NCBI GenBank assembly: GCA_964393745.1
Contig: CAYMVA010000054.1
Location: 16,406 to 80,405 of the forward strand
Source of the DNA: an uncultured Enterobacteriaceae bacterium
Lineage (GTDB): Bacteria > Pseudomonadota > Gammaproteobacteria > Burkholderiales > SG8-39
Reading direction: 5' to 3'
Length of the DNA: 64,000 bases
Made by a program: the position numbers and the translations under genes
In this document: positions 1-64,000 of the stretch, piece after piece
Layout of the letters: the number at the start of each line of letters is the position of its first letter
Numbering within the stretch: the first letter of the stretch is position 1
Notes under the pieces: generated by a model
What the model saw: only the letters and a program-made list of their open reading frames with translations
Databases searched by the model: none
Told to the model about the DNA's origin: nothing

Positions 1-1
1 C

Positions 2-1369
2 CCGGCGGTGTTGCGGCAGGCGGAGTTCTATCTCGGCGAGCGCGTGTTCCAGAAAGCGGTGCGCGAATTCCTGCGCCAGCATGCCTACGGTGCGGCCGAC
101 TGGAAGGATCTGGTGCGCGCGTTCGAGCGCACCTCGGGCAAGCGCCTCGGGCGCTGGGCCGACGCCTGGGTGCAGCGGCGCGGCGCGCCATCGGTACGCG
201 CTCGCTGGGAGATCGATGCGCGCGGCCGGCTCGCGAATTTCCGCGTCGAGCAGCGCGATGGGCTCGCCGAGGGTGGCCTCTGGCCGATGCGCTTGCGCAT
301 CGCGGCGTTAGGCGCAGGCGGCGCTGCGCGCACCGCGGATGTGCAGCTCGATCGCGGCAGCGCGCCGGCGCCGAAGCTGCACGGTCTCGAGACGCCGGTG
401 CTCGTTTTTCCGAATGCCGGCGACTTTGGCTACGGCAGATTCTTTCTCGACCCGCAGAGTCTCGCTACCGCGCTCGATCCGGGGTTTCGCGCGCCCGATG
501 CGCTTCTCCAGGCGCAACTCGCCGAAGCGCTGTGGGAAACGGTGCGCGAGGCCGAGCTCGCGCCGCAGCGCTTCATCGAGTACGCGCTCCGTGAGCTGCC
601 GCGCACGCGCGACGACATCGCGCTCTCGGCGCTGCTTGCGCGCATCGAGGCCGCGTTTCGCAGGTATCTATCTGATTCGCAACGCGATACCGTCGCCGCG
701 GCGATCGAGCACGCGCTGCTTGCAGATGGCGCGCTCGCGGCGCCGACCCAGTCGAAACGCATTATTTTTCTGCGCGCCTTCGCCTCGATTGCGTGGTCGC
801 GCGAGGCGCTCGGCGATCTGAAGCGCCTGCTGGATGGCGCGCTCGAAGTGCCGGGCGTGCGGCTCGCCTCGCGCGACCGCTTCCGCATGGTGCAGCGCCT
901 GCTGGTGCGCGGCGATCCCGAGGTCGCTGCACGGCTTGCGGCGCAGGCTGCAGCGGATCGGAGCGACGACGGCAGGCGCTATGCCTACGGCGCCGGCGCG
1001 GCGGCGGCGGACGCCGAAGTGAAGCGCGCGCTGCTGCGCGCTTTCCGCGATGACGCGGCGCTGCCCGAGAGCTGGATCGAGGAAGCGCTCGCGCCGCTCA
1101 ACGCCCCCGAGCACGCCGCGCTCACGCGGCCGCTGCTCGGCGAGGCGCTCGATCTGCTGCCCGAGCTCAAGCGCAGCCGCAAGATCTTTTTCGTCAATAG
1201 TTGGCTCGCGGCGTTCGTAGGCGGGCAGACAAGCTCCGAGGCGCTTGCCACCATCGAGGCGCTGCTACGCAGCCAGCGGCTGGAGCCCGACCTGCGCCTG
1301 AAGCTGCTCGAGGCGGCGGATGGCCTGGAGCGCGCGGTGCGCATTCGCGCGCGCTTTAGCCGGGACTGA
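2..1369 (+). CDS. M1-family aminopeptidase (PepN-like), C-terminal part; 5' end outside window
   Basis: Frame is open from the window edge (PAVLRQAEFYLG...FLRQHAYG..W.DL, typical of the M1 region after the catalytic motifs), followed by an ERAP1_C-like helical tail. The HEXXH motif is not in the window. Confidence 0.75.
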   Translation, partial: PAVLRQAEFYLGERVFQKAVREFLRQHAYGAADWKDLVRAFERTSGKRLGRWADAWVQRRGAPSVRARWEIDARGRLANFRVEQRDGLAEGGLWPMRLRIAALGAGGAARTADVQLDRGSAPAPKLHGLETPVLVFPNAGDFGYGRFFLDPQSLATALDPGFRAPDALLQAQLAEALWETVREAELAPQRFIEYALRELPRTRDDIALSALLARIEAAFRRYLSDSQRDTVAAAIEHALLADGALAAPTQSKRIIFLRAFASIAWSREALGDLKRLLDGALEVPGVRLASRDRFRMVQRLLVRGDPEVAARLAAQAAADRSDDGRRYAYGAGAAAADAEVKRALLRAFRDDAALPESWIEEALAPLNAPEHAALTRPLLGEALDLLPELKRSRKIFFVNSWLAAFVGGQTSSEALATIEALLRSQRLEPDLRLKLLEAADGLERAVRIRARFSRD

Positions 1370-2070
1370 TGGAAACGTTTCGCGCTTTCACCTGGCTGCA
1401 CGCCGCGGCGCTGACGGCGATCTTCGCGCTGACGGCAATCGCAGTCGCGATCGCGCGGCGCCGCCCGCCGCCGGCGTCGCCCACGGCCACGGAGCGCGCG
1501 ATCGGCTGGGCCTACATGGCGGCGTGGGTCACCACCTACACGTTCCTGCTTTTTCCGCCGCTGCACGACCCGGCCAAAACCTACCCGCTGCAGCTGTGCC
1601 ACCTGAACGCGCTCGCCGCGGCGCTGCTGCTCGCCACCGGATGGCGCTGGTTGCGGCCGCCGGTGTATTTCTGGGGCTTCGCGCTTTCCACGCAGGCGCT
1701 CGTCACGCCCGCGCTCAGGGAAGGCCCGGCGCTGTACCCATTCTGGTTCTTCTGGAGCACGCACGGGCTAATCGTAGGCGTCGCGCTCTACGACGTGCTC
1801 GCGCGCGGCTACCGCCCGACGCTGCGCGATTACGGCATCGCCTGCGCCGGTGCGGCGGCATACGTTGCCATTATCCTGCCGCTCGACCTCGCTTTCGGCT
1901 GGAACTACGGTTTCGTGGGACCGTCCAAGCCCGATTTCCCCACTATCGTCGATGCGCTCGGCCCCTGGCCCGAGCGCCTGATCCTGATCGTGCTGCTGGT
2001 CGCGGCGGCGATGGCGCTCGCGCTGCTGCCCTGGCGATTCATCCCCCGTCGCGAAACCGTCAAACATTGA
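1369..2070 (+). CDS. YwaF/TIGR02206-like integral membrane protein
   Basis: Multiple hydrophobic segments; motifs LPLQLC, FWxxH and NYGF..KP; TGATG coupling with the upstream gene. Confidence 0.7.
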   Translation: METFRAFTWLHAAALTAIFALTAIAVAIARRRPPPASPTATERAIGWAYMAAWVTTYTFLLFPPLHDPAKTYPLQLCHLNALAAALLLATGWRWLRPPVYFWGFALSTQALVTPALREGPALYPFWFFWSTHGLIVGVALYDVLARGYRPTLRDYGIACAGAAAYVAIILPLDLAFGWNYGFVGPSKPDFPTIVDALGPWPERLILIVLLVAAAMALALLPWRFIPRRETVKH

Positions 2071-2126
2071 CCGGCTGACCGACCAAATCACGAAAGGCTT
2101 TACTCGCGCGTAGCAGGACGGGCACA

Positions 2127-2657
2127 ATGGGTTCCGTCATGGGCCCCTCGGGCGCGAACGTCGTCATTCGCCTGGCCGAGCTGCGCGACGCGCAGGCGAT
2201 CGCCGTGATGTCGCGCGACCACATCGAAACCGGGCTGGACTGGAAGTACGACGCGGCGCGCGTCATGCGCGCCATCCGCCACCGCGACACCTCCGTCATC
2301 GTGGCCTGCGATGCGCGCACGCCGGTCGGGTTCGCGATCATGGAGTTCGGCGACGACCGCGCGCATCTTGTGCTGCTCGCGGTGCAGCCGCGGCACCGGC
2401 GCAACGGCATCGGCCGCCAGCTGGTGGAATGGCTGCTGGAATCCGCGTGCACCGCAGGCATCGAGAGCGTGCACCTCGAGCTGCGCGCCAACAATGAGGC
2501 GGCACGGCGCTTCTACCGTGCGCTCGCCTTTGCCGAGACCGTGCTGATGCCGCGCTACTATGGCGGCCGCGAGGCGGCGATGCGCATGATTCGAATCCTG
2601 CGCTCCCCCGGGCCGCTGCCTCTGGCTTGGCGCCCGCCCGCGCTCGGGCAAAAGTAG
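2127..2657 (+). CDS. GNAT N-acetyltransferase (RimI-like)
   Basis: LAVQPRHRRNGIGRQL acetyl-CoA motif A; N..ARRFY..L.F and 'PRYY' motifs. Confidence 0.8.
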   Translation: MGSVMGPSGANVVIRLAELRDAQAIAVMSRDHIETGLDWKYDAARVMRAIRHRDTSVIVACDARTPVGFAIMEFGDDRAHLVLLAVQPRHRRNGIGRQLVEWLLESACTAGIESVHLELRANNEAARRFYRALAFAETVLMPRYYGGREAAMRMIRILRSPGPLPLAWRPPALGQK

Positions 2658-2658
2658 T

Positions 2659-3411
2659 TTGGATCTCGCGATCGCAGGCCGGACCGGGCTGGTCACCGGC
2701 GCGAGCGCTGGCATCGGCCGCGCCATCGCGCGCGCGCTCGGCACCGAGGGAGTGCGGCTCGCGATCACCGCCCGCAGGCGCGAGCGGCTGGAAGAGCTCG
2801 CTGCCGAAATCGAGCGCGCCGGCGGCTCGCGCCCGGCGCTCATCGAGTACGATTTCATGCGCGAGGATGCGCCCGCGCGCATCGCTGATGGCGCGCTCGC
2901 CGCGCTCGGCTCGGTCGAGATCCTGGTGAATAACGCCGGCGGCTCGCGCTCCTTCAAGCTCGACGCCTCCGACGAGCAGTGGGACGAGGCGCTGACGCTC
3001 AACTTCACCCGCCAGCGCCAGCTCACCCACAAGCTGCTCGCGCAAATGATGGCACGCAAATGGGGCCGCATTGTCAGCATCACGGGCAAAAGCGAGCCCG
3101 AGGGCATCAACGGCGCCTTCGCAGCCAAGGCGGCGATGCATTCGTGGTCAAAAGGCCTGTCGCGTGAAGTCGGCAAGCACGGCATCACGGTCAACTGCAT
3201 CCCGCCGGGGCGCATCCTCTCGGAGCAGATCCTGCGCAACTACACTCCCGAGTATCGCGCCTGGCAGTCCGAGCACGAGATCCCGGTGGGCGAGTACGGC
3301 CAGCCCGAGGACATCGCGAACCTGGTGTGCTTCCTCGCCTCGCCGCTGGCGCGCTACATCACTGGGGCGGTGATTCCGGTGGATGGCGGGCTGCGCAAAT
3401 ACCAGTTCTGA
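2659..3411 (+). CDS. SDR-family oxidoreductase
   Basis: TGASAGIG, NNAGG and GITVNCIPPG motifs; TTG start; the canonical YxxxK Tyr is absent. Confidence 0.8.
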   Translation: MDLAIAGRTGLVTGASAGIGRAIARALGTEGVRLAITARRRERLEELAAEIERAGGSRPALIEYDFMREDAPARIADGALAALGSVEILVNNAGGSRSFKLDASDEQWDEALTLNFTRQRQLTHKLLAQMMARKWGRIVSITGKSEPEGINGAFAAKAAMHSWSKGLSREVGKHGITVNCIPPGRILSEQILRNYTPEYRAWQSEHEIPVGEYGQPEDIANLVCFLASPLARYITGAVIPVDGGLRKYQF

Positions 3412-3413
3412 CC

Positions 3414-4187
3414 GTGAGCGCGTTTCCGGTGCTGTTCCTATCCCATGGCTCGCCGATGCATGCGCTCGAGCCGGGCGCGGCGGGCGACGCGTGGCGCGAG
3501 CTGGCGCGCAAGCTGCCGCGGCCCAAAGCGATCGTCATGGCCTCGGCTCATTGGGAAACGGAGGTGCCGATGCTCACCGGCGCCGCGCAGCCGGAAACGA
3601 TCCACGATTTCTACGGCTTCCCGCGCCCGCTTTACCAGATCGAGTATCCAGCGCCGGGCGCGCCGGCGCTCGCCGAGAGAGCGCGTGCGCTGCTGGGTGA
3701 AGCCGGGTTCGATGCGCGGATCGACAGCGAGCGCGGACTCGACCATGGCGCCTGGTCGCCGCTGCTGCATATGTACCCGCAAGCCGACATCTCGGTAGTG
3801 CAGGTTTCGCTCCAGACCGAGCTCGGGCCGCGCCACCACTACGAAGTCGGGCGCGCGCTCGCGCCGCTCGCCGGCGAGGGCATCCTGATCTTCGGCTCGG
3901 GCCACATGACCCACAACTTGCGCGACCGCGTGCGCCCCGACGACAACGCCTACGCGCTCGAATTCCAGGCCTGGACTGATGCGCGCATTCGCGAGCGCGA
4001 CCACGAGGCGCTGATTGAATACCGCACGCGCGCGCCGCACGCCGTGCGCGCGCACCCGAGCGATGAACATTTCCTGCCGCTGTTCGTGGCGCTCGGCGCC
4101 GCGGGCCGGGACGCCCGCGCCGAGCGCGTGCACGACGGCATCGAGGGCGTGCTGGCGATGGACGCGTACCGCTTCGACGCCGCCTGA
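3414..4187 (+). CDS. Class III extradiol ring-cleavage dioxygenase (DODA/YgiD-like)
   Basis: FLSHGSPM, SAHW, HDFYGFP, GLDHGAW, GSGHMTHN and HPSDEHFLPL motifs; GTG start inferred. Confidence 0.88.
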   Translation: MSAFPVLFLSHGSPMHALEPGAAGDAWRELARKLPRPKAIVMASAHWETEVPMLTGAAQPETIHDFYGFPRPLYQIEYPAPGAPALAERARALLGEAGFDARIDSERGLDHGAWSPLLHMYPQADISVVQVSLQTELGPRHHYEVGRALAPLAGEGILIFGSGHMTHNLRDRVRPDDNAYALEFQAWTDARIRERDHEALIEYRTRAPHAVRAHPSDEHFLPLFVALGAAGRDARAERVHDGIEGVLAMDAYRFDAA

Positions 4188-4194
4188 GCGCTCG

Positions 4195-4217
4195 AGTGTA
4201 AAGTGTGACTTTACACT
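4195..4217. repeat. Palindromic repeat family A (AGTGTAAAGT-GTG-ACTTTACACT)
   Basis: Perfect 10-bp arms with a 3-nt loop; related copies at 24739, 48319, 54565 and 58310. Confidence 0.9.
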
Positions 4218-4353
4218 TGAGCCGATCTGCGCCCGGTGGCATGAAAGGACGAGCGCAAATCGACGCCTGTCGAACCGCCCGGATCCCTTGTCCTTGCAAT
4301 CCCAGCCCCGCGGAGTAGAGTCCTCGCCACGCGCACTTTTGAGGATGTACGCG

Positions 4354-5382
4354 ATGGGCAAGGAAGCGGGCAGCACGGCGATTTCGGGTCGCCGGAATTT
4401 CTTGAAAACCCTGACCGGCGTGGGCGCGGCGGGCGCGCTCGGATTCGGGCGGGAGCTGATGGCCGCAGAGCCGCCGCCGGAGACGAACCGGATTCGTATC
4501 CCCAAGATCCCGAACAACTGCTTTGCGCCGCAGTACATGGCCGAGGACCTGCTGCGCGGCGAGGGATTTTCGAGTCTTGAGTACGTTCCAGTAGCCGGGT
4601 CGCAGGCGACCTATACCGCGATTGCAAAGGGTGACGTTGACCTGACCATGTCGTTCAGTTCGGGGTTCGTGTTGCAGGCCGACGCGGGCGCGCCGATCAC
4701 GATGCTCGCCGGGATCCACCCTGGCTGCCTGGAGCTCATCGCGTCCCGCGAAATTCGCTCGATTCGCGACCTCAAGGGCAGATCGGTCGCGGTGCCCGCC
4801 CTGAATTCCGCAAACCACGGGTTTCTCGCCAGCATCGTAGGCCATGTCGGCCTGGACCCGCGCCGCGACATCAATTGGGTCGTGATCGAGCAGCAGGCGG
4901 AATTGATACGCCAGTTCGCCGAGGGCAAGGTGGATGCGACCATCGTCAATCCACCCGTTAGCTATGAGTTGCGGCCGAAGAAAATCGGGCACGTCCTCGT
5001 CAACATGACCACCGACCGGCCGTGGTCGCAGTACTTCTGTTGCGTGCTCGCCGGGAACCGCGAATTCATCCGCAAGAACCCGGTCGCGACGAAGCGCGCC
5101 ATGCGGGCGATCCTCAAGGGCGCGGACATGTGCAGCAACCCCGAGTCGACCGCCAAGCACCTGGTGAGCCGTGGCTTCTACAAGGATCCCGGCATCACGC
5201 TGCAGATGCTGCGCGACCTTCCCTACGCCCGCTGGCGCGACTTCGACACCGAGGACACGGTGCGCTACTACGCGCTGCGCCTGCACGAGGCCGGGATGAT
5301 CAAGTCCAGCCCCAAGAAGATCCTCACTGAAATGACCGATTTCCGGATCCTGAACCAGCTGAAGAAGGAGCTGAAGACATGA
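4354..5382 (+). CDS. NitT/TauT (SsuA/THI5-like) substrate-binding protein with Tat-like signal
   Basis: SGRRNFLK twin-arginine-like leader; AAEPPPET, AGIHPGC and DRPWSQYFCC motifs; start chosen from GAGGA RBS spacing. Confidence 0.8.
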   Translation: MGKEAGSTAISGRRNFLKTLTGVGAAGALGFGRELMAAEPPPETNRIRIPKIPNNCFAPQYMAEDLLRGEGFSSLEYVPVAGSQATYTAIAKGDVDLTMSFSSGFVLQADAGAPITMLAGIHPGCLELIASREIRSIRDLKGRSVAVPALNSANHGFLASIVGHVGLDPRRDINWVVIEQQAELIRQFAEGKVDATIVNPPVSYELRPKKIGHVLVNMTTDRPWSQYFCCVLAGNREFIRKNPVATKRAMRAILKGADMCSNPESTAKHLVSRGFYKDPGITLQMLRDLPYARWRDFDTEDTVRYYALRLHEAGMIKSSPKKILTEMTDFRILNQLKKELKT

Positions 5383-6380
5383 TCAGCCGCCGCGAATTCG
5401 TGAAGGACCTGGCGCTCGCCGGCGCCGCGGGCGCGCTAGGCTTCGGGCGCGAACTCATGGCCGCCGAGCCGCCGCCGGAGACCAAGCGCATACGGCTGTT
5501 ACACGCTGGGGGGGTCTGTGTGGCGCCGCAATACGTCGCCGAGGAGATCCTTCCGGGAGAGGGATTCACCGAAGTCCAGTACCTAAAAGTGCCGGGGCCC
5601 GGGCATATCTATCCCAAGCTTGCGTCAGGGGAGGTGGACATCTCGATGGCGTTCATCGCACCTTTCATTGTCCAGGTGGAAGCGGGTGCCCCAATCGTCA
5701 TGCTGGCCGGGATTCACCCGGGGTGCTATGAGGTCTTCGCCACCAACGGCATCCGCGCAGTCAAGGAGCTCAAGGGGAAAACGGTATCGATTCCGGAGTT
5801 GAATGGCGCGCACCACTCCTTCTTCTCCATCGTCGCCTCGCACGTGGGCGTGGATCCGAAACGGGATATCAACTGGGTGGTGCAGCCGCCGGCGGAATCC
5901 ATCCGCCAACTGGCCGAAGGCAAGATCGACGCGCTGATCGGCTTCGCGCCGGTGCCGCAGGAGCTGCGCGCGAAGAAGATCGGCCAGGTGATCTTCAACA
6001 GCCTGCTCGACCGCCCCTGGTCGAATTACTTCTGTTGTGTTGTCGCCGGCAACAGCGAGTTCGTGAAGAAGCACCCGGTTGCCACCAAGCGGGCGATCCG
6101 CGCGCTGCTCAAGGGAAGCGATGTCTGCGCCACGAAGCCGGAGGAGACGGCGCGCTTTCTGGTCAAGCGCGGCTTCACCGAAAACTACGACTACGCGCTG
6201 CAGGCAATTAAGGAGCTGCCCTATTCGCGCTGGCGCGATTACAGCTCCGAGGACTCGGTGCGCTTCGTCGCCCTGCGCCTGCAGGAAGCCGGATTGATCA
6301 AGTCGAGCCCGAAAAAAATCATCGCCCAGGGCACCGACTGGCGGTTCCTCAACGAGCTGAAAAAGGAGCTGAAGGCTTGA
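5379..6380 (+). CDS. NitT/TauT substrate-binding protein, tandem paralog
   Basis: SRREFVK leader and the same motifs as the upstream gene; ATGA overlap. Confidence 0.82.
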   Translation: MISRREFVKDLALAGAAGALGFGRELMAAEPPPETKRIRLLHAGGVCVAPQYVAEEILPGEGFTEVQYLKVPGPGHIYPKLASGEVDISMAFIAPFIVQVEAGAPIVMLAGIHPGCYEVFATNGIRAVKELKGKTVSIPELNGAHHSFFSIVASHVGVDPKRDINWVVQPPAESIRQLAEGKIDALIGFAPVPQELRAKKIGQVIFNSLLDRPWSNYFCCVVAGNSEFVKKHPVATKRAIRALLKGSDVCATKPEETARFLVKRGFTENYDYALQAIKELPYSRWRDYSSEDSVRFVALRLQEAGLIKSSPKKIIAQGTDWRFLNELKKELKA

Positions 6381-6970
6381 TGCTGCCGGCATATTGCATG
6401 CGGACCGTCCTGCTCGCGTTGCTCGCCGCGTGCGCCCTGAACGCCTGGGGCCACGGCTCTGCGGCAAAGGGGCGCCTCCCCACCGTGGGCGCCGCGCCCG
6501 ACTTTACGCTCACCAGTCAGAGCGGCGATCGGGTCGCGCTCACCGACCTGCGCGGCAAGGTGCTCGCGGTCACCTTCATCTACGCCACCTGCAAGGACAC
6601 CTGCCCGATCCTGACGGCGAAAATGGCCGTCATCCAGCGCAAGCTCGGCACCGATTTCGGGCAGCGGGTGCACTTCGCCTCGATCACCGTGGAGCCCGAA
6701 ATCGATACGCCCGCGGTGCTCAAGGCCTACGCAGTGGCTCACAGCGCCGACGTCGCGGGCTGGAGCTTCCTCACCGGGCCGAGCGCCGAGATCCAGGACA
6801 CGGTCAAGCGCTACGGCGCCTTCGCCAAGCGCGTCAAGCCCGGCGACGTGGACCACCTGTTCCTCACCTCGCTCATCGACCGCAAGGGGATGATGCGCGT
6901 GCAGTACCTCGGCTACCGCTTCGACCCGGACGAAATGCTCAGGGACCTGCGCGCCCTGCTGCGCGAGTGA
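6377..6970 (+). CDS. SCO1/SenC-family copper-binding protein
   Basis: Signal/anchor peptide; FIYATCKDTCP (CxxxC), ITVEPEIDT and conserved His (VDH); TTGA overlap. Confidence 0.88.
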   Translation: MMLPAYCMRTVLLALLAACALNAWGHGSAAKGRLPTVGAAPDFTLTSQSGDRVALTDLRGKVLAVTFIYATCKDTCPILTAKMAVIQRKLGTDFGQRVHFASITVEPEIDTPAVLKAYAVAHSADVAGWSFLTGPSAEIQDTVKRYGAFAKRVKPGDVDHLFLTSLIDRKGMMRVQYLGYRFDPDEMLRDLRALLRE

Positions 6971-8487
6971 TCAGGCGGCTGCTGCGCTGGCCGCCCGACG
7001 CGATCGCGCGGGCACCGCTTTCCATCTACGCCAAGCTGCTGGCCGCGTTCCTCGTGATCGCGGGGCTGCTGGTCATCATCGGCGCGGTGGGGATTGCCGA
7101 GCTCGACGCGGTGAACCGCCGCGCCGAGGACCTGGTGAAGATCCAGCGCAAGATCGCCGCCTACCGCCAGCTGCAGCACGGCACCACCGCACAGCTCTAC
7201 AGCGTCGCCTCCGCGCTGGTGGTCGCCGATGCGCGCGCGCTCGATGCGACGCTGCGCCAGCTAAACCAGTTCGGCTACGACCTCGACCGGCTGCAGTTCG
7301 TGGCGCAGGACGAGGTCGAGATCATGGCGCGCGTGCGCAAGGACTACGAGTCCTTCATCGCCGTCGTGACCGAAGTGGTCGAGCTGATCCGCGCCGGCAA
7401 GGTGGCCGAGGGGCGCGAGGCGCAGATCGGGCGCGCCGGGCCGCTCGCCGATCGCCTGGAGCGCCTCACCAACGAGCTGGTCAACAAGGCCGAGGCCGAC
7501 ATGCTGGCGCGCATCGACGACAGCCAGGACGATTACCTGCGGTCGCGGCGCGTCGTGATCGGCTTCGTCATCGGCGGCTTGCTGCTCGCGCTCGGCCTGG
7601 GCTATGCGATTTCCCTGTCGCTGATCGACCCGGTGAAGAAAATGGCCTTGCGCTTCGACGAGATCGGCGCCGGCAACTTTTCGCGGCGGGTGGAGGTTGC
7701 CAACCGCGACGAGCTGGGTGCGCTGGCGGCGAACCTCAACCGCATGAGCGACGAGCTGGGGCGCCTGTACCGGCAACTGGAGACCGCCAACCGGCACAAG
7801 TCCGAATTCCTCGCCAACATGTCGCACGAGCTGAGGACACCGCTTAACGCCGTGATCGGTTTTTCCGAGGTGCTGCACGAGCGCATGTTCGGCGAGCTGA
7901 ACGCGAAGCAGGCCGAGTACGTCGGCGACATCCACTCTTCCGGCAAGCACCTGCTCTCGCTCATCAACGACATCCTCGACCTCTCCAAGATCGAGGCCGG
8001 GCGGATGGAACTGGAGTTGTCGGAGTTCCGCCTGCAGGATGTGCTCGAGACCGCGATCACGCTGGTGCGCGAGCGCGCCACGCGCCACGGCATCGCGCTC
8101 AGCCTCGAGGTGGCGCCGGATGTCGGCACCCTCCGCGCCGACGAGCGCAAGCTGAAGCAGGTGATGCTGAACCTGCTTTCCAACGCGGTGAAGTTCACGC
8201 CCGAAGGGGGCAGCGTGCGGGTAGCCGCGAGATTGAGCGGCCAGGCGGCCGAAGTGTCGGTGACGGACACCGGGGTGGGCATCGCGCCGCAGGACCAGGC
8301 GCTCGTGTTCGAGGAGTTCCGGCAGGTCGGCAGCGACAGCGCGCGCAAGGCCGAGGGCACGGGCCTCGGTCTCGCGCTGACCAAGAAATTCGTCGAGCTG
8401 CACGGCGGCTCGATGCGCCTCGAGAGCACCCTCGGGCGCGGCTCGACCTTCACCTTCTCCGTGCCGCTCGTGGGGTCAGGTCTTTAG
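6967..8487 (+). CDS. Membrane sensor histidine kinase (periplasmic helical domain, HAMP, HisKA, HATPase)
   Basis: Two TM segments; HAMP (NRDELGAL); H-box FLANMSHELRTPLN; N-box NLLSNAVKFT; G-boxes DTGVGI and GTGLGL; GTGA overlap with the SCO gene. Confidence 0.9.
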   Translation: MIRRLLRWPPDAIARAPLSIYAKLLAAFLVIAGLLVIIGAVGIAELDAVNRRAEDLVKIQRKIAAYRQLQHGTTAQLYSVASALVVADARALDATLRQLNQFGYDLDRLQFVAQDEVEIMARVRKDYESFIAVVTEVVELIRAGKVAEGREAQIGRAGPLADRLERLTNELVNKAEADMLARIDDSQDDYLRSRRVVIGFVIGGLLLALGLGYAISLSLIDPVKKMALRFDEIGAGNFSRRVEVANRDELGALAANLNRMSDELGRLYRQLETANRHKSEFLANMSHELRTPLNAVIGFSEVLHERMFGELNAKQAEYVGDIHSSGKHLLSLINDILDLSKIEAGRMELELSEFRLQDVLETAITLVRERATRHGIALSLEVAPDVGTLRADERKLKQVMLNLLSNAVKFTPEGGSVRVAARLSGQAAEVSVTDTGVGIAPQDQALVFEEFRQVGSDSARKAEGTGLGLALTKKFVELHGGSMRLESTLGRGSTFTFSVPLVGSGL

Positions 8488-8524
8488 TTTGCAGGCATTG
8501 CCTGCAAACTAAAGACCTGACCCC
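8472..8524. repeat. 53-bp perfect palindrome, GGGGTCAG/CTGACCCC family (family B variant); probable bidirectional terminator
   Basis: 26-bp arms GGGGTCAGGTCTTTAGTTTGCAGGCA / TGCCTGCAAACTAAAGACCTGACCCC around a single T; lies between convergent genes and contains the kinase stop codon. Confidence 0.9.
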
Positions 8525-8532
8525 CATGCTTT

Positions 8533-9504
8533 TCAGTCGATCTTCGCCCCGGACACCCGCACCACCTCGGCCCAGCGCGCGTAGTCGTCCTCGAACAGCT
8601 TGCGGTAGTCGGCCGCCGAGCCGCCCATGGGCGCAGCGCCGAGCGTCTGCACGCGGTTCCTGAATTCCGGGTCGGCGAGCAGCTTGTTGGTCTCGGCATT
8701 GATGCGCTCGGCGATCGCCGCCGGAAATCCGTTCGGCGCCACCACCGCGAACCAGACCGAGGATTTGAGGTTCGCTATGCCCTGCTCCCCCGTGGTCGGC
8801 ACCTCGGGCAGCCCCGGCCAGCGCTGCTCCGCCAGCACCGCGATGGCGCGCACCCGCCCCGCCTTCACCTGTGCCTGGATGCCGGTCATCAACTGGAACA
8901 TGAGCTGGGTGCGGCCCGAGATCAGGTCCTTGGTGGCGTCCGCCGGTACGCTGTAGGGGATGTGCGTCATTTTGGTCGCGGTGAGCGTCTTGTAGAGCTC
9001 GCCCGCGAGGTGCATCGAGCTGCCATTCCCCGTGGAGCCGAAATTGAGCTTGTCGGGATTCGCCTTCACGTAGTCGGTGAATTCCGCCAGCGTCTTCACC
9101 GGCACATCGGGATGCACCACCAGGATGTTGGGCACGTCGCCCACCAGCACGATTCCCGTGAGCTCCTTCTTCGGGTCGTAGGGCATCGCCTTGTACACGT
9201 GCGGGTTGATCGCGATCATGCTCGAGGCGGCCATGCCGATGGTGTAGCCGTCGGGGTCGGCCTTGGCGATCGCCGCGAGGCCGGTGTTGCCCTGCGCGCC
9301 GGGGCGGTTCTCGACGATGAAGTTCTGGCCGAGCACCTTGCCGTAGGTGTCGGCAAGAAAGCGCGTCAGCGGATCGATGGTGCCTCCGGGGCCCGCCGGA
9401 ATCACGAAGCGGACCGGCTTCGCGGGCCAGGTCTGCGCCTGCGCGGCAACGGGTAGAACTGCGGCGGCGAGCGCGATGAGCAGCGATGCGAGTAAGCGTT
9501 TCAT
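8533..9504 (-). CDS. TctC/Bug tripartite tricarboxylate transporter substrate-binding protein
   Basis: Signal peptide; WPAKPVRFVIP, VENRPGAQGNTG, PDGYT and GSTGNGSSMHL motifs. Confidence 0.9.
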   Translation of the reverse strand: MKRLLASLLIALAAAVLPVAAQAQTWPAKPVRFVIPAGPGGTIDPLTRFLADTYGKVLGQNFIVENRPGAQGNTGLAAIAKADPDGYTIGMAASSMIAINPHVYKAMPYDPKKELTGIVLVGDVPNILVVHPDVPVKTLAEFTDYVKANPDKLNFGSTGNGSSMHLAGELYKTLTATKMTHIPYSVPADATKDLISGRTQLMFQLMTGIQAQVKAGRVRAIAVLAEQRWPGLPEVPTTGEQGIANLKSSVWFAVVAPNGFPAAIAERINAETNKLLADPEFRNRVQTLGAAPMGGSAADYRKLFEDDYARWAEVVRVSGAKID

Positions 9505-10502
9505 GAGGGTCTCCTTGCTTCTTCGATGACTGCGCGAATGTTATCGGACGGCGCGGCGATGGCGGCTACGCAGCCCGGCCCCACGATCAGGCGCCGGCCG
9601 CCGGTCTGCGCGATGGCGTCGCGCACCTGCGCGCGGATCGCTTCGCGCGGCCCGGAAACGAGCAGCGAGCGCTCCTCGACGCCGCCTACCAGCGCGCCGC
9701 GGAACTTGCCCGCGCCGGCCGCCAGCGCCGGCGGCGTCAGGCGGTCGTGCCAGTTGAGCATCTCGACCGGGTAAGCGGCCAGCCGCTCGAACATCACGTT
9801 CTCGCCGTGCAGGTGCAGCAGGTTGAAGCTCGTCCTGCCCTTTAACGCAGCGAACACTTCGAGGTCGTAGCGGGCGCCGAACTTTTCGTACTCCGCGGCG
9901 CTCAAGGCGTCGGTGGTGGCGAGCTGGGTGGCGAAGAAAAAACCGTGCGCGCCGGCCGCCACCGCAGCAAGCGCGAAATCCATGGTGGTATCGGTGATGG
10001 TGCGCAGGCCGGCCTCGAGCTCGCCGGGATGATCGCGCAGCTGGTCGAAGAAGTCGCCGCCCGCGAGCTTGCGCGCGGTGGTGAGCGGACTGAACACCGT
10101 CTGCAGGATCGGCACCTTGCCGCGCAGCTTCTTCGCCACGCGCGCGAGCGCCTCGTTCTGCGCCCCGAGCACGCCCTTGCGCACGTCGAGCCGCGGCAGC
10201 CGCGCCCAGTCGGCGGCGCGCTTCACGCCCGGATCGGTCACCACGCGGGCGCCGTTCGGCGCGCCCTCGTAGGCGGTTTTCGCGCCCCAGTCCTCGACGC
10301 CGTAGGTGCCAGAGGGCATGAACTTCACCAGGTCGAAATCCCAAGTGCGCTGCCACTCCAGGGTGCGGGCCGCGAGCTTGCCCGCATCCTGGTCGTCTCC
10401 AGGAAAATGCTTCCACAGCGCAACCGGCACGCGATCCGGTGCCGCGCCCGAAATAGCAGCCCCGATGCGCCCCCAATGGTCCATCGCACGAACGCGCTTC
10501 AT
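9501..10502 (-). CDS. Uroporphyrinogen decarboxylase-like (URO-D superfamily) protein
   Basis: DRVPVALWKHF, QTVFSPLT, LHLHG and LIVGPGC motifs; alternative start at 10484. Confidence 0.75.
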   Translation of the reverse strand: MKRVRAMDHWGRIGAAISGAAPDRVPVALWKHFPGDDQDAGKLAARTLEWQRTWDFDLVKFMPSGTYGVEDWGAKTAYEGAPNGARVVTDPGVKRAADWARLPRLDVRKGVLGAQNEALARVAKKLRGKVPILQTVFSPLTTARKLAGGDFFDQLRDHPGELEAGLRTITDTTMDFALAAVAAGAHGFFFATQLATTDALSAAEYEKFGARYDLEVFAALKGRTSFNLLHLHGENVMFERLAAYPVEMLNWHDRLTPPALAAGAGKFRGALVGGVEERSLLVSGPREAIRAQVRDAIAQTGGRRLIVGPGCVAAIAAPSDNIRAVIEEARRPS

Positions 10503-10543
10503 CAGGTGATTCTAGCGGCCGCGCGCTACACTGCCGGAAAATA

Positions 10544-11224
10544 ATGCGAAACCGCCGCGCCACCCGCGAGATGCTGGGCCTCACCAAGGCGGAGTTCGCC
10601 GTCCTCAGGCGCCTCGACACACCCGAGAGAATCCAGGCGTTCCTGCTCAAGCTGCGGCAGAACTTCGAGCCCGACGGCGACAGCTGCCATTCGGTGCGCG
10701 TGGTGCTGCGCTCGCGGCGCGCGCACTGCATCGAGGGCGCGATGCTCGCCGCCTGCGCGCTCTGGATCCACGGCGAGCCGCCGCTGCTGCTGGACATGCA
10801 GGCGGTGAAAGACTACGACCACGTGGTGGCCCTATTCCGCCGGGGCGGCTGCTGGGGCGCGATCTCCAAGACCAACGGCATCGGCCTCAGGTGGCGCGAC
10901 CCGATCTACCGCTCCGTGCGCGAGCTCGCGATGTCGTACTTCCACGAGTACTACAACCGCTGGGACCGCAAGACGCTGCGCACCTACTCGCGGCCCTTCG
11001 ACCTGCGGCGCATGAAGACCGAAAAATGGGTCACGCCCGAGGAAAGCGCCTGGGACATGATCGACACGCTGGAGGCGCTGCGCCACTACAAGCTGCTCGG
11101 CCGCGGGGCGGAGCGGCACTTGACGCGCCGCGACCCGTTCGAGCGCGTGGTGGGCAACCTGCTGCAGTACCGCCGCCCGCGTAAGGCTGGCGCGCGCGCC
11201 AAGGCTGCGCGCCGCAAAAAGTAG
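10544..11224 (+). CDS. Conserved hypothetical protein, transglutaminase/papain-like fold suspected
   Basis: AHCIEGA and DHVVALF motifs suggest Cys-His catalytic residues; good codon usage. Confidence 0.6.
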   Translation: MRNRRATREMLGLTKAEFAVLRRLDTPERIQAFLLKLRQNFEPDGDSCHSVRVVLRSRRAHCIEGAMLAACALWIHGEPPLLLDMQAVKDYDHVVALFRRGGCWGAISKTNGIGLRWRDPIYRSVRELAMSYFHEYYNRWDRKTLRTYSRPFDLRRMKTEKWVTPEESAWDMIDTLEALRHYKLLGRGAERHLTRRDPFERVVGNLLQYRRPRKAGARAKAARRKK

Positions 11225-11227
11225 CGG

Positions 11228-12202
11228 CTACTTTTTGTCGTCGACCCGGCCGATCTTTTCCACCGCGATCTTCAAGCGCGCGGCGTCCTTGGCGAGGAAC
11301 TCGCGGAACTGGGGCGCATCGAGGTAGCTGATCGGCGTCGCCACCTTGTCCATCGCGCCCTTGAACTGCGGATCTGCGACCGCGGCGCGCACCGCTTCGC
11401 GCAGCCGCGCGAGCACCGGCGCTGGGGTCGCCGCCGGCGCGAACACGCCCGACCAGATGTAGAACTCGACCTCCGGGTAGCCCAGCTCCTTGAAGGTCGG
11501 CAGCTCGGGCATCAGTGCGAGGCGCTTGTCGCCCCAGCCGGCAAGCGCGCGCATCTTGCCCCCCTTGATCTGCCCCACCGCGGCCGCGGGGCCCGAGGCG
11601 AGCGCGTGCACCTGGCCGCCGAGCAGCGCGGTGACCGCCGGCCCGCCGCCCTGGTAGGGAACATGAAACAGCTTGATGCCGGCGGCGTTGGCGAACATCT
11701 CCATCGCCACGTGCAGCGTGCCGTACACCCCCGACGAGGAGTAGTTCATCTGGTTAGGGTAGGCCTTGGCCGAAGCGATGAAATCCTGGATCGTCTTGTA
11801 CGGGCCGTCGGCCGCGACCACCAGCACCGTGGGATCGGCCGTGACCAGCGCGATCGGCGCGAAATCGGCGAGTTGGTAGGGCGCGGGCTTGCCGTTGAGC
11901 GGATCGGACACCGGGAAGATCGAGATCGAGGACAGCGCCATCAGGATGGTGTAGCCGTCAGGCGCCGCTTTCGCCACCGCCGTCATGCCGACCGCGCCGC
12001 CGGCGCCGGTGCGGTTCACCACGATCACCGGATGCTTGAGGGTTTTCTCCATGGACGCGGCAAGCGGGCGCCCCACGATGTCGGCGACGCCGCCCGGCGG
12101 GAACGGCGCGATCAGGGTGACCGGCTTGGTGGGATACGCCTCCTGCGCCTGCGCCAGCGGCGCCAGCGCAAGCAACAGCACGACCGCGAGCGTTCGTCTC
12201 AT
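11228..12202 (-). CDS. TctC/Bug substrate-binding protein
   Basis: YPTKPVTLIAPFPPGG and NRTGAGGAVG motifs; AAGGAG RBS before ATG 12202. Confidence 0.9.
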   Translation of the reverse strand: MRRTLAVVLLLALAPLAQAQEAYPTKPVTLIAPFPPGGVADIVGRPLAASMEKTLKHPVIVVNRTGAGGAVGMTAVAKAAPDGYTILMALSSISIFPVSDPLNGKPAPYQLADFAPIALVTADPTVLVVAADGPYKTIQDFIASAKAYPNQMNYSSSGVYGTLHVAMEMFANAAGIKLFHVPYQGGGPAVTALLGGQVHALASGPAAAVGQIKGGKMRALAGWGDKRLALMPELPTFKELGYPEVEFYIWSGVFAPAATPAPVLARLREAVRAAVADPQFKGAMDKVATPISYLDAPQFREFLAKDAARLKIAVEKIGRVDDKK

Positions 12203-12233
12203 GGGAATCTCCTTGGCAAGCGCGAATGATACC

Positions 12234-12300
12234 GGGGACAGACCCCGATTTTCGAGCATATCCCTCAGTAACTTAAGCAGAAAAATCGGGGTCTGTCCCC
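12234..12300. repeat. Inverted REP-like doublet GGGGACAGACCCC...GGGGTCTGTCCCC (family B), 67 bp
   Basis: Same ends and same 67-bp span as 28524..28590; AT-rich spacer. Confidence 0.88.
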
Positions 12301-12404
12301 GATTTTCCGGTTACATGCGGTTACAGACGTTGCATTTGCTACATCACACGGCGGGCCCGCTCGTGCGTCAATGTTCACGGGCACTCACAAGAAAGGAGCC
12401 TGCC

Positions 12405-12722
12405 ATGTTGTGGAAGAAAATTGCAGTTACCGCCGCCGCCGGCGCGGCGCTTGCAGCCGCGCTCCCCGCCTATGCCGATTCGCCACACTGGGGGCCGTCG
12501 CACGGTTACCGCGCCGGACACTGGGACAATCGCCATCATCGCGGCCATTATCACCCGCAGCGCCACCAGGTGATCGTGGTGCAACCGCGGCCGTATATCT
12601 ACCTGCCGCCCAGGGTTGTGGTTCTGTATCCGGGTCCGGTGTACGCGCCCTACCCGCAGCCGATACCATCCCATCCGGGCTGGGACGTCAACGTCGGCTT
12701 CCGATTCGGCGGAATGTTCTAG
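12405..12722 (+). CDS. Small secreted His/Pro/Tyr-rich protein (105 aa)
   Basis: AAAGGAG RBS; signal peptide ending AYA-D; low-complexity H/R then P/V/Y segments. Confidence 0.7.
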   Translation: MLWKKIAVTAAAGAALAAALPAYADSPHWGPSHGYRAGHWDNRHHRGHYHPQRHQVIVVQPRPYIYLPPRVVVLYPGPVYAPYPQPIPSHPGWDVNVGFRFGGMF

Positions 12723-14179
12723 GCGTTGAACTCGGCCTTGAATCCGGGCGGCGGCGAGTAGGCGAAGCTGCCGCGCCGGATCACGGCCTCCCGGCCGCCG
12801 TTCGCGGCCACCAGCTCGGCCTGGCGTCGCTTCGCGCGCCGGTCCACCTCTTCCGGGTCGAGCAGCGCGCGCAGCTTCTGTTCGCACTCCTTGCGCACCG
12901 CGGCGTGCGCCGGGTCGGTGCCCAGGTCGCGCAGCTCCTCGGGGTCCGCTTCGAGATCGAAAAGCTGCGGCTGTTTCGGGTAGTGAACGAAGTACACGTA
13001 CTTCCACTTGCCGTACCGCACCATGTACTCGCCCGCTCGCGACGAGGATGCGTGGTATTCGGAAAGCACCGTGCGCTCCGGGTTCTCGCCCGCCGCGAGG
13101 CGCAGCAGCGACACGCCCCGTTGCCCGTCGTACATCTCGGGCGCATCCGACCCCACGCACTGCATCACCGTGGGGTACACGTCCACGTGGCTGACCGGCA
13201 TTTTTTGGACCGCGCCGGCGGGCACACCGGGACCAGCGAGGATCATCGGCACCTTCGCCGCCTCCTCGTAGAGCACCTGCTTGCCCCACAGGCCGCGCGC
13301 GCCGAGGTTGTCGCCGTGGTCCGAGGTGTAGAGCACGCGCGTCGAATCGGCGAGGCCGCAATCTTCGAGCGCGTCGAGCACATTGCCGATGTTCTCGTCG
13401 AGTGAAGACACCAGGCCGAAATAGCCCGCACGTGCGCGCCGCACCGTGGCTTCGTCATTGAAGTGCAGGTCGTAACCGGTGTTTTCCGCCTGGTCGCGCA
13501 CCACCGGGTGCGCCGGGCGCTCGTGCTTCGCATAGAGCTTGGGCATCGGCGCGTGGGCGTAGTACTTGTAGTACCAGTGCGGCGGCGCGGTGAGCGGGAA
13601 GTGCGGCGCCACCAGCGACACGAACAGCACCCACGGCCGCTCGCGGTACTTGGGCGCCTCCTCGCGCAGCCAGATCTGCGCGCGCGAGGCGATCTCGCGG
13701 TCATACCAGGTGTATTCGGATTCGCCCGGGCCGGCGAGCCCGGCGAGCTTCTTGCCGTCCTGGCGCGGCGGCATGTCGTCGCCGCGCAGCAGCCCGTAGA
13801 GGTCGCCCTTCTCCTCGTACACGTTCATCGGAATGATCTCTTCCGAGAAGCCGTTGTCGTCGCGCGTCGAGCGGAAATGCAGCTTGCCGACCGACACCAC
13901 GCGATGGCCCCTGCCGCGCAGCCGGTGGTGCCAGCTCGGAATCGAGCCCTCGTAGGGATCGGCGTTGTCCCAGAAGCCGATCTGGTGAATGTACTTGCCC
14001 ACGGCGAACGCAGCGCGCGCCGGCACGCAGATCGGGCACGTGGTGTAGGCATCGGTGAAGCGCGTGCCGCGCGCCGCCAGCCGGTCGAGGTTCGGGGTCT
14101 GCACGAAACTGCCTGCGCAGCTCAGCCAGCGCGGGTCGTGCTCGTCGGACATGATGATCAGCAGGTTGGCGGGTTTCAA
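12719..14179 (-). CDS. Cys-type sulfatase (choline-sulfatase-like), cytoplasmic
   Basis: NLLIIMSDEH, CPICVPAR (CxPxR), GKLH and SDHGDNLG motifs; TTG start. Confidence 0.88.
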   Translation of the reverse strand: MKPANLLIIMSDEHDPRWLSCAGSFVQTPNLDRLAARGTRFTDAYTTCPICVPARAAFAVGKYIHQIGFWDNADPYEGSIPSWHHRLRGRGHRVVSVGKLHFRSTRDDNGFSEEIIPMNVYEEKGDLYGLLRGDDMPPRQDGKKLAGLAGPGESEYTWYDREIASRAQIWLREEAPKYRERPWVLFVSLVAPHFPLTAPPHWYYKYYAHAPMPKLYAKHERPAHPVVRDQAENTGYDLHFNDEATVRRARAGYFGLVSSLDENIGNVLDALEDCGLADSTRVLYTSDHGDNLGARGLWGKQVLYEEAAKVPMILAGPGVPAGAVQKMPVSHVDVYPTVMQCVGSDAPEMYDGQRGVSLLRLAAGENPERTVLSEYHASSSRAGEYMVRYGKWKYVYFVHYPKQPQLFDLEADPEELRDLGTDPAHAAVRKECEQKLRALLDPEEVDRRAKRRQAELVAANGGREAVIRRGSFAYSPPPGFKAEFNA

Positions 14180-14188
14180 TGCGTCTTC

Positions 14189-15340
14189 CTAGGCAGCGTA
14201 TTTCTTCAGCACTTCGCGCGACACCTCGATGCCGAGGCCGGGCCGCTGCGGCACCTCGACCCAGCCGTCCTTGTGCCTGAGCGGCGTGTCGGTCAGGTGC
14301 TCGCGGAACGGGTGCGACGAGGTGTCGAATTCAAGCAGCGGCTGCTGCGCGTAGAGCGAATGGTGCGCAACCGGTAGCGCGGCGATCAGTTGCAGCGACG
14401 CCGCCTGCCCGACCGCCGAGCCCCAGACGTGGGGATTCAACTGCACGCCGTGCGCGTGGGCGAGCACCGCGATGTGGCGGCAGCCGGTGAAGCCGCCCGC
14501 GGCGCAGATGTCGGGCTGCGCGATGTCTACGGCGCGGCGCGCGAAGAGTTCCCTAAAGCCGAATAGCGTGAATTCGTTCTCGCCGCCGGCGATCGGCGTC
14601 GCGAGCGCGCGCCGCACCTCGCCGTAGCCGTCGAGGTCTTCCTGCGTCACCGGCTCCTCGTACCAGCGCAGCTTCCAGCCCATGTCCTCGATGCCGCGCC
14701 CGAGGCGCACCGCTTCTGCGACGCCGTAGGCGTGGTTGGTGTCGATCATGGCCTCGTACGCGAGCTCGCGCGTCCCCTCGCGCACCGCGCGCATCACCGC
14801 GAGATCGTCCTCGACGCCGAAGCCGAGCTTCACCTTCATGGCTCGAAAGCCGTTGGCATAGTGCGCCGCGGCCTCTTTCGCCAGCCGCGCCGCTTCGCCC
14901 TGGCCCTTGATTCGATAAAAGCCCGTGGCATAGGCCTGCACGCGCTGGCGGAACATGCCGCCGAGCAGCGTCGCCACCGGTGCGCCGCGCACCTTGCCGC
15001 AAATGTCCCAAAGTGCGATGTCTACGCCGCTGATGGCGCCGATGAGCGCGCCTTTCAGGCCGTAGTCGCGCGTCTGGTGATACATCCGGTGCCACAGCAC
15101 CTCCGGCTGCAGCGGATCGGTGCCCAACGCGAGCGGCTTGAGCGCGGAGAGCACCGCGGCGGCCGCTATTTCGGGCGGCTGCAAGCCCTGGCACAGCGCC
15201 TCGCCCCAACCGGTCACGCCCTCGTCGGTGCTGACCTCCACCAGCGTCGCGCCGCGGCTTGCGACCCAGCCCTGAGAGAAAGCGAACGGCTGCGCCAGCG
15301 GCGAGCGCAGCACGTGCGCGCGGATATCGGTGATCTTCAA
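14189..15340 (-). CDS. Mandelate racemase/muconate-lactonizing enzyme family (enolase superfamily)
   Basis: KxK (MKVKLG), D-x-N (IDTNH), WYEEP, GGENE, QPD and PHVW motifs; TTGA overlap. Confidence 0.88.
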   Translation of the reverse strand: MKITDIRAHVLRSPLAQPFAFSQGWVASRGATLVEVSTDEGVTGWGEALCQGLQPPEIAAAAVLSALKPLALGTDPLQPEVLWHRMYHQTRDYGLKGALIGAISGVDIALWDICGKVRGAPVATLLGGMFRQRVQAYATGFYRIKGQGEAARLAKEAAAHYANGFRAMKVKLGFGVEDDLAVMRAVREGTRELAYEAMIDTNHAYGVAEAVRLGRGIEDMGWKLRWYEEPVTQEDLDGYGEVRRALATPIAGGENEFTLFGFRELFARRAVDIAQPDICAAGGFTGCRHIAVLAHAHGVQLNPHVWGSAVGQAASLQLIAALPVAHHSLYAQQPLLEFDTSSHPFREHLTDTPLRHKDGWVEVPQRPGLGIEVSREVLKKYAA

Positions 15341-16860
15341 GCCATGCCCACCTGCGGCAGCCGCGGCACGATGTCCTCGGGCCGGCTGCGGATCATGTCC
15401 TCGAGCTCCTTGCGCACCTTGGCGCAACCCGGATCGTCGAAGCGGTTGTCCATCTCGTGCGGATCGCCGGCGAGGTCGTAGAGCTCGCCCGCGCCCGAGC
15501 GCAAATCCTTGGTGAGCTTGTGCGTGCGCGTGCGCACCGTGCGCAGATCGAGATCCACGCCCGAGCGCGAGGCGCGCAGGTCCCACTCGCTGTAAGCGAA
15601 ATCGCGGCTCGCGCCGTCCGTTTCGATCAGTTTCCTCAGGCTGCGGCTGTGTTTCGCCTGCGGCAGCGGCACGCCGGCGTAATCGGCAAAGGTCGCCGCC
15701 AGGTCGATCGTCGATACAGGATCGACGACCACCTTGCCCTGCGGCACGCCGGGGCCGCGAAACAGAAGTCCCACGCGCAGTAGCCCCTCGTAGGCCATCG
15801 GCCCCTTGAGGATCAGGCCGTGATCGCCCAGCCAGTCGCCGTGATCGGTGGAAAAAACCACCAGCGTGTCCCGCTCCAGCCCGAGCGCCTCGAGGTGCAG
15901 CAGAATGCGGCCGACGTTGTGGTCGATGAGCGAAATCATGCCGTAGTAGTTCGCGATCAGCTCGCGCAACTGCTGGTCGCTCTGCACCGGGATGCGCGAG
16001 TATTGCTCGCGGATCTTGCGCAGCTTTTCTTCGATCTGCGGCTTGCCGGTGAGGCTCTGCTTATGCCACCACGGCCGGCGCTCCAGGTCGAGAGTGCGGT
16101 GCGGCGGCAGGTCCACCTCGTCCGGGTGGTGCATGCGGCTCCACGGATCGGGCGCGTCGAACGGATGGTGCGGGTCGGGAAACGACGCCCAGACGCAGAA
16201 CTGCTCGCCGCGGTAGGTGCTCAGGTACTCGATGGTGCGGTCGCCGATCCAGGTGGAGTTGTGGAACGCAGGCGGCAGCGCAGAATGAAAAGTCTGCATC
16301 GCCGTGCTCAGCGGCGGCAGTTGCGTCTCGTACAGGCGCTGCAGCGCCTCGCCGCGGCCGTTCTGGTGGAACCAGCGCTCGTAGTGCTGGCCGCGCGGCG
16401 GCTTCATCGGCGGCCAATGGTTGTGCCCCTCGACCATCAGCTCGACGTGCTCGAAGCCCATGTAGGGGCCGTTCCAGTCCTGCGGCTGATCGCTGTTGCG
16501 GCACTCGGGCGTGCCGGTGGGCTTGAAGGTGTGCGAAGTGGCGAAATGCGCCTTGCCGAAGTAACCGGTGCGATAGCCCGCCCTGGCGAACGCGCCCGCG
16601 TAGCCCGCCTCGCCCACCTTGGGATCGAGATCTATGCCGTTGTCGGAGACGCCGTGCGTGTACGGCAGCAGCCCAGTGAGAATCGAGGCGCGCGAGGGCT
16701 GGCAGACGAGGTTCGGCGTGATGCACGCGGAAAATCGCGTGCCTTCGCGCGCCATGCGATCGAGGTGCGGCGTCCTGACCCTGCGCCCTTCGAAACCGTA
16801 GCAGTCGCCGCGCTGCTGGTCGGAGGTGATGAAAAGAATGTTCGGCTTGCGCTGGCTCAA
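15337..16860 (-). CDS. Cys-type sulfatase, second copy
   Basis: KPNILFITSDQQR, CQPSRASILTG, GKAHF and TDHGDWLG motifs; TTGA overlap with the upstream tctC-like gene. Confidence 0.88.
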   Translation of the reverse strand: MSQRKPNILFITSDQQRGDCYGFEGRRVRTPHLDRMAREGTRFSACITPNLVCQPSRASILTGLLPYTHGVSDNGIDLDPKVGEAGYAGAFARAGYRTGYFGKAHFATSHTFKPTGTPECRNSDQPQDWNGPYMGFEHVELMVEGHNHWPPMKPPRGQHYERWFHQNGRGEALQRLYETQLPPLSTAMQTFHSALPPAFHNSTWIGDRTIEYLSTYRGEQFCVWASFPDPHHPFDAPDPWSRMHHPDEVDLPPHRTLDLERRPWWHKQSLTGKPQIEEKLRKIREQYSRIPVQSDQQLRELIANYYGMISLIDHNVGRILLHLEALGLERDTLVVFSTDHGDWLGDHGLILKGPMAYEGLLRVGLLFRGPGVPQGKVVVDPVSTIDLAATFADYAGVPLPQAKHSRSLRKLIETDGASRDFAYSEWDLRASRSGVDLDLRTVRTRTHKLTKDLRSGAGELYDLAGDPHEMDNRFDDPGCAKVRKELEDMIRSRPEDIVPRLPQVGMA

Positions 16861-17837
16861 CTGTCCACCCTGGCTCCGGATTTCTTCACGATCGGCGCCC
16901 AGCGCTCGATCTCCTGCTTGATGAACGCGCTGAACGCATCCGGCGAGGCGCTGGGCGTGACTTCCAGCCCCGCCGCGTTGAAGCGCTCGACGAGCGCCGC
17001 ATTGCGCAGCGCCTTGACGAATTCGTCGTACAGACGTTTCACCACCGGCGCAGGCGTGCCGGCCGGAACCGCAGGTCCCCACCATTGCACGGTCTCGAAA
17101 CCCGGAATGCCTGCTTCCTGATAGGTAGGCGTGTCGGGCAGCAGGCGTTGGCGCGCCTTGCTGGTTACGGCGAAAGCCCTGAGCTTCCCCGCCTTGATGT
17201 GCTGCACCGTCGGCGGCAGACCCAGGGAAGCAAGCGGGATCTGGCCGCCGACGACATCGCCGATCGCCTGGCCGCCGCCCTTGTAGGGCACGTGCGTGAT
17301 GTCGAGGTTGCCGGCGAGCGTCTTGAAAAGCTCCGCCGCGAGGTGCTGCGGCGTGCCGTTGCCGGGCGAGCCGTAGGCAAGCTTGCCCGGGTTCTTCTTC
17401 GCGTAGTCGATCAGCTCGGCCAGGTTCGCGGCCGGCACCGACGGGTGCCCGACCAGGATGTGCGCGCCGCTGATCATCTGCGTGATCGGGATGAAATCGT
17501 TCACCGGATCGAAGGGCAGCTTGGCGAACAGCGACGGCGCGATGGTGTAGGCGTCGGCATAGAACAGCACCGTGTAGCCGTCGGGCGCGGATTTCGCGAC
17601 CGCCTCGGCGCCGATGTTGCCGGCGCCGCCGGTGCGGTTCTCCACGATCACCGGCTGGCCCATGGACTCCTGCAGCAGCGGTGCGATGACGCGTCCGCTC
17701 ATGTCCATGGCGCCGCCGGCCGCGTAGGCGAGCACCAGCCGGATCGGCTTATTCGGATAGGTTTGCGCGAGCGCGGAACACGCGGTCAACGCGGCCAGCG
17801 CGGCCAGCGCGGCCGCAATGGCAACGATCAGTCTCAT
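16857..17837 (-). CDS. TctC/Bug substrate-binding protein heading the sulfatase operon
   Basis: [12 protein letters not shown] and [11 protein letters not shown] motifs; AGGAGAGG RBS. Confidence 0.9.
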
Positions 17838-17880
17838 GATTTGCCTCTCCTCTTTTTGGGCGGACCTGCAACCCCCAATC

Positions 17881-18090
17881 CTACCCGCGTCGACGATAGA
17901 GCCTCGCGGTGCCGGTCTTGATCTTGGCGAGGTCGGCGTAGTCCGCGCCGAGCGCCAGCAGGTCCGCCTGGAACCCCAGCGGCATTCCATGGTCTACGAT
18001 CATGGTCAGGCCGGCGCGGCGCGGCTTGGACTTGCTGCGCTCGGCGGGCAGCGGCACCATGGCGAAAGGTCGCTTCGGCATGCGGTTCAT
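17881..18090 (-). pseudogene. comA: Truncated phosphosulfolactate synthase (ComA-like) N-terminal fragment
   Basis: KPRRAGLTMIVDHG...DLLALGADYADLAKIKTGTARLY matches the ComA N-terminus; it stops after 69 aa, far short of a full TIM barrel. Confidence 0.7.
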
Positions 18091-18101
18091 TGTATTGTCG
18101 G

Positions 18102-18204
18102 GAAATCGAGGTCAGAGTTCGATTTCGACGAAACAAGGTCGATTTTCGGAAACCGGGGACAGACCCCGAAAATCGAGAACCAAGAAGAACCGGGGTCTGT
18201 CCCC
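18102..18204. repeat. Family B REP-like cluster: GAAATCGAGGTCAGAGTTCGATTTC hairpin plus GGGGACAGACCCC/GGGGTCTGTCCCC doublet
   Basis: Hairpin at 18102..18126; doublet arms at 18155..18167 and 18192..18204. Confidence 0.85.
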
Positions 18205-18223
18205 ATAGCGAAAGGAGGAAAGG

Positions 18224-18784
18224 ATGGAGCGGCGCACCCTGTTGAAAGCCCTGTCGGCACTGCCCTTCGCGGCGCTGGCGAGGCAGGCGCTCGCCGCCCC
18301 GCCCAAGACGATGAAGGACGTGGAGGAGTTGCAAAAGAACTGGAAGACCCTGCTCGCCGCCGGTGCCCAGGCGCCGAGCGCGACCGAAAAGGTCAACCTC
18401 CCTGCGGCGGATTGGCGCAAGCGCCTGTCGCCCGCCGCGTTCAACGTGCTGCGCGAGGAAGGCACCGAGCGCGCCGGCTCGAGCCCGCTCGACCGCGAGA
18501 AGCGCGAGGGCGTGTTCGCCTGCGCCGGCTGCGACCTGCCGGTGTTCACCTCGGCGATGAAGTTCGACAGCGGCACCGGCTGGCCGTCGTTTTTCACCAC
18601 CATTCCCGACGCATTCGTGACCAAGACGGACTACAAGATCATCTTCCCGCGCACCGAGTACCACTGCGCGCGCTGCGGCGGCCACCACGGCCACGTGTTC
18701 GACGACGGCCCGCCGCCGACCAAGCTGCGCTACTGCAACAACGGCGCGGCGCTGAAGTTCATCCCGAAGGCGGCAAAGACTTAA
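18224..18784 (+). CDS. msrB: Peptide-methionine (R)-S-oxide reductase with Tat-like signal
   Basis: MERRTLLK leader; GTERAG, CAGC, KFDSGTGWPSF, CARC..HHGHVFDDGP and RYCNNG motifs. Confidence 0.93.
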   Translation: MERRTLLKALSALPFAALARQALAAPPKTMKDVEELQKNWKTLLAAGAQAPSATEKVNLPAADWRKRLSPAAFNVLREEGTERAGSSPLDREKREGVFACAGCDLPVFTSAMKFDSGTGWPSFFTTIPDAFVTKTDYKIIFPRTEYHCARCGGHHGHVFDDGPPPTKLRYCNNGAALKFIPKAAKT

Positions 18785-19583
18785 GCCGGAGTTCCTCGGC
18801 GATCGGCTGGCCCGGGAAATGGAAGCGCACCGGGCCGTCGGGCAGCGCGTTGAGGAACTGCTTCAGGAACGGGTTCTCGGCAGCGAGCAGCTCGTGCGGC
18901 GTGCCCTCGCCCATGAGCACGCCGTCGGCGATGACGTAGATGTAGTCCACCAGCTTGAGCGACTCGGAAACGTCGTAAGTGACGATCACCGAAGTGAGCC
19001 CGAGGGCATCGTTCAGCCGCCGGATCAGGCCGGCAATGACGTTGAGCGAAATCGGATCCAGGCCGGCGAACGGCTCGTCGTACATCACCAGCATCGGGTC
19101 GGTGGCGATGGCGCGCGCCAGCGCCACGCGCCGCGTCATGCCGCCGGAAAGGTCCGCTGGCATCATGTCGGCCGCGCCGCGCAGGCCCACCGCGTGCAGC
19201 TTCATCAGCACCAGCGGCCGGATCAGCTCCTCGGGCAGCGCGTAGTGCTCACGCAGCGCAAACGCGAGGTTCTCGTACACCGACAGGTCGGTGAACAGCC
19301 CGCTCGACTGGAACATCATGCCCATCTTGCGCCTGAGCGCGTACAGGTCGTCGGTGGTGAGCTTGTGCACCACCTGGCCGTCGACGCGGATCCAGCCGCG
19401 CGCCGGCGCCAGCTGGCCGCCGATCAGCCTGAGCAGCGTGGTCTTGCCGCTGCCCGAGCCGCCGAGGATCGCCACCACCTTGCCGCGCGGGATCCTGAGC
19501 GACAGGCCGCGCAGGATCTGCAGCTCGCCGTAGGCGAAGTGCAGCTCGGAGATTTCGATCAGGTCGCCGGCGCTTGCGCTCAT
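18759..19583 (-). CDS. mlaF: MlaF/Ttg2A-like ABC ATPase
   Basis: Walker A GGSGSGKT; LSGGMTRRVALARAI; YDEPFAGLDPIS; FLNALPDGPV.FH tail. No mlaE/mlaD adjacent. Confidence 0.78.
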   Translation of the reverse strand: MSASAGDLIEISELHFAYGELQILRGLSLRIPRGKVVAILGGSGSGKTTLLRLIGGQLAPARGWIRVDGQVVHKLTTDDLYALRRKMGMMFQSSGLFTDLSVYENLAFALREHYALPEELIRPLVLMKLHAVGLRGAADMMPADLSGGMTRRVALARAIATDPMLVMYDEPFAGLDPISLNVIAGLIRRLNDALGLTSVIVTYDVSESLKLVDYIYVIADGVLMGEGTPHELLAAENPFLKQFLNALPDGPVRFHFPGQPIAEELRLKSLPPSG

Positions 19584-19641
19584 GTGGGCGCGCAGTTTAA
19601 CCCAGCCGCGTGCACGCAACTGCCTGCAATAGAATGCCGCC

Positions 19642-20676
19642 GTGGCCAGCGATCGCTCCAGGCCGTACGACGGTCTGACGCCCGACGCGGTGCTGGATGC
19701 GCTGCAGAGCGCCGGCTGGCGCGGCGACGGCCGGCTGCTCGCATTGAACAGCTACGAGAACCGCGTCTATCAGGTGACCCTGGAGGACGACTCGTACGTG
19801 GTGGCGAAGTTCTACCGCCCGGAACGCTGGTCGGACGATCAGATCCTCGAAGAGCACGCCTTTGCTATCGAGCTGGCAGAGCTGGAAATCCCGGTGGTGG
19901 CGCCTTATTCCCGATCGGGAATAACGCTGCACCGCCACGCCGGCTCTCGCTTCGCCGTGTTCCCGCGCCGCGGCGGCCGGCCGCCCGAGCTCGAGGACGA
20001 CAAGGTGCTGGAGTGGATCGGGCGCTTCCTCGGCCGCATCCACGCGGTGGGCGCGGCGCGGCCGTTCGCGCACCGGCCTGCGCTCGGCATCGAAACCTTC
20101 GGCACCGAGCCGCGCGACTGGCTCGTGGCTTCGGGCCTCATCCCGGCGGATCTGCTGGAGGCGTGGCGCAGCACCGCCGACCAGGCGCTGGAAGGCGTGG
20201 CGCGCTGCTACCAGCGCGCCGGCATGGGTGACGAACGCGCCAGCGCGTTGCGTTCGATCCGCCTGCATGGCGACTGCCACGCCGGCAACATCCTCTGGAC
20301 CGAGGAAGGCAATCGTTCGGGCGTATCCGGCGGGCCGCACTTCGTCGACCTGGACGACGCGCGCATGGGGCCGGCGGCGCAGGACCTGTGGATGCTGCTC
20401 GGCGGCGATCGCGAGTCCGCCGAAAAAGGCCTCGCCGCGCTGCTGCGCGGTTACCGCCAGTTTCGCGAGTTCGACCTGCGCGAGCTGCTGCTCATCGAGG
20501 CCCTGAGAACCCTGCGCCTGCTGCACTACTCGGCGTGGCTGGCGCGGCGCTGGGACGACCCCGCATTTCCCGCCGCCTTCCCCTGGTTCGGCACCCAGCG
20601 CTACTGGCAGGACCGGATCCTCGAGCTGCGCGAGCAGATCGCGATCATGGATGAACCATCGCTGGCGGCGGAATGA
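19642..20676 (+). CDS. srkA: Stress-response serine/threonine kinase SrkA/RdoA (YihE)
   Basis: LNSYENRVY, KFYRPERW, LHGDCHAGNILW, DLDD and FPWF motifs. Confidence 0.9.
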   Translation: MASDRSRPYDGLTPDAVLDALQSAGWRGDGRLLALNSYENRVYQVTLEDDSYVVAKFYRPERWSDDQILEEHAFAIELAELEIPVVAPYSRSGITLHRHAGSRFAVFPRRGGRPPELEDDKVLEWIGRFLGRIHAVGAARPFAHRPALGIETFGTEPRDWLVASGLIPADLLEAWRSTADQALEGVARCYQRAGMGDERASALRSIRLHGDCHAGNILWTEEGNRSGVSGGPHFVDLDDARMGPAAQDLWMLLGGDRESAEKGLAALLRGYRQFREFDLRELLLIEALRTLRLLHYSAWLARRWDDPAFPAAFPWFGTQRYWQDRILELREQIAIMDEPSLAAE

Positions 20677-22862
20677 AATCCTCGCGCATAATTGCGCCTT
20701 TTCGTGCCGTTGCACCTTTCCACTCCTCGCCGATGCTCCTTTTCGCCGCCACCGTCTTCACCAGCGCGTTCCTGCTGTTCCTGGTACAGCCCATCATCGC
20801 CAAGCAGATCCTGCCCTGGTTCGGCGGCACCGCCGCGGTGTGGACCACCTGCATGGTGTTCTTCCAGCTGGTGCTGCTCGCAGGCTACGCGTACTCGGAC
20901 TTCATCAGCCGCAGGCTCGGGCAGCGTGCGCAGGCGGCGCTGCACACGGCGCTCCTCTTGGCGAGCCTCGCTTTCCTGCCGATCGTCGCCGGCGAAGCGT
21001 GGAAGCCGGCACCCGACACCGAGCCCGGTCCGCGCATCCTGCTGCTGCTCGCGGCGACCATCGGGCTGCCCTACTTCCTGCTCTCGACCACCGGGCCGCT
21101 GGTGCAGGCGTGGTTCGCGCGCAGCTTTCCGAGCGGCACCGTGTACCGGCTGTTCGCGCTCTCCAACCTCGCCTCGCTCATCGCGCTGATCGCTTATCCG
21201 CCGCTGCTCGAGCCCGCGGTGACGCTGCATGGCCAGGCGCTCGCCTGGAGCGCGCTCTACGCGCTGTTCGCCGCACTGTGCATCGGCTCGGCGTGGACCG
21301 CGCTGCGGCACAACGCCACGCTCGCGCCCACTGCGAGCCGCTCCGCCCCCGCACAGGCGGGGGGCGTCTCCCTCGCGGAAGGGGCGCCGACCAAACCTAG
21401 CGTCTCCCCCGCGGAAGCGGGGGTCCACGCTGCCGCCCCTCGCAGGTCCGATTACGCGCTTTGGCTTGCGCTGTCGGGGCTAGGCTCGCTGCTGCTGCTC
21501 GCGGTCACCAACCACGTGACGCAGAACGTCGCCTCGGTGCCGTTCCTGTGGATCCTGCCGCTGGTGCTGTACCTGCTGTCGTTCATCCTGGTGTTCGATG
21601 TCGGCGCCGGTCGCGGCCGCAGCGGCTGGTATGCGCGCATCTGGTGCCTGCCGCTTTTGTTCGTGCTGCTGGTCGGCATGGGCTACGCGCTGTACGAAAA
21701 CCTCGGCGTCATGAACATCAAGGGCGCGATCGCGCTTTACTGCGCCGGCCTGTTCGCGGCCTGCATGTTCTGCCACGGCGAGCTCGCGGCGATGCGCCCG
21801 GCGCCGAAGTACCTGACGCGCTTCTATCTCATGGTGTCGCTCGGTGGCGCCGCAGGCGGCTTGTTTGTGGGCTTGATCGCGCCACGCATTTTCAACACCT
21901 TCCTCGAGCTGCCGCTCGCTCTGGTGCTGTGCGGCGCGCTCGCGGTGCTGCTCACCGCGCGCTCGCTGCCTTCGGGCCCGACGCGAAAGAGAGCACTCGC
22001 GGTCCCGGTGGTGGCGCTTGCGGTCACCGCCAGCGTGCTGTGGCTCTCGGCGGAATACCTGCGCACGCTGCACGACAACGCGCTGCTGCTGACGCGCAAT
22101 TTCTACGGCACGCTGCGCGTCAAGCAGATCGACCGTGGCGACGACCAGAACGCCACCCGCAGCCTGGTGCATGGCGTCATCAACCACGGCTGGCAGTACG
22201 TGGACCCGGAGCTGCGCCGGGAGCCGATCAGCTACTTCGGCCCGAGTTCCGGCATCGCGCGCGCGCTCGACTTCTACTCGGGCAAGCCGCGGCGCGTGGG
22301 GATCGTAGGGCTGGGCGTGGGCGTGTTCGTCGCCTGGGGCAAGCCCGAGGACTATTTCCGTATCTACGAGCTCGACCCGGACGTGGTGAAAATTGCGCGC
22401 GAGCAGTTCTGGTACCTGGCCGATGCGCGCGCAAAAATCGACATCGTCACCGGCGACGGGCGCCTGAACCTCGAGCGCGACCCGCCGCAGCGCTTCGACC
22501 TGCTGTCGGTGGACGCCTTCTCCAGCGGCTCGATCCCGATGCACCTGATGACGCGCGAGGCGCTGCAGGTGTACCGCAGGCACCTGGCGCCCGGCGGCGT
22601 CATCGTCTACAACGTCACCAACCGCTTCGTGAAGCTGGCGCCGGTGCTGAAGATGGTGGCCGAGGCCGAGGGCATGCAGGCACTGCTGATCAGCGACGAC
22701 CCGAGCGAGGACAAGTACTCCGGCACCGACTATGTGCTGGTGACCGAGAACCCGATCCTCGCCGCCGACAAGCGCTTCGCCGACGCCGAGCCGATCGAGC
22801 CGATCCCGGGCCTCGCGCCCTGGACCGATAGTTTCAACAACCTGTTCAAGGTGGTGAAGTAG
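20673..22862 (+). CDS. Fused multi-TM membrane protein / spermidine-synthase-like SAM-dependent domain
   Basis: About 12 TM segments, then GLGVG, YELDPDVV, GDGR, DAFSSGSIP.HL.TRE motifs. Confidence 0.85.
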   Translation: MKSSRIIAPFRAVAPFHSSPMLLFAATVFTSAFLLFLVQPIIAKQILPWFGGTAAVWTTCMVFFQLVLLAGYAYSDFISRRLGQRAQAALHTALLLASLAFLPIVAGEAWKPAPDTEPGPRILLLLAATIGLPYFLLSTTGPLVQAWFARSFPSGTVYRLFALSNLASLIALIAYPPLLEPAVTLHGQALAWSALYALFAALCIGSAWTALRHNATLAPTASRSAPAQAGGVSLAEGAPTKPSVSPAEAGVHAAAPRRSDYALWLALSGLGSLLLLAVTNHVTQNVASVPFLWILPLVLYLLSFILVFDVGAGRGRSGWYARIWCLPLLFVLLVGMGYALYENLGVMNIKGAIALYCAGLFAACMFCHGELAAMRPAPKYLTRFYLMVSLGGAAGGLFVGLIAPRIFNTFLELPLALVLCGALAVLLTARSLPSGPTRKRALAVPVVALAVTASVLWLSAEYLRTLHDNALLLTRNFYGTLRVKQIDRGDDQNATRSLVHGVINHGWQYVDPELRREPISYFGPSSGIARALDFYSGKPRRVGIVGLGVGVFVAWGKPEDYFRIYELDPDVVKIAREQFWYLADARAKIDIVTGDGRLNLERDPPQRFDLLSVDAFSSGSIPMHLMTREALQVYRRHLAPGGVIVYNVTNRFVKLAPVLKMVAEAEGMQALLISDDPSEDKYSGTDYVLVTENPILAADKRFADAEPIEPIPGLAPWTDSFNNLFKVVK
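21346..21427. repeat. Three in-frame CCCCCGC-N4-GCGGGGG hairpin units (family C) inside the membrane/spermidine-synthase-like gene
   Basis: Units at 21346..21363, 21366..21384 (degenerate) and 21402..21427; they encode APAQAGGVSLAEGAPTKPSVSPAEAGVH. Confidence 0.8.
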
Positions 22863-22894
22863 CGGCCGATGCAGCGGGCCAATGAGATGATCAA

Positions 22895-23875
22895 GTGATC
22901 CTGCGCCGCACGTTCCTCGCGGGCCTTGCTGTGCTCGCCGCTCCGCTCGCCGCGAAGGCGCAGCGCCAGCCGGCGAAGATCGCTCGCATCGGGTTCCTGG
23001 GCCTCAGTTCCGCTTCCGCTACCGCGAGCCGCGTGGAGGCGATGCGCACGGGCCTGCGGGACCTCGGCTACGTAGATGGCAAGAACATCGTCATCGAGTA
23101 CCGCTGGGCCGAGAATAAATATGATCGGCTCCCCGAACTTGCGGCCGAGCTGGTTCGTAGCAAGGTTGACGTCCTCGTGACCTACGGGGCACCCGGAACC
23201 CGCGCTGCCAAAGGAGCCACCACGACGATTCCGATCGTCAGTGCGGCGACCGGAGATGCCGTTGCCATGGGCCTGGTAGCGAGCCTCGCGCGGCCCGGCG
23301 GGAACGTCACCGGATCGACCTACTTCATCCAGGACCTCTTCGCAAAGCGACTCGAGCTGCTCAAGCAGGCCCTGCCGCGCGTCAACCAGGTCGCTATCCT
23401 CCTGAATCCGAGCAACCCCGCAAACTTGACGAACATCAAGACGATGGAGATTGCGGCCAAGTCAATGAAAGTGGATTTGCACCGATTCGAGGCGCGCGGA
23501 CCCGACGAGTTCGAGAGCGCGTTTGCGGCAATGGCGCAAGAAGGCGTTGACGCGGTCCAAGTGATCGAGGACGCCATGCTCAACGCGAACGTGAAAGGGA
23601 CCGCGGAACTTGCCGCCAGGCATCGACTCCCCTCGGTCGGGTTCGCGGATTTCGCCAGGGCAGGAGGCCTGCTCGGCTACGGGGTGAACATTCTCGAGCT
23701 GTTCCGGCGCGTGGCCTACTTTGTAGACAGGATCCTCAAGGGAACCAAGCCTGCTGATCTGCCAGTAGAGCAGCCAACCAGGTTCGAGCTGGTGGTCAAT
23801 ATGAAATGCGCCAGGGCGCTCGGCGTCAGGATGCCGCAAGAACTGTTGCTGCGGGCCGACGAGGTGATCGAGTAA
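22895..23875 (+). CDS. Orphan ABC substrate-binding protein (Trp/Tyr-binding-like family ending LLRADEVIE)
   Basis: RRTFL leader; GLRDLGYVDGKNIVIEYRWAE, SLARPGGNVTG and PADLPVEQPTRFELVVN motifs. Confidence 0.85.
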   Translation: MILRRTFLAGLAVLAAPLAAKAQRQPAKIARIGFLGLSSASATASRVEAMRTGLRDLGYVDGKNIVIEYRWAENKYDRLPELAAELVRSKVDVLVTYGAPGTRAAKGATTTIPIVSAATGDAVAMGLVASLARPGGNVTGSTYFIQDLFAKRLELLKQALPRVNQVAILLNPSNPANLTNIKTMEIAAKSMKVDLHRFEARGPDEFESAFAAMAQEGVDAVQVIEDAMLNANVKGTAELAARHRLPSVGFADFARAGGLLGYGVNILELFRRVAYFVDRILKGTKPADLPVEQPTRFELVVNMKCARALGVRMPQELLLRADEVIE

Positions 23876-23983
23876 GCGGCTGCGCATCGCGCGGTCGCCC
23901 CAGCCGAAGCGGGCGCCGGGATTGCATGCGCTCCTATGGCATAATGGGCGCATAGGTGTCTATGTGTCTGTAAGGAGCCTGCC

Positions 23984-24283
23984 ATGGAGAACCCGGTCCG
24001 CTGGTCGCTGAAGGTGTCGAAGGAAACCGACGAAGCGCTGCGCGCCCACCTCGGCCAGGCGGGCGGGCGCAAAGGCGACCTTTCGAGATTCGTCCAGGAA
24101 GCGGTCCAGGCTCGGCTCAGGGCGGAGATGCGCGCGGCCGCAAAACCGGGGCGGCAGAGCCGCACCCGGGAAGGGCTGGCCGAGGCGCTGCAGGAGATCC
24201 GCGCGCGCACGCGGACACTGTCGAAGTCCCGCTTCGAGAAACTGGTGACGGAGGCCGTGGCCTACGCGCGCAAGCGACGCTGA
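23984..24283 (+). CDS. Putative ribbon-helix-helix antitoxin
   Basis: N-terminal RWSLKVS.ETD..LR..L strand-helix pattern; directly upstream of a PIN gene; AAGGAG RBS. Confidence 0.7.
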   Translation: MENPVRWSLKVSKETDEALRAHLGQAGGRKGDLSRFVQEAVQARLRAEMRAAAKPGRQSRTREGLAEALQEIRARTRTLSKSRFEKLVTEAVAYARKRR

Positions 24284-24286
24284 GGC

Positions 24287-24697
24287 GTGCTGGTCGTCCT
24301 CGACAGCAACGTTCTGCTGAGCGCGCTGCACTCGGGGCTCAGCCCTCCGGCGCAGATCGTGGAGGCATGGCGCAAGGGCCGCTTCCGGCTGGTGACGAGT
24401 CTCGATCAGATCGCGGAGTTCAAGCGGGCGGCGCGCTATCCGAAGCTGCGCCCATTTCTGCCGCGCGGCGCCATCGGCCGCGTGGTCAACGAGTTGCGTT
24501 CGGCGGAGGTACTGCTCGAGCGTTTGCGGCGCGCAGGCGAGTCGCCGGATCCGGGCGACGACTACCTGCTGGCGATGGCGATCGCGGCGGGCGCCGATTT
24601 CCTCGTCACCGGCGACAAGCTTCTGCTTGCCGTGAAGCGGGCCGGGCACGCACGGATCGTCGCGCCGCGCAGCTTCGCTGCCATGCTCGCCCGTTGA
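24287..24697 (+). CDS. PIN-domain putative toxin
   Basis: VVLDSNVLLSA, DPGDDYLL and LVTGDK motifs. Confidence 0.85.
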   Translation: MLVVLDSNVLLSALHSGLSPPAQIVEAWRKGRFRLVTSLDQIAEFKRAARYPKLRPFLPRGAIGRVVNELRSAEVLLERLRRAGESPDPGDDYLLAMAIAAGADFLVTGDKLLLAVKRAGHARIVAPRSFAAMLAR

Positions 24698-24738
24698 GAC
24701 CGCCGCCGGCGGTGGGCGCCGGGGCCGCAGCGCCGCCG

Positions 24739-24761
24739 ACTGTAAAGTCACGCTTTACACT
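24739..24761. repeat. Family A palindrome (ACTGTAAAGT-CAC-GCTTTACACT)
   Basis: Near-perfect copy of the 4195 element in reverse orientation; intergenic. Confidence 0.88.
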
Positions 24762-24825
24762 TCGGCCGCTCGCGGCCGGGTACGGTCATTTGATTGTTCC
24801 CGAAACGCCGGCCAATCCCGGCGCA

Positions 24826-24853
24826 TCACTCGATTACCGCGTCCGCCCGATAC
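24826..24853 (-). other. 28-bp remnant of a paralogous substrate-binding-protein 3' end (reads Y-R-A-D-A-V-I-E-stop)
   Basis: Imperfect tandem duplicate of the final codons of the adjacent gene (R-A-D-R-V-I-E-stop), at a 28-bp offset. Confidence 0.7.
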
Positions 24854-25843
24854 TCATTCGATTACCCGGTCAGCTCGCAGCAGCAGCGACTGCGGGATGG
24901 TGATGCCGAGCGCTCTGGCAGTCTTCAGGTTGACGGCCAGCTCGAAACGCGTAGGCCGCTCGATAGGGACCTCGCCCGGCCGCGCACCTTGCAGAACTTT
25001 CCCCATGATGCCCCCTGCCTGCCGGAACATGCTCGAGAGGTGCGGCCCGTATGCCATCAACCCTCCGGCGTCGGCAAAATCGGGAAACGGCATCATGGCC
25101 GGCATTCTGTGCTTTAGCGCAAGCTCCGCGATTTCCTTCCGGGCCGAGTTGAACACGGGCGAGGACAGCGCCAGCAGCGCCTCCGCTTTTTGCGCTGCCG
25201 CCGATTCAAAAGCGCGCGCGAAATCCGCGGGACTGCGCGCCTCCAGTCGGAGCAGTTGCACCCGCATCGACGAACCCGCTGCCTCGGCTCCCTTCAAGAG
25301 GTTGGGTCCTGTGGCCGGGTCCCATAGCACGCCGATGCGGTTCAGTTTCGGCGCAGCTTCCTTCAGCAACTGGATCCACTTGCCGCCCAGCTCGGGAAAA
25401 TCGAGAAACAGCCCGGTGATGTTTCTCCCGGGGCGAGCCAGGGCTACGGCGAACCCATCCCCAATTGGATCCGATTCCAGATCTACCGCTACGATGGGTA
25501 TGACAGTGGTCGCATTCGCGGCCGCCCTCACTCCCGCTGGAGCCATGGCAAAAATCGCGTCCACCTTGGCGCGCACCAAATCGTTCGCCAGGGCAAGTAT
25601 TTCCTCCGTCTTCCCGGCTCGCACCCGATATTCGAACGTCAGGTTTGTCCCCTCCGTGAATCGGAGCTCGCGCAGCGCCTGCCGGAACGGATCAAAGTTC
25701 TGCCGGAACACCGCATCGTCCGGTGCGGGCCGGAGTACCCCAACGCGCCACACCTTCCCCGCCTGCTGCGCCTCGGCGGCGAACGGTGCGGCCAGAAGAG
25801 CGCCTGCAGAGAGCAGAAAACAACGGCGTTCGAGTTGCCCCAT
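24854..25843 (-). CDS. Orphan ABC substrate-binding protein (same family as 22895), convergent
   Basis: ERRCFLL leader; LARPGRNITG, AGGLMAYGP and PIERPTRFELAVN motifs; ends LLRADRVIE; GGAGGAG RBS. Confidence 0.85.
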   Translation of the reverse strand: MGQLERRCFLLSAGALLAAPFAAEAQQAGKVWRVGVLRPAPDDAVFRQNFDPFRQALRELRFTEGTNLTFEYRVRAGKTEEILALANDLVRAKVDAIFAMAPAGVRAAANATTVIPIVAVDLESDPIGDGFAVALARPGRNITGLFLDFPELGGKWIQLLKEAAPKLNRIGVLWDPATGPNLLKGAEAAGSSMRVQLLRLEARSPADFARAFESAAAQKAEALLALSSPVFNSARKEIAELALKHRMPAMMPFPDFADAGGLMAYGPHLSSMFRQAGGIMGKVLQGARPGEVPIERPTRFELAVNLKTARALGITIPQSLLLRADRVIE

Positions 25844-25854
25844 GTCTCCTCCCG

Positions 25855-25932
25855 CTAGCGGCCGGTTCGCACGAACTCCAGCAGTTCCTTGCCGAACAGG
25901 TCGTCATCCGAACCCAGAAGCAACCGTCTCAT
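25855..25932 (-). CDS. Possible 25-aa small ORF (MRRLLLGSDDDLFGKELLEFVRTGR)
   Basis: GGAGG RBS before ATG 25932; stop 11 nt before the next gene. Could be a gene remnant. Confidence 0.3.
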   Translation of the reverse strand: MRRLLLGSDDDLFGKELLEFVRTGR

Positions 25933-26091
25933 CGCACCCTCCATTCGCTACTGCACAGCCCGTTCGGTGAGCCGCGGGCGCGACGATTGTAACGGGGCGC
26001 GCTCGGGCCGGTGCCGGGATTTTCGGAGAACCTCCCTATTGACGGCGCGTAGACGGGGCGATAGCTTGGCCCTCCCACAAAGGAGGAACGC

Positions 26092-26592
26092 ATGAACGCG
26101 ACCCTGATGCGCAGACTATTGCTCGGTGCAGCCATCGGCCTGGCGGCGGCATTGCCTGCGATCGCCGCGGAATCGGCGGCGGTGCCGCTCGCCGGCATGA
26201 AGGAGATGAAGATCGCCTTCGACATCACCGATGCCAACCCCAAGGTGCTGCTCAACAAGCTCGAGGTGATCGACGAGACGCGCCAATCGCTGCTCAAGCA
26301 GGGCGTGACGCCCAAGTTCGTGCTCGCGTTCCGCGGCGAGGCCTCGCGCTTCGTGCAGACCGACATCGACAAGATCAAGCCCGAGGATCGCGAGCTCGCC
26401 GCCAAGGTACTCGCCAAGGTGAAGGCGCTCAAGCAGGCGCCGGGCGTGGAATCGCTCGAGCAGTGCTCGATTCCCCTGCGCCAGCGCGAGATCGCCGAAT
26501 CGAAGGTCGCCCCGGAGATCAAGGTGGTGGAAAACGGCTGGATCGCGCTGGTGTCCTACCAGACGCGGGGCTACGCCTACATCGCCCCCTGA
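26092..26592 (+). CDS. Secreted DsrE-family protein
   Basis: AAGGAGG RBS; signal peptide; KIAFDI, LAFRG, EQC and V.NGWIAL..YQ..GYAYI motifs. Confidence 0.72.
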   Translation: MNATLMRRLLLGAAIGLAAALPAIAAESAAVPLAGMKEMKIAFDITDANPKVLLNKLEVIDETRQSLLKQGVTPKFVLAFRGEASRFVQTDIDKIKPEDRELAAKVLAKVKALKQAPGVESLEQCSIPLRQREIAESKVAPEIKVVENGWIALVSYQTRGYAYIAP

Positions 26593-26612
26593 GGCCAGTT
26601 CTCCGGGTAAAC

Positions 26613-27599
26613 ATGAAACGCCGCCGGGTCCTGAAGCTCGCCGCGGCGCTGCCGCTCTGGCTTGCCGCCGGGCCGGGGCTGCGGGCGCAGGACGCGGCGG
26701 CGAACTGGCCCAGGCGGCCGGTGCGGCTGATCATCCCGTTCACGCCCGGCGGCAGCACCGATTTCCAAGGCCGGCTGCTGTGCGAGTGGCTGAGCCGCGC
26801 GCTCGGCCAGCAGTTCGTCATCGACCACAAGCCCGGCGCCGGCAGCAACATCGGCGTCGCCGAGTTGGCGCGCAGCGCGCCAGACGGCTACACCCTGGGC
26901 TGGATCACCGTCGCCTCGCACGCGATCAACCCGACGCTCTACGCCAAGCTGCCCTTCGACCACATGCGGGATTTTTCCCCGGTATCGATGGTCGGCACTT
27001 TCCCCAACCTGCTGGTGGTCACCAACAGCCTGCCGGTGCGCACGGTGCCGGAGCTGATCGCATTGTTGAAGAACGAACCCGGCAAGTACGCCTTCGCCTC
27101 CTCGGGACAGGGCACTTCGCTGCACCTTTCCGGCGAGATGTTCAAGGTGATGACGGGGACCGACATGCTGCACGTGCCCTACAAGGGCGGCGGCCCCTCG
27201 ATCCAGGACGTGATCTCGGGCCACGTGCACATGACTTTCGGCAACATGCCCACGGTCATGCCGCACGCGAAAGCGGGGCGGGTGCGCGCCGTCGCCGTGA
27301 CTTCGGCGGAGCGCTGGTTTCTCGCGCCCGAGATCCCGGCGATCGCGGAAACGGTGCCGGGATTTCTCGCCATGTCCTGGCACGGCGTAGCGTTTCCAGC
27401 CGGCACGCCGGGCGCAATCGTGGACAAGCTCGCGACCGCGATCCAGCGCGCCCTGGCGAGCACCGAATTGCAGGAGCGCTTCGCCACCGGCGGTTCCAAG
27501 GCGACCTCGATGTCGCCGCAGCAGTTCGCCGCCTTCATCCGCGAAGACACCGAGCGCTGGGCGCCGGTAATCCGCGCGGCCGGCGCGCGTGTCGACTAG
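26613..27599 (+). CDS. TctC/Bug substrate-binding protein with Tat-like leader
   Basis: MKRRRVLK leader; WPRRPVRLIIPFTPGGSTD and HKPGAGSNIG motifs. Confidence 0.9.
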   Translation: MKRRRVLKLAAALPLWLAAGPGLRAQDAAANWPRRPVRLIIPFTPGGSTDFQGRLLCEWLSRALGQQFVIDHKPGAGSNIGVAELARSAPDGYTLGWITVASHAINPTLYAKLPFDHMRDFSPVSMVGTFPNLLVVTNSLPVRTVPELIALLKNEPGKYAFASSGQGTSLHLSGEMFKVMTGTDMLHVPYKGGGPSIQDVISGHVHMTFGNMPTVMPHAKAGRVRAVAVTSAERWFLAPEIPAIAETVPGFLAMSWHGVAFPAGTPGAIVDKLATAIQRALASTELQERFATGGSKATSMSPQQFAAFIREDTERWAPVIRAAGARVD

Positions 27600-27626
27600 A
27601 CAACTTCACAGGGAGAATTCCCAGCC

Positions 27627-28520
27627 ATGAATGACCCCATGACCCAGACGAAGATAGACCAGCGCGTGCTCGACCTGTACGACGAGTATTGCCACGGCCG
27701 CATCGACCGGCGCAAGTTCCTGGGCCGCGCCGCCGCGCTCACCATCGGCGGCGTGTCGGCGCTCGCCATGGCGCAGGCGTTGCTGCCGCGTTACGCCCAG
27801 GCGCAGACGATTTCCTTCACCGACCAGCGGATCAAGGCGCGCTACGTGAGCTATGCGTCGCCCGGCGGCAACTCGGGCAACATGCGCGGCTACCTGGTGC
27901 AGCCTTCGGGCCAGGGGCCGTTCCCGGCGGTGCTGGTGATCCATGAGAACCGCGGGCTCAATCCTTACATCGAGGACGTGGCGCGGCGCGCCGCCGTGGA
28001 TGGGTTCCTCGCCCTTGCGCCCGACGGCTTGTCGCCGGTCGGCGGCTACCCGGGCAACGACGACGACGGCCGCGCACTGCAGGCCGGCCTCGACCAGGGC
28101 AAGTTGCGCACCGACATGCTGAACAGCGCGCGCTTCCTCAAGTCGCACCCGATGTCGAGCGGCAAGCTCGGCGCGACCGGCTTCTGCTCGGGCGGCGGCA
28201 CGACCAATTATTTGGCGGTTGCGCTGGGCGCCGACATGCAGGCGGGCGTGCCGTTCTACGGCCCGGCCGCCGGGACCGACGGCGTGCCGAAAATCAAGGC
28301 GGCGCTGCTCATCCAATATGCCGAGAACGACGAGCGCATCAACTCGATGTGGCCGGCGTTCGAGGCGGCATTGAAAGCGAACGGCGTCCCGCACCAGATG
28401 CACATGTACCCCGGCACCCAGCACGGCTTCCACAACAACTCCACACCGCGCTACAACGAGGCGGCGGCCAAGCTCTCGTGGGAGCGCAGCATCGCGTTCT
28501 TCAAACAGCACCTCGCCTAA
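27627..28520 (+). CDS. Dienelactone hydrolase family protein (YghX-like)
   Basis: DLYDEYCHGRIDRRKFL, IHENRGLNP, GFC-S-GG nucleophile elbow and HGFHNNSTPRY motifs. Confidence 0.88.
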   Translation: MNDPMTQTKIDQRVLDLYDEYCHGRIDRRKFLGRAAALTIGGVSALAMAQALLPRYAQAQTISFTDQRIKARYVSYASPGGNSGNMRGYLVQPSGQGPFPAVLVIHENRGLNPYIEDVARRAAVDGFLALAPDGLSPVGGYPGNDDDGRALQAGLDQGKLRTDMLNSARFLKSHPMSSGKLGATGFCSGGGTTNYLAVALGADMQAGVPFYGPAAGTDGVPKIKAALLIQYAENDERINSMWPAFEAALKANGVPHQMHMYPGTQHGFHNNSTPRYNEAAAKLSWERSIAFFKQHLA

Positions 28521-28523
28521 ATC

Positions 28524-28590
28524 GGGGACAGACCCCGATTATTCTGCCTAAGTAACAGATAGTTAAGCGAGAAAATCGGGGTCTGTCCCC
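28524..28590. repeat. Family B inverted doublet, 67 bp, filling the gap between convergent genes
   Basis: GGGGACAGACCCC at 28524..28536 and GGGGTCTGTCCCC at 28578..28590; abuts both stop codons. Confidence 0.88.
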
Positions 28591-28593
28591 GGT

Positions 28594-29229
28594 TTACTCC
28601 AGCAGGTCGTCGAGCGCGCCCTTGAGGTGCGCGCAGTCGGCCCACGCCAGCACGCGCCACTCGCCGCCCTCGATCACGATGCGATTAATGCCCGCGTTGG
28701 GAATGCGGAAGTCGCGCTGCGAGCCGAGCAGCCGGCCGGTGGCGCGGCGGAACAGCTTGTCGAGCACGCCGCCATGGGTGAAAACAAGAACGTTCTCTCC
28801 CGCATGACGCTCGGCAAGCTCCGCGATGCAGTGCAGCGAACGCTCGGCGAAGGCGCGCAGGCTCTCGCCGGTGCGAAAGTCGAACTCCGGCTCGCGCGCG
28901 AGGAACCTGGCGAATTCCTCCGGGTAGCGCGTCTCGCACTCGGCGTAGGTCAGCGTCTCGAAGACGCCGTAATGACGCTCCCGCAAGCGCTCGTCCAGCG
29001 CCACCTCGAGCCGCAGCGCCTGCGCCGCGGGTGCCGCGGTCCGATGAGCGCGTGACAAGTCGCTCGAATAGATGGCGCTGAAACGTTCGCTTGCGAGCGC
29101 CGCGCCGACCGCCTGCGCCTGGGCAAGGCCGATCAGGTTCAACGGGATGTCGAGCTGGCCCTGCACGCGCCGTTCGGCGTTCCAGGCGGTCTCGCCATGC
29201 CGCACGATGCACAGATTGGTCGCAACCAT
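28594..29229 (-). CDS. Histidine phosphatase (phosphoglycerate mutase-like)
   Basis: RHGETAWN, SSDLSRA, LRERHYG and THGG motifs. Confidence 0.88.
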   Translation of the reverse strand: MVATNLCIVRHGETAWNAERRVQGQLDIPLNLIGLAQAQAVGAALASERFSAIYSSDLSRAHRTAAPAAQALRLEVALDERLRERHYGVFETLTYAECETRYPEEFARFLAREPEFDFRTGESLRAFAERSLHCIAELAERHAGENVLVFTHGGVLDKLFRRATGRLLGSQRDFRIPNAGINRIVIEGGEWRVLAWADCAHLKGALDDLLE

Positions 29230-30125
29230 CAGCGCTTCCCGGCGCCGAGCGCCATGATGGCGCCGACCACGACGAAGGCGCCGAGGATCTGCAGCGGCGC
29301 GACACTCTGGCCCAGCACCACCCAAGCGAGCGCGAGCACCGCAATCGGCTCGAAGTTAAGCACCATGGCGTTGTTCACCGCGCCCAGCCGCGGCAGCAGC
29401 ACGAACAGCGACGTGATCGCGGCACCGTAGAACACGGTGAGCAGCGCGAGCGCCGCCCAACCGGTGCCAGAGGCGGGCAGCACAAAGTCGCGCGCCAGGC
29501 CGCCGAGCGCGAGGGTCACCACCGCGGTGACGCTCAGGGTCCAGAAGGTGCGCAAGCGCCCGTCCATGTTCTTCATCCAATGGCCAATGTAAAACAGCGA
29601 CGCGGCAAACGACACCGCGGCGCCGGTCGCCCAGCCGACGCCGGCGCCGATCTCCGCCCAGCGGCCCGCGATGTCGCCGCCCTTTCCCCACACATCGAGC
29701 GCGAGCGACAGGCCGACGAGCGCAACCGGCATCGCCACGATGGCGCGCGGCGCCGGACGCTCGCCGCCCGCGGCCCACGACATGAGCGCGAGCAGCATCG
29801 GGAAGGTGTTGAAGGCGAGCAGCGCGAGCGCCACCGGAATCAGTGCCACCGCGGAGTAGATGCAATAGCTCTGCACCGCAAGCAGCACCCCGATCACCAC
29901 CGCGCGGCCGCGCGTGGCGCGCTCCAGGCGCAGCGGCACCCGCGCGGCGAGCAGCAGCACCAGCACGAACAGCGCCGTCCCGGCCGAACGCATCGCCACC
30001 GCGGTGGTGACGTTGGCGCCGTGCTCGAAGGCGACGCGCGCGGCGATGTGGTTGGAGCCGAAGGTGGTCGCGATGACGAGCAGCAGGGCGATCCCGACCC
30101 AGCGGGGAATGCGCTTCTCGGGCAT
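29229..30125 (-). CDS. EamA/DMT-family transporter
   Basis: About 10 TM segments in two repeats; LNFEPI motif. Confidence 0.85.
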   Translation of the reverse strand: MPEKRIPRWVGIALLLVIATTFGSNHIAARVAFEHGANVTTAVAMRSAGTALFVLVLLLAARVPLRLERATRGRAVVIGVLLAVQSYCIYSAVALIPVALALLAFNTFPMLLALMSWAAGGERPAPRAIVAMPVALVGLSLALDVWGKGGDIAGRWAEIGAGVGWATGAAVSFAASLFYIGHWMKNMDGRLRTFWTLSVTAVVTLALGGLARDFVLPASGTGWAALALLTVFYGAAITSLFVLLPRLGAVNNAMVLNFEPIAVLALAWVVLGQSVAPLQILGAFVVVGAIMALGAGKR

Positions 30126-30127
30126 CG

Positions 30128-31105
30128 CTATTGGAGCGCTTCCGAATTGAGCACGCGGATCGGCTTGCCGTCCAGCCAGGCCTCTACGTTCTCGAGCGCG
30201 TCGCCCCAGAACACCCGGTAGACGTCCTCGCTCACGTAGCCGAGGTGCGGCGACAGCGTCACATTGTCCATCGAACGCAGCGGGTGGTCGGCGGGCAGCG
30301 GCTCGCGCTCGTAGACATCGAGCGCTGCGTGCGCCAGGCGCCCGCTCTTCAGCGCAGCGATGAGCGCTGCCTCGTCCACGATCGGGCCGCGCGAAGTGTT
30401 GACGAGCACCGCGCCGGGCTTCATGCGCGCGAGCTCCGCCGCGCCGACCAGGCCCTTGGTACGCTCCGAGAGCACCAGGTGAATGGAGACGAAATCTGAG
30501 CTTGCGAGGAGCTCGTCCTTGCTCAGGTACTTCGCGCCCGCCTCGGCGGCGCGCTCAGGTGTCAGGTTCTGGCTCCACGCGACGACCTCCATGCCGAACG
30601 CCTTGGCATAGCCCGCGACCCGCGCGCCGAGCTTGCCCAGGCCGAGCACGCCCAAGCGCTTGCCTTCGAGCACCGTGCCGCCGCGCAGCCCCTCGTGCCA
30701 GCGCCCGGAGCGCATGTTGCGCTCCGCCTTGGCGAAATCGCGCGCCGCGGCGAGCATCATCAGGAAACAGAACTCGGCAGTGACCGCGCTGGTCGAGCCG
30801 CCGCGCGTGTTGCACACTGGGATGCGCCGTTCGCTGCAGGCGCGATGGTCAAGGCTGCCGGCGCGCAGGCCGGTGAGCGCCATCAGCTTCAGCTTCGGCA
30901 GCCGCTCGATGAGCGCGCGCGGGAAAGCCGTGCGCTCGCGCATCAGCACCAGGATCTCGAACGCCGAGAGCTTGGCCGCGGCGTCCTCCACCGAGGCGAA
31001 CGCTTCGTGAAACACGGTCACCTCGACACCGCGCCGCCGCAGCCGCTCCCAGTCGGCCGAAGCGAGCGCGAGACGCTGGTAATCGTCGAGGATCGCCAGC
31101 TTCAA
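30128..31105 (-). CDS. D-2-hydroxyacid dehydrogenase family
   Basis: MRERT, GVLGLGKLG, VNTSRG, DVYEREP and PHLGY motifs. Confidence 0.9.
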   Translation of the reverse strand: MKLAILDDYQRLALASADWERLRRRGVEVTVFHEAFASVEDAAAKLSAFEILVLMRERTAFPRALIERLPKLKLMALTGLRAGSLDHRACSERRIPVCNTRGGSTSAVTAEFCFLMMLAAARDFAKAERNMRSGRWHEGLRGGTVLEGKRLGVLGLGKLGARVAGYAKAFGMEVVAWSQNLTPERAAEAGAKYLSKDELLASSDFVSIHLVLSERTKGLVGAAELARMKPGAVLVNTSRGPIVDEAALIAALKSGRLAHAALDVYEREPLPADHPLRSMDNVTLSPHLGYVSEDVYRVFWGDALENVEAWLDGKPIRVLNSEALQ

Positions 31106-31106
31106 T

Positions 31107-32093
31107 TCAGTCCACTTTGACGTTGTTGTCCCTGACCACCTTGCCCCAGCGCTCCATCTCCGTCAGCAGCCATTTCTGCAGCCCATCGGGGGAGCTGACG
31201 ACGAGATCCATGCCGAGCGTATCGCCGAGCGTTTTCCTGACGTCGGGCAGGCTGAAAACTTTCACCAGCTCGGCGTGGAACCTGTCGAGGATCGGCTTGG
31301 GCGTGCCGGCGGGAGCGAAAATGCCCCACCAGGCGTACGCGGTCAGGCCCGGGAATCCCTGCTCGATGAGCGTCGGCACGTCGGGTAGCTGGGGCGTGCG
31401 CTGCTCGCCAGCCACGGCCACGGCGCGCATCTTGCCGCCGCGGACCTGCGGCGCGAGCAGCGCCGCCGACCCGATGCCCAGCTCAATCTGGCCGCCGAGG
31501 ATGTCCGTCGACATCGGCCCGCCGCCCTTGTAGGGCACGTGCGTCACCTGGAAGCCGCCGCTCTGCTGCGCCAGCACCAGCACCAGGTGGCCGAGCGTGC
31601 CGTTGCCGATCGAGCCGATGCTCACCGAGTTCGGCTTGGCTTTCGAAGCGCTCACCACTTCGGCGAAGCTCTTCCACGGCTTGCCCGCCTGCGTCGCGAT
31701 CGCATAGGGCGCGGTGCCGACCAGCCTGACTGGCGCAAAGTCGCGCACGGTGTCGAACGGCAAGTTCGCGACCAGCGCCGGATTGATCGCGTGCGAATCG
31801 AACACGAACACGAAGGTGTAGCCGTCGGCAGGCGATTTCGCCGCCGCAGCCGTGCCGATCGTGCCGCCGGCGCCGGCCCTGTTCTCGACGATGAACTGCT
31901 GCTTGAGCGCGTCGCCGAGCTTGGCGCCGGCCAGGCGCGCGAGCGGATCCACGGTGCCGCCGGGCGGGAACGGCACGATGAACTTGACCGGCTTCGAGGG
32001 CCAGTCCTGCGCCGCCGCGGGGAACGCGGCGAGCGCACAGAGCAGCGCGAGCGCTACGCTGGCATGCGTGCGCAATGCATTGGAAAAACGCAT
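31107..32093 (-). CDS. TctC/Bug substrate-binding protein
   Basis: WPSKPVKFIVPFPPGG and ENRAGAGGTIG motifs; GGAGG RBS. Confidence 0.9.
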   Translation of the reverse strand: MRFSNALRTHASVALALLCALAAFPAAAQDWPSKPVKFIVPFPPGGTVDPLARLAGAKLGDALKQQFIVENRAGAGGTIGTAAAAKSPADGYTFVFVFDSHAINPALVANLPFDTVRDFAPVRLVGTAPYAIATQAGKPWKSFAEVVSASKAKPNSVSIGSIGNGTLGHLVLVLAQQSGGFQVTHVPYKGGGPMSTDILGGQIELGIGSAALLAPQVRGGKMRAVAVAGEQRTPQLPDVPTLIEQGFPGLTAYAWWGIFAPAGTPKPILDRFHAELVKVFSLPDVRKTLGDTLGMDLVVSSPDGLQKWLLTEMERWGKVVRDNNVKVD

Positions 32094-32142
32094 GATTTCC
32101 CTCCTCCGTAAAGCTAAAAAAAACCTGCCGAAGGTTACCATC

Positions 32143-34200
32143 TCACTTCGGCGAGCGCCGCGCCCGCGCCGCAGCCGGCGACTCGGGCTTCACCGCCAGC
32201 GCCGCCTTGCGATCGACCGGAAACGGATCTTTCGCATCGGGCGGCGGCATCACCGCCGCCGGGTAGTACGCGATCGTGTGCTCGGCCGGCGGCTTCGCTG
32301 CCTTGTCCAGCGAAAGGCCGCGGCGGTTGGTGCCGCGCGGCGGCACGATTTTTCCGTCCACGATCTCCAGATCGGTCCACCAGGTTTTCGCCTGGTTGAT
32401 CGAGCCGTTTCCAATGGCGTCGTCCAGCCGCACGATCCAGCGGCGCGCGAACGGCAAGTGGATCGCCGCCCACAGGAACGCGCGGTGCGCGAGCAGCCCC
32501 TCGTGGTTGTACGGGCAGGTCTTCATGCAGCGCCCGCAGGCCGAGCCATGCGGATTGGTGACGCGGTAGCGCGTGCAGCGCTCGACGTCGGGCTTCCACA
32601 TCTCGTAGCCGTTGAACATCACCTTGGCGCCGAAGCTGATCGCGCTGCACGGGCACTCGCGCGCGCATTTCATGCACTTCGAGCACGTGTCCTGCAAACC
32701 GAAGTCGATCGGCTGGTCCCAGGCGAGCGGCAGGTCGGTGGTGATCACCGCGCTCTTGAAGCGCGGCCCTACGAACGGGTTCAGCACCAGCTCGCCGATG
32801 CGCGAGAGTTCCCCGAGCCCCGCGAGCAGCACCAGCGGCAGTTGCAGCACGTCGGAGTCGGCGTTGGTCTGCGAGCGCGCGCCCCAGCCGAGGCTGCGGA
32901 TGAACGCCGCCACCACGCCGCAGATTTCGCCGCCGCGCATGTAGGCGCGCATCGATTGCGCACCCGAGATCCAGTCGTCCCCGGAGGCACCCTCCATGGT
33001 CTCGAAGCCCTGGTCCACCAGCATCACCACGGCGCTCTTGTGATACGGATCGATCGGACGGCCGTCGTCGTGGTGCGAGTACCAGACGTAGCGCTTGGCT
33101 TCGCAGGCGCCGGTCATGTCGGTGCCGAGGTAGTACATGAGCGATTTGATGGCGCGCGCGTTGGCCACCGGATCGCCGGTGCGCGCATCGCGCTCGGCGG
33201 CGGGCTCGCCACCCTGCTTCGGCACCATGGCGCGGATCAGCTTCACGTAGGCATCCGCGATCGGCGTCTTGTAGGCAAACCTCCAGCGCTCGCGCTGCGC
33301 CTTCTCGCCCAGGTCGCCGTTCAGCGCGCGGGTGAAGAAATTCGCGCGCTTGGGCACGCGCGGCACCTCGTCCTCCAGGATCAGCGTGGTGGTTTCCGCG
33401 ACGCGGCGGATTTTCTCCATCGGGAAGCGACTGCCGTCCGAGGGACGCCTCGATGCCAGCCAGCGCTCCCACCAGGTGTCGGTGCCGCCCGCCCCGAGCC
33501 ACCATCCGAGCCCGCCATCGAACGCGCCGCCCGATGCGAGCGGCGCATCCGCCGCCAGCGGCGCGGAGGTGGTGACGATGCACGAGGCGAAGCGCCTGCC
33601 GATGAACGGCGCCACCGCGGCGCCGTCCTGCCAGCGCGCCAGCCCTGCGGCAAGCAGGATTTTCGCGTGCGAGACATCGGTGCAATCGCGCGTGTGCGCG
33701 GTGGCGCCAAACCCGAGCCGGCGCAGGAACGAAGCCGAGATCATCGCGATCTCCGCGGCGCGCAGCAGCGCGCAGTCGTACTCGCTGCCGCGCACCCACT
33801 CGGCGGCGAGATTGCCGGGTTCCGGGTCGCGCCCGAACTCGACCAATATTGCGAGCGCGTAGCGCTCGCCCTCGAGCGGCGCGCCAAGCCACGCTTGCGA
33901 CGGCACCTCACAGCAGGCGGCGAGCGTCGCATTGAGGAAATAGCAATTTGCCTTCAATTCATTTGCCAGGCGCTGCGGGTCCGAGGGGTACGGCGCGCGC
34001 TCCGGCGCTGGCGGCTCGAAGCGGAACTGCTCGAATATCCCGACATATTCGTTGACGATGCGGCCAAGGCCAGTATCGCTTCTGCCAGGAAATGCATCAT
34101 GCACGGCAGCGAGATCGGGCAACGCGGTCGCGCGCGCCACGCGCTCAAGCGGCAGCGGCCCGAGATGCACCGGGCGATTTCGATTAGAGAGGATTCGCAT
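32143..34200 (-). CDS. rdhA: Catabolic-type cobalamin/2x[4Fe-4S] reductive dehalogenase (NpRdhA/BhbA-like)
   Basis: N-terminus RNRPVHLGPLPLE; AGLGELSRIG..LNPFVGPRFKS; CSKCMKCARECP; CTRYR...CGRCMKTCP; 685 aa; no Tat signal and no rdhB. Confidence 0.82.
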   Translation of the reverse strand: MRILSNRNRPVHLGPLPLERVARATALPDLAAVHDAFPGRSDTGLGRIVNEYVGIFEQFRFEPPAPERAPYPSDPQRLANELKANCYFLNATLAACCEVPSQAWLGAPLEGERYALAILVEFGRDPEPGNLAAEWVRGSEYDCALLRAAEIAMISASFLRRLGFGATAHTRDCTDVSHAKILLAAGLARWQDGAAVAPFIGRRFASCIVTTSAPLAADAPLASGGAFDGGLGWWLGAGGTDTWWERWLASRRPSDGSRFPMEKIRRVAETTTLILEDEVPRVPKRANFFTRALNGDLGEKAQRERWRFAYKTPIADAYVKLIRAMVPKQGGEPAAERDARTGDPVANARAIKSLMYYLGTDMTGACEAKRYVWYSHHDDGRPIDPYHKSAVVMLVDQGFETMEGASGDDWISGAQSMRAYMRGGEICGVVAAFIRSLGWGARSQTNADSDVLQLPLVLLAGLGELSRIGELVLNPFVGPRFKSAVITTDLPLAWDQPIDFGLQDTCSKCMKCARECPCSAISFGAKVMFNGYEMWKPDVERCTRYRVTNPHGSACGRCMKTCPYNHEGLLAHRAFLWAAIHLPFARRWIVRLDDAIGNGSINQAKTWWTDLEIVDGKIVPPRGTNRRGLSLDKAAKPPAEHTIAYYPAAVMPPPDAKDPFPVDRKAALAVKPESPAAARARRSPK

Positions 34201-34251
34201 CGACGTTTCGCCGCTATCATACCGACCGGCCTGAATACGAGGGAGCAAGCG

Positions 34252-35016
34252 ATGAAGCCATTCGATCTGAGCGGAAAAGTGGCAGTGGTCACCGGCGGCA
34301 ACGGCGGCATCGGCCTGGGCATGGCGAGGGGTCTCGCGCGCGCCGGCGCGAGCGTGGTCATCGCCGGCCGGCAGGAGGCGAAGAACGAGGCCGCGGTGAA
34401 GGAGCTCACGGCGCTGGGCGCGAAAACGGTCGCCATCCGCACCGACGTGCGCAGCGACACCTCGTGCCGCTCGCTGATGCGCGATGCGGTGGACCGCTAC
34501 GGGCGGCTCGACATCCTGGTGAACAACGCCGGCACCAACATCCGCAAGCAGCCGCAGGACTACACCATGGACGAATGGCAGCTGGTGATCGAGACCAACC
34601 TGACCAGCGCTTTCGTCTGCTCGCAGGCCGCCTACCCGCACATGGTGCGAGCCGGCGGCGGCAAGATCATCAACATCGGCTCCATGATGTCGATCTTCGG
34701 CGCTTCCTTCACCGCGCCCTACGCCGCCTCCAAGGGCGGCATCGTGCAGATGGCACGCGCCATGGCCTGCGCCTGGGCGAAGGACAACATCCAGGTGAAC
34801 TCGGTGCTGCCGGGCTGGATCGACACCGACCTGACCAAGCGCGCACGCCAGGACGTGGCCGGCTTGCACGAGCGCGTGCTCACGCGCACGCCCGCCGGGC
34901 GCTGGGGCGTGCCGGACGACTTCGGCGGCATCGCGGTATTCCTCGCCAGCGCCGCCTCCGACTTCCTCACCGGCACCGCGATTCCCGTGGACGGCGGCTA
35001 CTCAGTCCAGGGCTAG
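34252..35016 (+). CDS. SDR oxidoreductase (KduD/gluconate-5-dehydrogenase-like)
   Basis: TGGNGGIG, NNAG and YAASK motifs; start 34252 (the long upstream ORF extension is shadow). Confidence 0.88.
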   Translation: MKPFDLSGKVAVVTGGNGGIGLGMARGLARAGASVVIAGRQEAKNEAAVKELTALGAKTVAIRTDVRSDTSCRSLMRDAVDRYGRLDILVNNAGTNIRKQPQDYTMDEWQLVIETNLTSAFVCSQAAYPHMVRAGGGKIINIGSMMSIFGASFTAPYAASKGGIVQMARAMACAWAKDNIQVNSVLPGWIDTDLTKRARQDVAGLHERVLTRTPAGRWGVPDDFGGIAVFLASAASDFLTGTAIPVDGGYSVQG

Positions 35017-35493
35017 CTCCCAGTACTCGCCCACGAGCGGCTTGCCGAAACTCGCGTGCCGCGACATGCGCACGCGACGAAAACCGACGCGCTGGTAGAT
35101 GCGGCGCGCGGCATCCAGCTCGCTCTGCGTCCATAGCACCACCTTGCGGTAGCCCTTGGCGCGCGCAAAGCGCAGGCAGGCATTGACCAGCCGCCTGCCT
35201 AGGCCCAGCCCGCGCACATCGGGCGTGACCAGGAGCAGGCGCAACTTGGCGACGCTGCGCGACTGGCGCACCAGGAACACCGAGCCGACGTTCCGCGTGC
35301 CTCGCCGCGCGATCCAGCAGCGCTCGAACCGGGGGTCGAACCCGCGCATGAATTTCGCGATGATCCCGGCGACCAGCGCCTCGAAGCGCGCGTCGTAGCC
35401 GAATTCGGCGCCGTAGAGCGCGCCGTGGCTTTGCACCACCCAGCCCATGTCGCCGGGCCGGGGCGCCCGCAACCGGATGCGCGTCCGCTTCAT
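35002..35493 (-). CDS. GNAT N-acetyltransferase
   Basis: GDMGWVVQSHG, AKLRLLLV.P..RGLGLG and AARRIY motifs. Confidence 0.82.
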   Translation of the reverse strand: MKRTRIRLRAPRPGDMGWVVQSHGALYGAEFGYDARFEALVAGIIAKFMRGFDPRFERCWIARRGTRNVGSVFLVRQSRSVAKLRLLLVTPDVRGLGLGRRLVNACLRFARAKGYRKVVLWTQSELDAARRIYQRVGFRRVRMSRHASFGKPLVGEYWELALD

Positions 35494-35576
35494 GCATGCG
35501 ATCTTACCGGCCAAATTCGCCGAAGGGTGCCGTAGAATTCCCCGCGCGCAAAGCGCATCGACCTGGAGCCCAAATC

Positions 35577-36371
35577 ATGAGCGACGTCCTCATCGAACGC
35601 GCCGACGGCATCGTCACCGCGACCCTCAACCGCCCGCAGGCGCGCAACGCGCTCTCCGACGAGATGGTCCGCACCCTCGACGAGGCGTTCACCGCGGGCG
35701 AGCGCGATCCAGCGGTGCGCGCCTACGTGATCCGGGGCGCGGGCGATCATTTCATGGCGGGCGGCGACGTGAAGAAGTTCTACGCCAACCGCTCCAAGCC
35801 GCCCGAGCAGCGCCGCGCCGAGATCGAGCGCGGCGTGCACCAGCTGCACTTGCTGGTTTACAAGATGCGGCGCGCGCCGCAGCCGGTCGTGGCGTCGATC
35901 CGCGGCGGCGTCGCCGGCTTCGGCATGAGCCTGATGATGGCCTGCGATCTCGCGATCGCCGCCGAGGACGCGTTCTTCACCCTCGCCTATTGCCACATCG
36001 GGCTCTCGCCCGACGGCTCATCGACCTGGTCGCTGCCGCGCATCGTCGGCACACGCAAGGCCATGGAGCTGGCGCTGCTCGGCGAACGCTTCCCGGCTGC
36101 GGAGGCGCTGCGCCTGGGACTGATCAACAAGGTGGTCTCGGTCGCCGCACTGGGCGAAGAGACGGCGAAACTCGCCAAGCGCCTCGCTTCGGGCCCGGGC
36201 CGCGCCTACGCGCACACCAAGCGGCTGCTCAATGCGTCGATCGGCAACACGCTCGAGTCGCAGCTGCAGATGGAAGGCGTCGCGGTCGCCGACTGCATGA
36301 CCTCGGAAGACCTGAACGAAGGCGTCACCGCGTTCGTGGAAAAACGATCGCCGCGCTTTACCGGCCGCTAG
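35577..36371 (+). CDS. Enoyl-CoA hydratase/isomerase
   Basis: LNRPQARNAL, FMAGGD, GGVAGFG, GLSPDG and EGVTAFVEKR motifs. Confidence 0.9.
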   Translation: MSDVLIERADGIVTATLNRPQARNALSDEMVRTLDEAFTAGERDPAVRAYVIRGAGDHFMAGGDVKKFYANRSKPPEQRRAEIERGVHQLHLLVYKMRRAPQPVVASIRGGVAGFGMSLMMACDLAIAAEDAFFTLAYCHIGLSPDGSSTWSLPRIVGTRKAMELALLGERFPAAEALRLGLINKVVSVAALGEETAKLAKRLASGPGRAYAHTKRLLNASIGNTLESQLQMEGVAVADCMTSEDLNEGVTAFVEKRSPRFTGR

Positions 36372-36399
36372 AACCTGCTCGATGACGAAAGGAGGCGCC

Positions 36400-37497
36400 A
36401 TGAACCGCACTTTCCGCTTCACCCCGTTCACCCTCGCAATCGCTGCCTGCTTCACTGCAATGACGTCGCAGGCGCACGAACCCGGAAGAATCCTTGGGCA
36501 ATCGCAGAAGCACACCCCGGCGCCGCCGTGGGCGGCCGGCGATGAGCGCGGCATGGCGAATGCGCTCGGCCACGGCACCTGGATGCGCTGCGCCTGGCAC
36601 CTGTCGCAGACCAAGGCCAGGGCCTACGAGGTGTCGCACCCGCGCTCGAACAGCATGCCGCTGTCGCCCTTCACCGGGCCATACGTGGTGAAACCGAAAC
36701 CCATTTCGGGCATTCCGGGCACCGCGCATGGCTTCAACAGCGAGACGCTCAACGAAGGCGCCGAACCCGGCCAGCAGGGCACGCAGATGGACGCGATCGG
36801 CCACTTCGCGTACTTCAAGCAACCCTGGGATGGCAAGCCGCCATTTCCTGCCGAAAACGCGCTCTATTACGGCGGCTTCACGCAGAAGGAAGTGAAGCCC
36901 ACGCCCGAGTCGCCGCTCTTGAAGCTCGGCATGGAGAAGATCCCGCCGATCGTCACCAGCGCGGTGCTGCTCGATGCCAAGGCGCTGGTCGGCGGCGGCA
37001 AGGCGATGAACGCGGGCGAGCTGGTGACGGCGAAACATCTCCAGGCGATGCTCGATGCGCAGGGCATCGCCAAGCGCGGCATCCTGCCGGGCGACGTGGT
37101 GTTCGTGCACACCGGCTGGGGCGAGCGCTGGAAGGATCCCGACACCGACAAGGTCTACTACTCGATGGCGCCGGGGCTTTCGTACGACGCGGCGCAATAT
37201 CTGGCGCAGAAGCGCATCGTCGCGATCGGGCTCGACACGCCGTTCATCGATCCGGCGGCCGAAGGCGCGCTCGCCGGCAAAGCGGGCCCCGCGCCCGGAA
37301 CGCCGCCCGGGCTGCCGTTCGCGGTGCACCACCACATGCTCACGCAAGCCGGCATCCACCACATCGAGAACGCCAAGCTCGACGAAATGGCGCGCGACAA
37401 GGTCTGGACCTCGTGCGCCATGATCCTGCCGCTGCTGGAGAAAGGCGCCGCTGGCTCGGCGGTGCGCCCCGTGGCGATCGGCGTGCCGGGAAGATGA
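36400..37497 (+). CDS. Secreted cyclase/kynurenine-formamidase-like metal hydrolase
   Basis: GGAGG RBS; signal peptide; QGTQMDAIGH, GDVVFVHTGW, IGLDT and H..ENA motifs. Confidence 0.78.
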   Translation: MNRTFRFTPFTLAIAACFTAMTSQAHEPGRILGQSQKHTPAPPWAAGDERGMANALGHGTWMRCAWHLSQTKARAYEVSHPRSNSMPLSPFTGPYVVKPKPISGIPGTAHGFNSETLNEGAEPGQQGTQMDAIGHFAYFKQPWDGKPPFPAENALYYGGFTQKEVKPTPESPLLKLGMEKIPPIVTSAVLLDAKALVGGGKAMNAGELVTAKHLQAMLDAQGIAKRGILPGDVVFVHTGWGERWKDPDTDKVYYSMAPGLSYDAAQYLAQKRIVAIGLDTPFIDPAAEGALAGKAGPAPGTPPGLPFAVHHHMLTQAGIHHIENAKLDEMARDKVWTSCAMILPLLEKGAAGSAVRPVAIGVPGR

Positions 37498-37507
37498 GCG
37501 GCCGAAC

Positions 37508-38467
37508 TTAGTCGGCGACGATCCCGGCGCGCTTCACCACCGGGCCCCACTTGTCGCTTTCCGCCTTCACGAAGGCGAGGAATTGCTCGGGCGTGCCCTG
37601 GATGACGTTGGCGCCGCGCGATGTCAGGTTGTCGCGCACCTGCGGGTCCTGAGTGGCGCGGTTGAGGGCGGCGTTGATCTTCATCACCGTGTCGCGCGGC
37701 GTGGCGGCGGGCGCGACGATGCCGAACCACGCCGTCACCTCGTAGCCCTTAAGGCCCACTTCATCGAGCGTCGGCAGATCGGGCATGACGTGCGAGCGCT
37801 TGAGGCTGGTGACGGCCAGCGCGCGCATCTTGCCTGACTTGATGTGCCCCACCACCGGCGGCAGGTTGTCGAACATGAGTTGCGTCTCGCCCGACAGCAG
37901 CGAGGCGACCGCCGGCCCCGAGCCGCGGAACGGGATGTGCACGATGAAGGTGTTGGTCATGCCCTTGAGCAGCTCCATCGACATCTGCGGCGAGGTGCCG
38001 TAGCCGTTGGAGGCATAGTTGAGCCTGCCGGGGTTTTTCCTCAGGTAGTCGATCAGCTCGGGAACGGTTTTCACCGGCAGCGAGGGATTCACCAGCAGCA
38101 CGTTCGGCACCGTGCCGTACTGCCCCACGTAGGCGAAATCCTGCAGCGGCCGGTAATTGAGCTTGGGATAGATGTGCTGCGACAGCGCGAGCGACGGGTT
38201 GCCCATCAGCAGCATGTGGCCGTCGGGCGTGGCGCGCGCCACCGATTCGGCGCCGACGTTACCGCCCGCGCCGGAGCGGTTCTCGACCAGGATCGTGCCG
38301 CCAAGCTCGGCCTGCAGCTTCGGTTGCACGATGCGCGCAACCAGATCGATCAGCCCGCCCGGCGGGTATGGCACCACCAGAGTGATCGGGCGCGCCGGAT
38401 AGGTTTGGGCAAGCGCCGCCTGCGCGAACAGCGCCGCGGCGGCAATCAGGATGGCTCGCAATATCAC
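37508..38467 (-). CDS. TctC/Bug substrate-binding protein
   Basis: YPARPITLVVPYPPGG and ENRSGAGGNVG motifs. Confidence 0.9.
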   Translation of the reverse strand: MILRAILIAAAALFAQAALAQTYPARPITLVVPYPPGGLIDLVARIVQPKLQAELGGTILVENRSGAGGNVGAESVARATPDGHMLLMGNPSLALSQHIYPKLNYRPLQDFAYVGQYGTVPNVLLVNPSLPVKTVPELIDYLRKNPGRLNYASNGYGTSPQMSMELLKGMTNTFIVHIPFRGSGPAVASLLSGETQLMFDNLPPVVGHIKSGKMRALAVTSLKRSHVMPDLPTLDEVGLKGYEVTAWFGIVAPAATPRDTVMKINAALNRATQDPQVRDNLTSRGANVIQGTPEQFLAFVKAESDKWGPVVKRAGIVAD

Positions 38468-38478
38468 GTTGTGGTCTC

Positions 38479-39216
38479 CTATTTGCTGCCCTTCCAGGGC
38501 CAGGGCGGCTTATAGCCTTCGGACACGGTGCCCGGGCACGCCGGCGGGCAGGGATCGATGCCGACTGCGCCGAGCGCCGGCTGGCCAAAGCCTTCGCGCG
38601 CACGCCAGCCTGGGTACTTGAACACGATATTGTTGACGAAGCCGCCCGGGTTGTAAGTCATCGGCTTGTCCGGATGCTTCGCGTTCCACTCCTCGCTCAG
38701 GCTCTTGCTGGTGCGATACCAGGGAACCCGGTTCGCCCAGTAGTACAGCGTGGCGCTGCGCCAGCCCATGTCGCGCACCTCGGGCCACATCTGGTCGGCG
38801 TGCTTGATGTTGAACGGCGGATCGAGGCTCCACTTGGAATGGCCGACGATGTCGCCGAAGATGAACAGGCGCCCGCCCACGATTTCCCACTCGGTCGGGT
38901 CGCTGCCCATCTTGATGCCGAAGGGCGAGCCGTTGGAGCAGAAGCCGCCGTATTGCGGCTCGTACTTCGCCGGGTTGGCCTCGAACAGCTTTTTGTTTTC
39001 CGCGCTCACGAAGTAGTAGGTGCGCTCGGGCAGCGTCACCTTGTGCTTCGGGTCGCCGCGCACCGGCTTGCCCTGCGTGAAGTAGGCCACCGGGTCGTGC
39101 CCGAGCAGCATCAACTCCTCGCCATCGGGCGTGCGCATCGTCGCGTAGGGCGTGCCGCAGCCGCTGAGGCCCGCCACCGCCGCCAAAAGCACTGCCGTCA
39201 AGAGCGCGCGTCGCAT
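38479..39216 (-). CDS. YHS-domain lipoprotein
   Basis: Lipobox LSGC; GHDPVAYF and F..NPAKYEPQYGGFC motifs; GGAGG RBS. Confidence 0.8.
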   Translation of the reverse strand: MRRALLTAVLLAAVAGLSGCGTPYATMRTPDGEELMLLGHDPVAYFTQGKPVRGDPKHKVTLPERTYYFVSAENKKLFEANPAKYEPQYGGFCSNGSPFGIKMGSDPTEWEIVGGRLFIFGDIVGHSKWSLDPPFNIKHADQMWPEVRDMGWRSATLYYWANRVPWYRTSKSLSEEWNAKHPDKPMTYNPGGFVNNIVFKYPGWRAREGFGQPALGAVGIDPCPPACPGTVSEGYKPPWPWKGSK

Positions 39217-39229
39217 CGTTTCCTCCGCC

Positions 39230-39274
39230 TTATTTCCGGTCGGGTCACTTCCGATCGGGTCATTTCCGGTCAGG
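39230..39274 (-). repeat. Three 15-bp tandem units each reading (P)DRK-stop
   Basis: Minus strand reads GACCGGAAATGA-CCC-GATCGGAAGTGA-CCC-GACCGGAAATAA. Confidence 0.85.
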
Positions 39275-40024
39275 ATAGCTTACCGCCATCCCGGCGCGCA
39301 CGTCCTGCTGGATGCCGTACTGCGCGAAGGGATAGCGAAAGCCGTTCTTCGCCAGCGCCTCCATCCCCGCGACCGCCTTGGGCAGTTCCTCGGGCGGCAG
39401 CGCCATCAGCATTTCATCATCGAGCACGCCGCCGTAGCGCCGCTCGGCGAAGCACGGAATCGACAGGCTCGGCTGGCGCGTTTTCAGCGCTCGGCCCCAG
39501 GAATCGGCGCACGCCGATTCGCCCACCACGCTCCAGTCGAAGCGCTTGTAGCCCGACCACTGCAAGCCGTTGATGAAGTACATCATCGCTCCGGGCGTGG
39601 CGTAAAAGAGCGCGATGTCGGGCGGATCGAGCCTGCCCGAGGCGAGCGGCGCCACCGCCAGCGCGCGGTATTTCCCGACCGGCACCACGTTCATCGCGCG
39701 CTGGTGCGCCGACGCATCCACCTGCGTCGCGTACCACACGCCCACCATGTGCTGGCCTGAGTACCACTTTTCGTCCTGCGCGCCGAGGCCGACCACCGCG
39801 CGGCACTGGTCGCCCACCAGGTCCTCGGTGGTGATGCCGACCGTCCATCCCAGGCGCGCCGCCTGCGCCACCACCTGGTCGAGCGTGTGCACGCTGCCCT
39901 TGGGGCGCCGGATCTTGGGCACCGCTTCCATGTCCTCGCGGCGCTCGTAGAGCTTGATGCCGAACGGGATCGCGCGCAGCCTGAGCAGCCGCTCCAGGTC
40001 GACCACCAGTTTCTGCCAATCCAT
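39260..40024 (-). CDS. DUF169-family protein
   Basis: Q..AQAAR.GWT, PPDIALFYATP, GESACAD and SIPC.AERRYG motifs. Confidence 0.7.
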   Translation of the reverse strand: MDWQKLVVDLERLLRLRAIPFGIKLYERREDMEAVPKIRRPKGSVHTLDQVVAQAARLGWTVGITTEDLVGDQCRAVVGLGAQDEKWYSGQHMVGVWYATQVDASAHQRAMNVVPVGKYRALAVAPLASGRLDPPDIALFYATPGAMMYFINGLQWSGYKRFDWSVVGESACADSWGRALKTRQPSLSIPCFAERRYGGVLDDEMLMALPPEELPKAVAGMEALAKNGFRYPFAQYGIQQDVRAGMAVSYPDRK

Positions 40025-40036
40025 TAGCGCCTCCTT

Positions 40037-40813
40037 CTAGAAGAGCGAGTAGCCGCCGTCGATGAGGAACGTGTCGCCGGTGTGGTAGCCGCTGGCGTCG
40101 CTCGCGAGGTACACCGCGATGGCGCCGAAGTCCCCGGGCACGCCCCAGCGCCGCAGCGGCACACGCGGCAGCACTTTCTCAACGAACTTGTCCCAGTGCA
40201 GCGCTTTTTCGGTCATCGCGGTCTCGATCCAGCCCGGCAGGATGGCGTTGGCGCGGATGCGGTGGCGCCCGAATTCCACCGCGAGCCCGCGCATCATCGA
40301 GATGACGCCGCCCTTGGTGGCGGCGTAGTGCTCGCCGCGCGGCTGGCCGGAGATCGCGGCCAGGCTCGCAGTCACCGCGAGCGAGCCGCCCTGCCCGGCC
40401 TCGACCATGTGGCGCGCGGCGGCGCGCAGGGTAAAGAACGCGCCGTCGAGGTTGACGCGCGTGACGCGCTTCCATTCCTCGGTGCTCAGGGTGGTGAACG
40501 ATTTCACCTCGGCGCGGCCGCTCACACCCGCGTTGGCGAAGCACGCGTCCACCCGGCCGAAATGCGCCACCGTGCTGGCGAAGCACTTTTCCACCTGCGC
40601 TTCGTCGCCGACGTCGCAGCGTAGCGCGAGCGCTTTGGCGCCGTGCGATTTCAATTTGCCTAGAGCGGCAGCGTTCTTTTCCTCGTTGGTGCCCCAGATG
40701 CAGACCGCCGCGCCCGCCTGCGCCAGCGCCTCGGCCATGCCCAGGCCGATGCCGCTGTTGCCGCCGGTGATGAGCGCCGTCTTGCCCGTCAGATCGAACG
40801 CCTTGTACGCCAT
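40037..40813 (-). CDS. SDR oxidoreductase
   Basis: TGGNSGIG, ANAG and YAATK motifs. Confidence 0.88.
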   Translation of the reverse strand: MAYKAFDLTGKTALITGGNSGIGLGMAEALAQAGAAVCIWGTNEEKNAAALGKLKSHGAKALALRCDVGDEAQVEKCFASTVAHFGRVDACFANAGVSGRAEVKSFTTLSTEEWKRVTRVNLDGAFFTLRAAARHMVEAGQGGSLAVTASLAAISGQPRGEHYAATKGGVISMMRGLAVEFGRHRIRANAILPGWIETAMTEKALHWDKFVEKVLPRVPLRRWGVPGDFGAIAVYLASDASGYHTGDTFLIDGGYSLF

Positions 40814-40816
40814 GCG

Positions 40817-41680
40817 CTACGCCGCCTCGCGATCCTCGGTGGTGGTGCGGCGCAGCTCGCGCCGCTGCGACAGGTCGAAGCGCCGCCCGCGGTGCAGCAC
40901 GCAGCGATTGTCCCAGATGACCAAATCACCCGGACGCCACAAGTGGCGGTAAACGAACTCGCGCTGCGTGGCGTGCTCGAGCAGGTCGGCGAGGAGCATC
41001 TTCCCCTCGGCGAGCGACATACCCTTGATATGCGTGGCGTGGATCCCGACCCAGAGCACTTTCCTGCCGGAGCCCGGGTGCACGCGCACCAGCGGCCACT
41101 CCACCGGCGGCAACGCGTTCTTCTCCGCCTCGGAGTAATTCTCGCCCAGCCAGAGGCGCGAATGCAGCGCATAGTGCTCGCTCGTCAGGTCGGCGATTTC
41201 CGTTTTGAGATCCGCGGGTAGCTTGTCGTAGGAGGCCCGCAGGTCGGCGTACTCGGTCTCGCCGCCTTTTTCCGGGCAGACCACGGCGTGCAGCATCGAA
41301 TAGCGCGCCGCCGGCTGCTGGAACGAGCTGTCCGAGTGCCAGAGCTGGTTAGCAATGGTGGAGACGATCTTACGGTGCTCGCGCCCGTAGATCGCGCCTT
41401 CGGCGTCCACGTTCGAGATGTCGATGGTCTCGGCGTGCTTGTAGCGCTGCGGCGCGGAGCGCGTCGCCTTGTTGAGGCCGATGTCGAGCTTGCCGAAGGA
41501 GCCGGCGAAAGCGATCTGCTCGTCTTCGGTCAACGGCTGGCCGCGAAACACGAGCACAGCGTACCGGTCCATCGCCGCCTCGACCGCTCGCACCGTGGCG
41601 GCGTCGGGCGCGCGCCGCAGGTCGATGCCGCTCGCTTCCGCCGCGAACAGCAGGTGCAAAGGTTTCGTCGCCAGCGCCAT
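40817..41680 (-). CDS. tfdA: TfdA-like Fe(II)/alpha-ketoglutarate dioxygenase (TauD/TfdA family)
   Basis: ANQLWHSDSSFQQPAARYSML and LLEHATQREFVYRH..WDNRCVLHRGR match segments of 2,4-D dioxygenase TfdA as I recall them. Confidence 0.72.
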   Translation of the reverse strand: MALATKPLHLLFAAEASGIDLRRAPDAATVRAVEAAMDRYAVLVFRGQPLTEDEQIAFAGSFGKLDIGLNKATRSAPQRYKHAETIDISNVDAEGAIYGREHRKIVSTIANQLWHSDSSFQQPAARYSMLHAVVCPEKGGETEYADLRASYDKLPADLKTEIADLTSEHYALHSRLWLGENYSEAEKNALPPVEWPLVRVHPGSGRKVLWVGIHATHIKGMSLAEGKMLLADLLEHATQREFVYRHLWRPGDLVIWDNRCVLHRGRRFDLSQRRELRRTTTEDREAA

Positions 41681-41704
41681 GCCGGCATATTAAACTCCGG
41701 CGCC

Positions 41705-42679
41705 ATGCGTTCCTACTGGATCCAGCAGTCGGGCAGCGAAACGAAGCTCGAATTGCGCGAGGTAGCGGTGCCGGAGCCCGGCGCGGGACAGGTCTTGGTG
41801 CGCCTGCGCGCCGCCGGCCTGAACCGCGGCGAATTCATCGCCGGCCACGGGCTGCACAAGCCGGGCGCCGCCAAAGCCGCCGGCACCGAGGGGGCGGGCG
41901 AGGTGGCGAAGCTCGGCGCCGGCGTCACCGGCCTGGCGGCGGGCGAGCGCATCATGGGCCGCTGCCCTGGCGCCTTTGCGGAATACGCGCTCATGGATGC
42001 GCGCGAGGCGATCCCGATCCCGGCGCGCCTGTCGTGGCAGGAAGCCGCCGCCGTGCCGCTCGTATTCATGGTGGTGCACGACATGCTGATCGGCCAGGGG
42101 CGGCTGCAAGCGGGCGAATGGCTGCTGGTGACCGGGGTTTCTTCGGGCGTCGGCGTGGGCGCGCTGCAGGCCGCCAAGGCGCTTGGCGCCAAGGTGATCG
42201 GGACCTCCGGTTCGGCGGAAAAACTCGCGCGCCTTGCGCCGCTCGGGCTCGATGTCGCGATCCGCACGCGGGCGCCGGATTTCTGCGCCGCCGTAATGCA
42301 GGCGACCGGCGGCCGCGGCGCCGATCTCGCCGTCAACACGGTGGGCGGCTCGGTGTTCGCCGAGTGCGTGCGCGCCCTCGCCTTCGAGGGGCGGCTCGCG
42401 ATCGTCGGCTACGTGGATGGCCAGCTCAAGGCGGAGATGGACATCGAGGCGCTGCACGCCAAGCGCCTGCGGCTGTTCGGGGTCTCCAACAAGCTGCGCA
42501 ACGCCGAGCAGCGTGCCTCCACGGTGCGCGGTTTTGTCGCCGATTTGCTGCCGGCGATCGCCGACGGCCGCATCAAGCCGCTGCTGGACCGCGTGTTCCC
42601 GTTCGCCGAGCTGCCGCAGGCGAAGGCGCTCATGGAATCGAACGCCCACACCGGCAAGATCGTCGTCAGTTTGCCGTGA
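41705..42679 (+). CDS. NADPH:quinone oxidoreductase-like MDR-family protein
   Basis: AAGLNRGE, GTEGAGEV, GVSSGVG and HTGKIV motifs; no catalytic Zn cysteines seen. Confidence 0.82.
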   Translation: MRSYWIQQSGSETKLELREVAVPEPGAGQVLVRLRAAGLNRGEFIAGHGLHKPGAAKAAGTEGAGEVAKLGAGVTGLAAGERIMGRCPGAFAEYALMDAREAIPIPARLSWQEAAAVPLVFMVVHDMLIGQGRLQAGEWLLVTGVSSGVGVGALQAAKALGAKVIGTSGSAEKLARLAPLGLDVAIRTRAPDFCAAVMQATGGRGADLAVNTVGGSVFAECVRALAFEGRLAIVGYVDGQLKAEMDIEALHAKRLRLFGVSNKLRNAEQRASTVRGFVADLLPAIADGRIKPLLDRVFPFAELPQAKALMESNAHTGKIVVSLP

Positions 42680-43652
42680 TCTTCGCTTCCTTCACCACGC
42701 GACCCCAGATCGCGTACTCGCGCTCGATGTAGCGCCCGAAGACCTCGCCCGTGCTCGGCGCCGGCTCCATGCCGTGCGACATGAGCTGCTCGCGGATCTC
42801 GGGGATGGCGAGCGCGGCCAGCAGTTCGCGCTGCCAGCGCTCCACGATCTCGCGCGGCGTTTTCGCCGGCGCGATCAGTCCGTACCAATTGATCGCCTCG
42901 TAGCCCGGATAGCCCGATTCCGCCACCGTCGGCACTTCCGGCATCGCGGGCGAGCGCACGGTGCCGGTCACCGCAAGGGCGCGGATCTTGCCCGCCTTGA
43001 TGTGCGGGCCCGCGGTCACTGGCGTGGCGAAGATGGCGGCGATCTGGCCGCCGAGCAGGTCGGTCATCGCCGGCGCGCCGCCCTTGTAGGGCACGTGCAC
43101 GATGTCCACCTTGGCCATCATGCGCAGCAGCTCGCCCGAGAGATGGCCGATGTTGCCGATGCCGGAAGAACCGTAATTGACGCTGCCGGGCTTGGCGTTC
43201 GCCAGGCGGATGAAATCGGCGAGCGAGTTCGCCGGCACCGAGGCGTGCACCACCAGCACGTTGGGAAACGCCACCGCCATGCCAATGGGCACGAAATCGC
43301 GCAGCGGATCGTAGGGCAGCTTGGCGATCATGTGCGGCGCCACCACCATCGGGCCGGGGGAGACCAGCAGCACGGTATGGCCGTCGGGCGCCGCCCTGGA
43401 GAGAATCTCGTTGGCGATGTTGCCGCCGGCGCCGACGCGGTTTTCCACCACCACCGGCTGGCCCATGGTCTCGGAAAACCTTTTTGCGAGGATGCGTGCC
43501 GCAGTGTCGGTGCCGCCGCCGGGCGCGAAGCCGACCATTAGCGTGATCGTCCGGCTGGGAAAGGTGCCCTGCGCCAGCGCGCCGCCAGCGAGAAAAGCGG
43601 CCAACGACGCGGTAAGCAATGCGGCGAGCGCGATGCGAAGAGCGCGCATCAT
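42666..43652 (-). CDS. TctC/Bug substrate-binding protein
   Basis: FPSRTITLMVGFAPGGGTD and ENRVGAGGNIA motifs; ATGA coupling to the kinase gene. Confidence 0.9.
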   Translation of the reverse strand: MMRALRIALAALLTASLAAFLAGGALAQGTFPSRTITLMVGFAPGGGTDTAARILAKRFSETMGQPVVVENRVGAGGNIANEILSRAAPDGHTVLLVSPGPMVVAPHMIAKLPYDPLRDFVPIGMAVAFPNVLVVHASVPANSLADFIRLANAKPGSVNYGSSGIGNIGHLSGELLRMMAKVDIVHVPYKGGAPAMTDLLGGQIAAIFATPVTAGPHIKAGKIRALAVTGTVRSPAMPEVPTVAESGYPGYEAINWYGLIAPAKTPREIVERWQRELLAALAIPEIREQLMSHGMEPAPSTGEVFGRYIEREYAIWGRVVKEAKITAN

Positions 43653-44974
43653 GCAGTTCCACCATCCTTGACTGCGGCTTGCGGCGCGGCGCGCGCATTG
43701 GAGAACGCGAGCCGGTCGCCCAGGTTGCGGACCAGCGCGCGCATCAGGTGCAGCTGCGCGCCGACGCTCATTTTCTCCAGCGCCTCCTGCTCGAATTCGG
43801 CCAGCACCAGCTCGGTCATGGACTCGATGGTCGCATGCCGCGGCACCTCGCCGCCACGGATGTAGGACATCTCGCCCACGAACTCGCCTTCCTTGATCAG
43901 GTTGAGCAGGCGCCCGCCGCGGATCACCTTGGCCTCGCCCTTGGCGATGAAGATAATGGTCGCGCCCGGCTCGTTCTCCTTGATGATCGCGCGCTTCGGC
44001 GTGGCGCGCGACCAGCGCCCCGCATTGACCAGCTCCCAGATCTCGGCCTCGGAAAGCGCCGCCAGCATCGGCACCTGCTTGAGCGAGACGAACTTCTCGC
44101 TGTCGGGGATCTCCACCGCCGAGAGCATCAGCTGCCCGGCACCGGACAGTTCCTCGGCGAACGCGCCCCAGCTCGGATAGCGCTCGGCGGGCGATTTCCT
44201 CAGCGCGCGCAGCACCACCGCGTCCACCGCGGGCGGGATGCCCTGGCGCAGGGCCGAAGGCGGCGCCGGCTCCTCGGCGATGATCTTCTGGATCAGCGCC
44301 TCGAGGCTGTCGGCGTGAACCGGGCGCGCGCCGGTGAGCAGCTCGTAGATCACCACGCCGAGCGCGTACATGTCGCTGTGGAAGGTGACCGGCTCGCCGG
44401 TGAGCTGCTCGGGCGCCATGTAGAAGGGCGAGCCCATTGCCGCGGTCTGCACCGTCTGCGTCGTTCGCAGGTAGGCGGCGCCGAAGTCGGAGATCTTCAC
44501 GTCGGTGCCCTTCACCACCATGATGTTCGCCGGCTTGATGTCGCGGTGGACGATCCCTTCCTTGAACGCGTACTCGAGCGCGCCGCAGCACTTGAAGCCG
44601 ATCTGCAGCACGTCGGCGACCGGCAGCAGCTTGTCCGGCGCGGCGAACTGCGTGAGCTCCCCTCCCGTCACCAGCTCCATCGCGATGTAGCCGGAATTCT
44701 TCTCCACCACCGCGTCCAGGATGGCGGCGATGTGCGGGTGGCGCAGCTTCCCCGCGAGCGAGGCTTCGTTCAGGAACTGCGCCCGGTGCACCTTGCCGAA
44801 CTCCGGGTCGCGGAACACCTCGGGCTCGATCGTCTTCAGCGCGACGAGGTTGCCCGAGAAGGTGTCCTTCGCGAGATAAACCGTGCCGGTGGCGCCCTTG
44901 CCAAGGAGCTGCTGGATCTCGTACTTGCCGACCTGCAAGTCGAGACTGAGGGTGAAGCCGGGCGACGCGCTCAC
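43649..44974 (-). CDS. Hanks-type Ser/Thr kinase with C-terminal cyclic-nucleotide-binding-like domain
   Basis: GKGATG, VALK, HRDIKPAN, SDFG, GSPFYMAPE and SDMYALG motifs; C-terminal GEFVGEMSY....RHAT. Confidence 0.88.
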   Translation of the reverse strand: MSASPGFTLSLDLQVGKYEIQQLLGKGATGTVYLAKDTFSGNLVALKTIEPEVFRDPEFGKVHRAQFLNEASLAGKLRHPHIAAILDAVVEKNSGYIAMELVTGGELTQFAAPDKLLPVADVLQIGFKCCGALEYAFKEGIVHRDIKPANIMVVKGTDVKISDFGAAYLRTTQTVQTAAMGSPFYMAPEQLTGEPVTFHSDMYALGVVIYELLTGARPVHADSLEALIQKIIAEEPAPPSALRQGIPPAVDAVVLRALRKSPAERYPSWGAFAEELSGAGQLMLSAVEIPDSEKFVSLKQVPMLAALSEAEIWELVNAGRWSRATPKRAIIKENEPGATIIFIAKGEAKVIRGGRLLNLIKEGEFVGEMSYIRGGEVPRHATIESMTELVLAEFEQEALEKMSVGAQLHLMRALVRNLGDRLAFSNARAAPQAAVKDGGTA

Positions 44975-44978
44975 GGTC

Positions 44979-45485
44979 CTAGGGCGTGCCGATGAAATCG
45001 CCCTTGCCGAGTTCCACGCCGCTGTGGCGCAGGATGCCGTAGGCGGTGGCGGCGTGGAAATAGAAATTGGGCAGCGCGAAGCCGAGCAGGTACTGAAGCC
45101 CGAGCCACTTCACCTCGCGCTTGCCGAGCTTGATCTCGATCGCCTTGTCCTCGGTGCCGTCGAGCTGCGCCGGCTTGAACGATTCCACCAATTGCAGCGT
45201 CTTGGCGATGCGCGCCTTGAGCTCGGCGAAGGTCTGCTCGGTGTCCTCGTGCTTGGGGACCTCTGCGCCGACCAGCCGCGCCACCGCGCCCTTGGCGGTG
45301 TCGCACGCGATCTGCACCTGGCGCGAAAGCGGGAACATATCGGGGTAGAGGCGGGCTGCGAGCAACACGGCAGGGTCGATCTTCTTGGCCTCGCAGTGCG
45401 CCTGCGCCTTGTCGAGCATCGCGGCGAGGTTGCGCAGCGTGTTGGCGAAGCGCGGCACGCTCGCCTGATACATGGAAATATTCAT
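44979..45485 (-). CDS. DUF1993-family protein
   Basis: LYPDMFPL.RQVQIACD, LPNFYFH..TAY.ILRH.GVELGK.DF motifs. Confidence 0.85.
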   Translation of the reverse strand: MNISMYQASVPRFANTLRNLAAMLDKAQAHCEAKKIDPAVLLAARLYPDMFPLSRQVQIACDTAKGAVARLVGAEVPKHEDTEQTFAELKARIAKTLQLVESFKPAQLDGTEDKAIEIKLGKREVKWLGLQYLLGFALPNFYFHAATAYGILRHSGVELGKGDFIGTP

Positions 45486-45535
45486 CCGGGCTTCCGTAGA
45501 ATGGACGCAAAGATAATTGTCGCACGCGCCCGAAA

Positions 45536-46618
45536 GTGCTGCCCGACGCCCCACGCCGCATCATCCACCTCGACATGGACGCGTTTTACGCTTCGGTCGA
45601 GCAGCGCGACGACCCGGCGCTGCGCGGCAAGCCGCTCGCGGTCGGCGGCTCGCCGCAGTCGCGCGGCGTGGTGGCGGCGGCGAGCTACGAAGCGCGCGCC
45701 TTCGGCGTGCGTTCGGCGATGCCGATGTCGCGTGCCCTCCGCCAGTGCCCCGAGCTGCTGATCGTGCGGCCCGATTTCGCGCGCTACCGCGCGGTGTCGC
45801 AGCAGGTGATGGAGATCCTGCGCTCGGCGACGCCGCTGGTGGAGCCGTTATCGCTCGACGAAGCCTACCTCGACGTTACGGAAAACCTGTGGGGCGAGCC
45901 GCTCGCGGTCAACGTGGCGAAGCGCCTCAAGCAGCGCATTCGCGACGAGCTCTCCCTGACCGCGTCGGCCGGCGTAGCGCCGAACAAGTTCCTCGCCAAG
46001 ATCGCTTCGGGCTGGCAGAAGCCCGACGGCCTGACGGTGATCGCGCCCGAGCGCGTCGAGCGCTTTCTGCAAAAACTGCCGGTCGAGGCGCTCTGGGGCG
46101 TAGGGCCGGTGACCGCAAAGAAGCTGCACGCGATCGGCATCGAGCGCCTGGTGCAGGTGCGCGACGCCGACCCGGTGCTGCTGCAGCGCACCGTGGGCAG
46201 CCTCGCCGACTGGCTCGCGCGCCTGGCGCAAGGCGACGATCCGCGCCCGGTGCGCCCCGACCGGCCGTGGAAATCGCGCTCGGCGGAAACCACCTATGCC
46301 GAGGACCTCGAAGAGCTGCGCGAGATGCGCGCCGAGATCGAGCGACTGGCGCGCCGCGTCGCGGAGATGCTGGAGAAAAAAAGCCTGTGCGCGCGCACCG
46401 TGACGATCAAGGTTCGCTATCCGGATTTCACCACCGTGACGCGCAGCCACACCGCCGATGCGCCGACGCGCGACGGCAGCGAAATCGCCTCGCGCGCGCT
46501 GGCGCTGCTCGAGCGCACCGACGCCGGCCGCAGGCCGGTGCGGCTGCTCGGCGTCGGCGCACACGAGCTTGCGGGCGACGGCGACTATCCGCCCGCTCCA
46601 GGCGTGCTGCCGTTCTGA
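45536..46618 (+). CDS. dinB: DNA polymerase IV
   Basis: IHLDMDAFYASVEQ, ASYEAR.FGV, SLDEAYLD, NKFLAK and WGVG motifs. Confidence 0.93.
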   Translation: MLPDAPRRIIHLDMDAFYASVEQRDDPALRGKPLAVGGSPQSRGVVAAASYEARAFGVRSAMPMSRALRQCPELLIVRPDFARYRAVSQQVMEILRSATPLVEPLSLDEAYLDVTENLWGEPLAVNVAKRLKQRIRDELSLTASAGVAPNKFLAKIASGWQKPDGLTVIAPERVERFLQKLPVEALWGVGPVTAKKLHAIGIERLVQVRDADPVLLQRTVGSLADWLARLAQGDDPRPVRPDRPWKSRSAETTYAEDLEELREMRAEIERLARRVAEMLEKKSLCARTVTIKVRYPDFTTVTRSHTADAPTRDGSEIASRALALLERTDAGRRPVRLLGVGAHELAGDGDYPPAPGVLPF

Positions 46619-46627
46619 GGGTGTCGC

Positions 46628-46875
46628 GACGCGCCGCCCGGTGCCGCCGCCTTCCCCAGTGCCGCGAAGAAAATCGGGGACAGACCTGAATTCTGGGTCT
46701 GTCCCCGATTTTCTTTACCCTCGCCTCATTGCCGCGGTCGTCGGCCGTCTGCGGAACTCGCCCCTCGCTGAAGCGGCTCGGGCTCGGACAATCCTCGCCG
46801 GATCTCCTTCGCCCGCGGCCCAGCTCCGCGCGGCACGATGGGGACCCCTTGCGGCGGCGCCGGGCGGCGCTCGTC
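46628..46875 (+). mobile_element. MITE-like element, left copy, with ~20-bp terminal inverted repeats and an internal family B palindrome
   Basis: Ends GACGCGCCGCCCGGTGCCGCCGC / GCGGCGGCGCCGGGCGGCGC(T)CGTC; internal palindrome at 46667..46715; no ORF of known function. Confidence 0.7.
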
Positions 46876-47055
46876 AGGGCGATTGCTCGCGCGTTGCGGA
46901 GAAAACCGTTTGCGCGCGATGTCCCTTTGCGGCCAAGGAAGGTCATTGGGAGCGAGACATTGTCAAGGGCAATTCAATTGGCCTTGCGTTCAAATGCGCC
47001 CGCTACCAACGTGCGACTCCAGCGAGTAATTTTGGTACCGGTAGAGAGATTGCTT

Positions 47056-47859
47056 TCATCGAAAAGCTGGCACTTGGCTATTCCCGCTGGCAAATACCGC
47101 ACTGCTTTGGCTGGGCTGTGAGATTGGAATTCGCGGCTTATACGCTTCAGCCCAAGCAATAAATTCCTTTACGTAACGCTCTCTCGCCTCGTCCTTGGAA
47201 ATTCGGTCACGGTGAAATGGGTTAGATACCCAAACTGTTTCGGCTGAGTCCAAATCACGCATTGCAGGATTGGCGGTTATGGTGACGGTCAGAAATCGGC
47301 GGGTAAGACTCTGCGCAAACGTTGCCGCTAGTACTGTTGTGGGAATATCGATATCTTCCTTCGTCATCCAACTACGAAGATCCGGGAAAAGACCAGTTCC
47401 CGGCGCGCGCAAGTAACCTACAAGGTGGTTTACCAACAGACAGTTAACCACGACGCCACCGGAATCGTAGGGATTCCTGTAAAGCGTGTCTGTACGCTTG
47501 CATGGATCATCGACGCTCAAAGATCCGACTCTCGCTGGAAGTGTGTCTTTTGAGGCCTCGATACGTATTGTCATTGCAATCCGAGAACCGACACGTTGGA
47601 CAAGGAAAATATCAAGCCTGATTGGTGCCATGTGCTGATCGCCGGGACTGAGCATTCGCATTTCTTGTTCCACGGCGCGAAATACCTGCCACTCGCCGCT
47701 AGGTAGTGGGATTTTCATACGTGCCTGCCCTTGACCCACGAACAGTTCATCTTTAATCACAGTCCCAGGTCGAAGCCCTATGTCGTCCGCGAGTGCCTGC
47801 GAACATATTGCTGCCGCACAAGCGAACGCCACGATCTTTGAAGTTGTTCGAATCGACAT
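47056..47859 (-). CDS. Low-GC orphan secreted hypothetical protein
   Basis: Long open frame in a visibly AT-richer segment; AAGGGGG RBS; signal peptide ending QALA-D; no recognisable family. Confidence 0.7.
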   Translation of the reverse strand: MSIRTTSKIVAFACAAAICSQALADDIGLRPGTVIKDELFVGQGQARMKIPLPSGEWQVFRAVEQEMRMLSPGDQHMAPIRLDIFLVQRVGSRIAMTIRIEASKDTLPARVGSLSVDDPCKRTDTLYRNPYDSGGVVVNCLLVNHLVGYLRAPGTGLFPDLRSWMTKEDIDIPTTVLAATFAQSLTRRFLTVTITANPAMRDLDSAETVWVSNPFHRDRISKDEARERYVKEFIAWAEAYKPRIPISQPSQSSAVFASGNSQVPAFR

Positions 47860-48040
47860 ACACGCATCCCCCTTTGTGACCATTGATTCGGCTAATTGCA
47901 AATCGGCGCGGCCGACGATGAATCTACGAAGCAGCAGCGAGCGTCGGAATCAGCGAGCGCAGAGCCGAGTTAACTCCGGTCGGCACTTAGGCTACACCCG
48001 GAATCGCCGCTATGGGTCGAAAGCGGCCGCCACTGTATCC

Positions 48041-48312
48041 GACGCGCCGCCCGGTGCCGCCGCACGGGGCCCCCATCGTGTCGCGCGGAGCCGAGCCGCG
48101 GGCGGAGGAAACCCGGCGAGGATTGCTCGAGCCCGAGCTGCTTCAGCGAGTGGCGAGTTCCGCAGACGGCCGACGCACGCGGCAATGAGGCGAGGGGAAA
48201 GAAAATCGGGGACAGAGCCCGATTTCGCTTCTGCAAATCGCTGTGGCCGAAATCGGGCTCTGTCCCCGATTTTCTTCGCGGCACTGGGGAAGGCGGCGGC
48301 ACCGGGCGGCGC
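48041..48312 (-). mobile_element. MITE-like element, right copy, inverted relative to the left copy
   Basis: Reverse complement aligns with 46628..46875 at about 90% by hand over the non-loop part; same terminal repeats; internal palindrome at 48199..48276 has a different spacer. Confidence 0.72.
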
Positions 48313-48318
48313 CACACG

Positions 48319-48350
48319 GCAAAAGTGTAAAGCGTGACTTTACACTTTGC
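48319..48350. repeat. Family A palindrome (AAAGTGTAAAGC-GTG-ACTTTACACTTT)
   Basis: Lies 6 bp outside the right MITE-like copy. Confidence 0.88.
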
Positions 48351-48364
48351 CTCGCTGCGCCCCG

Positions 48365-49843
48365 CTAGCCGGCGGCGGGATCGAGCGGGAAGATCGGCCG
48401 CCGCACGCGGCTGAACTTGAGCTGCGAGTAGTCCGAGGTGCACACGCCGGTGCCGGCGCACTCGACCACCGCCTTGGCGAGCGGCCCGAGGCCCGCGCGC
48501 CAGTGCACGCGGCTTTTGAGCATCAGGTAGCGCTTTTTTGCCGGCTCGAGGCCGAGGACGCGGAACGGGGCCATGTCGTAAGGCTCGGTGTGGCGCGAGA
48601 TCACTGCGATCTCGATTTTTCCGGTGTCGAGCACCGCCGAGGGGCCGAGATCACCTTCGGCCCCCTTCGCCATCGGCCCCTCATTGCGATATTTGCCCTC
48701 GACCAGGCGCTTCACCTTGCCGCTCACCGTGCGCGGCTTGCCCTTCAGCCCGAGCGAGGGCATGTCGAGCTTGCCGCCGAGCTCGAGCGTCACGTTGGCC
48801 CCCGCGCCTGCGGCCTGCATCTGCGCCACCGCCTTGGGATCGAAAACCGCGAACGCCGCCGCATCTTCGAGCCCGGCATCGAGCATCGCGCCGAGCACCG
48901 TCATCGTGTCCATGGTGCCGCCCGAGGCGCAGTTGTCGTAATGGTCGAGCAGCACCACCGGCCGCGCCTTGATTCCAGCGGCGCGGGCGAGCGATTTTTC
49001 CAGCAACTCGACCTCGTACACGAACCTGGCGCGATCGCGCCACGCCATGTCGAGCAGCTCGTCGCACTCGCGCCGCGCGCGCGCCGCATCGCCTTCGGTC
49101 ACCACCACGGCTGAAGAGCCCGCATAGGGGATGTCGGCGTGCGGGAAGCCCACGAAGAACGTCGCCGCGAGCGTTCCGGCTTTCTCCATGTCCTTGGCGC
49201 GCTGCTGGATTTCCTTGTTGGGCGAATCCAGGCTCGCCTGGCGCATCACGTGCGGCAGCATCGGGCGGTGGCCGAAAGCCATCGCAGGCTTCGATTTACC
49301 ATCCAGCATCGCGAGCACCGGCCGCCCAGCGCGCAGACCCGTGTCGTACATGTCCACGTGCGGATAGGTCTGGTAGCCCGCGAGCACGGTAGCGTGCTCC
49401 GCCATCGCGGGAAACAGATTGGTGTGCATGTCGAGCGCGACGCCGATCGGCACCTTCGGCGCCACTTTCCGGATGCGGCGCAGGAGTTCCCCCTCGCCGT
49501 CATCGAACCCCTCGGGCACCATCGCGCCGTGCAGGTCGAGCAGGACCGCATCGCAGCCCTTGGCCACGGCCTCCACGATCCGCCCCGCCATCCATTCGTA
49601 AGCGGCGCTCTCTACGCGGCCGCTCGGTGCCGCGTCGCCTGCCACCGGGAACACCGCGCTCGCGCCCGCTTTCTCCGCGAGATCGATGAACGCGCCGATT
49701 GCCGTGCCCGTGCCCTTGAATGCGGCGCGCACCGCCTCGCCTTGGTGTGGCTTCGGCCCGCCGTGCGCAAACCGTACCAGCGGCGTCGGCACCGGCGAGA
49801 AGGTGTTGGTTTCGTGCTTCATCTGCGCGATGACGAGGCGCAT
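48365..49843 (-). CDS. M81 (MlrC-like) metallopeptidase
   Basis: HETNTF, LDLHGAM, DMHTN, TYPHVD and LKSRVHWRA motifs. Confidence 0.88.
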   Translation of the reverse strand: MRLVIAQMKHETNTFSPVPTPLVRFAHGGPKPHQGEAVRAAFKGTGTAIGAFIDLAEKAGASAVFPVAGDAAPSGRVESAAYEWMAGRIVEAVAKGCDAVLLDLHGAMVPEGFDDGEGELLRRIRKVAPKVPIGVALDMHTNLFPAMAEHATVLAGYQTYPHVDMYDTGLRAGRPVLAMLDGKSKPAMAFGHRPMLPHVMRQASLDSPNKEIQQRAKDMEKAGTLAATFFVGFPHADIPYAGSSAVVVTEGDAARARRECDELLDMAWRDRARFVYEVELLEKSLARAAGIKARPVVLLDHYDNCASGGTMDTMTVLGAMLDAGLEDAAAFAVFDPKAVAQMQAAGAGANVTLELGGKLDMPSLGLKGKPRTVSGKVKRLVEGKYRNEGPMAKGAEGDLGPSAVLDTGKIEIAVISRHTEPYDMAPFRVLGLEPAKKRYLMLKSRVHWRAGLGPLAKAVVECAGTGVCTSDYSQLKFSRVRRPIFPLDPAAG

Positions 49844-49856
49844 GGCCGGATCGATT

Positions 49857-50951
49857 CTACTTTCTCGGCTGCGATCCGAGCGCGGCCGTCGCGCGGCGCA
49901 TGACCTGGCGCGCCCGCAGGAACACCATTTCCTTCCAGTCGCTTTCGTCCGGGTAGAAGGCGCGCCGGATCGCCGCCTTCGCGGCGCGGCCCCGGTCGGA
50001 GTCGAGCCGGCCCCTGAGGTGCAGCCAGTTGTCGGCGATGAGCGCAGCCAGCACCTCAGGCACCGGATAGGTGCCGTACTCGATCGTGACCGGGCGCACC
50101 TTGGCGCGCGGCAACGCCCCCACCACGGCGTTGCGGATAAAGCCGGTGAGCGGCGCCGAGCGCGAGGTGCCGGATTCTGGCGAAGTGAGCCCCTCGCCGT
50201 ACCACGCGTTCAGCTCCGACCACTCGGCGGTGCCGGGGCGCGCGTTGCAGATCAGCTCGCCGTAGCCGTAGGGGCCGAGCCCGGTATGCAGGTCTATGAA
50301 AGCGACGTGGCGCGCGCGCTTGAGGAATTTGGCGACGATGGCGTAGAAGGTGCGGTTCGACCACGTCGGCCGCTCGCCGCCGTAGAAAACGCCGTCGGCG
50401 TGGCGGTACTGCCCGCCGCTCACCGCGCCCTGCAGTGCCATCGCGCCGCGGCGCGCGGTGTATTCGGTAAAAACCCAATCGCGCGCGGCGATCGAGGCCT
50501 CGTCCCAGCGCTGCGGCACGATCGCCGCGTGCAGCTCTTCGTAGGCCGCGTTGACGGGCAGCGGCTTCGAGAAATCCTGGAAATTGCGATTCAGGTCGAC
50601 ATTGTCCTCGGTGACGCGCCGCAGCCAGGCGAAGCCATGCGGATTGATGGCGTGCACCAGCACCGCCGCAACGCCGCGCGGCAGCCGCCGCCACTCGCCC
50701 GAGCGCAGCCACCCTACGAGGATGCCCGAGCCGCAGAACCCCTCCACGCCGTGCGTCGCCGAGTTGGCGAGCAGCAGGCATTGCGCACGCGGCGCCCCCA
50801 CGCGCACGACGTCGGTGAAAAGCGCCTCTCCCGCAGGTCCGCGCGCAGGGTGGCGATAGCTCGTGACCTTCAGCCGCGCTGCGGCGGCGGCCGCCAGAAA
50901 CTTGTCGCGCGCCTGCACGTAATCGCGCGCGAAGTAGCTCGCTGCACTCAT
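49857..50951 (-). CDS. M14-like metallopeptidase (DUF2817)
   Basis: SATHGVEG, NPHGF...RRVTEDNVDLNRNF, DLHTGLG and IEYGT motifs. Confidence 0.85.
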   Translation of the reverse strand: MSAASYFARDYVQARDKFLAAAAAARLKVTSYRHPARGPAGEALFTDVVRVGAPRAQCLLLANSATHGVEGFCGSGILVGWLRSGEWRRLPRGVAAVLVHAINPHGFAWLRRVTEDNVDLNRNFQDFSKPLPVNAAYEELHAAIVPQRWDEASIAARDWVFTEYTARRGAMALQGAVSGGQYRHADGVFYGGERPTWSNRTFYAIVAKFLKRARHVAFIDLHTGLGPYGYGELICNARPGTAEWSELNAWYGEGLTSPESGTSRSAPLTGFIRNAVVGALPRAKVRPVTIEYGTYPVPEVLAALIADNWLHLRGRLDSDRGRAAKAAIRRAFYPDESDWKEMVFLRARQVMRRATAALGSQPRK

Positions 50952-50980
50952 GCTGCTAGTCCTCCTCCCGAAGCGGCGCG

Positions 50981-51871
50981 CTACGCCGGCGCCGCAACCT
51001 TGATGCGTTTGACCTGTTCCTTCGACAGCGCGCCCGATTGGTAATCGGCGATCGCCTGCTCGATCTCCTCGCGCGTATTCATGACGAACGGGCCGTACTG
51101 CACCACCGGTTCGCGAATGGGCTTGCCCGCGAGCAGCAGCACGCGCGCGCCGGCCTCGCGCGCCTCGATGCGCACCGTGTCGCCATCCGAAAGCAGCCCC
51201 GCCGCGCGATGCGGCAGCAGCTTGCGCTCTTCACCCACCACCGCTTCGCCCTCGTAGGCGTAGAGAAACGCGTTGTGCCCTGCGGGCACGGTGGTTTCGA
51301 ACGCGGCGCGCGGCGCAAGGTGCACATCGAAGTAGCGCGGATCGGTCGAAAGGCCGTGCATCGGGCCGGTCGTCGTCCGCCCGCCGTGCGCGAGCGTTCC
51401 CGCGATCACCTTCACCGTGACGCCCAGCCCCGCCTCGACCACCGGAATCTGCGCCGCAGGAATGTCGGCGTAGGCCGCGGGCTTCATCTTTTCCTTCGCC
51501 GGCAGGTTGAGCCAGAGCTGGAAGCCGCGCATGCGGCCCTCGGCCTGCTGCGGCATCTCAGAGTGCACGATGCCGCGCGCCGCAGTCATCCACTGCACGT
51601 CGCCCGGACCGAGGTCGCCGGTGTTGCCGCCGCTGTCCTGGTGCCGCATATGGCCATCGAGCATGTAGGTCACGGTCTCGAAGCCGCGGTGCGGGTGCGC
51701 CGGAAACCCAGCGAGATAGTCGTTCGGATCGTCGGAGTAGAACTCGTCCAGCATCAGGAACGGGTCGTGGCGCAGCATCGGACTCGCACCCACGCTGCGG
51801 CGCAGCTTGACGCCCGCGCCATCGGAAGTCGCCACAGAAGGGATCACTCGCTGCAGGGTTCGAATTGTCAT
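50981..51871 (-). CDS. Pirin-family protein
   Basis: DPFLMLDEF, HPHRGFETVTY, HSEMP and YGPFVMNT motifs. Confidence 0.9.
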   Translation of the reverse strand: MTIRTLQRVIPSVATSDGAGVKLRRSVGASPMLRHDPFLMLDEFYSDDPNDYLAGFPAHPHRGFETVTYMLDGHMRHQDSGGNTGDLGPGDVQWMTAARGIVHSEMPQQAEGRMRGFQLWLNLPAKEKMKPAAYADIPAAQIPVVEAGLGVTVKVIAGTLAHGGRTTTGPMHGLSTDPRYFDVHLAPRAAFETTVPAGHNAFLYAYEGEAVVGEERKLLPHRAAGLLSDGDTVRIEAREAGARVLLLAGKPIREPVVQYGPFVMNTREEIEQAIADYQSGALSKEQVKRIKVAAPA

Positions 51872-52023
51872 AGGTGTGATTTCCATTCTAGCCGTCATTG
51901 CCCGCGAACCAATTTTGACAGAGCGCGGCATGCCTTGCCCCGAGTTTGCCATTGCGCTGCCTGCGCCGCTCCCGGTTTGCCGCTTACGCTTTCTCGCCCT
52001 ATGACCGAATGAAGGGAAAGCCG

Positions 52024-53376
52024 ATGGACCGCACCGTTGCCATCAAGACCGCGCTCGTCGCCGCGCTCGCGTTCGTGCTGCTGGTCCCGGTGGCGATGAT
52101 CCGCGACCTGATCGCCGAGCGCCAGGCGCGCCGCAACGAGGCCGTCGCCGGCATCGCGCTCGGCTGGGGCCAGCGCCAGGCGCTCGCCGGCCCGTTCCTA
52201 GCCGTGCCCTACGAGCGCACCTGGACCGTGGTGACGCGCGAAGTCGTGGACGGCAGCGCGCGCGAGCGGCGCACGGAACGCACCGAGGCGCGCGTGGCGC
52301 GCATCGCGGCCGAGCGCGTCGAATGGACAATTGAGGCCGCGACGAGCGAGAAGGTGCGCGGCATCTACAAGGCGCGGCTCTACGCCAGCCGCATCCGGGT
52401 GCGCGGGCAGCTCGCACTCCCGGAGCGCTTCGGGCTCGCGGGCGACACGGCGCAAATCACCTGGGGCACGCCGCGGCTCGTCCTCGGCGTCTCCGACCCG
52501 CGCGGCATCCGCAGCGTGAACGCGCTCTCGCTGGGAGAAACGAAAGCGGAATTCCTTCCCGGCGCGGGCGACGCGACGCTTGCTGCCGGCATCCACGCGC
52601 CCCTCGAATCCTTGCGCCCGGGCGCGGCGCACAAGCTCGACTTCGAATTCACGCTCGAGCTCGCCGGATCCGAAGCGCTCGCCATCGCGCCGCTTGCGCG
52701 CGACACTGCCGTAAGCCTGCGCTCGGACTGGCCGCATCCTTCTTTCCAGGGCGTGTTCCTGCCCGCGCGCCATGAGCTGGGGCCGGACGGCTTCAGCGCC
52801 CACTGGCAAATCTCGCGCCACGCTGCGCAAGGAGCGGAGCGCCTCGCCGCCTGCGAGGGCGCGAAACTGTGCCCGCAGCTCATGGCGCAGGCGCTCGAGG
52901 TGTCGTTCATCGAGCCTGCCGGCCTCTACCAGCGACTCGAGCGCGCCTCCAAGTACGGGTTCCTTTTCATCGGCCTCACCTTCGCCGCGTTCTTCCTCGT
53001 GGAGCTCTTGCGGCGGCTGCCGATCCATCCCATCCAGTACGCGCTGGTCGGGCTCGCGCTGGCGATGTTCTTCCTGCTGCTCACCGCGCTATCCGAGCAC
53101 CTCGCGTTCGCACTTGCCTACGCGGCTGCGACGCTTGCCTGCACCGGGTTGGTCGCCGCGTACGTCGCGCACGTGCTAAAAAGCGCACCCGCGGGCCTTG
53201 CCTTCGGCGGCGCGCTGGGCGCGCTCTACGGCGTCCTGTACATGCTCCTCAGCGCCGAGGACTACTCGCTGCTTGCGGGATCGGTGCTGCTGTTCGCGCT
53301 GCTCGCCGCGGTGATGGTCGCGACAAGGCGCGTGGATTGGTACCAGCTTGCCCAACCATCATTGCTCGACAAATGA
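52024..53376 (+). CDS. creD: Inner-membrane protein CreD
   Basis: LIAERQARR, WPHPSF, KYGFLFI, PIHPIQY.LVGLAL..F.LLL.ALSEH and TRRVDWY motifs. Confidence 0.9.
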   Translation: MDRTVAIKTALVAALAFVLLVPVAMIRDLIAERQARRNEAVAGIALGWGQRQALAGPFLAVPYERTWTVVTREVVDGSARERRTERTEARVARIAAERVEWTIEAATSEKVRGIYKARLYASRIRVRGQLALPERFGLAGDTAQITWGTPRLVLGVSDPRGIRSVNALSLGETKAEFLPGAGDATLAAGIHAPLESLRPGAAHKLDFEFTLELAGSEALAIAPLARDTAVSLRSDWPHPSFQGVFLPARHELGPDGFSAHWQISRHAAQGAERLAACEGAKLCPQLMAQALEVSFIEPAGLYQRLERASKYGFLFIGLTFAAFFLVELLRRLPIHPIQYALVGLALAMFFLLLTALSEHLAFALAYAAATLACTGLVAAYVAHVLKSAPAGLAFGGALGALYGVLYMLLSAEDYSLLAGSVLLFALLAAVMVATRRVDWYQLAQPSLLDK

Positions 53377-53763
53377 TTCCATCGTGCACGCACGTTCCGG
53401 AAACGCCTTGAGCACGGCTTTGTCCGCAGTCACCAGCGGCACGGCCAGCCCCTTCGCCAGAGCAACGAACTCCGCGTCATACGCAGAAAGGTCTGTATCG
53501 GCGACAATCTCGAACACCATTTCGCTCGCCACGAGGTGTTCGCGCCCGGCGAACGCGGCTTCGGCGGCGGCCATGACTTGCACGGTTTGCGCGGCACTGA
53601 GCGTGCCGTCACGCAGGTAGCCGGTGAGGATGCTGCGCATCTCGGAGCGCCAAAGCACCGGCACGTGCCAGTCTGAGTCTTTCTCGCGTACGCGCTGCGC
53701 GCTTTCGGTGAGCGGTCCGTTTACCCAGTAATAGGCGACCACGTTGCTGTCGACGACGATCAC
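53359..53763 (-). CDS. vapC: PIN-domain VapC/FitB-like toxin
   Basis: IVVDSNV, SEMRS and SAYDAEFVALA...LVTAD motifs; GTGA coupling with the antitoxin. Confidence 0.85.
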   Translation of the reverse strand: MIVVDSNVVAYYWVNGPLTESAQRVREKDSDWHVPVLWRSEMRSILTGYLRDGTLSAAQTVQVMAAAEAAFAGREHLVASEMVFEIVADTDLSAYDAEFVALAKGLAVPLVTADKAVLKAFPERACTMESFVEQ

Positions 53764-53996
53764 GCCCGCCCCTGCCGCTTGTAGCGGCCTACCCTGGAGT
53801 GATCCACCCGCGGCAGCCTGGCGACGAATTGCCGCAGCGCACGCTCATGCGCCGCGACATCGACCACCGGCGCGCTGAATTCGCTCTCCAGCCTGGCGAG
53901 AATTTCGCTGTTGAGGCTGCGGCGGTTTTTCTCGGCGCTTTGCTTGAGCCGGCTATGCAGCTGCTTCGGGATGTTCTTGAGGGTCAGATTGAGCAT
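53760..53996 (-). CDS. Arc/FitA-like ribbon-helix-helix antitoxin
   Basis: LTLKNIP..LH.RLK..A..NRRSLNSEI motif. Confidence 0.85.
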   Translation of the reverse strand: MLNLTLKNIPKQLHSRLKQSAEKNRRSLNSEILARLESEFSAPVVDVAAHERALRQFVARLPRVDHSRVGRYKRQGRA

Positions 53997-54033
53997 CCAA
54001 ATCTCCGTGGAACCATAACGGAACCATTATAGC

Positions 54034-57000
54034 TCAGGGCGGCCACGTGCGCCAGCCCTTGAGCAGCGGGAAATACAGTGCCGGGCGCGCGCCGCCGAGC
54101 GCCGCCGCGTAGCGCTCCAGTTGCGCGCGGTAGCGCTCGTGCTCCTGGTCGAGAAAGCTCTCGACGTCTCCGCCCTTGTGAGCGCCGGTCTTGAAATCTA
54201 CTACCCAGCGCGCGCCGCTTTCGTCGGTCAGCACGCGATCGATGATCTGGCGCCCGGCTGCGGTGCGGATGCGGTATTCGCTCCGCGCCTCGGGATGCTG
54301 GCCGAGGAGCCAGCGGCCGCGCTCGTCGCTGATCGAGTTCTTGAGGGCGTTCGTGACGAGCTCGGCGGCGCGCTCGAGTTCACCTGCCGGGACGCCTCGC
54401 TGGCCCAGCTCGGCGCGGAACCGGGCCCGCAGCCGCTCGACGCGCTCCGCGTTCCAGCCGTCGAGAGCGTCCTCGGCGATCCGCTGCAGCCAGCGGTGTA
54501 CGACAGTACCGGCGTGCCGCGCAGTTTCGCCAGCCCAGGAGAACTCGATCGGGGCTGCAGCGGCCAAAGTGTAAAGTGGGACTTTACACTTTGCCGCCTC
54601 GGGGGCGGTTGGGAGCGTCCATGCGGCCGGGATGCGGTGGAGAACATCGCTTTCACCCCCCACCCTCACCCCTGGCCCCTCTCCCGCAGAGCGGGAGAGG
54701 CGAACCACAGCAGCAAACTGCCAGACCTTGGCGAGCAGCGAGCGCTTGCCGGGGGGCCTCGGTGAGCCGTCGTCGTCGAGCTTCACACAGCCTAGCAGGT
54801 GGATGCGCTGCTTGGCGCGCGTCGAGGCAACGTAGAGCAGACGCCCGGCTTCGGTGTCCTCGGCCTCGCGCTCGAGCGCTTTCAGGTAGTCGTAGGCGCG
54901 ATTCTCCTCGGCGCCGGTCTCGTGGATCGGCGCGAGCAGCAGCTGCCCATCCGCGCGCGCTTTCCACAGGAAGAGCGGCGGCTCGCCGTGCGCCGGCGTG
55001 CGGTCGAGCCCCGGGATGATGACGCTGTCGAACTCGAGCCCCTTCGCCTTGTGGATGGTCATGATTTGCAGGCGCTCGCCGGCCTCGAGATCGGGGAGTG
55101 CATAGAGCTGCTCGAGCGCTTCGGCGAGCACTTCGGGGTCCTCGATGTCGCCCGCTTCCTCGAGACGCTCGAGCTCGTCGAGGTAGATCTCGACATCCTC
55201 GAGTTCGGTGCGGTCGTCCACGCAGGCCGGGCCGCCGAGCGCGAGCCAGCAGCCCTCTACGCGGTCGCGCAGCGTGCCGCGCAGGCGGTGAATCATCGCC
55301 TGGCCGAGCGGCTGCCAAACGCGCATGAGGCGCTTGCGTCCGTCTTCGGATAGCGCGCACACGACGCGGTCGTCGTTCATAAGCTCCCAGATGGCGCGGG
55401 CCCCCGCCTGCGCGGGGGTGACGGATGGGGTCGCAGGGGTGACGAGTGCATGCAGGTCCGCGAGGGTCAGCCCGCACCACGGCGCGCGCAGGATCGCGAG
55501 CCAGGCGATGCGGTCGGCGGGGTGCATGAGCGCGCGCGTAAGCGCGTAGAGGTCCTGCACCGCCTGCTTCTCGCCGAGCCGCTCGATCTCGATGGCGCGG
55601 AAACGCAGGCCCGCCCCCTTGAGGGCCGGCACGATCTCGTCCAAGTGCCTGCGGTTGCGCACCAGGATGGCGCAGGTTCCTTCCGCCTTTGCCGCGAGCG
55701 CCGCAACCTGAGCGGCTTCCGACTCGCGCTCTTCAAACAGATGCCACTCGCACGCCTCGCCTTCGAGCGGCGCATGGTGCGGCGTCGAGCGCGCATACGG
55801 CACCGCGCCCGCGCTTTCGTCCTCCGCTTGCGGGAGCACGCTCGGGAAGGTCGCGTTCACCCACTCGACCACGCGCGCCTGCGAGCGGAAGTTGGTGGAG
55901 AGCGTGAGCGGCTCGAGCGTGACGGAACCCAGCCCTGCGCGCCGCGCGTGCAGGAACAGCGCCACCTCGGCCTCACGGAAGCGGTAGATGGACTGCATCG
56001 GGTCGCCCACCAGGAACAGCGTGCGATCGGAGCCCCGCTTTTCGTCGCCTCGTTCCCAGCCCGCGGTCAGGCGCTCGAGCAACTCCCACTGGCTGATCGA
56101 GGTGTCCTGGAACTCGTCCACCAGGATGTGGTGGATGCGGTGGTCGAGCGCGAGCAGCAGGTCGGTCGGCGAGTCGGGGGAGCCGAGCGCGCGCAGGGCA
56201 CCCTGCGCGATTTCCGTGAAGTCACACTTTGCCCTTTCGGCGAATACCACCTTGAGCTGCGCCGCGGCGAGCGGCAGCAGCGCGATGATCGCCTCCAACG
56301 CCTCCCATTGCGCCGCGCTGTAGCTGGCGGGCGGCATGGCGGGGAGCGCCGCGAGCGCGGCGCGCAGCGGCTCGTTGCCGGCGAGCGCCTGCGCCTGCTT
56401 GTTCTTCTTGCGCCACTCGCCCTTCTTGGTGAGAAGCTCCTGCGCGAGCGCTTCGCTTGCTTCCGGCAGCATTGTGCGCGCGCTGTCCAGCAGCCGCTGC
56501 CGCTCGCGCGCGAGGCCCTGCTCAATCTCGGCGCGCGAAGGCGGGTTGCCGGTCTTGCGCAGCCACTGGTCGCGCCGCGCGAGCATCGCGGCGAGAAGCT
56601 GCGTCGCCAGCGCAGCATTGTTGTCCAGGTGCGCGAGGAAGCGCTCAACCGGCGCGCCCAGGCCGGCGACGGTGCGTGCGGCAGCTTCGCGGTACATCTC
56701 GCCCGCGTCCTCCACAGTCTCGGGCTGGGCGCCGAACTTGGCGAGCACCGGCATCTGGCGCGTGAGCGAAGCGCAGAAAGCGTCGATCGTCATGATGCGC
56801 AGGCGGTGCGCGATGTCGCCAGCGTTGGGCAGCGCCTTGAGCACGCGCGCGCGCATCTCCGCGGCGGCTTTGCGCGTGAAGGTGATGGCGAGCACTTCCT
56901 CGGGCTTCGCGGCGCGCTCGAGCAGCGCGAGGTAGCGCTTGACCAGCAGGTCGGTCTTGCCCGAGCCCGCGGGCGCCTGCACGATGAACGAGCGCGCCGG

Positions 57001-57045
57001 GTCGAGGGCGCGCTCGCGCACCGCCTGGTCGGCTATCATGTCCAT
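54034..57045 (-). CDS. addA: AddA-like UvrD helicase with C-terminal PD-(D/E)XK nuclease
   Basis: QAPAGSGKT, ITFTRKAA.EM, LVDEFQDTS, VGDPMQSIYRFR, IMTIHKAKGLEFD, LYVASTRA and IDRV...VDFKT motifs. Confidence 0.85.
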   Translation of the reverse strand: MDMIADQAVRERALDPARSFIVQAPAGSGKTDLLVKRYLALLERAAKPEEVLAITFTRKAAAEMRARVLKALPNAGDIAHRLRIMTIDAFCASLTRQMPVLAKFGAQPETVEDAGEMYREAAARTVAGLGAPVERFLAHLDNNAALATQLLAAMLARRDQWLRKTGNPPSRAEIEQGLARERQRLLDSARTMLPEASEALAQELLTKKGEWRKKNKQAQALAGNEPLRAALAALPAMPPASYSAAQWEALEAIIALLPLAAAQLKVVFAERAKCDFTEIAQGALRALGSPDSPTDLLLALDHRIHHILVDEFQDTSISQWELLERLTAGWERGDEKRGSDRTLFLVGDPMQSIYRFREAEVALFLHARRAGLGSVTLEPLTLSTNFRSQARVVEWVNATFPSVLPQAEDESAGAVPYARSTPHHAPLEGEACEWHLFEERESEAAQVAALAAKAEGTCAILVRNRRHLDEIVPALKGAGLRFRAIEIERLGEKQAVQDLYALTRALMHPADRIAWLAILRAPWCGLTLADLHALVTPATPSVTPAQAGARAIWELMNDDRVVCALSEDGRKRLMRVWQPLGQAMIHRLRGTLRDRVEGCWLALGGPACVDDRTELEDVEIYLDELERLEEAGDIEDPEVLAEALEQLYALPDLEAGERLQIMTIHKAKGLEFDSVIIPGLDRTPAHGEPPLFLWKARADGQLLLAPIHETGAEENRAYDYLKALEREAEDTEAGRLLYVASTRAKQRIHLLGCVKLDDDGSPRPPGKRSLLAKVWQFAAVVRLSRSAGEGPGVRVGGESDVLHRIPAAWTLPTAPEAAKCKVPLYTLAAAAPIEFSWAGETARHAGTVVHRWLQRIAEDALDGWNAERVERLRARFRAELGQRGVPAGELERAAELVTNALKNSISDERGRWLLGQHPEARSEYRIRTAAGRQIIDRVLTDESGARWVVDFKTGAHKGGDVESFLDQEHERYRAQLERYAAALGGARPALYFPLLKGWRTWPP
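54565..54593. repeat. Family A palindrome in frame within addA (encodes KCKVPLYTL)
   Basis: CAAAGTGTAAAGT-GGG-ACTTTACACTTTG; perfect 13-bp arms; AT-rich island in a GC-rich CDS. Confidence 0.9.
54663..54700. repeat. Family D element (CCCTCACCCC...CCTCTCCCGC-AGA-GCGGGAGAGG) in frame within addA
   Basis: Perfect 10-bp stem at 54678..54700 preceded by a C-rich tract; encodes RLSRSAGEGPGVR(V). Confidence 0.8.
55398..55443. repeat. Family C element (GTCACCCCCGCGCAGGCGGGGGCCC on minus strand) plus a partial copy, in frame within addA
   Basis: Encodes VTPATPSVTPAQAG; same hairpin as 21402..21427. Confidence 0.8.
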
Positions 57046-57059
57046 CGAGGCACACCCCG

Positions 57060-57593
57060 ATGAGAGTCATTCCCAGCGACACCATGCCGGCAATCGACGC
57101 GCGGCTCGCAGGCGGCGGCCGCTGGGCGCTCGCCTCCGAAAAAGCCGAGAAGCTCGCGCTGCTCGCCTTCTACCGCGGAATTTTCTGCCCCATATGCCGC
57201 GGCTGGGTGAGCGAGCTCGACCGCATGGTGCCGGAGTTCGAGCAGCGCGGCGTGTCGGTGATCGCCCTTTCCTGCGACCGCAAGGAATCGGCCGAAAAAG
57301 CAGTCAAGGAATGGGGCCTCGCCAACCTGCGCGTCGGCTATCGGCTCGACCCCGAGGACGCGAGGAAAGCGGGCCTGTACATCTCCGAAGGCCGCGGCGT
57401 GAATCCGTCGAGCAACGAAAAAGAGCCGATGCTGTTCACCGAGCCGGCGGTGCTCGCGGTGCTGCCCGAAGGCGAGTTGTACGCGGGGTGGATCCAGTCG
57501 ACGCCCTATGCGCGCCCGCGCCTCGCCGACATTCTCGCCGCAGTGGACAGTTTCGTGTCGAAGGATTTGCCGGCGCCGCGCGGCTCGGCGTAG
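57060..57593 (+). CDS. AhpC/TSA-like redoxin (CxxC) inserted antisense between addB and addA
   Basis: FYRG.FCPICR, ALSCD, GLYIS.G and F.EPA motifs. Confidence 0.8.
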   Translation: MRVIPSDTMPAIDARLAGGGRWALASEKAEKLALLAFYRGIFCPICRGWVSELDRMVPEFEQRGVSVIALSCDRKESAEKAVKEWGLANLRVGYRLDPEDARKAGLYISEGRGVNPSSNEKEPMLFTEPAVLAVLPEGELYAGWIQSTPYARPRLADILAAVDSFVSKDLPAPRGSA

Positions 57594-57622
57594 GCATTGA
57601 GCGATCGCGACGAGCCCGCTCC

Positions 57623-60316
57623 TCATGGCTGGTCCTCGGTCTCGGCGTCCGTCTGCAGCGCGCCGATGCGCTCGTGCACCCGGCACAGCGGCTGCAGGTC
57701 GCACTGGCGGCAAGTCTTCAGGCCCTCCTTCGGGTCCACCTGCGCCGCGCCCGAGGCAAAACCTTGCGCGAGCGTATCGAGCTCTTTCTTCCAGCCGGCG
57801 ATCAAGTCGCCCCAGTTGTCGTAGCGCGTGAGCCCCGGCACTGCATCCGGCTCGCGCGAGTAGCCCATGAAGCGCATCTCGCCGCGCCGCACCTTGGCGT
57901 AGGCAACCGCCGCGACTTCCTCGGGCGCGTTCACCGCGTAGAGCGGCAGTTGCGGCTCCGTGGGCCGCTCGCCCATCCAGGCTCGCGGCGAGAGCTGCCT
58001 GCCGGTCTTGTAGTCGATGAGCAGGTGCGCAGCCGCATCCTTGCCATCGGAGAGGCGGTCCATGCGATCGATGCGGCCCGAGAACTCGAGCCCGCCGGCA
58101 GTGAGCGTGCGCTTGTCCTCGCGCGCCACCACTTCGAAGTCTTCGCGTCCCTTCTCCAACTCGAGCCAGTCGCGCGCCAAGTGCTCCAGTCGCGCGCGTT
58201 CCAGCTCGGCAAAGCGCCCTTCGAGCACGCCCGGCCGCCGCTCGCGCAGGCGCGCCACGGCAGCGGCGGCCGCGCGGCCTATCGCTGCCGCCAAGTCCGC
58301 AGGGGTCAGACTGTAAAGCGTCGCTTTACACTTGAGCTCGCCCCACACGCCTGCCATCAGGGCATGCAGCAGCGTGCCGCGCTCGAGGTCGTCGAGCCCC
58401 GCAGCGGGCGCCCCAAGCGCTTCCGCCCCGAGGCGGTGGCGCGCGAACGCCCGAAACGGGCACGCGGACTGGTCGGCGAGTACGCGCGTGCCGCCGCGCA
58501 CGCGCTTGTCGGCGAAGCGCGGCGCAATCCCATCGGCGGCCGATTCGAGGCACCGCGCTGCGAACAGCGCATCGCGGTAGCGCGCAAATTGCGGCAGCTC
58601 GGGCTTGCGCTCCGCAATTGTGGCGATGAGCGGGCTGGGCAGCAGGTTGCGGTCCTCCTCGCGCAGCGCATGCGACACGATCACCTCGTCGGCCGCGGCC
58701 AGCCAGCCCTCGGTGATTCGCCGGTCGAGCGCGATCGAGCCCTCGGCCGAGGCCTGCGGGATGTCCGCCTTCTTTTGCAGCGCCACGGCGATGAATGGAT
58801 TGGGCCGCGCGTGCAGCGGCCAGGCTTCGTCGGTCAATCCGCTCACCCACAGGCCGTCAAACTCCAAACCCGCGGATTCGAGGATACCGAGCACCTGCAC
58901 CGGCGCTTCCGGCGACTCGGGTTGGAACAGCATCTCCGCGCACAGGCGCTCGAGATGCGCGAGCGCATCGGCACGGTCCATCGCCGGCACGACGCGCTCG
59001 AGCTTCGCCAGCTCGCCCAGCATTTCATGGAGCTTGGCGCGCGCCTGGTACTCGTCCGAATCGAGTGCGCGCTCGCCAGGAAAGCCCGCCGCCTCGAGCA
59101 GCGCCGTAAAATGCGCCGCGCACTGGTGCGGCGAGCGCACGCGCGCGCGGTTGGCCTCGGCGCAGTTGTAAAGCGCCTCCAGCCTTTCGCGCAACAGCGC
59201 GCAAGGCTCGGCCGCAGCGACCAGCCTCGCAAGCGTCACACGCGCGGGCAGCGTCCTGCGCAGCTCCGCATCCAGGCGCGCGCGCGGCGCGAGCTCGCTC
59301 TCGGCGCCGCCGAGGAAGGGCGAGCGCAGCACCCGGCTGGCGAGCGCGAACTCGACCTCGCCCGCAGCGAGTTCCAGGATCGCGAGCGCCGCGTGCACGA
59401 CAGGCGCGTCCGAGAGCGGCGCGCCAAGCGAAACGTTGAAGGGCATCGGCTCCCTGCTCGCGCCGGGCAGGTTGCAGCCGGGCTGCATGAAGCGCGAGAA
59501 CACGCGCACCACTTCCCGGCGGCGCTTCGCCAGATCGGGAATGACGACTCCAAAGCGGAGGTCTGAACTCCCAACCTTACCCTGCTCGAGTCGCGCGCGC
59601 GCCCACGTTGCCGCTGCCTCCAATTCCTCGCGCGCTGAGGCGAACGCGGCGCGCATCGGGATCGCATTACGCTTGCGTGGACCGCACTCGCGCAGCTCGA
59701 TTCCCTGCGCGGCGCAGGCCTGCAGGAAGTCGCTCGCCTGCGGCGGCAGGATGTCGAAGCCGTAGGCGACGAGCAGCTGCGGCTTGCGCAGCGCGCGCTC
59801 GGGGAGCAGGCCCGCCACCACATCGGGCAGGCGCGCGCTATCGGTGTCAGCGCCGCAGCGCGCAGCGTAATCCTTTGCCCACGCGGCGAACGCGGCGCTG
59901 TCTTCGCTGCCCGGGAATTTCTCCAGCGCTCCGTCGATTCTCCAGGCGTGCGCGAGGCGCCATGCGTCCATCGCCTGCGCTGCGGCCTGCGCCGGAGAAA
60001 GCAGCGCGTCGCTCCACGCGCTCGCCGCGATCGCCGCCTCCCATAACTGCCGCTCCTGTACCGGCGTGAGGAGATGCGGCGCGGGTGTAGTCTCCGAGAA
60101 CAGCGCGTCTTCCCACAGGCGCTCCACGAATGCGGCGAGGGGCAGGATGTCGGCGTCCTCCCAGACCGCGAGGCCTCTTCCGATCTGGCTGGCATAGAAC
60201 TCGCGTCCCAGCTCCTGCGCCAGGCGCTGGTTGGGCGTGACCACGGTGGCGCGCGCGGCGTGCCCTCCGGCGAGCCGCGCGAAAAGTTCCTGCTTGGTGA
60301 GCGCAGCGGCCTGCAT
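57623..60316 (-). CDS. addB: AddB-like PD-(D/E)XK nuclease subunit with Fe-S staple cysteines
   Basis: VVTPNQRLA, QSACPFRAFA, GRIDRMD, IDYKTG, PQLPLYA and CRQCDLQPLCR motifs. Confidence 0.82.
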   Translation of the reverse strand: MQAAALTKQELFARLAGGHAARATVVTPNQRLAQELGREFYASQIGRGLAVWEDADILPLAAFVERLWEDALFSETTPAPHLLTPVQERQLWEAAIAASAWSDALLSPAQAAAQAMDAWRLAHAWRIDGALEKFPGSEDSAAFAAWAKDYAARCGADTDSARLPDVVAGLLPERALRKPQLLVAYGFDILPPQASDFLQACAAQGIELRECGPRKRNAIPMRAAFASAREELEAAATWARARLEQGKVGSSDLRFGVVIPDLAKRRREVVRVFSRFMQPGCNLPGASREPMPFNVSLGAPLSDAPVVHAALAILELAAGEVEFALASRVLRSPFLGGAESELAPRARLDAELRRTLPARVTLARLVAAAEPCALLRERLEALYNCAEANRARVRSPHQCAAHFTALLEAAGFPGERALDSDEYQARAKLHEMLGELAKLERVVPAMDRADALAHLERLCAEMLFQPESPEAPVQVLGILESAGLEFDGLWVSGLTDEAWPLHARPNPFIAVALQKKADIPQASAEGSIALDRRITEGWLAAADEVIVSHALREEDRNLLPSPLIATIAERKPELPQFARYRDALFAARCLESAADGIAPRFADKRVRGGTRVLADQSACPFRAFARHRLGAEALGAPAAGLDDLERGTLLHALMAGVWGELKCKATLYSLTPADLAAAIGRAAAAAVARLRERRPGVLEGRFAELERARLEHLARDWLELEKGREDFEVVAREDKRTLTAGGLEFSGRIDRMDRLSDGKDAAAHLLIDYKTGRQLSPRAWMGERPTEPQLPLYAVNAPEEVAAVAYAKVRRGEMRFMGYSREPDAVPGLTRYDNWGDLIAGWKKELDTLAQGFASGAAQVDPKEGLKTCRQCDLQPLCRVHERIGALQTDAETEDQP
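58302..58333. repeat. Family B half-site (GGGGTCAGAC) fused to a family A palindrome, in frame within addB (encodes KCKATLYSLTP)
   Basis: GGGGTCAG-ACTGTAAAGC-GTC-GCTTTACACTT. Confidence 0.85.
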
Positions 60317-60412
60317 GCGGCCGCAGTGTAGATGAGGGCAGGCTCAGCGCACGAGCCCGCGGACTCGCAGCACCCTTCCTCGCGGGCTCTTCAACGCCCT
60401 GCCTGCCGCCGA

Positions 60413-61603
60413 TCAGCGCCCGAATATGCCGCGCAACAGTTCGACGCCCTCTTTCACCCCTGGGGCCGCGGCCGGCTTGGACTGCTGTTGCTGCGGTGAT
60501 TGAGGCTCGGACTGGGGCTGCGCGCGCTGCTCGCGCTCGCCGCCGCCTTCGCCGAGCAGCAGCGAGGCGGTCGACTTGAAGCGCACCTTCACCGTCCACT
60601 GCGGCTCCCAGGCGACCTTCGGGTCCTGCGGCCGCGGCGGCTGCGCGAAGTTGGCCTCCTCGCCGTAGGCGATGAAATTGAGGAATGGCGTGCCGGTCTT
60701 CTTCACTACCTCGCCCGGCACCACGCATTCGGTGGTCGCGGGCGCGAGCACCACGCGTTCGCGCACCAGCCGCGCCACTTCCGCCGGCGGCACGTAGTCC
60801 ATCAGCGCGCCGCCCATTTCCTGCGCTTCGCTCGAGGACCAGAACACCACGTCGCTGCCCTCGGCGCCAAAGAGCGTGGCGAAATAGCCGGTCGCGGTCG
60901 GCAGCGCCTTCCAGCGCAGCGTGTTGCCGGAGGCCGCCAACTCGACGCGCTCCATGAAATCCTGACGCTCGCCAAGCGCGAAGCGGATCTCGGGCGAGTA
61001 GTTGCCGCGGATCGCATGGTCGCCGCGCAGCGACGAGTTCGCCGGCACGGTTTTCGCATCCTCGGGGTTCGGCCAATCGCCGTAGCTGCGGTTGCGGCCG
61101 AATGCCGGGCCAGCCTGCCCGGCGATGCGCCGCGACGTCATTCCGGCCGGCGCCTGCCCTTCGGCGAGGCGCGCAAAATCGATCACCACTGGCTGCCCGG
61201 GGCGCACGCTCTCGCCGCATCCCCAGTAGAGCAGCATGCGACCTTTCGGTTTTTCCACGCCCTCGGGCAGGTCGCGCTCCGGGCGCCCGGCAGGCTCGCG
61301 CCGCGGCGTGCGCAGCGGCAGCTGCGGGCCCATGTTCATCACGGTCGGAATGTCGTGCGCGGCGCGCGGCTCGCCGCTCGCGGCCTGCTGCGAGCCGAGC
61401 TGCAGCACGATGCGCCGGCCGCTCTGCGCCTGGGCGCCCATCGCGCCGCCCATCATCGAGCCCATGGCGCCCATCCCGGGCATGCTCATGCCGGCCGCGG
61501 TCTCCACGCTCATCCAGTACTGCGCTATCGGCGCCTTCACTACCTGCTGCTGCGCCAGCGCCAACGCCGGCGCCGCTGCCACGATGAATGCAATTCTGCG
61601 CAT
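60413..61603 (-). CDS. Secreted hypothetical protein (Met/Gly-rich N-terminus, Gln/Pro-rich C-terminus)
   Basis: Signal peptide ending ALA-Q; strong GC3 codon bias; no family recognised. Confidence 0.7.
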   Translation of the reverse strand: MRRIAFIVAAAPALALAQQQVVKAPIAQYWMSVETAAGMSMPGMGAMGSMMGGAMGAQAQSGRRIVLQLGSQQAASGEPRAAHDIPTVMNMGPQLPLRTPRREPAGRPERDLPEGVEKPKGRMLLYWGCGESVRPGQPVVIDFARLAEGQAPAGMTSRRIAGQAGPAFGRNRSYGDWPNPEDAKTVPANSSLRGDHAIRGNYSPEIRFALGERQDFMERVELAASGNTLRWKALPTATGYFATLFGAEGSDVVFWSSSEAQEMGGALMDYVPPAEVARLVRERVVLAPATTECVVPGEVVKKTGTPFLNFIAYGEEANFAQPPRPQDPKVAWEPQWTVKVRFKSTASLLLGEGGGEREQRAQPQSEPQSPQQQQSKPAAAPGVKEGVELLRGIFGR

Positions 61604-61659
61604 CGCTTTGCCCTTCGAACTGGTCGGGGCGCGAAGTATACTCATCGCAGGAGGAACCC

Positions 61660-62604
61660 ATGCTCAAGACATTCGCCGCAATCATCGCGCTCGCGTTCTG
61701 CGCGTGCGCATCCGCCCAGGCGCCGATCAGGATGCTGGTGGGTTTCCCGCCCGGGGGCTCGGCCGACACCACTGCGCGCGCGCTCGCCGACAAGCTGAAG
61801 GACTCGCTCGGCGCGCCGGTGATCGTGGATAACCGCGCCGGCGCCGGCGGCCGCATCGCCGCCGAGGCATTGAAAACGAGCGCGCCCGACGGCAACACGC
61901 TGCTGCTGGCGCCGATCGGCACCACCATCATCCAGCCCGCGACGGTGCAGAAGCTGAGCTACGACCCGTGGAAGGATTTCGTGCACGTCTCGCAGGTGTG
62001 CACCTTCCGCTTCGCCTTCGCCGTCGGCCCGGGAACGCCCGCGAAATCCATGCCGGACTATCTCGCCTGGGTGAAAGCCAGCCCCAAGAACGCGATCTTC
62101 GGCTCCCCCGGCGCCGGCACCCTGCCGCATTTCTTCGGCCTCATGGTGGGCAAGGCTGCGGGCGTCGATCTGGTGCACGTCGCCTACAAGGGCGGCGCGC
62201 CGAAGGTGAACGACATGGTCGGCGGCCACATGCCCGCTGGCATGGACACGCCGCTCGAGTACGCCGAGCTGCACCGCTCCGGCAAGCTCAAGATCATCGC
62301 GATTTCCGGCAGCGGGCGCGCGGCCGCGTTCCCCGACGTGCCCAATTTCAAGGAGGTCGGGGTCGAGGTGGACGGCACCGGCTGGTTCGGCGTGCACGCG
62401 CCTGCCGGCACACCCAAGGCGACGGTGGACCGCTACGCGGCGGCGATCGCGCAGGCGATGCAGCTTCCCGACCTGAAGGAGCGGCTGTTCAAGCTCGGGC
62501 TGGATGCGACCGGCACCACGCCCGAGCAGTTCGTGCTCATCATGCAGGCCGACCAGGCGCGCTGGGAGCCGGTGATCAAGGCCTCAGGCTTTCGCATGGA
62601 CTGA
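61660..62604 (+). CDS. TctC/Bug substrate-binding protein
   Basis: GGAGG RBS; IRMLVGFPPGGSAD and DNRAGAGGRIA motifs. Confidence 0.9.
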   Translation: MLKTFAAIIALAFCACASAQAPIRMLVGFPPGGSADTTARALADKLKDSLGAPVIVDNRAGAGGRIAAEALKTSAPDGNTLLLAPIGTTIIQPATVQKLSYDPWKDFVHVSQVCTFRFAFAVGPGTPAKSMPDYLAWVKASPKNAIFGSPGAGTLPHFFGLMVGKAAGVDLVHVAYKGGAPKVNDMVGGHMPAGMDTPLEYAELHRSGKLKIIAISGSGRAAAFPDVPNFKEVGVEVDGTGWFGVHAPAGTPKATVDRYAAAIAQAMQLPDLKERLFKLGLDATGTTPEQFVLIMQADQARWEPVIKASGFRMD

Positions 62605-62618
62605 AAATCGGAGGGCTC

Positions 62619-62942
62619 TCAGCGCTCCAGGAGGTGTTTCTTTTCCTTCGACTTGGCCCACTCGTCGGCATCCGCCGGGGCGGGCTTGCGTTCGATGATC
62701 GGCTTCCAGCCCTTGGCGAGTTCCTTGTTGAGGGCGGTCCACTCGCGCTGGGCATCGGGCACATCGTCCTCAGCGAAGATCGCTTCCACCGGGCACTCGG
62801 GCACGCACAGGGTGCAGTCGATGCACTCGTCGGGGTCGATCACCAGCATGTTCGGCCCCTCGCGGAAACAATCCACCGGGCACACATCCACGCAATCGGT
62901 GTACTTGCACTTGATGCAGGTTTCGGTGACGACGTAGGTCAT
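62619..62942 (-). CDS. fdxA: 7Fe (Azotobacter-type) ferredoxin
   Basis: [26 protein letters not shown]...[12 protein letters not shown]. Confidence 0.93.
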
Positions 62943-63047
62943 TCGGGCGGCTGGCAGCGGGCTACAAGGGCATTCAGATCAACAGCTTAGCACGCTGGCA
63001 GCGGCAGCCCTCATAATAGCGGCTCCTGCAACACCCCCCGAGGAACC

Positions 63048-63377
63048 ATGAGCAGTCAGAGCATCCAGCACGTCACCGACGATACATTCGAGCCCGAAGT
63101 GCTCAAGTCCGATGTCCCCGTCCTGCTCGATTATTGGGCCGAGTGGTGCGGCCCCTGCAAGTCGATCGCCCCGATCCTGGAGGACGTGGCGAAGGAGTAC
63201 GGCGGGCGCCTCAAGGTGGCCAAGATCAACGTCGACGAGAACCAATCGGTGCCCGCCAAGTTCGGCGTCCGGGGCATCCCGACGTTGATGCTGTTCAAGA
63301 ACGGCAACGTCGAGGCCACGCGCGTCGGCGCGCTCACCAAATCCCAGCTCACCGCCTTTCTTGACAGCAATATCTAA
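63048..63377 (+). CDS. trxA: Thioredoxin
   Basis: WAEWCGPCK and GIPTL motifs; GAGGA RBS. Confidence 0.95.
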
Positions 63378-63534
63378 AAACACTAGTCTTTGAAGCACTT
63401 CCCCGCCGGACGGACGACCGGCGCGGTAAGCAACTCCCGGCGCCGGTCCCTGGCGCTTCCCCAGATCGCAGCAGCACCCGCGCCGGGTTCCGATCCGCAT
63501 AGGCATTTCTGGGTTCACCTGGTTTCACTGATCC

Positions 63535-64000
63535 ATGCAACTATCCGAGCTGAAAACCCTCCACGTTTCCGAGCTGCTCGACCAAGCCACCACCAACGGC
63601 GTCGACGGCGCTAACCGCATGCGCAAGCAGGACCTGATCTTCGCGCTGCTCAAGACCCAGGCGAAGAAAGGCGAGTCGATCTTCGGCGACGGCACCCTCG
63701 AAGTGCTGCCCGACGGCTTCGGCTTCCTGCGCTCGCCTGACACCAGCTACCTCGCGAGCACCGACGACATCTACGTCAGCCCGTCGCAGATCCGGCGCTT
63801 CAACCTGCACACCGGCGACACCATCGAGGGCGAGATCCGCACCCCCAAGGACGGCGAACGCTACTTCGCGCTGGTCAAGGTGGACAAGGTCAACGGCGAG
63901 GCGCCCGAGGCGGCCAAGCACAAGATCCTGTTCGAGAACCTCACCCCGCTGCATCCGGACAAGATGTTCAAGCTGGAGCGGGAGATCAAGGCCGAGGAGA
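63535..64000 (+). CDS. rho: Transcription termination factor Rho, 5' part (runs off window)
   Basis: MQLSELK...[32 protein letters not shown] and [18 protein letters not shown]; follows trxA. Confidence 0.95.

Follow-up and report, generated by a model that had tools for sequence, protein, structure and literature searches.

A dispersed palindrome of an uncultured Burkholderiales-like clade is linked to hig promoters and may make up a family of sites bound by a HigA-type antitoxin

The operators of HigA antitoxins, such as O1 and O2 of the Proteus vulgaris Rts1 hig operon, are inverted repeats of approximately 19–21 bp that lie over the promoter, occur once or twice per operon, and are read by a dimeric antitoxin with a Cro/C1-type helix-turn-helix (HTH) (PMC12266136). 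The P. vulgaris antitoxin, an obligate dimer, uses its pair of HTH motifs to bind both inverted repeats of a 21-bp operator that overlaps the -35 and -10 elements (PMC12266136). Other short palindromes are dispersed over whole genomes. The REP and REPIN elements, which are mobilized by RAYT (Y1) enzymes, are present in many extragenic copies per genome at gene 3' ends and in convergent gaps, where they have hairpin potential, may be organized as doublets (REPINs), and form a decaying swarm. Rickettsia palindromic elements (RPEs) are translated in frame within functional proteins, as insertions of roughly 100–150 bp that add residues. The Neisseria DUS, Pasteurellaceae USS and cyanobacterial HIP1 motifs are clade-specific, mostly perfect sequences of 8–12 nt with hundreds to thousands of copies (~1 per kb), located after genes and, free of indels and in several frames, in tolerant segments within genes. 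The palindromic sites parS, NBS, matS and SBS (12–16 bp, ~10–70 copies, mismatches tolerated) are spread over the chromosome, often in genes, are kept by selection on the DNA, and are read by the dimeric HTH-type proteins ParB, Noc, MatP and SlmA, which do not act there as promoter regulators. To our knowledge, none of these last families stems from a toxin–antitoxin operator, and no genome-wide binding-site role of a HigA protein is known.

The 64-kb window, which is the whole stretch of DNA that was analyzed, contains five exact matches to the palindrome TGTAAAG-N5-CTTTACA (Table 1), each followed directly by CTT, against 0.01 matches expected by chance at up to two mismatches in dinucleotide-preserving shuffles of the window (none of 100 shuffles reaches six). 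The half-site TGTAAAG occurs 12 times on the two strands of the window, with 10 of these occurrences inside the five palindromes, and the density of the palindrome is approximately 1 per 13 kb. Five copies had been claimed in the original prediction, three of them intergenic and the others read in frame within addA and addB, and both the exact matches and the gene context agree with this. The starts 48319 and 54565 given there are those of longer arms (GCAAAAG.../CAAAG...); the 23-nt form starts at 4195, 24739, 48324, 54568 and 58310.

Table 1. Palindrome copies and associated genes in the window.
Feature	Position	Strand	Description
Copy 1	4197..4215	.	TGTAAAGTGTGACTTTACA; intergenic
Copy 2	24741..24759	.	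TGTAAAGTCACGCTTTACA; between convergent genes
Copy 3	48326..48344	.	TGTAAAGCGTGACTTTACA; longer arms GGCAAAAG / CTTTGCC
Copy 4	54570..54588	-	in frame within addA
Copy 5	58312..58330	-	in frame within addB
Near-copy	47478..47496	.	TGTAAAGCGTGTCTGTACG; two arm mismatches
LigB-type dioxygenase gene	3327..4187	+	
Low-GC ORF	47056..47901	-	contains the near-copy
addA	54034..57045	-	UvrD-type helicase with C-terminal PD-(D/E)XK nuclease; host of copy 4
addB	57623..60316	-	PD-(D/E)XK nuclease family, C-terminal Cys cluster; host of copy 5

Copy 1 lies 10 nt downstream of the LigB-type dioxygenase stop and ~140 nt upstream of the next gene's start, scores as neither terminator-like nor promoter-like, and is kept with the same loop in the relative L086 (90% identical). 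Copy 2, which is kept in the relative L170, is located 44 nt past the stop of a PIN (VapC-like) gene and 95 nt past that of an ABC substrate-binding gene; a GGCCGC-TC-GCGGCC hairpin adjoins it on the right, and no T-run terminator was found at the copy. Copy 3 follows the MlrC stop by 21 nt and borders a 1.75-kb insertion missing from relatives, and it is not present at the corresponding place in L079 and L075. Fold predictions place four of the five copies at the apex of long hairpins (z of -2.9 to -4.4 for copies 1–4, with -4.3 for copy 1 and -3.7 for copy 2), and no hairpin forms in the predicted mRNA fold at copy 5, the most conserved copy (z = -0.9).

The palindrome family is real and is confined to one uncultured, GC-rich, Burkholderiales-like clade. 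It is absent from 79 loci of LigB relatives (≤72% identity) and from the nearest outgroup locus, L166. Its core, a palindrome of 19 bp with the sequence TGTAAAG-YSWSR-CTTTACA, does not vary, and it usually has R-A-G/c before it and the complement after it. Most of the classifiable intergenic copies lie 3–60 nt downstream of a stop codon, eight or nine are between convergent genes, and in tandem gene pairs the copy is closer to the upstream stop than to the downstream start; only the copy at higA is clearly in a promoter position. A restriction to a few promoter copies, or the occurrence of KCKxxLY in orthologues without the DNA palindrome, had been named beforehand as speaking against a repeat family. 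The related MAG CAZVHU01 (70% GC) contains at least 34 copies (at least 32 over 27 contigs, plus two on contig 77), mostly at gene 3' ends and in convergent gaps, and the palindrome-less orthologues lack KCKxxLY, so the family is not refuted on these grounds. Intergenic copies turn over between lineages, as seen for copy 3 and for a copy of L058 that is missing from the window, and the copies in addA, addB and pgi are older than the split of lineages that are 74% identical in AddB. The flanks of the intergenic copies follow a loose GC-rich consensus (approximately CACCCGGCCGCnAGCGGCCG-RAG), with 89 similar pairs at a score of at least 11 against 8 in the control; because this longer consensus is held in common, some intergenic copies may have spread as units of ~60–75 bp.

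About a quarter of the copies (~10 of 40) are located within ORFs with Pfam-supported domains, namely addA, addB, pgi, hrpA, a CoA ligase gene, prpD and a NUDIX-ThiE fusion. The sense strand of copy 4, AAG TGT AAA GTC CCA CTT TAC ACT TTG, encodes KCKVPLYTL (approximately residues 819–827 of 1003) in the AddA linker ahead of the nuclease domain, and an orthologous addA copy is also present in L079 and L075/CAZVHU01. That of copy 5, AAG TGT AAA GCG ACG CTT TAC AGT CTG, encodes KCKATLYSL (residues 662–670 of 897). C-K-x-x-L-Y-[TS] can be read from either strand, as originally stated, and relatives use a second stop-free frame, [ST]-V-K-x-x-F-T, as often as the first (five times each); the third frame contains a TAA. 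No residues are added in any of the five alignable cases, the gap at the palindrome being zero for AddB against 55 motif-less orthologues, for AddA against the motif-less AddA of L166, for PGI against PDB structures, for an acetoacetate-CoA ligase homologue against motif-less orthologues, and for PrpD, in which QQQRILDVS becomes QCKAILYTC. The in-gene copies are replacements of equal-length stretches, not insertions, so the repeat family, while real and unusual, does not insert in the manner of REP- or RPE-type elements. Although it resembles RPEs in being a palindromic repeat translated within functional proteins, its core is only 19 bp. Of the original view of a REP-like family that colonizes coding sequence as Rickettsia elements do, the dispersed family stands, whereas insertion into coding sequence is contradicted by these comparisons with motif-less orthologues and solved structures.

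The copies are either perfect or absent. In 313 kb of clade sequence, 45 perfect copies were found, none with one mismatch and a single one with two (the near-copy in Table 1), as compared with another repeat family of this window, which decays ordinarily and has copies with two to three mismatches. This missing decay is also at odds with the REP-type nature that had been suggested. The arms of the addB copy are identical across five lineages down to 74% protein identity, with variation in the loop and adjacent codons, and the codons within the palindrome are rare (TGT 11%, AAA 21%, CTT 5.5%, and AGT 2.4%). Across lineages, the arms do not vary at the synonymous sites of rare codons, so it is the DNA that is under selection. 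Compensatory covariation was not observed: positions 8/12, 9/11, -1/+1 and -3/+3 combine independently, without an excess of pairs, and the "loop" is itself a symmetric Y-S-W-S-R. This pattern points to sequence recognition, not base pairing.

The palindrome is linked to hig promoters, an aspect missing from the original prediction: the same sequence is located immediately upstream of higBA or higA at 13 unrelated loci in Comamonadaceae, Rheinheimera/Chromatiaceae, Pseudomonas and Turicimonas. The clade itself has a solitary HigA-family gene (TIGR02607; score of 77 bits, cut-off 47.7), the product of which has P. vulgaris HigA as its top PDB match. The palindrome lies 8 nt ahead of the ATG of this gene, overlapping the spacer and the -10 element of the promoter TTGCAA-17-TACACT, and the arrangement is the same in five contigs with HigA proteins that are 89–91% identical. 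No higA-like gene was found in the 64-kb window, and none of the five window copies is at a promoter, unlike the hig-linked copies. The family also departs from known HigA operators in its dozens or more extra copies away from promoters, some of them in genes, and the characterized operators differ in sequence, e.g., TAACGTTA for P. putida GraA. The same palindrome also stands ahead of a ferredoxin-reductase-type gene in three genomes of Myxococcota, where the neighborhood contains no hig gene, and this indicates that HigA is not the sole possible reader.

The reading that we favor, tentatively, is that the dispersed copies are an amplified family of putative binding sites for a HigA-type HTH dimer. 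The core would serve as operator to one HigA antitoxin subfamily (Cro/C1-type HTH). By homology and by analogy with P. vulgaris HigA, it would be recognized as duplex DNA by a dimer of the clade's HigA-like protein or a close paralogue, with one monomer per TGTAAAG half-site; occupancy by the bound protein may keep every copy perfect. The distribution suggests that sites survive just past stop codons and in convergent gaps, the places in which a repressor on the DNA would be least harmful, and, within genes, in tolerant protein loops or linkers, where they would have arisen in place through base substitutions with protein length unchanged. Bound sites might act at gene ends as roadblocks to transcription or as insulators, might buffer free HigA, or might help to organize the chromosome. 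It is also conceivable, but doubtful, that a HigA without its toxin has been recruited to bind DNA chromosome-wide and its operator multiplied to the order of a hundred strictly conserved sites, in which case new sites would be written in place even into housekeeping genes (addA, addB, pgi, prpD and hrpA), with rare codons and altered residues as the price. The proposed reader would then resemble those of parS, NBS, matS and SBS, and the genome would have a punctuation or insulator system of a new kind, with its origin in a toxin–antitoxin module, in the way that Noc/NBS arose from ParB/parS. Several observations count against HigA sites. The regulons of ordinary transcription factors have degenerate sites, and it is atypical of them that a 14-bp-specific motif should be either perfect or absent. 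It is hard to see how each new in-gene site would acquire ~7 substitutions without visible intermediates. Flank similarity and long hairpins also fit a copied REP/MITE-like unit, and the tight post-stop placement could equally mean a role at transcript 3' ends.

Such a copied unit would be a REP/REPIN- or MITE-like mobile hairpin, in which a palindromic sequence of ~60–75 bp is copied intergenically by a trans-acting enzyme (a RAYT or another), with the AT-rich core as the recognition hairpin and the in-gene copies as a by-product. We consider this unlikely. The dispersal of the family, many copies of which occupy gene 3' ends and convergent gaps, is as expected of a mobile hairpin, as are the flank consensus far above control, the long hairpins at four window copies, and the intergenic turnover. 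However, the in-gene copies are gap-free in all five testable cases, decayed copies are missing despite the age of the addA, addB and pgi copies, compensatory covariation is not seen, and no RAYT or transposase was detected by Pfam among the ~50 window genes, which agrees with the original statement that the window lacks a mobilizing enzyme. Neither target-site duplications nor clean presence–absence indels were seen, in compared genomes that gave no informative pair. Additionally, REP elements are extragenic, whereas about a quarter of these copies are in genes, and the palindrome has no doublet organization and an AT-rich core within a GC-rich genome. A role at the RNA level appears quite improbable, although a hairpin at mRNA 3' ends that blocks 3' exonucleases, terminates transcription, or binds or is cut by an RNA-binding protein would suit both the position of the intergenic copies just past stops, nearer the upstream stop in tandem pairs, and the strong hairpin predictions for copies 1–4. 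None of the three intergenic window copies scores as a terminator or is followed by a T-run, no Rfam match was found in the window, the variable symmetric positions show no preference for pairing, and the addB copy is conserved base for base but unpaired in the mRNA fold; an AU-rich apex is odd for stability in a 68%-GC genome, and at the higA promoter the palindrome functions as DNA.

Molecular drive without a function of each site is very unlikely. In this process, which resembles that of DNA uptake sequences, an uptake, repair or recombination step would favor palindrome-bearing fragments, and perfect copies would build up in place, genes included, by substitution and conversion. The indel-free in-gene copies in tolerant protein segments, the predominance of perfect copies and the placement of intergenic copies after genes are in line with it. 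Uptake sequences have a reported bias towards genome-maintenance genes, and several of the hosts here act on nucleic acids (addA, addB, hrpA and the NUDIX fusion), but enrichment is not demonstrated because the hosts also include pgi, prpD and the CoA ligase gene. DUS and USS are, by contrast, non-palindromic; the present 7-N5-7 palindrome occurs roughly once per 13–50 kb, a density 10–50 times lower than theirs, its lone half-site is not over-represented, and we know of no competence system in the clade. That the copies form an ordinary, small regulon under a local transcription factor, or are matches by chance, is extremely improbable: one copy is truly a promoter operator (higA), but the chance expectation, the number of copies in one MAG, their location in genes or between convergent genes away from promoters, and the lack of promoter-like hexamers at the window copies all argue against it.

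If the binding of the dispersed copies by HigA, which we infer, is true, toxin–antitoxin regulators would be joined to genome-wide families of repeats or binding sites, and a dispersed palindrome would have a concrete candidate protein; for most REP-like families, we know of no cognate protein. The palindrome is a DNA-level signal that, with no indels involved, overrides both the codon usage and the amino-acid sequence of conserved enzymes, and it offers a clean system for measuring how strongly selection on a DNA motif shapes proteins. For annotation, the conserved peptides CKxxLY[TS] and [ST]VKxxFT are a by-product of selection on DNA, not protein motifs. The two-mismatch near-copy may be either a decaying or a nascent copy.

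Five exact matches to the 19-bp palindrome TGTAAAG-N5-CTTTACA (copies 1-5) are found by a pattern search of the window, against 0.01 expected from shuffles of the same sequence, the G+C content of which is 64-71% throughout. The half-site TGTAAAG is very rare outside the palindromes, as 10 of its 12 occurrences sit in the five copies, and all five are directly followed by CTT. The coordinates of the original prediction are correct, and two starts seem shifted only because copies 3 and 4 have longer arms. Gene context was obtained from GC3-based ORF calling and Pfam; the approximately 50 genes scanned are ordinary metabolic and transport genes, with many TctC/Bug receptors, and no transposase, RAYT or HigA is present among them. 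The Rfam and tRNA scans return no Rfam match or tRNA gene in the window, and a full-text literature search for the motif strings yields nothing relevant.

Coordinates of the palindrome copies and neighboring features (window positions unless a locus handle, L###, of another genome is given)
Feature	Position	Context
Copy 1	4197	10 nt past the LigB-type dioxygenase stop codon
Copy 2	24741	PIN-toxin gene and ABC substrate-binding gene converge on it
Copy 3	48326	21 nt past the MlrC-type peptidase stop codon; beside a 1.75-kb insertion absent from relatives
Copy 4	54570	Inside addA (54034-57045, -); reads KCKVPLYTL
Copy 5	58312	Inside addB (57623-60316, -); reads KCKATLYSL
Sixth palindrome	47478	Two arm mismatches; within ORF 47056-47901
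112-aa ORF	23945-24283	Upstream of the PIN gene; no family match, presumably the antitoxin
PIN-domain toxin gene	24284-24697	VapC-like, TIGR00305; copy 2 lies 44 nt downstream
Binding-protein gene 3' end with remnant	24790-24860	Minus-strand sense
dinB	45536-46618 (+)	Convergent with mlrC
1.75-kb insertion	46619-48364	Between dinB and mlrC
Inverted repeats of insertion	46622-46870, 48044-48321	About 250 nt each, 88-94% complementary
ORF of insertion	47056-47901 (-)	Between the inverted repeats
mlrC	48365-49843 (-)	Convergent with dinB
AhpC/redoxin gene	57060-57593 (+)	Opposite strand, between addB and addA
Second repeat clusters	12239-12307, 18101-18162, 28517-28597, 46669-46713, 48201-48274	
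Second repeat, outside clusters	4980, 42534	
CAZVHU01 copy	L016:5377	Solitary 97-aa gene starts (ATG) 8 nt downstream
Solitary higA-like gene	L016:5075-5368 (-)	Spans 3802-5368 together with the ion-channel gene that follows; pair also in L083 and L084
Myxococcota copies	L031:4782, L045:4452, L053:2404 and 3549	Upstream of a FAD_binding_6/NAD_binding_1/Fer2 reductase gene; one of the two L053 copies at its 3' end

The predicted existence of a dispersed family beyond the window is borne out by a scan of 185,579 species genomes with the pattern TGTAAAG-N5-CTTTACACTT, in which at least 72 rows matched. Among the matches listed, 27 rows are contigs of one 70%-GC MAG, CAZVHU01 (GCA_964627075.1), with at least 32 copies, and none comes from the genome of the window itself. 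This genome is not that of the window, since few genes match, at 67-75%; its contig 77 encodes an AddB homologue (P0005) 74% identical to the AddB of the window and carries copies in both addB and addA. Among the closer relatives L079/L080 (88-94% nucleotide identity), L086 and L170, the copies in addB, addA and pgi are retained, as are copies 1 and 2. Copies 1 and 2 are conserved in the only close relatives found for them, L086 and L170, and loci further off are unalignable or have different neighbors. No palindrome occurs in any of the 79 loci that encode LigB relatives with at most 72% identity, nor in L166, the nearest motif-less outgroup locus. The family is thus genuine, multi-copy and limited to a single clade, which AddB homologues place as uncultured, betaproteobacterial and Burkholderiales-like. 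Named homologues of the window AddB come from Burkholderiales or Betaproteobacteria MAGs, and the record label of GCA_964627075.1 (about 70% G+C), "uncultured Enterobacteriaceae bacterium", looks wrong. A scan of viral contigs gives two single copies, without hig genes.

The original prediction also held that the family colonizes coding sequence; entry by in-frame insertion is contradicted by the alignments. In 60 aligned AddB proteins, CKATLYSL is carried only by the five closest and stands in register, without a gap, with segments such as RTKSRLDSL and KSKAVLGAL in the 55 motif-less orthologues. In AddA, the 13 residues from CKVPLYT onward lie opposite 13 different residues of L166. No gap is seen in a CoA ligase homologue (acetoacetate-CoA ligase, against PDB 4WD1) or in PGI against the M. 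tuberculosis structure, with a one-residue gap beside the copy against a second PGI structure, and in PrpD, QQQRILDVS of PDB 5MVI is replaced by QCKAILYTC. Judged by these alignments, the in-gene copies in the five testable genes are not insertions; further in-gene copies lie in hrpA and a NUDIX-ThiE fusion gene. Both stop-free frames are in use, five times each, as CKxxLY[TS] and [ST]VKxxFT. The addB arms are identical at the codon level in five lineages, whereas the loop (CGACG or CCACG) and flanking synonymous sites vary, and a motif-less addB orthologue agrees with 7 of the 14 arm bases. The arms use codons that are rare in this genome (TGT 11%, AAA 21%, CTT 5.5% and AGT 2.4%). The constraint thus acts on the DNA, and the encoded peptide is an incidental by-product.

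Across 313 kb of the clade, 45 copies (a set partly picked by exact match) have no arm mismatch, none has one, one has two and three have three; a reversed-sequence control yields two copies with three mismatches. The same perfect-or-absent picture is obtained in the unselected part, made up of the window together with L075, L079 and those copies in the MAG loci that are secondary. The half-site profile, g-C-C-n-R-A-G/c / TGTAAAG / Y-S-W, extends into the center, so that the middle five positions form a symmetric Y-S-W-S-R rather than a free loop. Base combinations at 8/12, 9/11, -1/+1 and -3/+3 fit independent halves, with no excess of Watson-Crick pairs. In their flanks, the intergenic copies loosely follow a longer common consensus, approximately CACCCGGCCGCnAGCGGCCG-RAG, in itself a small GC hairpin; flank-to-flank similarity reaches a score of at least 11 in 89 pairs versus 8 in the control. 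This consensus suggests that a longer unit was copied in the spread of the intergenic copies at least. Copies 1-4 are predicted as the apex of long hairpins (z = -2.9 to -4.4), and the addB copy (z = -0.9) is not a hairpin. The idea that the GC-rich complementary flanks are compensatory stems was rejected, given the shared flank consensus in the half-site profile and symmetric variable positions without covariation. Spacing rules out the LexA box (CTGT-N8-ACAG) and the TyrR box (TGTAAA-N6-TTTACA).

Most of the approximately 27 intergenic copies with callable neighbors lie 3-60 nt 3' of a stop codon, eight or nine of them in convergent-gene gaps; in tandem gene pairs the copy is closer to the upstream stop than to the downstream start, and only one copy has a clear promoter location. 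Approximately 25% of copies are inside genes, far below the coding fraction of genomes of this sort (about 88%). Promoter and terminator scans find no T-run or promoter-like hexamers at the three intergenic window copies. No intergenic copy polymorphic between close genomes, by which insertion and substitution could be told apart, is present among the relatives compared.

A candidate reader is suggested by 13 loci among the matches listed, in which the palindrome lies directly upstream of a higB-higA or higA operon, with a toxin of PF05015 and an antitoxin of the Cro/C1 HTH type as products. The hosts are Comamonadaceae and other Burkholderiales, Rheinheimera/Chromatiaceae, Pseudomonas and Turicimonas, and the palindrome is often longer there (AAAGTGTAAAG-N5-CTTTACACTTT). 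In CAZVHU01, the product of the solitary 97-aa gene scores as a HigA-family protein (TIGR02607, 77 bits; cut-off 47.7), and its closest solved relative is Proteus vulgaris HigA. Proteins 89-91% identical to it are encoded on five more GC-rich contigs from other samples, with the palindrome in the same place, within TTGCAA-17 nt-TACACT, the ATG a few bases past the -10 and no higB beside the gene. HigA of P. vulgaris is obligately dimeric and uses its two HTH motifs to bind the two inverted repeats in a 21-bp operator overlapping the promoter (PMC12266136). This binding mode, together with the position at hig promoters, indicates by analogy that the palindrome is an operator of one HigA subfamily, and we infer that a HigA-like dimer may occupy the dispersed copies also. 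The one characterized HigA/GraA operator compared, TAACGTTA, differs from the palindrome, which therefore appears to match an uncharacterized HigA subfamily. In most contigs, the next gene downstream of the solitary higA-like gene is a same-strand cyclic-nucleotide-binding ion-channel gene (Ion_trans and cNMP_binding), which may be a local target of the regulator; in L083, merT and HMA genes separate the two.

The palindrome also occurs in three Myxococcota genomes (67-72% GC; Plesiocystis, a Myxococcales MAG and a Polyangia MAG), close upstream of an orthologous gene of the ferredoxin-reductase type; L053 has a second palindrome where this gene ends. These sites have no hig gene nearby, so they probably belong to a different regulator as its conserved operator, and regulators other than HigA may thus read the palindrome.

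We tentatively favor recognition of the family in duplex form by a dimeric HTH protein, for which the toxin-less HigA of the clade is the most plausible candidate. The bound state of each copy would be what selection preserves; candidate effects are a roadblock or insulator where genes end, chromosome organization, and buffering of the autoregulated repressor. This reading would account for the strict symmetric half-site, including the "loop", the lack of pairing covariation, the synonymous-site conservation, the use of both open frames and the avoidance of promoter regions. Weighing against it, perfect-or-absent sites are not typical of regulons and no intermediates en route to new in-gene sites are seen, and the flank consensus points to spread in longer units, at least for the intergenic copies. 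In way of working, the closest known systems are site families of the parS/NBS/matS type, and we rate the palindrome family among such dispersed palindromic site families. To our knowledge, none of these derives from a toxin-antitoxin operator. The more novel reading, in which an antitoxin has been domesticated and has its sites all over the genome, is less probable than not.

A REP/MITE-like mobile hairpin, close to what was originally predicted, is unlikely: REP elements are alike in position and copy number, but the palindrome family differs from them in its in-gene copies, its lack of decay and the absence of a RAYT from the approximately 50 window genes. RPEs are alike in being translated in frame, but the family fails their defining insertion test. 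Slightly less probable than the mobile hairpin is an RNA 3'-end element, with which the positions behind stop codons and the hairpins of copies 1-4 are consistent and the independent halves and the hairpin-free addB copy are not. Uptake-sequence-like drive is improbable; DUS/USS and HIP1 also have substitutional in-gene copies, but the family differs in its palindromic unit and far lower density. The copy at the higA promoter speaks for an ordinary regulon, which, like chance, is very improbable in view of the single promoter location and the shuffle expectation.

Several features adjoin the copies. At copy 2, no hig gene is present at the PIN toxin locus. Behind the 3' end of the ABC substrate-binding gene lies a second remnant with the same ending (CGGGTAATCGAATGA ... 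CGGTAATCGAGTGA). As the relative L170 carries another paralogous binding-protein gene here, recombination between the paralogues seems to have removed it from the window. At copy 3, dinB and mlrC adjoin directly in the relative L075, without the insertion, whose ORF is of low GC (about 0.5), has a signal-peptide-like N-terminus and gives no Pfam or NCBIfam match. The AhpC/redoxin gene is shared by L079, L080 and L167, and the CAZVHU01 lineage has a 115-aa same-strand ORF in its place; addA is called as a single 1159-aa gene in L076 versus 115 + 1021 aa in L075, L077 and L078.

A second dispersed hairpin repeat, GAAAATCGGGGACAG...CTGTCCCCGATTTTC, has 14 window matches at three mismatches or fewer versus 1.3 expected, all but two within five clusters. 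Unlike the TGTAAAG palindrome, it decays as usual, with perfect copies and copies with two or three mismatches, and it looks like a classical REP-like family. It also adjoins TGTAAAG copies in the related MAG (L058, L063 and L049).

Follow-up and report, generated by a model that had tools for sequence, protein, structure and literature searches.

The window, i.e. the whole stretch of 64,000 nt that was analysed, carries at positions 46631–48312 a unit composed of a foldback repeat (arm A), a foreign segment with one gene (the cargo) and a second, inverted copy of the repeat (arm B), with no transposase inside. The unit lies between two convergent core genes, dinB and an mlrC-like gene, recognised from their Pfam domains (IMS and M81/MlrC, respectively). 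All data used here are metagenome assemblies. The locus comprises the following features, where TIR denotes a terminal inverted repeat:

45536..46618, plus strand: dinB, Y-family DNA polymerase IV, core gene (Pfam IMS, IMS_C, IMS_HHH; GC3 0.89)
46627..46875, plus strand: arm A, full foldback repeat, outer to inner end (nhmmer E=9e-75)
46631-46650 and 46851-46870: outer and inner TIR of arm A (19/20 match)
46667-46715: collapsed single REP hairpin of arm A
46699-46734: invariant core of arm A, 36 nt
46876..48039, no strand: foreign cargo segment, 1,164 bp, 53.1% GC vs 67.5% in the window
47056..47859, minus strand: cargo gene, 267-aa secreted protein with signal peptide (GC3 0.48), the single ORF of the segment
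47980..48033, plus strand: 54-nt motif with hairpin core CCGCTATGGGTCGAAAGCGG, found once in the window, between cargo ORF and arm B
48040..48316, minus strand: arm B, full foldback repeat, outer to inner end (nhmmer E=3e-71)
48044-48063 and 48293-48312: inner and outer TIR of arm B (20/20 match)
48199-48276: full REPIN-like doublet of arm B
48318..48351, no strand: family A palindrome, REP-like, 3 copies in the window with 0 expected
48365..49843, minus strand: M81-family (MlrC-like) metallopeptidase, core gene (Pfam DUF1485 (M81) and MlrC_C)

Only 8–12 nt separate the dinB stop codon from the start of arm A. On the opposite side, the family A palindrome is located 5 nt outside the outer TIR of arm B, at a distance of 13 nt from the stop codon of mlrC, and it is probably the terminator common to dinB and mlrC. 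The top match of the mlrC product in a protein homology search is 97% identical, and the named homologues at 76–87% are MAGs labelled Betaproteobacteria or Burkholderiales. ARAGORN detected no tRNA or tmRNA gene at the unit boundary (44000–51000), such as would mark a tRNA-targeting genomic islet.

The cargo segment is the only part of the window below 55% GC, and its ORF differs strongly in GC3 from the neighbouring genes (0.48 vs ~0.87); a foreign, horizontally acquired origin of the cargo is supported. The gene is co-directional with mlrC, and its product found no match in Pfam, NCBIfam or PADLOC. We could collect 8 close homologues and 404 distant representative clusters, with Cys120 and Cys140 invariant. 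The AF2 model (pLDDT 87) gave only weak fold matches, which are UTRA/GntR-effector-domain-like with a query-normalised TM of at most 0.30. A tblastn search of the cargo against plasmids returned nothing, and exact-protein look-ups of the window's DinB, MlrC and cargo found none of them on record. Since no arms surround the cargo homologues at loci L001–L004 and L019, the cargo has never been seen travelling with arms. In L001 the 54-nt motif lies on either side of the cargo homologue; it occurs twice in L007, and its core is present in 20 IMG/VR contigs; a candidate second copy across the window's cargo (~46917) received no support from nhmmer.

Architecture of the arms

Arm A is 249 bp and arm B 277 bp long. 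The first-pass annotation had described two inverted copies, about 90% identical outside an internal loop and each with TIRs of ~20 bp, enclosing ~1165 bp of lower GC with one gene between convergent dinB and mlrC-like genes and beside a family A palindrome. The coordinates and compositions listed above bear this description out, and the aligned bodies of the two arms, outside the internal hairpin, are 90.1% identical (BLAST E=1e-78). Repeat finding resolves the inverted repeat into a block of 190 nt at 88% (46681-46870 / 48044-48233) and a block of 63 nt at 94% (46622-46684 / 48259-48321). The TIR of both arms is the 20-nt sequence GCGCCGCCCGGYGCCGCCGC, for which four exact sites exist in the 64 kb, all in arms A and B; the only TIR-like site outside arms among the fetched loci lies inside the dinB coding sequence.

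Each arm combines the GC-rich 20-nt TIR with a further subterminal inverted repeat of ~13 nt and a nested hairpin of REPIN type with a T-run behind it, in addition to the invariant 36-nt core. A strong hairpin with T-run is present in the arms in both directions, and the RNA fold of arm A reaches -154 kcal/mol (z=-9.1). ORFs within the arms have neither a Pfam match nor codon bias, and a translated-ORF search with concatenated six-frame pseudo-ORFs as query found no protein family in them. Rfam, applied to the window region and five loci, gave only spurious miRNA-hairpin matches on the REP hairpin. In the TIR stem, the G–U/C–A pattern is inconsistent in strand from copy to copy, so that covariation in this stem is no argument for RNA, and an interpretation of the stem as structured RNA was rejected. 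Neither the arms nor their immediate surroundings yielded a promoter-like site. The arms share TIRs, small non-coding size and multiple dispersed copies with bacterial MITEs, and the data support a genuine repeat family of MITE-like anatomy, characterised by TIRs, foldback and the lack of coding capacity.

The REP unit of the arm hairpin additionally occurs in stand-alone doublets at 12221-12307 and 28519-28598. The arrangement of two inverted REPs with a short spacer fits these doublets and the internal hairpin at 48199-48276, not the whole 250-bp arm. With the Y1_Tnp proteins from L011 and L012 as queries, tblastn detected no cognate RAYT in the window.

The repeat family at other loci

A single exact 21-mer scan, with confirmation by nhmmer at E values of 1e-31 to 1e-75, yielded 9 copies of the repeat at 7 loci, a small sample consisting entirely of metagenome or MAG contigs of uncultured Burkholderiales. 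A 23-mer taken close to the TIR had given 0 matches in an earlier scan of the genome collection. The contexts are high-GC and Burkholderiales-like and stem from several independent samples and one MAG, in which 2 copies reside on different contigs. The repeat, which the first-pass annotation had called undescribed, constitutes a real and apparently undescribed family. Relatives' contigs break off repeatedly within an arm or shortly in front of one, which a multicopy repeat would lead one to expect. Arms A and B differ by at least 8% from every other copy seen, and each is no closer to its partner than to copies from other metagenomes; since they are in addition only 90% alike, the unit either is old or was built from two different copies. 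Within copies, the TIRs are present and co-vary (GACGTTA with its partner in L014, CAGGCC/GGCCTG in L017), which suggests, at the sequence level, that the TIR ends are maintained.

A second inverted pair is found at L016, with arms at 611-730 (plus strand) and 1669-1823 (minus strand) and outer ends pointing outward. It encloses ~950 bp of 43–56% GC with small ORFs unrelated to the window's cargo. Paired copies with another cargo, which the first-pass annotation had proposed to look for, thus do exist around foreign DNA, and in no relative was the cargo found at the window's locus without the flanking elements. The L016 arms have either no inner TIR or a degenerate one, and for this reason two intact MITEs landing by chance fit less well than arms that are the ends of a cassette.

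Besides dinB and mlrC, the core genes adjacent to arms encode an RND pump (L016), a 170-aa product (L017) and a symporter (L014). Both flanks are visible for six copies, namely arms A and B of the window (winA, winB), the left arm L016L, L017, L007 and L014. In all six, the gene on the inner side has a lower GC3 (0.48–0.80) than the core gene on the outer side (0.87–0.97; sign test p about 0.016–0.03), and the inner side of L016R is low-GC as well. The outer end lies behind the 3' end of the core gene in 5/6 copies; in L014, a copy without partner arm, it faces the 5' side. Every visible copy borders atypical DNA and none is situated between two core-like genes; in the window, the single low-GC island has the only two copies on its sides. 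The distance from outer TIR to palindrome A is 5 nt in winB and L016L and ~14 nt in L017.

The sister lineage L005/L007 carries an mlrC gene which is 91% identical to that of the window on the nucleotide level. The homology ends exactly at the mlrC stop codon, after which the sister lineage has another hairpin, an arm of another subfamily in the same orientation and other genes. With a body identity of only 61% between the L007 arm and winB, the mlrC-side arms of the two lineages are, judged from their sequences, not orthologous.

Origin of the unit

Known composite units flanked by MITEs carry a target-site duplication. Neither arm A, arm B, the pair, L014 nor L017 is flanked by a direct repeat of at least 3 nt; the left flank of the unit ends in ...GTCGCGAC and the right one begins with CACACGGC..., leaving no duplication around the whole. 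The GC3-filtered ORF list of the window contains no transposase or integrase, with the direct search covering Y1 (RAYT) enzymes only. The first-pass annotation had likewise seen neither a transposase nor a clear duplication, had read the unit as a composite mobile unit and gene-capture device, and had named an empty dinB–mlrC site and a transposase with matching ends as checks. No empty site was recovered, with the more distant relatives being rearranged, and no autonomous element with matching ends was found in plasmid or viral collections (blastn of the arm against plasmids; scans of viral contigs). We therefore infer, rather than observe, that the arms act as movers of the cargo, and the same holds for the type of enzyme that would act on them.

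The sites of integron cassettes, attC, are imperfect palindromes of the form RYYYAAC ... GTTRRRY and go along with IntI. Inspection of the cargo flanks revealed no convincing attC and no integrase-sized ORF nearby, and L007 contains two GTTAGGC cores without paired attC structure. A reading as integron cassette or CALIN was rejected, since the paired R''/R' structure and an integrase are both lacking.

We propose, with a probability of about 45%, that the repeat (~225-275 bp) serves as the end module of small cassettes, which carry accessory genes without being autonomous, occur in an uncultured Burkholderiales clade and land beside REP-like terminators. Such a cassette would run from one outer end through an arm into the foreign gene(s) and through an inverted arm to the other outer end, and in the window it would carry one acquired secreted-protein gene beside a REP-like palindrome. 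An enzyme supplied in trans would act on the two outward-facing ends and insert the unit next to REP-like hairpins with no detectable target duplication, as REP-targeting enzymes of the IS110/IS1111 or Y1/RAYT type do. The hairpin and T-run of each arm might shield the cargo from read-through transcription of the flanking core genes. In an empty site, ...TTCTGAGGGTGTCGCGAC would be joined directly to CACACGGCAAAAGTGTAAAG.... The observed facts from which the proposal starts are that the arms belong to one family, occur in pairs and keep a fixed polarity, that the cargo is foreign and that the arms are associated with the palindrome; the apparently independent gain of an arm on the mlrC side in the window and the sister lineage is counted in support of the proposal.

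The arms could also be resident polar repeats of the BIME/ERIC/Correia-like kind behind the 3' ends of core genes, a history which we consider unlikely, if by no means negligible. With its outer end towards the gene, the repeat would serve as terminator or mRNA-stabilising module; dinB and mlrC would each have gained one, and the foreign DNA would have entered separately at a later time, e.g. by illegitimate repair at palindrome-induced breaks. Inverted arrangement and polarity would therefore arise automatically, and the location of the outer end behind core-gene 3' ends in 5/6 copies, the strong bidirectional hairpin with T-run, the very stable fold, the lack of a target-site duplication and the mere 90% likeness of A and B all agree with it. 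The missing or degenerate inner parts of the L016 arms also look as if an insertion or deletion had taken place between two resident copies. However, resident repeats leave unexplained that every visible copy borders atypical DNA and none lies between two core-like genes, and that the only two copies of the 64 kb and the single island fall into the same intergenic region. L014, with its outer end towards a 5' side, is an exception to the 3'-end rule yet conforms to the accessory-DNA rule, and the non-orthologous mlrC-side copies of the window and L007 speak against residence too. Replacement of the islet appears less probable still: here terminator hairpin, arms and cargo would be swapped as one intergenic segment when related strains take up DNA and recombine by double crossover in the conserved core genes on both sides, with the arms being passengers or extra homology rather than transposase substrates. 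Islets exchanged by flanking homology are known as 'minimal mobile elements'. The end of the window–L005/L007 homology exactly at the mlrC stop, with a different hairpin family, arm subfamily and genes beyond, is what such an exchange would leave behind; it needs neither target-site duplication nor transposase, and it is compatible with cargo homologues and the 54-nt motif elsewhere without arms. Taken alone, it explains neither one arm family beside different core genes (L016, L017, L014) nor the constant polarity and the 5-nt spacing to palindrome A at two unrelated loci.

Two further explanations concern the integrity and orientation of the segment. The window is apparently a metagenome or MAG contig, and contigs of relatives break at the arm repeat, so that contigs might have been joined across ~250-bp repeats and the cargo might lie between dinB and mlrC in no genome. 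We regard such a chimera as very improbable, since the arm–cargo junctions lie in unique sequence and an arm–cargo–arm unit must consequently exist somewhere regardless, since the divergence of the arms from every other copy limits k-mer collapse, and since the same architecture was assembled independently from another sample in L016. Hardly credible is an invertible segment, in which the cargo would flip between the 250-bp inverted arms and thereby switch its expression. While 90%-identical inverted repeats around a single gene would allow for it, no invertase gene was seen nearby, the arms offer no promoter-like site within or beside them, their bidirectional terminator-like hairpins on the outer sides would leave the transcriptional context unchanged upon flipping, and the cargo varies between loci.

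If the arms move genes, as in the cassette proposal, they would represent a compact, enzyme-free vehicle for horizontal transfer of single genes in an abundant yet uncultured soil and sediment clade, and their polarity and fixed REP-like spacing would provide a handle on REP-type repeats, MITEs and gene gain. Such a cassette is invisible to standard annotation, because it has no transposase, integrase or tRNA boundary. If the arms do not move genes, the locus is still a clean case in which hot spots of gene turnover between convergent core genes are marked by structured intergenic repeats. Carried further, and as a long shot, the arms could form a class of gene carriers, hitherto undescribed and devoid of a transposase, in which a foldback end with nested REP hairpin would be recognised in trans by a hairpin-specific RAYT/IS200-type Y1 or an IS110-type recombinase and 'arm-gene(s)-arm' would be inserted at a fixed distance from REP-like terminators with no target duplication. 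This would in effect be a REPIN-like replicator with acquired cargo, and the genes inside would perhaps be delimited by the widespread 54-nt hairpin motif.

Relation to known systems

ERIC/IRU and Correia elements are foldback intergenic repeats with TIRs and strong hairpins, located behind genes, and Correia elements of Neisseria make a TA duplication. The arms resemble them in size class, TIRs, hairpin potential and their place behind genes, whereas ERIC/IRU and Correia elements are abundant and not preferentially paired around foreign genes, and Rfam scans showed no similarity of the arms to either.

REP/REPIN-RAYT systems and the REP-targeting IS110-family element ISPpu9 with its hitch-hiking ssr9 module are closer in kind, as ISPpu9 exemplifies structured non-autonomous modules propagated by a transposase in trans (PMC3116915, PMC3337134, PMC1525189, PMC12288879), and REPs are known IS targets (PMC1525189, PMC12288879). 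Like REP/REPIN systems, the arm holds a REPIN-like doublet whose REP unit is also found alone in the window; further points of likeness are the location of the arms near another REP-like palindrome, at 5–14 nt, and the lack of a target-site duplication. In contrast to REPINs, which measure ~100 nt and are gene-free, the arms enclose genes, and the window yielded neither a RAYT nor a DEDD transposase (direct search: Y1/RAYT). The likeness to ISPpu9/ssr9 is one of description, with no sequence relationship of the arms to them seen.

The movement of passenger genes in trans by MITE pairs and in TIR-bounded cassettes is established (PMC10969869, PMC3913671). MITE-flanked composites comprise Acinetobacter class 1 integrons between identical 439-bp MITEs and IR148-mobilised mcr-5 (PMC10969869). 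As in these composites, two short non-coding TIR-bounded repeats surround foreign genes in the window with no transposase inside, and an enzyme in trans would presumably act on the outermost ends. However, the composites have identical MITEs (PMC10969869), whereas the arms are 90% alike with no visible target-site duplication, hold a fixed polarity to the cargo and a nested REPIN-type hairpin, and lack intact inner TIRs at the second locus. Mobile insertion cassettes (MICs), or 'transporter IS', such as those of qnrD and qnrS2 (PMC3913671, PMC5444012), share with the unit passenger gene(s) without transposase, inverted terminal sequences and a size of 1–2 kb. Their ends are short IS-derived TIRs, accompanied by a target-site duplication and a recognisable parent IS family, whereas the ends described here are structured foldbacks of ~250 bp, which are also found without a partner arm (L014).

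The inverted repeat pair between dinB and mlrC

The first-pass annotation had described two inverted MITE-like copies, each with terminal inverted repeats (TIRs) of its own, around a low-GC segment with a single gene, which repeat scan, BLAST and GC content bore out. The unit comprises:

46627–46875, inverted relative to copy B: copy A of the repeat (sequence reading and repeat scan)
46667–46715: collapsed single REP hairpin in copy A
47056–47859, minus strand: cargo ORF, 267-aa protein with signal peptide
48040–48316, inverted relative to copy A: copy B of the repeat (sequence reading and repeat scan)
48199–48276: full REPIN-like doublet in copy B, with 29-nt arms

The repeat scan yielded two stretches of matching arm, one of 190 nt (88% identity) and one of 63 nt (94%), and BLAST aligned A with B at E=1e-78, with 90.1% identity across the aligned body. 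Both copies carry the 20-nt TIRs GCGCCGCCCGGYGCCGCCGC (19/20 matching in A, 20/20 in B), whose four exact sites in the window all lie within A and B, and folding extended the inverted symmetry by about 13 subterminal nucleotides beyond the TIRs. The whole-copy foldback is unusually stable (−154 kcal/mol on one strand and −160 on the other; z about −9). The difference between the copies lies in the internal loop, the REPIN-like palindrome. The REP unit nested in the arms, AAATCGGGGACAGACCCCGATT, also forms stand-alone doublets at 12221–12307 and 28519–28598; these are intergenic, and a weak third copy is found at 18150–18205.

The enclosed 1,164 bp, with 53.1% GC versus 67.5% for the window, constitute its sole low-GC island. 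As had also been noted on first pass, the unit is bordered by convergent genes, dinB and an M81/MlrC peptidase gene, and adjoined by a REP-like palindrome of family A (palindrome A; 48318–48351). This palindrome, one of only three in the 64-kb window, lies 5 nt outside the outer TIR of B, where outer denotes the TIR beside the REP hairpin and inner the opposite one, facing the cargo. The reported absence of a transposase and of a target-site duplication was met again: reading of the flanks revealed no duplication, whether at single copies or at the A–B pair as a whole, no transposase or integrase was found among the window's ORFs filtered by third-codon-position GC (GC3), and tblastn detected no Y1 transposase in the window. 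We likewise found no tRNA gene at the unit boundary and no sigma-70-like promoter at the arms. Another family A palindrome (54569–54589) lies in frame within ORF 54034–57045 (minus strand), a UvrD/PD-(D/E)XK helicase-nuclease gene, where it translates to ...AAKCKVPLYTLAA... and recurs at the same place in a 91%-identical relative (L005, 3968–3988); tolerance of a REP-type palindrome in coding sequence is unusual.

Relatives of the repeat and of the mlrC locus

MlrC homologues placed the window among uncultured Betaproteobacteria/Burkholderiales, the closest relative (contigs L005–L010) sharing 97% protein and 91% nucleotide identity in MlrC. Homology between the two ends exactly at the mlrC stop codon. 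Past it, the closest relative carries a different hairpin, CCCCTCCTCCCCGAGGAGGGG, a full-length repeat copy of another subfamily in the same orientation as in the window (61% identical to B over the body; nhmmer E=3e-43), and other genes, encoding a DUF2652 protein (GC3 0.80) and a membrane protein of 116 aa (GC3 0.68). Five more contigs, from at least four other sequencing runs, end 37–38 bp past mlrC within a hairpin of the CCCCTCCTCCCCGAGGAGGGG type, as is typical of repeat-caused assembly breaks, and such ends in different runs suggest that this hairpin is a multicopy repeat. The hairpin family, CCsCTCCTCsCCGAGGAGsGG, is seen in L005–L010 and L018 in the first ~40 nt past the mlrC stop, where it replaces palindrome A. 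In two further relatives (L011 and L012; mlrC 84% identical in nucleotides, 85–87% in protein) gene order is rearranged, no repeat copy is present and a Y1-transposase gene lies near mlrC. These Y1_Tnp (IS200/RAYT-type) genes, at 1254–1820 of L011 and 7916–8506 of L012, are 86–87% identical and adjoin mlrC or CreD. An empty dinB–mlrC site was not recovered among the relatives.

Family members were sought with a 21-mer common to A, B and the copy of the closest relative (L007), which matched two copies in one MAG (L013, L014) and four on three metagenome contigs (L015, L016 twice, L017). The nine-copy alignment contains an invariant 36-nt core, GTCCCCGATTTTCTTTNCCCTCGCCTCATTGCCGCG, of which 21 nt are the search probe itself. 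Within a copy the TIRs change in step: L014 has GCGCCGCCCGACGTTACCGC and a partner that matches it, and L017 carries the pair CAGGCC.../...GGCCTG. Both ends are therefore maintained as a pair. A and B are not mutual nearest neighbours, B being 91.8% identical to L017 and A 89.7% to the right arm of L016. Searches of plasmids, viral contigs and Rfam brought up no related sequence, and the family appears to be undescribed.

L016 displays a second pair, in the order RND-pump gene, palindrome A, 5 nt, arm, cargo and inverted arm. The cargo of ~950 bp (43–56% GC) holds an ORF for a lipoprotein of 134 aa as well as small membrane ORFs; the right, inverted arm reaches the contig end, and in both arms the inner thirds are absent or diverged. 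Taking all six copies with both sides visible into account, the outer side invariably faces a core-type gene (GC3 0.87–0.97) and the inner side genes of lower GC3, with a chance probability between ~0.016, counting six copies, and 0.03, counting five loci.

Genes on the inner side of the six copies, with GC3
Copies A and B of the window: cargo ORF, 0.48
Left arm of L016: 134-aa ORF, 0.55
L017: HigBA-like pair, 0.71–0.77
L007: DUF2652 gene, 0.80, and 116-aa ORF, 0.68
L014: SBP-like gene, 0.72

Palindrome A lies outside the outer TIR at the same 5 nt in copy B and the left arm of L016 and at ~14 nt in L017; in L014 its distance from the inner TIR is 22 nt. Just inside the arm, L016 (1488–1616) and L017 (650–779) share a 130-nt module at 77% identity, whose end, CCTTAGG, precedes the first cargo gene at both loci.

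The cargo gene and its associated motif

The cargo ORF has a GC3 of 0.48 versus ~0.87 in host genes, and its protein has no match in Pfam, NCBIfam or PADLOC. Among 5.8 billion proteins, eight were retrieved at E ≤ 0.001, one being the window's own and the other seven all metagenomic. A profile search extended these to 404 representative clusters, mostly of ~250-aa proteins; in no cluster did a Pfam domain map to the core. The cargo protein represents a genuine, conserved family, in which Cys120 and Cys140 are invariant and which has the motif DPCKRxDT...CLLVNH. Its AlphaFold model (60 sequences) is confident (pLDDT 87), its PDB matches being limited to weak ones of the UTRA/GntR-effector type. 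Homologues in L001, L004 and L019 are also low in GC relative to their neighbours, so that the gene appears foreign in each context. Sequence shared between these loci and the window is limited to the coding sequence; no arms surround the homologues, and the window's cargo with arms was seen at no other locus found. In L001 a gene for a Ser/Thr kinase of 848 aa (630–3176) lies immediately upstream of the homologue. The window, too, has a Ser/Thr kinase-like gene (43649–44974), at 2 kb distance from the cargo, but its GC3 of 0.93 is core-like, and the parallel is probably coincidental.

Between cargo ORF and copy B, a 54-nt motif (47980–48033) with the hairpin core CCGCTnTGGGTCGAAAGCGG was observed, which has no Rfam match and probably arrived together with the cargo. 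In L001 it stands on either side of the cargo homologue as direct repeats (3215–3268 and 4348–4406), and in the accessory DNA of L007 two copies (2780–2829 and 3431–3484) bracket the 116-aa ORF. Its core recurs in 20 IMG/VR contigs (L020–L039), where the flanks are unrelated and a locus often has several occurrences; L039 has an MFS–TetR pair enclosed by two inverted copies, with an integrase on one side and an AlpA-like gene on the other. The motif may be a hairpin that is widespread as a boundary or terminator of accessory-gene ('moron'-like) insertions. A 10-mer, TAGGATTTAC, occurs at three independent accessory-DNA junctions (L007 2784, L019 155, L016 1035), overlapping the upstream gene's stop codon in two of three, with ~0.3 occurrences expected by chance in the sequence examined. 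Elsewhere in the window, a predicted PIN-domain toxin gene (24287–24697) follows a small antitoxin-like ORF (23984–24283), the pair sitting between two ABC-type substrate-binding protein genes.

Proposed cassette ends, alternatives and known counterparts

The only two repeat copies of the window and its only island share one intergenic region, a second pair surrounds different cargo and polarity is constant, all of which argues for a mechanistic link between repeat and foreign DNA and for the outer end as the functional boundary. We therefore read the repeat as the terminal module of small non-autonomous cassettes, their mobility being putative. The main competing explanation takes the repeat for a polar structural element at the 3' ends of core genes and has the foreign DNA arrive between two copies already in place; it accounts for the orientation but leaves both the association with atypical DNA and the exception in L014 unexplained. 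Exchange of the whole islet through homologous recombination in flanking core genes would fit the sharp break of homology at the mlrC stop codon, yet not the occurrence of one arm family at unrelated loci with equal spacing. The arm–cargo junctions lie in unique sequence, and an independent sample shows the same architecture, which makes an assembly chimera unlikely.

The gene-capture unit proposed on first pass is partly supported, by the second pair with its different cargo and by the undescribed-looking family; its mobility is putative, and the dinB–mlrC arrangement is a variant of the MITE pair or MIC-like cassette. Of the systems described so far, the arm–cargo–arm unit comes closest to MITE-flanked composites (PMC10969869) and to mobile insertion cassettes, MICs (PMC3913671). 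By analogy, the position of the arms beside REP-like palindromes without duplication may recall IS that target REPs (PMC1525189), above all IS110-type elements in which non-coding modules hitch-hike on the transposase (PMC12288879), while the REPIN nested in the arms would be reminiscent of RAYT substrates (PMC3116915).

Follow-up and report, generated by a model that had tools for sequence, protein, structure and literature searches.

In-frame palindromic repeats in repair genes are a kind of event already described between 2000 and 2013. Rickettsia palindromic elements (RPEs), for which PMC3733652 and PMC3184786 cite Ogata et al. (2000), are selfish palindromes that lie in frame within functional protein genes and are translated. 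Di Nocera et al. (2013) described intragenic REPs, tagged GTAG or CGTC, that are concentrated in replication and repair genes, their hosts being UvrABCD, UvrD/Rep, RecBCD, PolA and DnaE2 (PMC3733652). Such genes at times carry two inserts, two Xanthomonas species bear different REPs at approximately the same recB site, and the authors suggested that the repeats occupy flexible linkers or loops (PMC3733652). Given these earlier intragenic REPs, the proposal made in a sequence-only reading of the DNA studied here, that hairpin repeats serve as a source of protein, is not a novel one (PMC3733652). BRE are dispersed in Betaproteobacteria and mostly intergenic, with some copies wholly within coding sequences (Hot et al. 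2011; PMC3110155). Finally, Findlay and Redfield (2009) described uptake sequences superimposed on coding DNA at poorly conserved positions, with length unchanged (PMC2817400).

Here we analyze a 64-kb stretch of DNA (hereafter the window) from a betaproteobacterial contig with a G+C content of 67.5%. An AddA-like gene in the window contains two hairpins, A and D, which are probably copies of two unrelated short palindromic (REP-like) families that now form coding sequence of the protein's tether. Like the REPs of Di Nocera et al., they are short palindromes found in frame in genes, of families that are mostly extragenic.

An AddA-like protein and its interdomain tether

The locus comprises the following features:

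54034..57045, minus strand: AddA-like helicase-nuclease gene, 1003 aa, an open reading frame without internal stop (Pfam, Foldseek, dN/dS)
57623..60316, minus strand: AddB-like partner gene, 897 aa; TIGR03623 'probable DNA repair protein', PDDEXK_1
54532..54693, minus strand: predicted disordered tether, aa 785–838 (AF2, orthologue variability, dN/dS)
54565..54593, minus strand: family A palindrome in addA, with 13-nt arms and a 3-nt loop; (A)KCKVPLYTL(A), aa 818–826
54652..54702, minus strand: family D element; on the coding strand, hairpin CCTCTCCCGC-TCT-GCGGGAGAGG, then G-run tail GGCCAGGGGTGAGGGTGGGGGG; RLSRSAGEGPGVRVGG, aa 781–796

Pfam assigns UvrD-helicase, UvrD_C and PDDEXK_1 to the product of 54034–57045, so that a UvrD-type SF1 helicase precedes a C-terminal PD-(D/E)XK nuclease, with the helicase motif LYVASTRA at aa 737–744. 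Its best Foldseek match is B. subtilis AddA (4CEJ_A), with RecB next, and structural matches near the top include RecBCD entries titled docked or undocked RecB nuclease. The product of the adjoining partner gene scores 874 bits against TIGR03623. The features by which the AddA class is recognized were thus found, namely helicase and nuclease domains, an AddA fold and an adjoining AddB-type partner. The identification of the gene as addA is therefore upheld by domains and fold, but not by the NCBIfam AddA equivalogs, for which scores fall far under the cut-offs (addA_alphas, 223 bits versus 861; addA_Gpos, 150 versus 708); for this reason we call the protein AddA-like.

In the AF2 model, aa 785–838 have pLDDT values below 50 and no secondary structure, and they lie between the last helicase helix (aa 770–777) and the first nuclease helix, which starts at aa 840. 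The sequence of this segment is hypervariable in orthologue sets of 120 and 81 proteins. dN/dS is ~0.55 in the linker versus 0.15–0.29 in the helicase and nuclease domains, values that indicate purifying selection on both sides of it. Both hairpins lie inside or border the predicted disordered tether, and structure prediction thereby supports the interdomain location originally proposed for them. RecB and AddA carry their nuclease on a long flexible linker, and the window protein likewise has a 54-aa low-confidence tether in the same place; we know of no repeat-derived tether sequence in solved RecB or AddA structures.

The reading frame passes through both hairpins intact, as had been claimed, and the nuclease domain beyond them is under purifying selection. 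From the open gene and the selection on the flanking domains, we infer that translation continues through the hairpin DNA, whose codons supply residues of the linker. Tryptic peptides predicted across the two hairpins include SAGEGPGVR, VGGESDVLHR and CKVPLYTLAAAAPIEFSWAGETAR.

Two palindromic families and their relatives elsewhere

An inverted-repeat search recovered both palindromes where the sequence-only reading had placed them, with the peptides it gave. Family A in addA is a perfect inverted repeat (54565–54577/54581–54593; arms CAAAGTGTAAAGT/ACTTTACACTTTG) with a hairpin fold of −22.7 kcal/mol (z = −6.3). The family's core is AT-rich (AGTGTAAAG/CTTTACACT), and neither terminal tag of the Di Nocera superfamilies, GTAG or CGTC, is present in its consensus, GGCCGA-AGTGTAAAG-N5-CTTTACACT-TCGGCC. 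Four matches to the family pattern occur in the window, with 0.00 expected from shuffles, and a copy in addB brings the number of copies there to five. Those outside addA are:

58310..58333, minus strand: family A in addB; AAGTGTAAAG-CGACG-CTTTACAGT, with one arm mismatch; in frame, KCKATLYS
4190..4222, unstranded: family A copy directly 3' of the stop codon of ORF 3327–4187
24738..24762, unstranded: family A copy whose arms are degenerate; seemingly intergenic
48322..48348, unstranded: family A copy whose arms measure 11 nt; seemingly intergenic

In the ORF downstream of 4190–4222, the NMT1 domain begins a long way past that copy. Beyond the window, 49–51 copies were found in ~330–350 kb of GC-rich loci, nearly all in one related MAG, which holds at least 49 and has the palindrome at the same addA codons. 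Of 52 copies, ~44 are not deep within open frames, whereas ~8 share the frame of some other gene, HrpA and an MnmC-like gene being examples. Pairing in the flanks of the 52, examined for covariation, is at shuffle level, the core arms being fixed by the search pattern, and a plasmid collection yielded no match to the family. A short stable stem-loop and many dispersed, mostly extragenic copies give family A the hallmarks of a REP-type repeat.

Palindrome A occupies identical codons of addA in four related assemblies (L001, L002, L003 and L032), and because of this the copy is, judged by its distribution, an old feature of the clade. It is common to five lineages with protein identities of 75–85%. 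At this site orthologues have 28 aa whether the palindrome is present or absent, and ancestral AAG TGG aligns with its AAGTG start. Pairwise nucleotide difference is 7% at A versus 27–32% in the flanks, making it the best conserved stretch of the linker. The description of palindrome A as a tolerated insert accordingly stands as regards the frame, but fits poorly with a length-neutral, top-conserved segment that five lineages share. The addB palindrome, common to the window, L002 and L032, lies over ancestral LKTKAALDAL without a gap against more than 40 orthologues; the ancestral codons already agreed with about half of its 24 positions, and K..K..L is retained in the protein. Since it overlies an ancestral segment whose length is unchanged, the alignment points to replacement or conversion, not insertion. 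Exact length neutrality in both addA and addB differs from what simple insertion would be expected to give.

Family D in addA is a perfect inverted repeat (54678–54687/54691–54700) with 10-nt arms CCTCTCCCGC/GCGGGAGAGG and a 3-nt loop, followed on the coding strand by a G-run tail that reaches ~54652. The sequence of this tail fits the motif G3+N1–7 x4. The hairpin alone is unremarkable at such G+C in the sense orientation (z = −0.46), with z = −3.0 antisense; the D pattern has an expectation of 0.01 in the window (shuffles). Strict and relaxed patterns located no second copy in the 64-kb window, and none was found in ~350 kb of the related MAG. On these counts, D as a repeat family within its own host genome is unsupported. 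The same architecture, consisting of the hairpin, a 4–5-nt spacer and a third arm (CCCTCACCCC/GGGGTGAGGG), is found in a replicon of Cupriavidus sp. EM10: the window copy reads CCCTCACCCC-TGGC-CCCTCTCCCGC-AGA-GCGGGAGAGG and the Cupriavidus copy CCCTCACCCC-AACC-CCTCTCCCGC-GCT-GCGGGAGAGG. D-type copies occupy at least 40 places in that one replicon, with 3 in 40 kb of it, and include an inverted pair at L157:20005 and 20104, ~100 bp apart. We assessed the gene context of these copies by our own ORF and GC3 check, as the record has only 2 features. At the level of sequence D is non-random, because it matches an outside repeat family, tail included. The term 'family' as first applied to D is thus justified by the Cupriavidus match but not by the window, which has a single copy; that both hairpins belong to repeat families found elsewhere is supported, for A by the window and the related MAG and for D by Cupriavidus.

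Element turnover among orthologues

In the closest relatives, L001 and L002, a different hairpin, E (CCCCTCCTCG-C-CGAGGAGGGG), lies exactly at the position of D in the window. D/E-type elements occur at three loops: S1 (~aa 536–549), S2 (~aa 699–700) and S3 (~aa 781–790). The presence of E at S3 in L001 and L002 and of D in the window indicates replacement, in agreement with the earlier proposal of successive elements in the linker. Close relatives vary in the presence, absence and type of element at each site. S2 provides a filled and an empty version, with a clean 75-nt insert in L002 and none in L003, and orthologues with elements are ~16–17 aa longer at S1 and S2. Elements have decayed in place in L003, L032 and L073.

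The linker itself behaves differently from what its description as a site of insertions would imply. Hairpin-free orthologues have other residues at both hairpin positions, as predicted, and palindromic DNA in frame and its turnover are both evident, but net lengthening is not. We rejected net insertion because both segments are the same length as or shorter than those of element-free orthologues, the D segment measuring 32 aa in the window versus a median of 35 aa. Because hairpin-free orthologues have linkers at least as long, the history of this one, as read from the alignments, is one of turnover at about constant length, without net insertion.

At least ~14 apparently independent gains of D/E-type elements can be counted at these three loops, and in none of them does the G-rich tail depart from the mRNA sense. 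Throughout addA, D/E-type copies have this tail on the coding strand, and the reverse orientation would also be stop-free. In loci picked solely by addA homology, CT/GA hairpins are ~4-fold enriched in addA relative to ~710 kb of flanks (12 versus 8, p ~0.001) and copies with the characteristic sequence ~10-fold (10 versus 3, ~710 kb of flanks), the counts in both cases being non-independent. A search for AddA orthologues on chromids, for a whole-replicon density comparison, returned only relatives below 40% identity. Together, the conservation of A and the uniform orientation of D/E-type elements suggest constraint beyond neutral tolerance.

These observations fit a model in which two repeat families became linker sequence by different routes. 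Family A would have overwritten ~9 ancestral codons, leaving length unchanged, and thereafter remained almost unaltered; its entry into coding DNA may proceed by templated replacement. D would be a later arrival in the window lineage that displaced an earlier E at the same site, D/E-type elements presumably arriving via transposition-like insertion of repeat units. The tether and two further surface loops would act as recurrent landing sites across the protein family, and elements would decay where they land, leaving the linker a patchwork of hairpins, some fresh and some eroded, while its length stays roughly constant. Selection on the frame, the absence of stops and tether length would filter the surviving copies, and the encoded peptides may serve solely as a flexible spacer.

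Competing explanations and known systems

Could the hairpins be an artefact, whether chance palindromes, misassembly or a pseudogene? By our own calculation, 64 kb of DNA with the given G+C should contain about one perfect 10-bp hairpin, and the sense strand of the D hairpin is no stabler than shuffles. Yet the shuffle expectations for the patterns are 0.00 (A) and 0.01 (D), the match of D to an outside family extends to its tail, the ORF is intact with a nuclease domain past the hairpins under purifying selection, and four independent assemblies have palindrome A at identical codons. The intact ORF and those assemblies also speak against the misassembly or frameshift against which the sequence-only reading had warned, and we consider an artefact extremely improbable. 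A second account, which we regard as rather doubtful, makes family A a non-mobile chromosomal motif, such as a protein-binding or uptake-signal-like palindrome, that builds up in situ, whether through point mutations or through gene conversion of short patches. It would explain why A is exactly length-neutral in addA (28 versus 28 aa) and in addB (gap-free, more than 40 orthologues), where roughly half of the 24 positions matched beforehand and K..K..L was kept, as well as the ancestral AAG TGG under the palindrome's start in addA; uptake sequences, moreover, are known to accumulate within genes where conservation is poor (PMC2817400). Against it, the window has only about one copy of the motif per 13 kb, most copies sit just outside genes, the information in the arms is far above the needs of typical binding sites, and single half-sites are nearly absent (8 half-sites in 64 kb; 98 of 105 paired in related loci).

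The hairpins might instead be selected cis-acting structures, in which a hairpin in the mRNA or the DNA, together with a switch of the G-quadruplex type, would pause translation between domains, tune the AddA level or mark the gene. Several of the patterns above would suit such a role: palindrome A is the best conserved part of a fast-evolving linker, all D/E-type elements in addA keep their G-rich tail on the coding strand even though inverting them would introduce no stop, the elements fall at domain boundaries and loops, CT/GA hairpins are enriched in addA, and the D tail matches G3+N1–7 x4. However, the enrichment counts are not independent events, the elements differ in presence and type per site among close relatives, copies decay in place (L003, L032, L073), and the same families are mostly extragenic. 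Moreover, we found neither intrinsic terminators (GC-rich stem plus T-run) nor promoters at either hairpin, and Rfam covariance models gave no match across 54300–54900 at E up to 1. We therefore judge selected structures to be decidedly unlikely, less so than an artefact, and favor the reading of the hairpins as copies of two repeat families turned linker sequence, although the lack of a second D copy in the window and in ~350 kb of the related MAG, the exact length neutrality of A and the signs of constraint weigh against it.

A bolder reading is that AddA-like genes are favored hosts of one-orientation elements composed of a CT/GA hairpin and a G-run, and that family A spreads in coding DNA (addA, addB) by length-preserving templated replacement. 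We consider it rather unlikely. If true, the elements would be targeted to recombination-repair genes, or selected there for a function at the nucleic-acid level, which would extend the bias, still unexplained, that Di Nocera et al. (2013) pointed out.

Under the repeat-family reading, the locus would offer a clean, datable case of repeat DNA turned protein sequence in a core recombination enzyme, with one element clade-wide, another swapped after the split from the nearest relative, and a tether made partly of successive hairpin elements at nearly constant length. Set against known systems, its elements resemble RPEs in behavior only. RPEs, as cited in the sources above, measure ~105–146 bp, have unrelated sequences and are confined to Rickettsia, whereas the elements here are 29 and ~50 nt (range, 23–50 nt) and occur in betaproteobacteria with GC-rich DNA; identity with them was rejected on size and host. 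BRE, compared by description, are ~90 bp and often tandem (VNTR), and the window locus contains no tandem array. Family A in addA and addB resembles uptake sequences as a motif overlaid on codons with length kept, but those are 9–12 nt, occur ~1 per kb and are mostly single, whereas family A is a 23-nt palindrome at ~1 per 13 kb with paired halves; density and pairing rule out identity. RAYT-mobilized REP/REPIN sequences are likewise short, GC-rich, dispersed hairpins, and the inverted D-type pair of Cupriavidus is REPIN-like, although family A differs in its AT-rich core and singleton copies. D shares REP/REPIN architecture (third arm, inverted pair), with a single copy in the window and none in ~350 kb of the related MAG.

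The intragenic REPs of Di Nocera et al. bear GTAG or CGTC tags that families A and D lack. Here, in addition, the repeats reside in an AddA-like protein that is paired with a TIGR03623 partner, those of family A are length-neutral replacements, and the D/E-type elements keep one orientation at three recurrent sites over many lineages. The AddA-like and AddB-like genes thus join the unexplained concentration of intragenic palindromes in replication and repair genes and bring to it two oddities, the strict orientation of D/E-type elements and the length-neutral replacement by family A.

Two hairpins in the interdomain tether of an AddA-like protein

The stretch at 54565–54700 falls inside an AddA-like gene. 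The features concerned are these:

54034–57045, minus strand: AddA-like ORF, 1003 aa
54565–54593, in the minus-strand ORF: family A perfect inverted repeat, 13-nt arms; peptide KCKVPLYTL, aa 818–826
54678–54700, in the minus-strand ORF: family D perfect inverted repeat, 10-nt arms
57623–60316, minus strand: addB, the upstream neighbour gene; TIGR03623 "probable DNA repair protein", 874 bits
58310–58333, minus strand: fifth family A copy in the window, slightly degenerate, in frame in addB; peptide KCKATLYS
about 4195, 24738 and 48322: the other three family A copies, adjoining ORF ends

Pfam identifies a C-terminal PDDEXK_1 domain in the 1003-aa protein, preceded by UvrD-helicase and UvrD_C. 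The protein scores far under the AddA and RecB equivalog cut-offs, yet its AlphaFold2 model (mean pLDDT 78) resembles B. subtilis AddA most closely (4CEJ_A, E = 2e-32), with RecB next; we therefore call it AddA-like. Motif VI (LYVASTRA) occupies aa 737–744. Family D comprises its hairpin and a coding-strand G-run tail to about 54652, together encoding RLSRSAGEGPGVRVGG (aa 781–796). In the model, aa 785–838, between the last helicase helix (770–777) and the first nuclease helix (from 840), have pLDDT < 50 and no secondary structure; both hairpin peptides therefore fall within, or at the margin of, a predicted disordered tether. The two perfect inverted repeats, the open ORF and this predicted tether confirm the sequence-only reading that both hairpins lie in frame in the linker after motif VI.

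The frame is open across the ORF. By segment, dN/dS between the window and three relatives (L001, L002 and L032, loci of other assemblies with addA orthologues) is 0.15–0.27 in the helicase part, about 0.55 in the linker and 0.18–0.29 in the nuclease part, downstream of both hairpins. Searches at the hairpins returned no terminator-like or promoter-like site and no Rfam family match. From these results together, we conclude that the hairpins are read through, and we infer that they are translated.

On the coding (minus) strand, the D tail (54652–54692) reads GGGAGAGGGGCCAGGGGTGAGGGTGGGGGG, with five G-runs and spacers of 1–3 nt; in the mRNA sense, this is compatible with a G-quadruplex-type motif. 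An 11-nt perfect inverted repeat adjoining the A palindrome (54481–54491 / 54553–54563; CCGCTGCAGCC / GGCTGCAGCGG, arms 61 nt apart) has the 8-mer palindrome GCTGCAGC in both arms, one of which codes for part of the conserved HRWLQRIA motif; this repeat is probably coincidental. Other palindromes occur in the window. A perfect 53-bp one at 8472–8524 (GGGGTCAGGTCTTTAGTTTGCAGGCA / TGCCTGCAAACTAAAGACCTGACCCC), directly before the minus-strand ORF 8533–9540, represents a different repeat family, and a further AT-flanked family (AAAATCGGGG-N-CCCCGATTTT) has copies at 12282–12306 and 46667–46715, the longer with 20-nt arms. Yet another family, CTTGAGGTCACAATTTGTGACCTCAAG and variants, recurs in the addA flanks of several other lineages (L077:4090, L093:14228, L127:13223, L136:196-740, L087:5744).

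Family A and its mode of entry

Family A is a real, lineage-restricted repeat. Its pattern AAGTGTAAAGT-N3-ACTTTACACTT is matched four times in the window (0.00 expected), and its half-sites are paired in 98 of 105 cases. A scan of species-representative genomes turned up a GC-rich (about 70%) metagenome-assembled genome (MAG), CAZVHU01, with at least 50 copies; a search of the plasmid collection found none. About 8 of 52 copies in this related MAG lie in frame in other genes, among them HrpA, an MnmC-like gene and an acyl-CoA synthetase, and encode SVKSRFTL or CKVTLYT. One of these (L035:5449-5469; SVKSRFTL) sits in the helicase core region of an HrpA-like gene, immediately preceding an ILPLYARLS motif, so a second helicase gene bears family A. 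The MAG (L004–L072) is labelled "uncultured Enterobacteriaceae bacterium", though its G+C content is about 70%; its addA shares 75% identity with the window's betaproteobacterial-type gene, and the label looks wrong.

Palindrome A occupies the same addA codons in L032, the CAZVHU01 orthologue (74.6% identity), and in L001 (85%), L002 (75%) and L003 (74%), with an apparent decayed copy at the same place in L075. The addB copy is common to L002 and L032. Within the five-member clade of the window, L001, L002, L003 and L032, 7% of nucleotide positions differ in the nine palindrome codons, as against 27–32% in the linker flanks and 13–19% in the catalytic domains. The stretch at aa 806–833 is 28 aa long in all five carriers; in 39 non-carriers its median is also 28 (range 27–31), with VKWDAPPEGRDEE where carriers have AAKCKVTLYT. 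Thus, hairpin-free orthologues differ at A in residues, as the sequence-only reading expected, but not in length. In addB, the palindrome lies on an ancestral LKTKAALDAL segment, gap-free in more than 40 orthologues, of which K, K, A and L are kept. Being length-neutral in addA and gap-free over the ancestral addB segment, family A appears to get into coding DNA through replacement, not simple insertion.

Turnover of D/E-type elements

On the plus strand, D reads CCCTCACCCC-TGGC-CCCTCTCCCGC-AGA-GCGGGAGAGG. Neither the window nor some 350 kb from the related MAG contains a second copy, and D is rare or solitary in its own genome. Its architecture nonetheless matches 78 records of the plasmid collection, including at least 40 places on the 2.5-Mb replicon of Cupriavidus sp. 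EM10. In 40 kb of that replicon there are three D-type copies beyond high-GC3 open frames, including an inverted pair about 100 bp apart. D therefore belongs to a repeat family widespread in Burkholderiales and other bacteria.

A DNA survey of 89 orthologous loci identified D, D' and E variants, each a CT-rich/GA-rich hairpin followed by a G-run tail, at three recurrent sites, all in loops or low-confidence stretches of the model:

S1: near query aa 536–549
S2: near query aa 699–700
S3 (linker): near query aa 781–790

At S2, L003, the window and L001 are empty, whereas L002 carries a clean 75-nt insert, of which L032 has a shorter version. Element carriers are longer by about 16–17 aa at S1 and S2 and by about 5 aa at S3. 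These comparisons support the reading of D/E-type elements as true insertions. The G-rich tail of the L002 insert (L002:5520-5640) is expanded to tandem GGCAGGGTGGGGGTA units (peptide GEGQGGGRQGGGSQGGG), which suggests slippage after insertion. Copies inside one gene are more alike than same-site copies of other genomes, a pattern in keeping with genome-specific repeat families. Placed on a neighbour-joining tree, the elements require roughly 14 gains, all in the half of the family at ≥55% identity.

At S3, L001 and L002 have E (CCCCTCCTCG-C-CGAGGAGGGG plus a second GC hairpin), L032 and L003 have decayed E, and the window has D. E is therefore ancestral at this site, and D took its place once the lineages of the window and L001 had separated. 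At S3 the window has a segment of 32 aa, against a median of 35 in element-free orthologues. Across a 120-protein alignment the linker is hypervariable but near constant in length (126 aa in the query, 119–141 elsewhere over the same span). The linker thus records elements arriving, decaying and being replaced while its length is apparently constrained. Of the earlier proposal that it tolerates insertions and records successive invasions, tolerance and invasion hold; net insertion does not, A being length-neutral and S3 not longer. The addA linker of L129 has about 50 extra aa containing GGGAGGGCGTAAAGCCCTCCC (peptide ...AWEGVKPSP...), a hairpin of one more family in this tether.

Orientation, enrichment and published precedents

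Within addA, the G-rich tail of the D/E-type elements is without exception on the coding strand, although flipping an element would introduce no stop codon in any frame; this strict orientation is an unexplained regularity. Among 79 loci picked solely by addA homology, CT/GA hairpins number 12 in 249 kb of addA versus 8 in 711 kb of flanks (binomial p = 0.0013), and copies with the characteristic sequence 10 versus 3; since the events are not all independent, this likewise unexplained enrichment is suggestive. It agrees with the published remark that the REP-tagged genes of a genome are often limited to those for replication and repair (PMC3733652).

The proposal that hairpins supply protein sequence describes an already published phenomenon. 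Ogata et al. (2000), as cited by later work, described RPEs in frame in Rickettsia genes, and Hot et al. (2011; PMC3110155) a betaproteobacterial repeat, some copies of which are intragenic. Di Nocera et al. (2013; PMC3733652) catalogued intragenic REPs, concentrated in UvrABCD, UvrD/Rep, RecBCD, PolA and DnaE2 genes, reported genes with two insertions as well as recB of two Xanthomonas species with different REPs at nearly the same position, and proposed that inserts sit in flexible linkers or loops. Given these precedents, the proposal is a rediscovery, in which the host protein and the repeat families are new; to it we add the length-neutral replacement by family A in addA as well as addB, a dated D-for-E swap, and the three recurrent sites and strict orientation of D/E-type elements.
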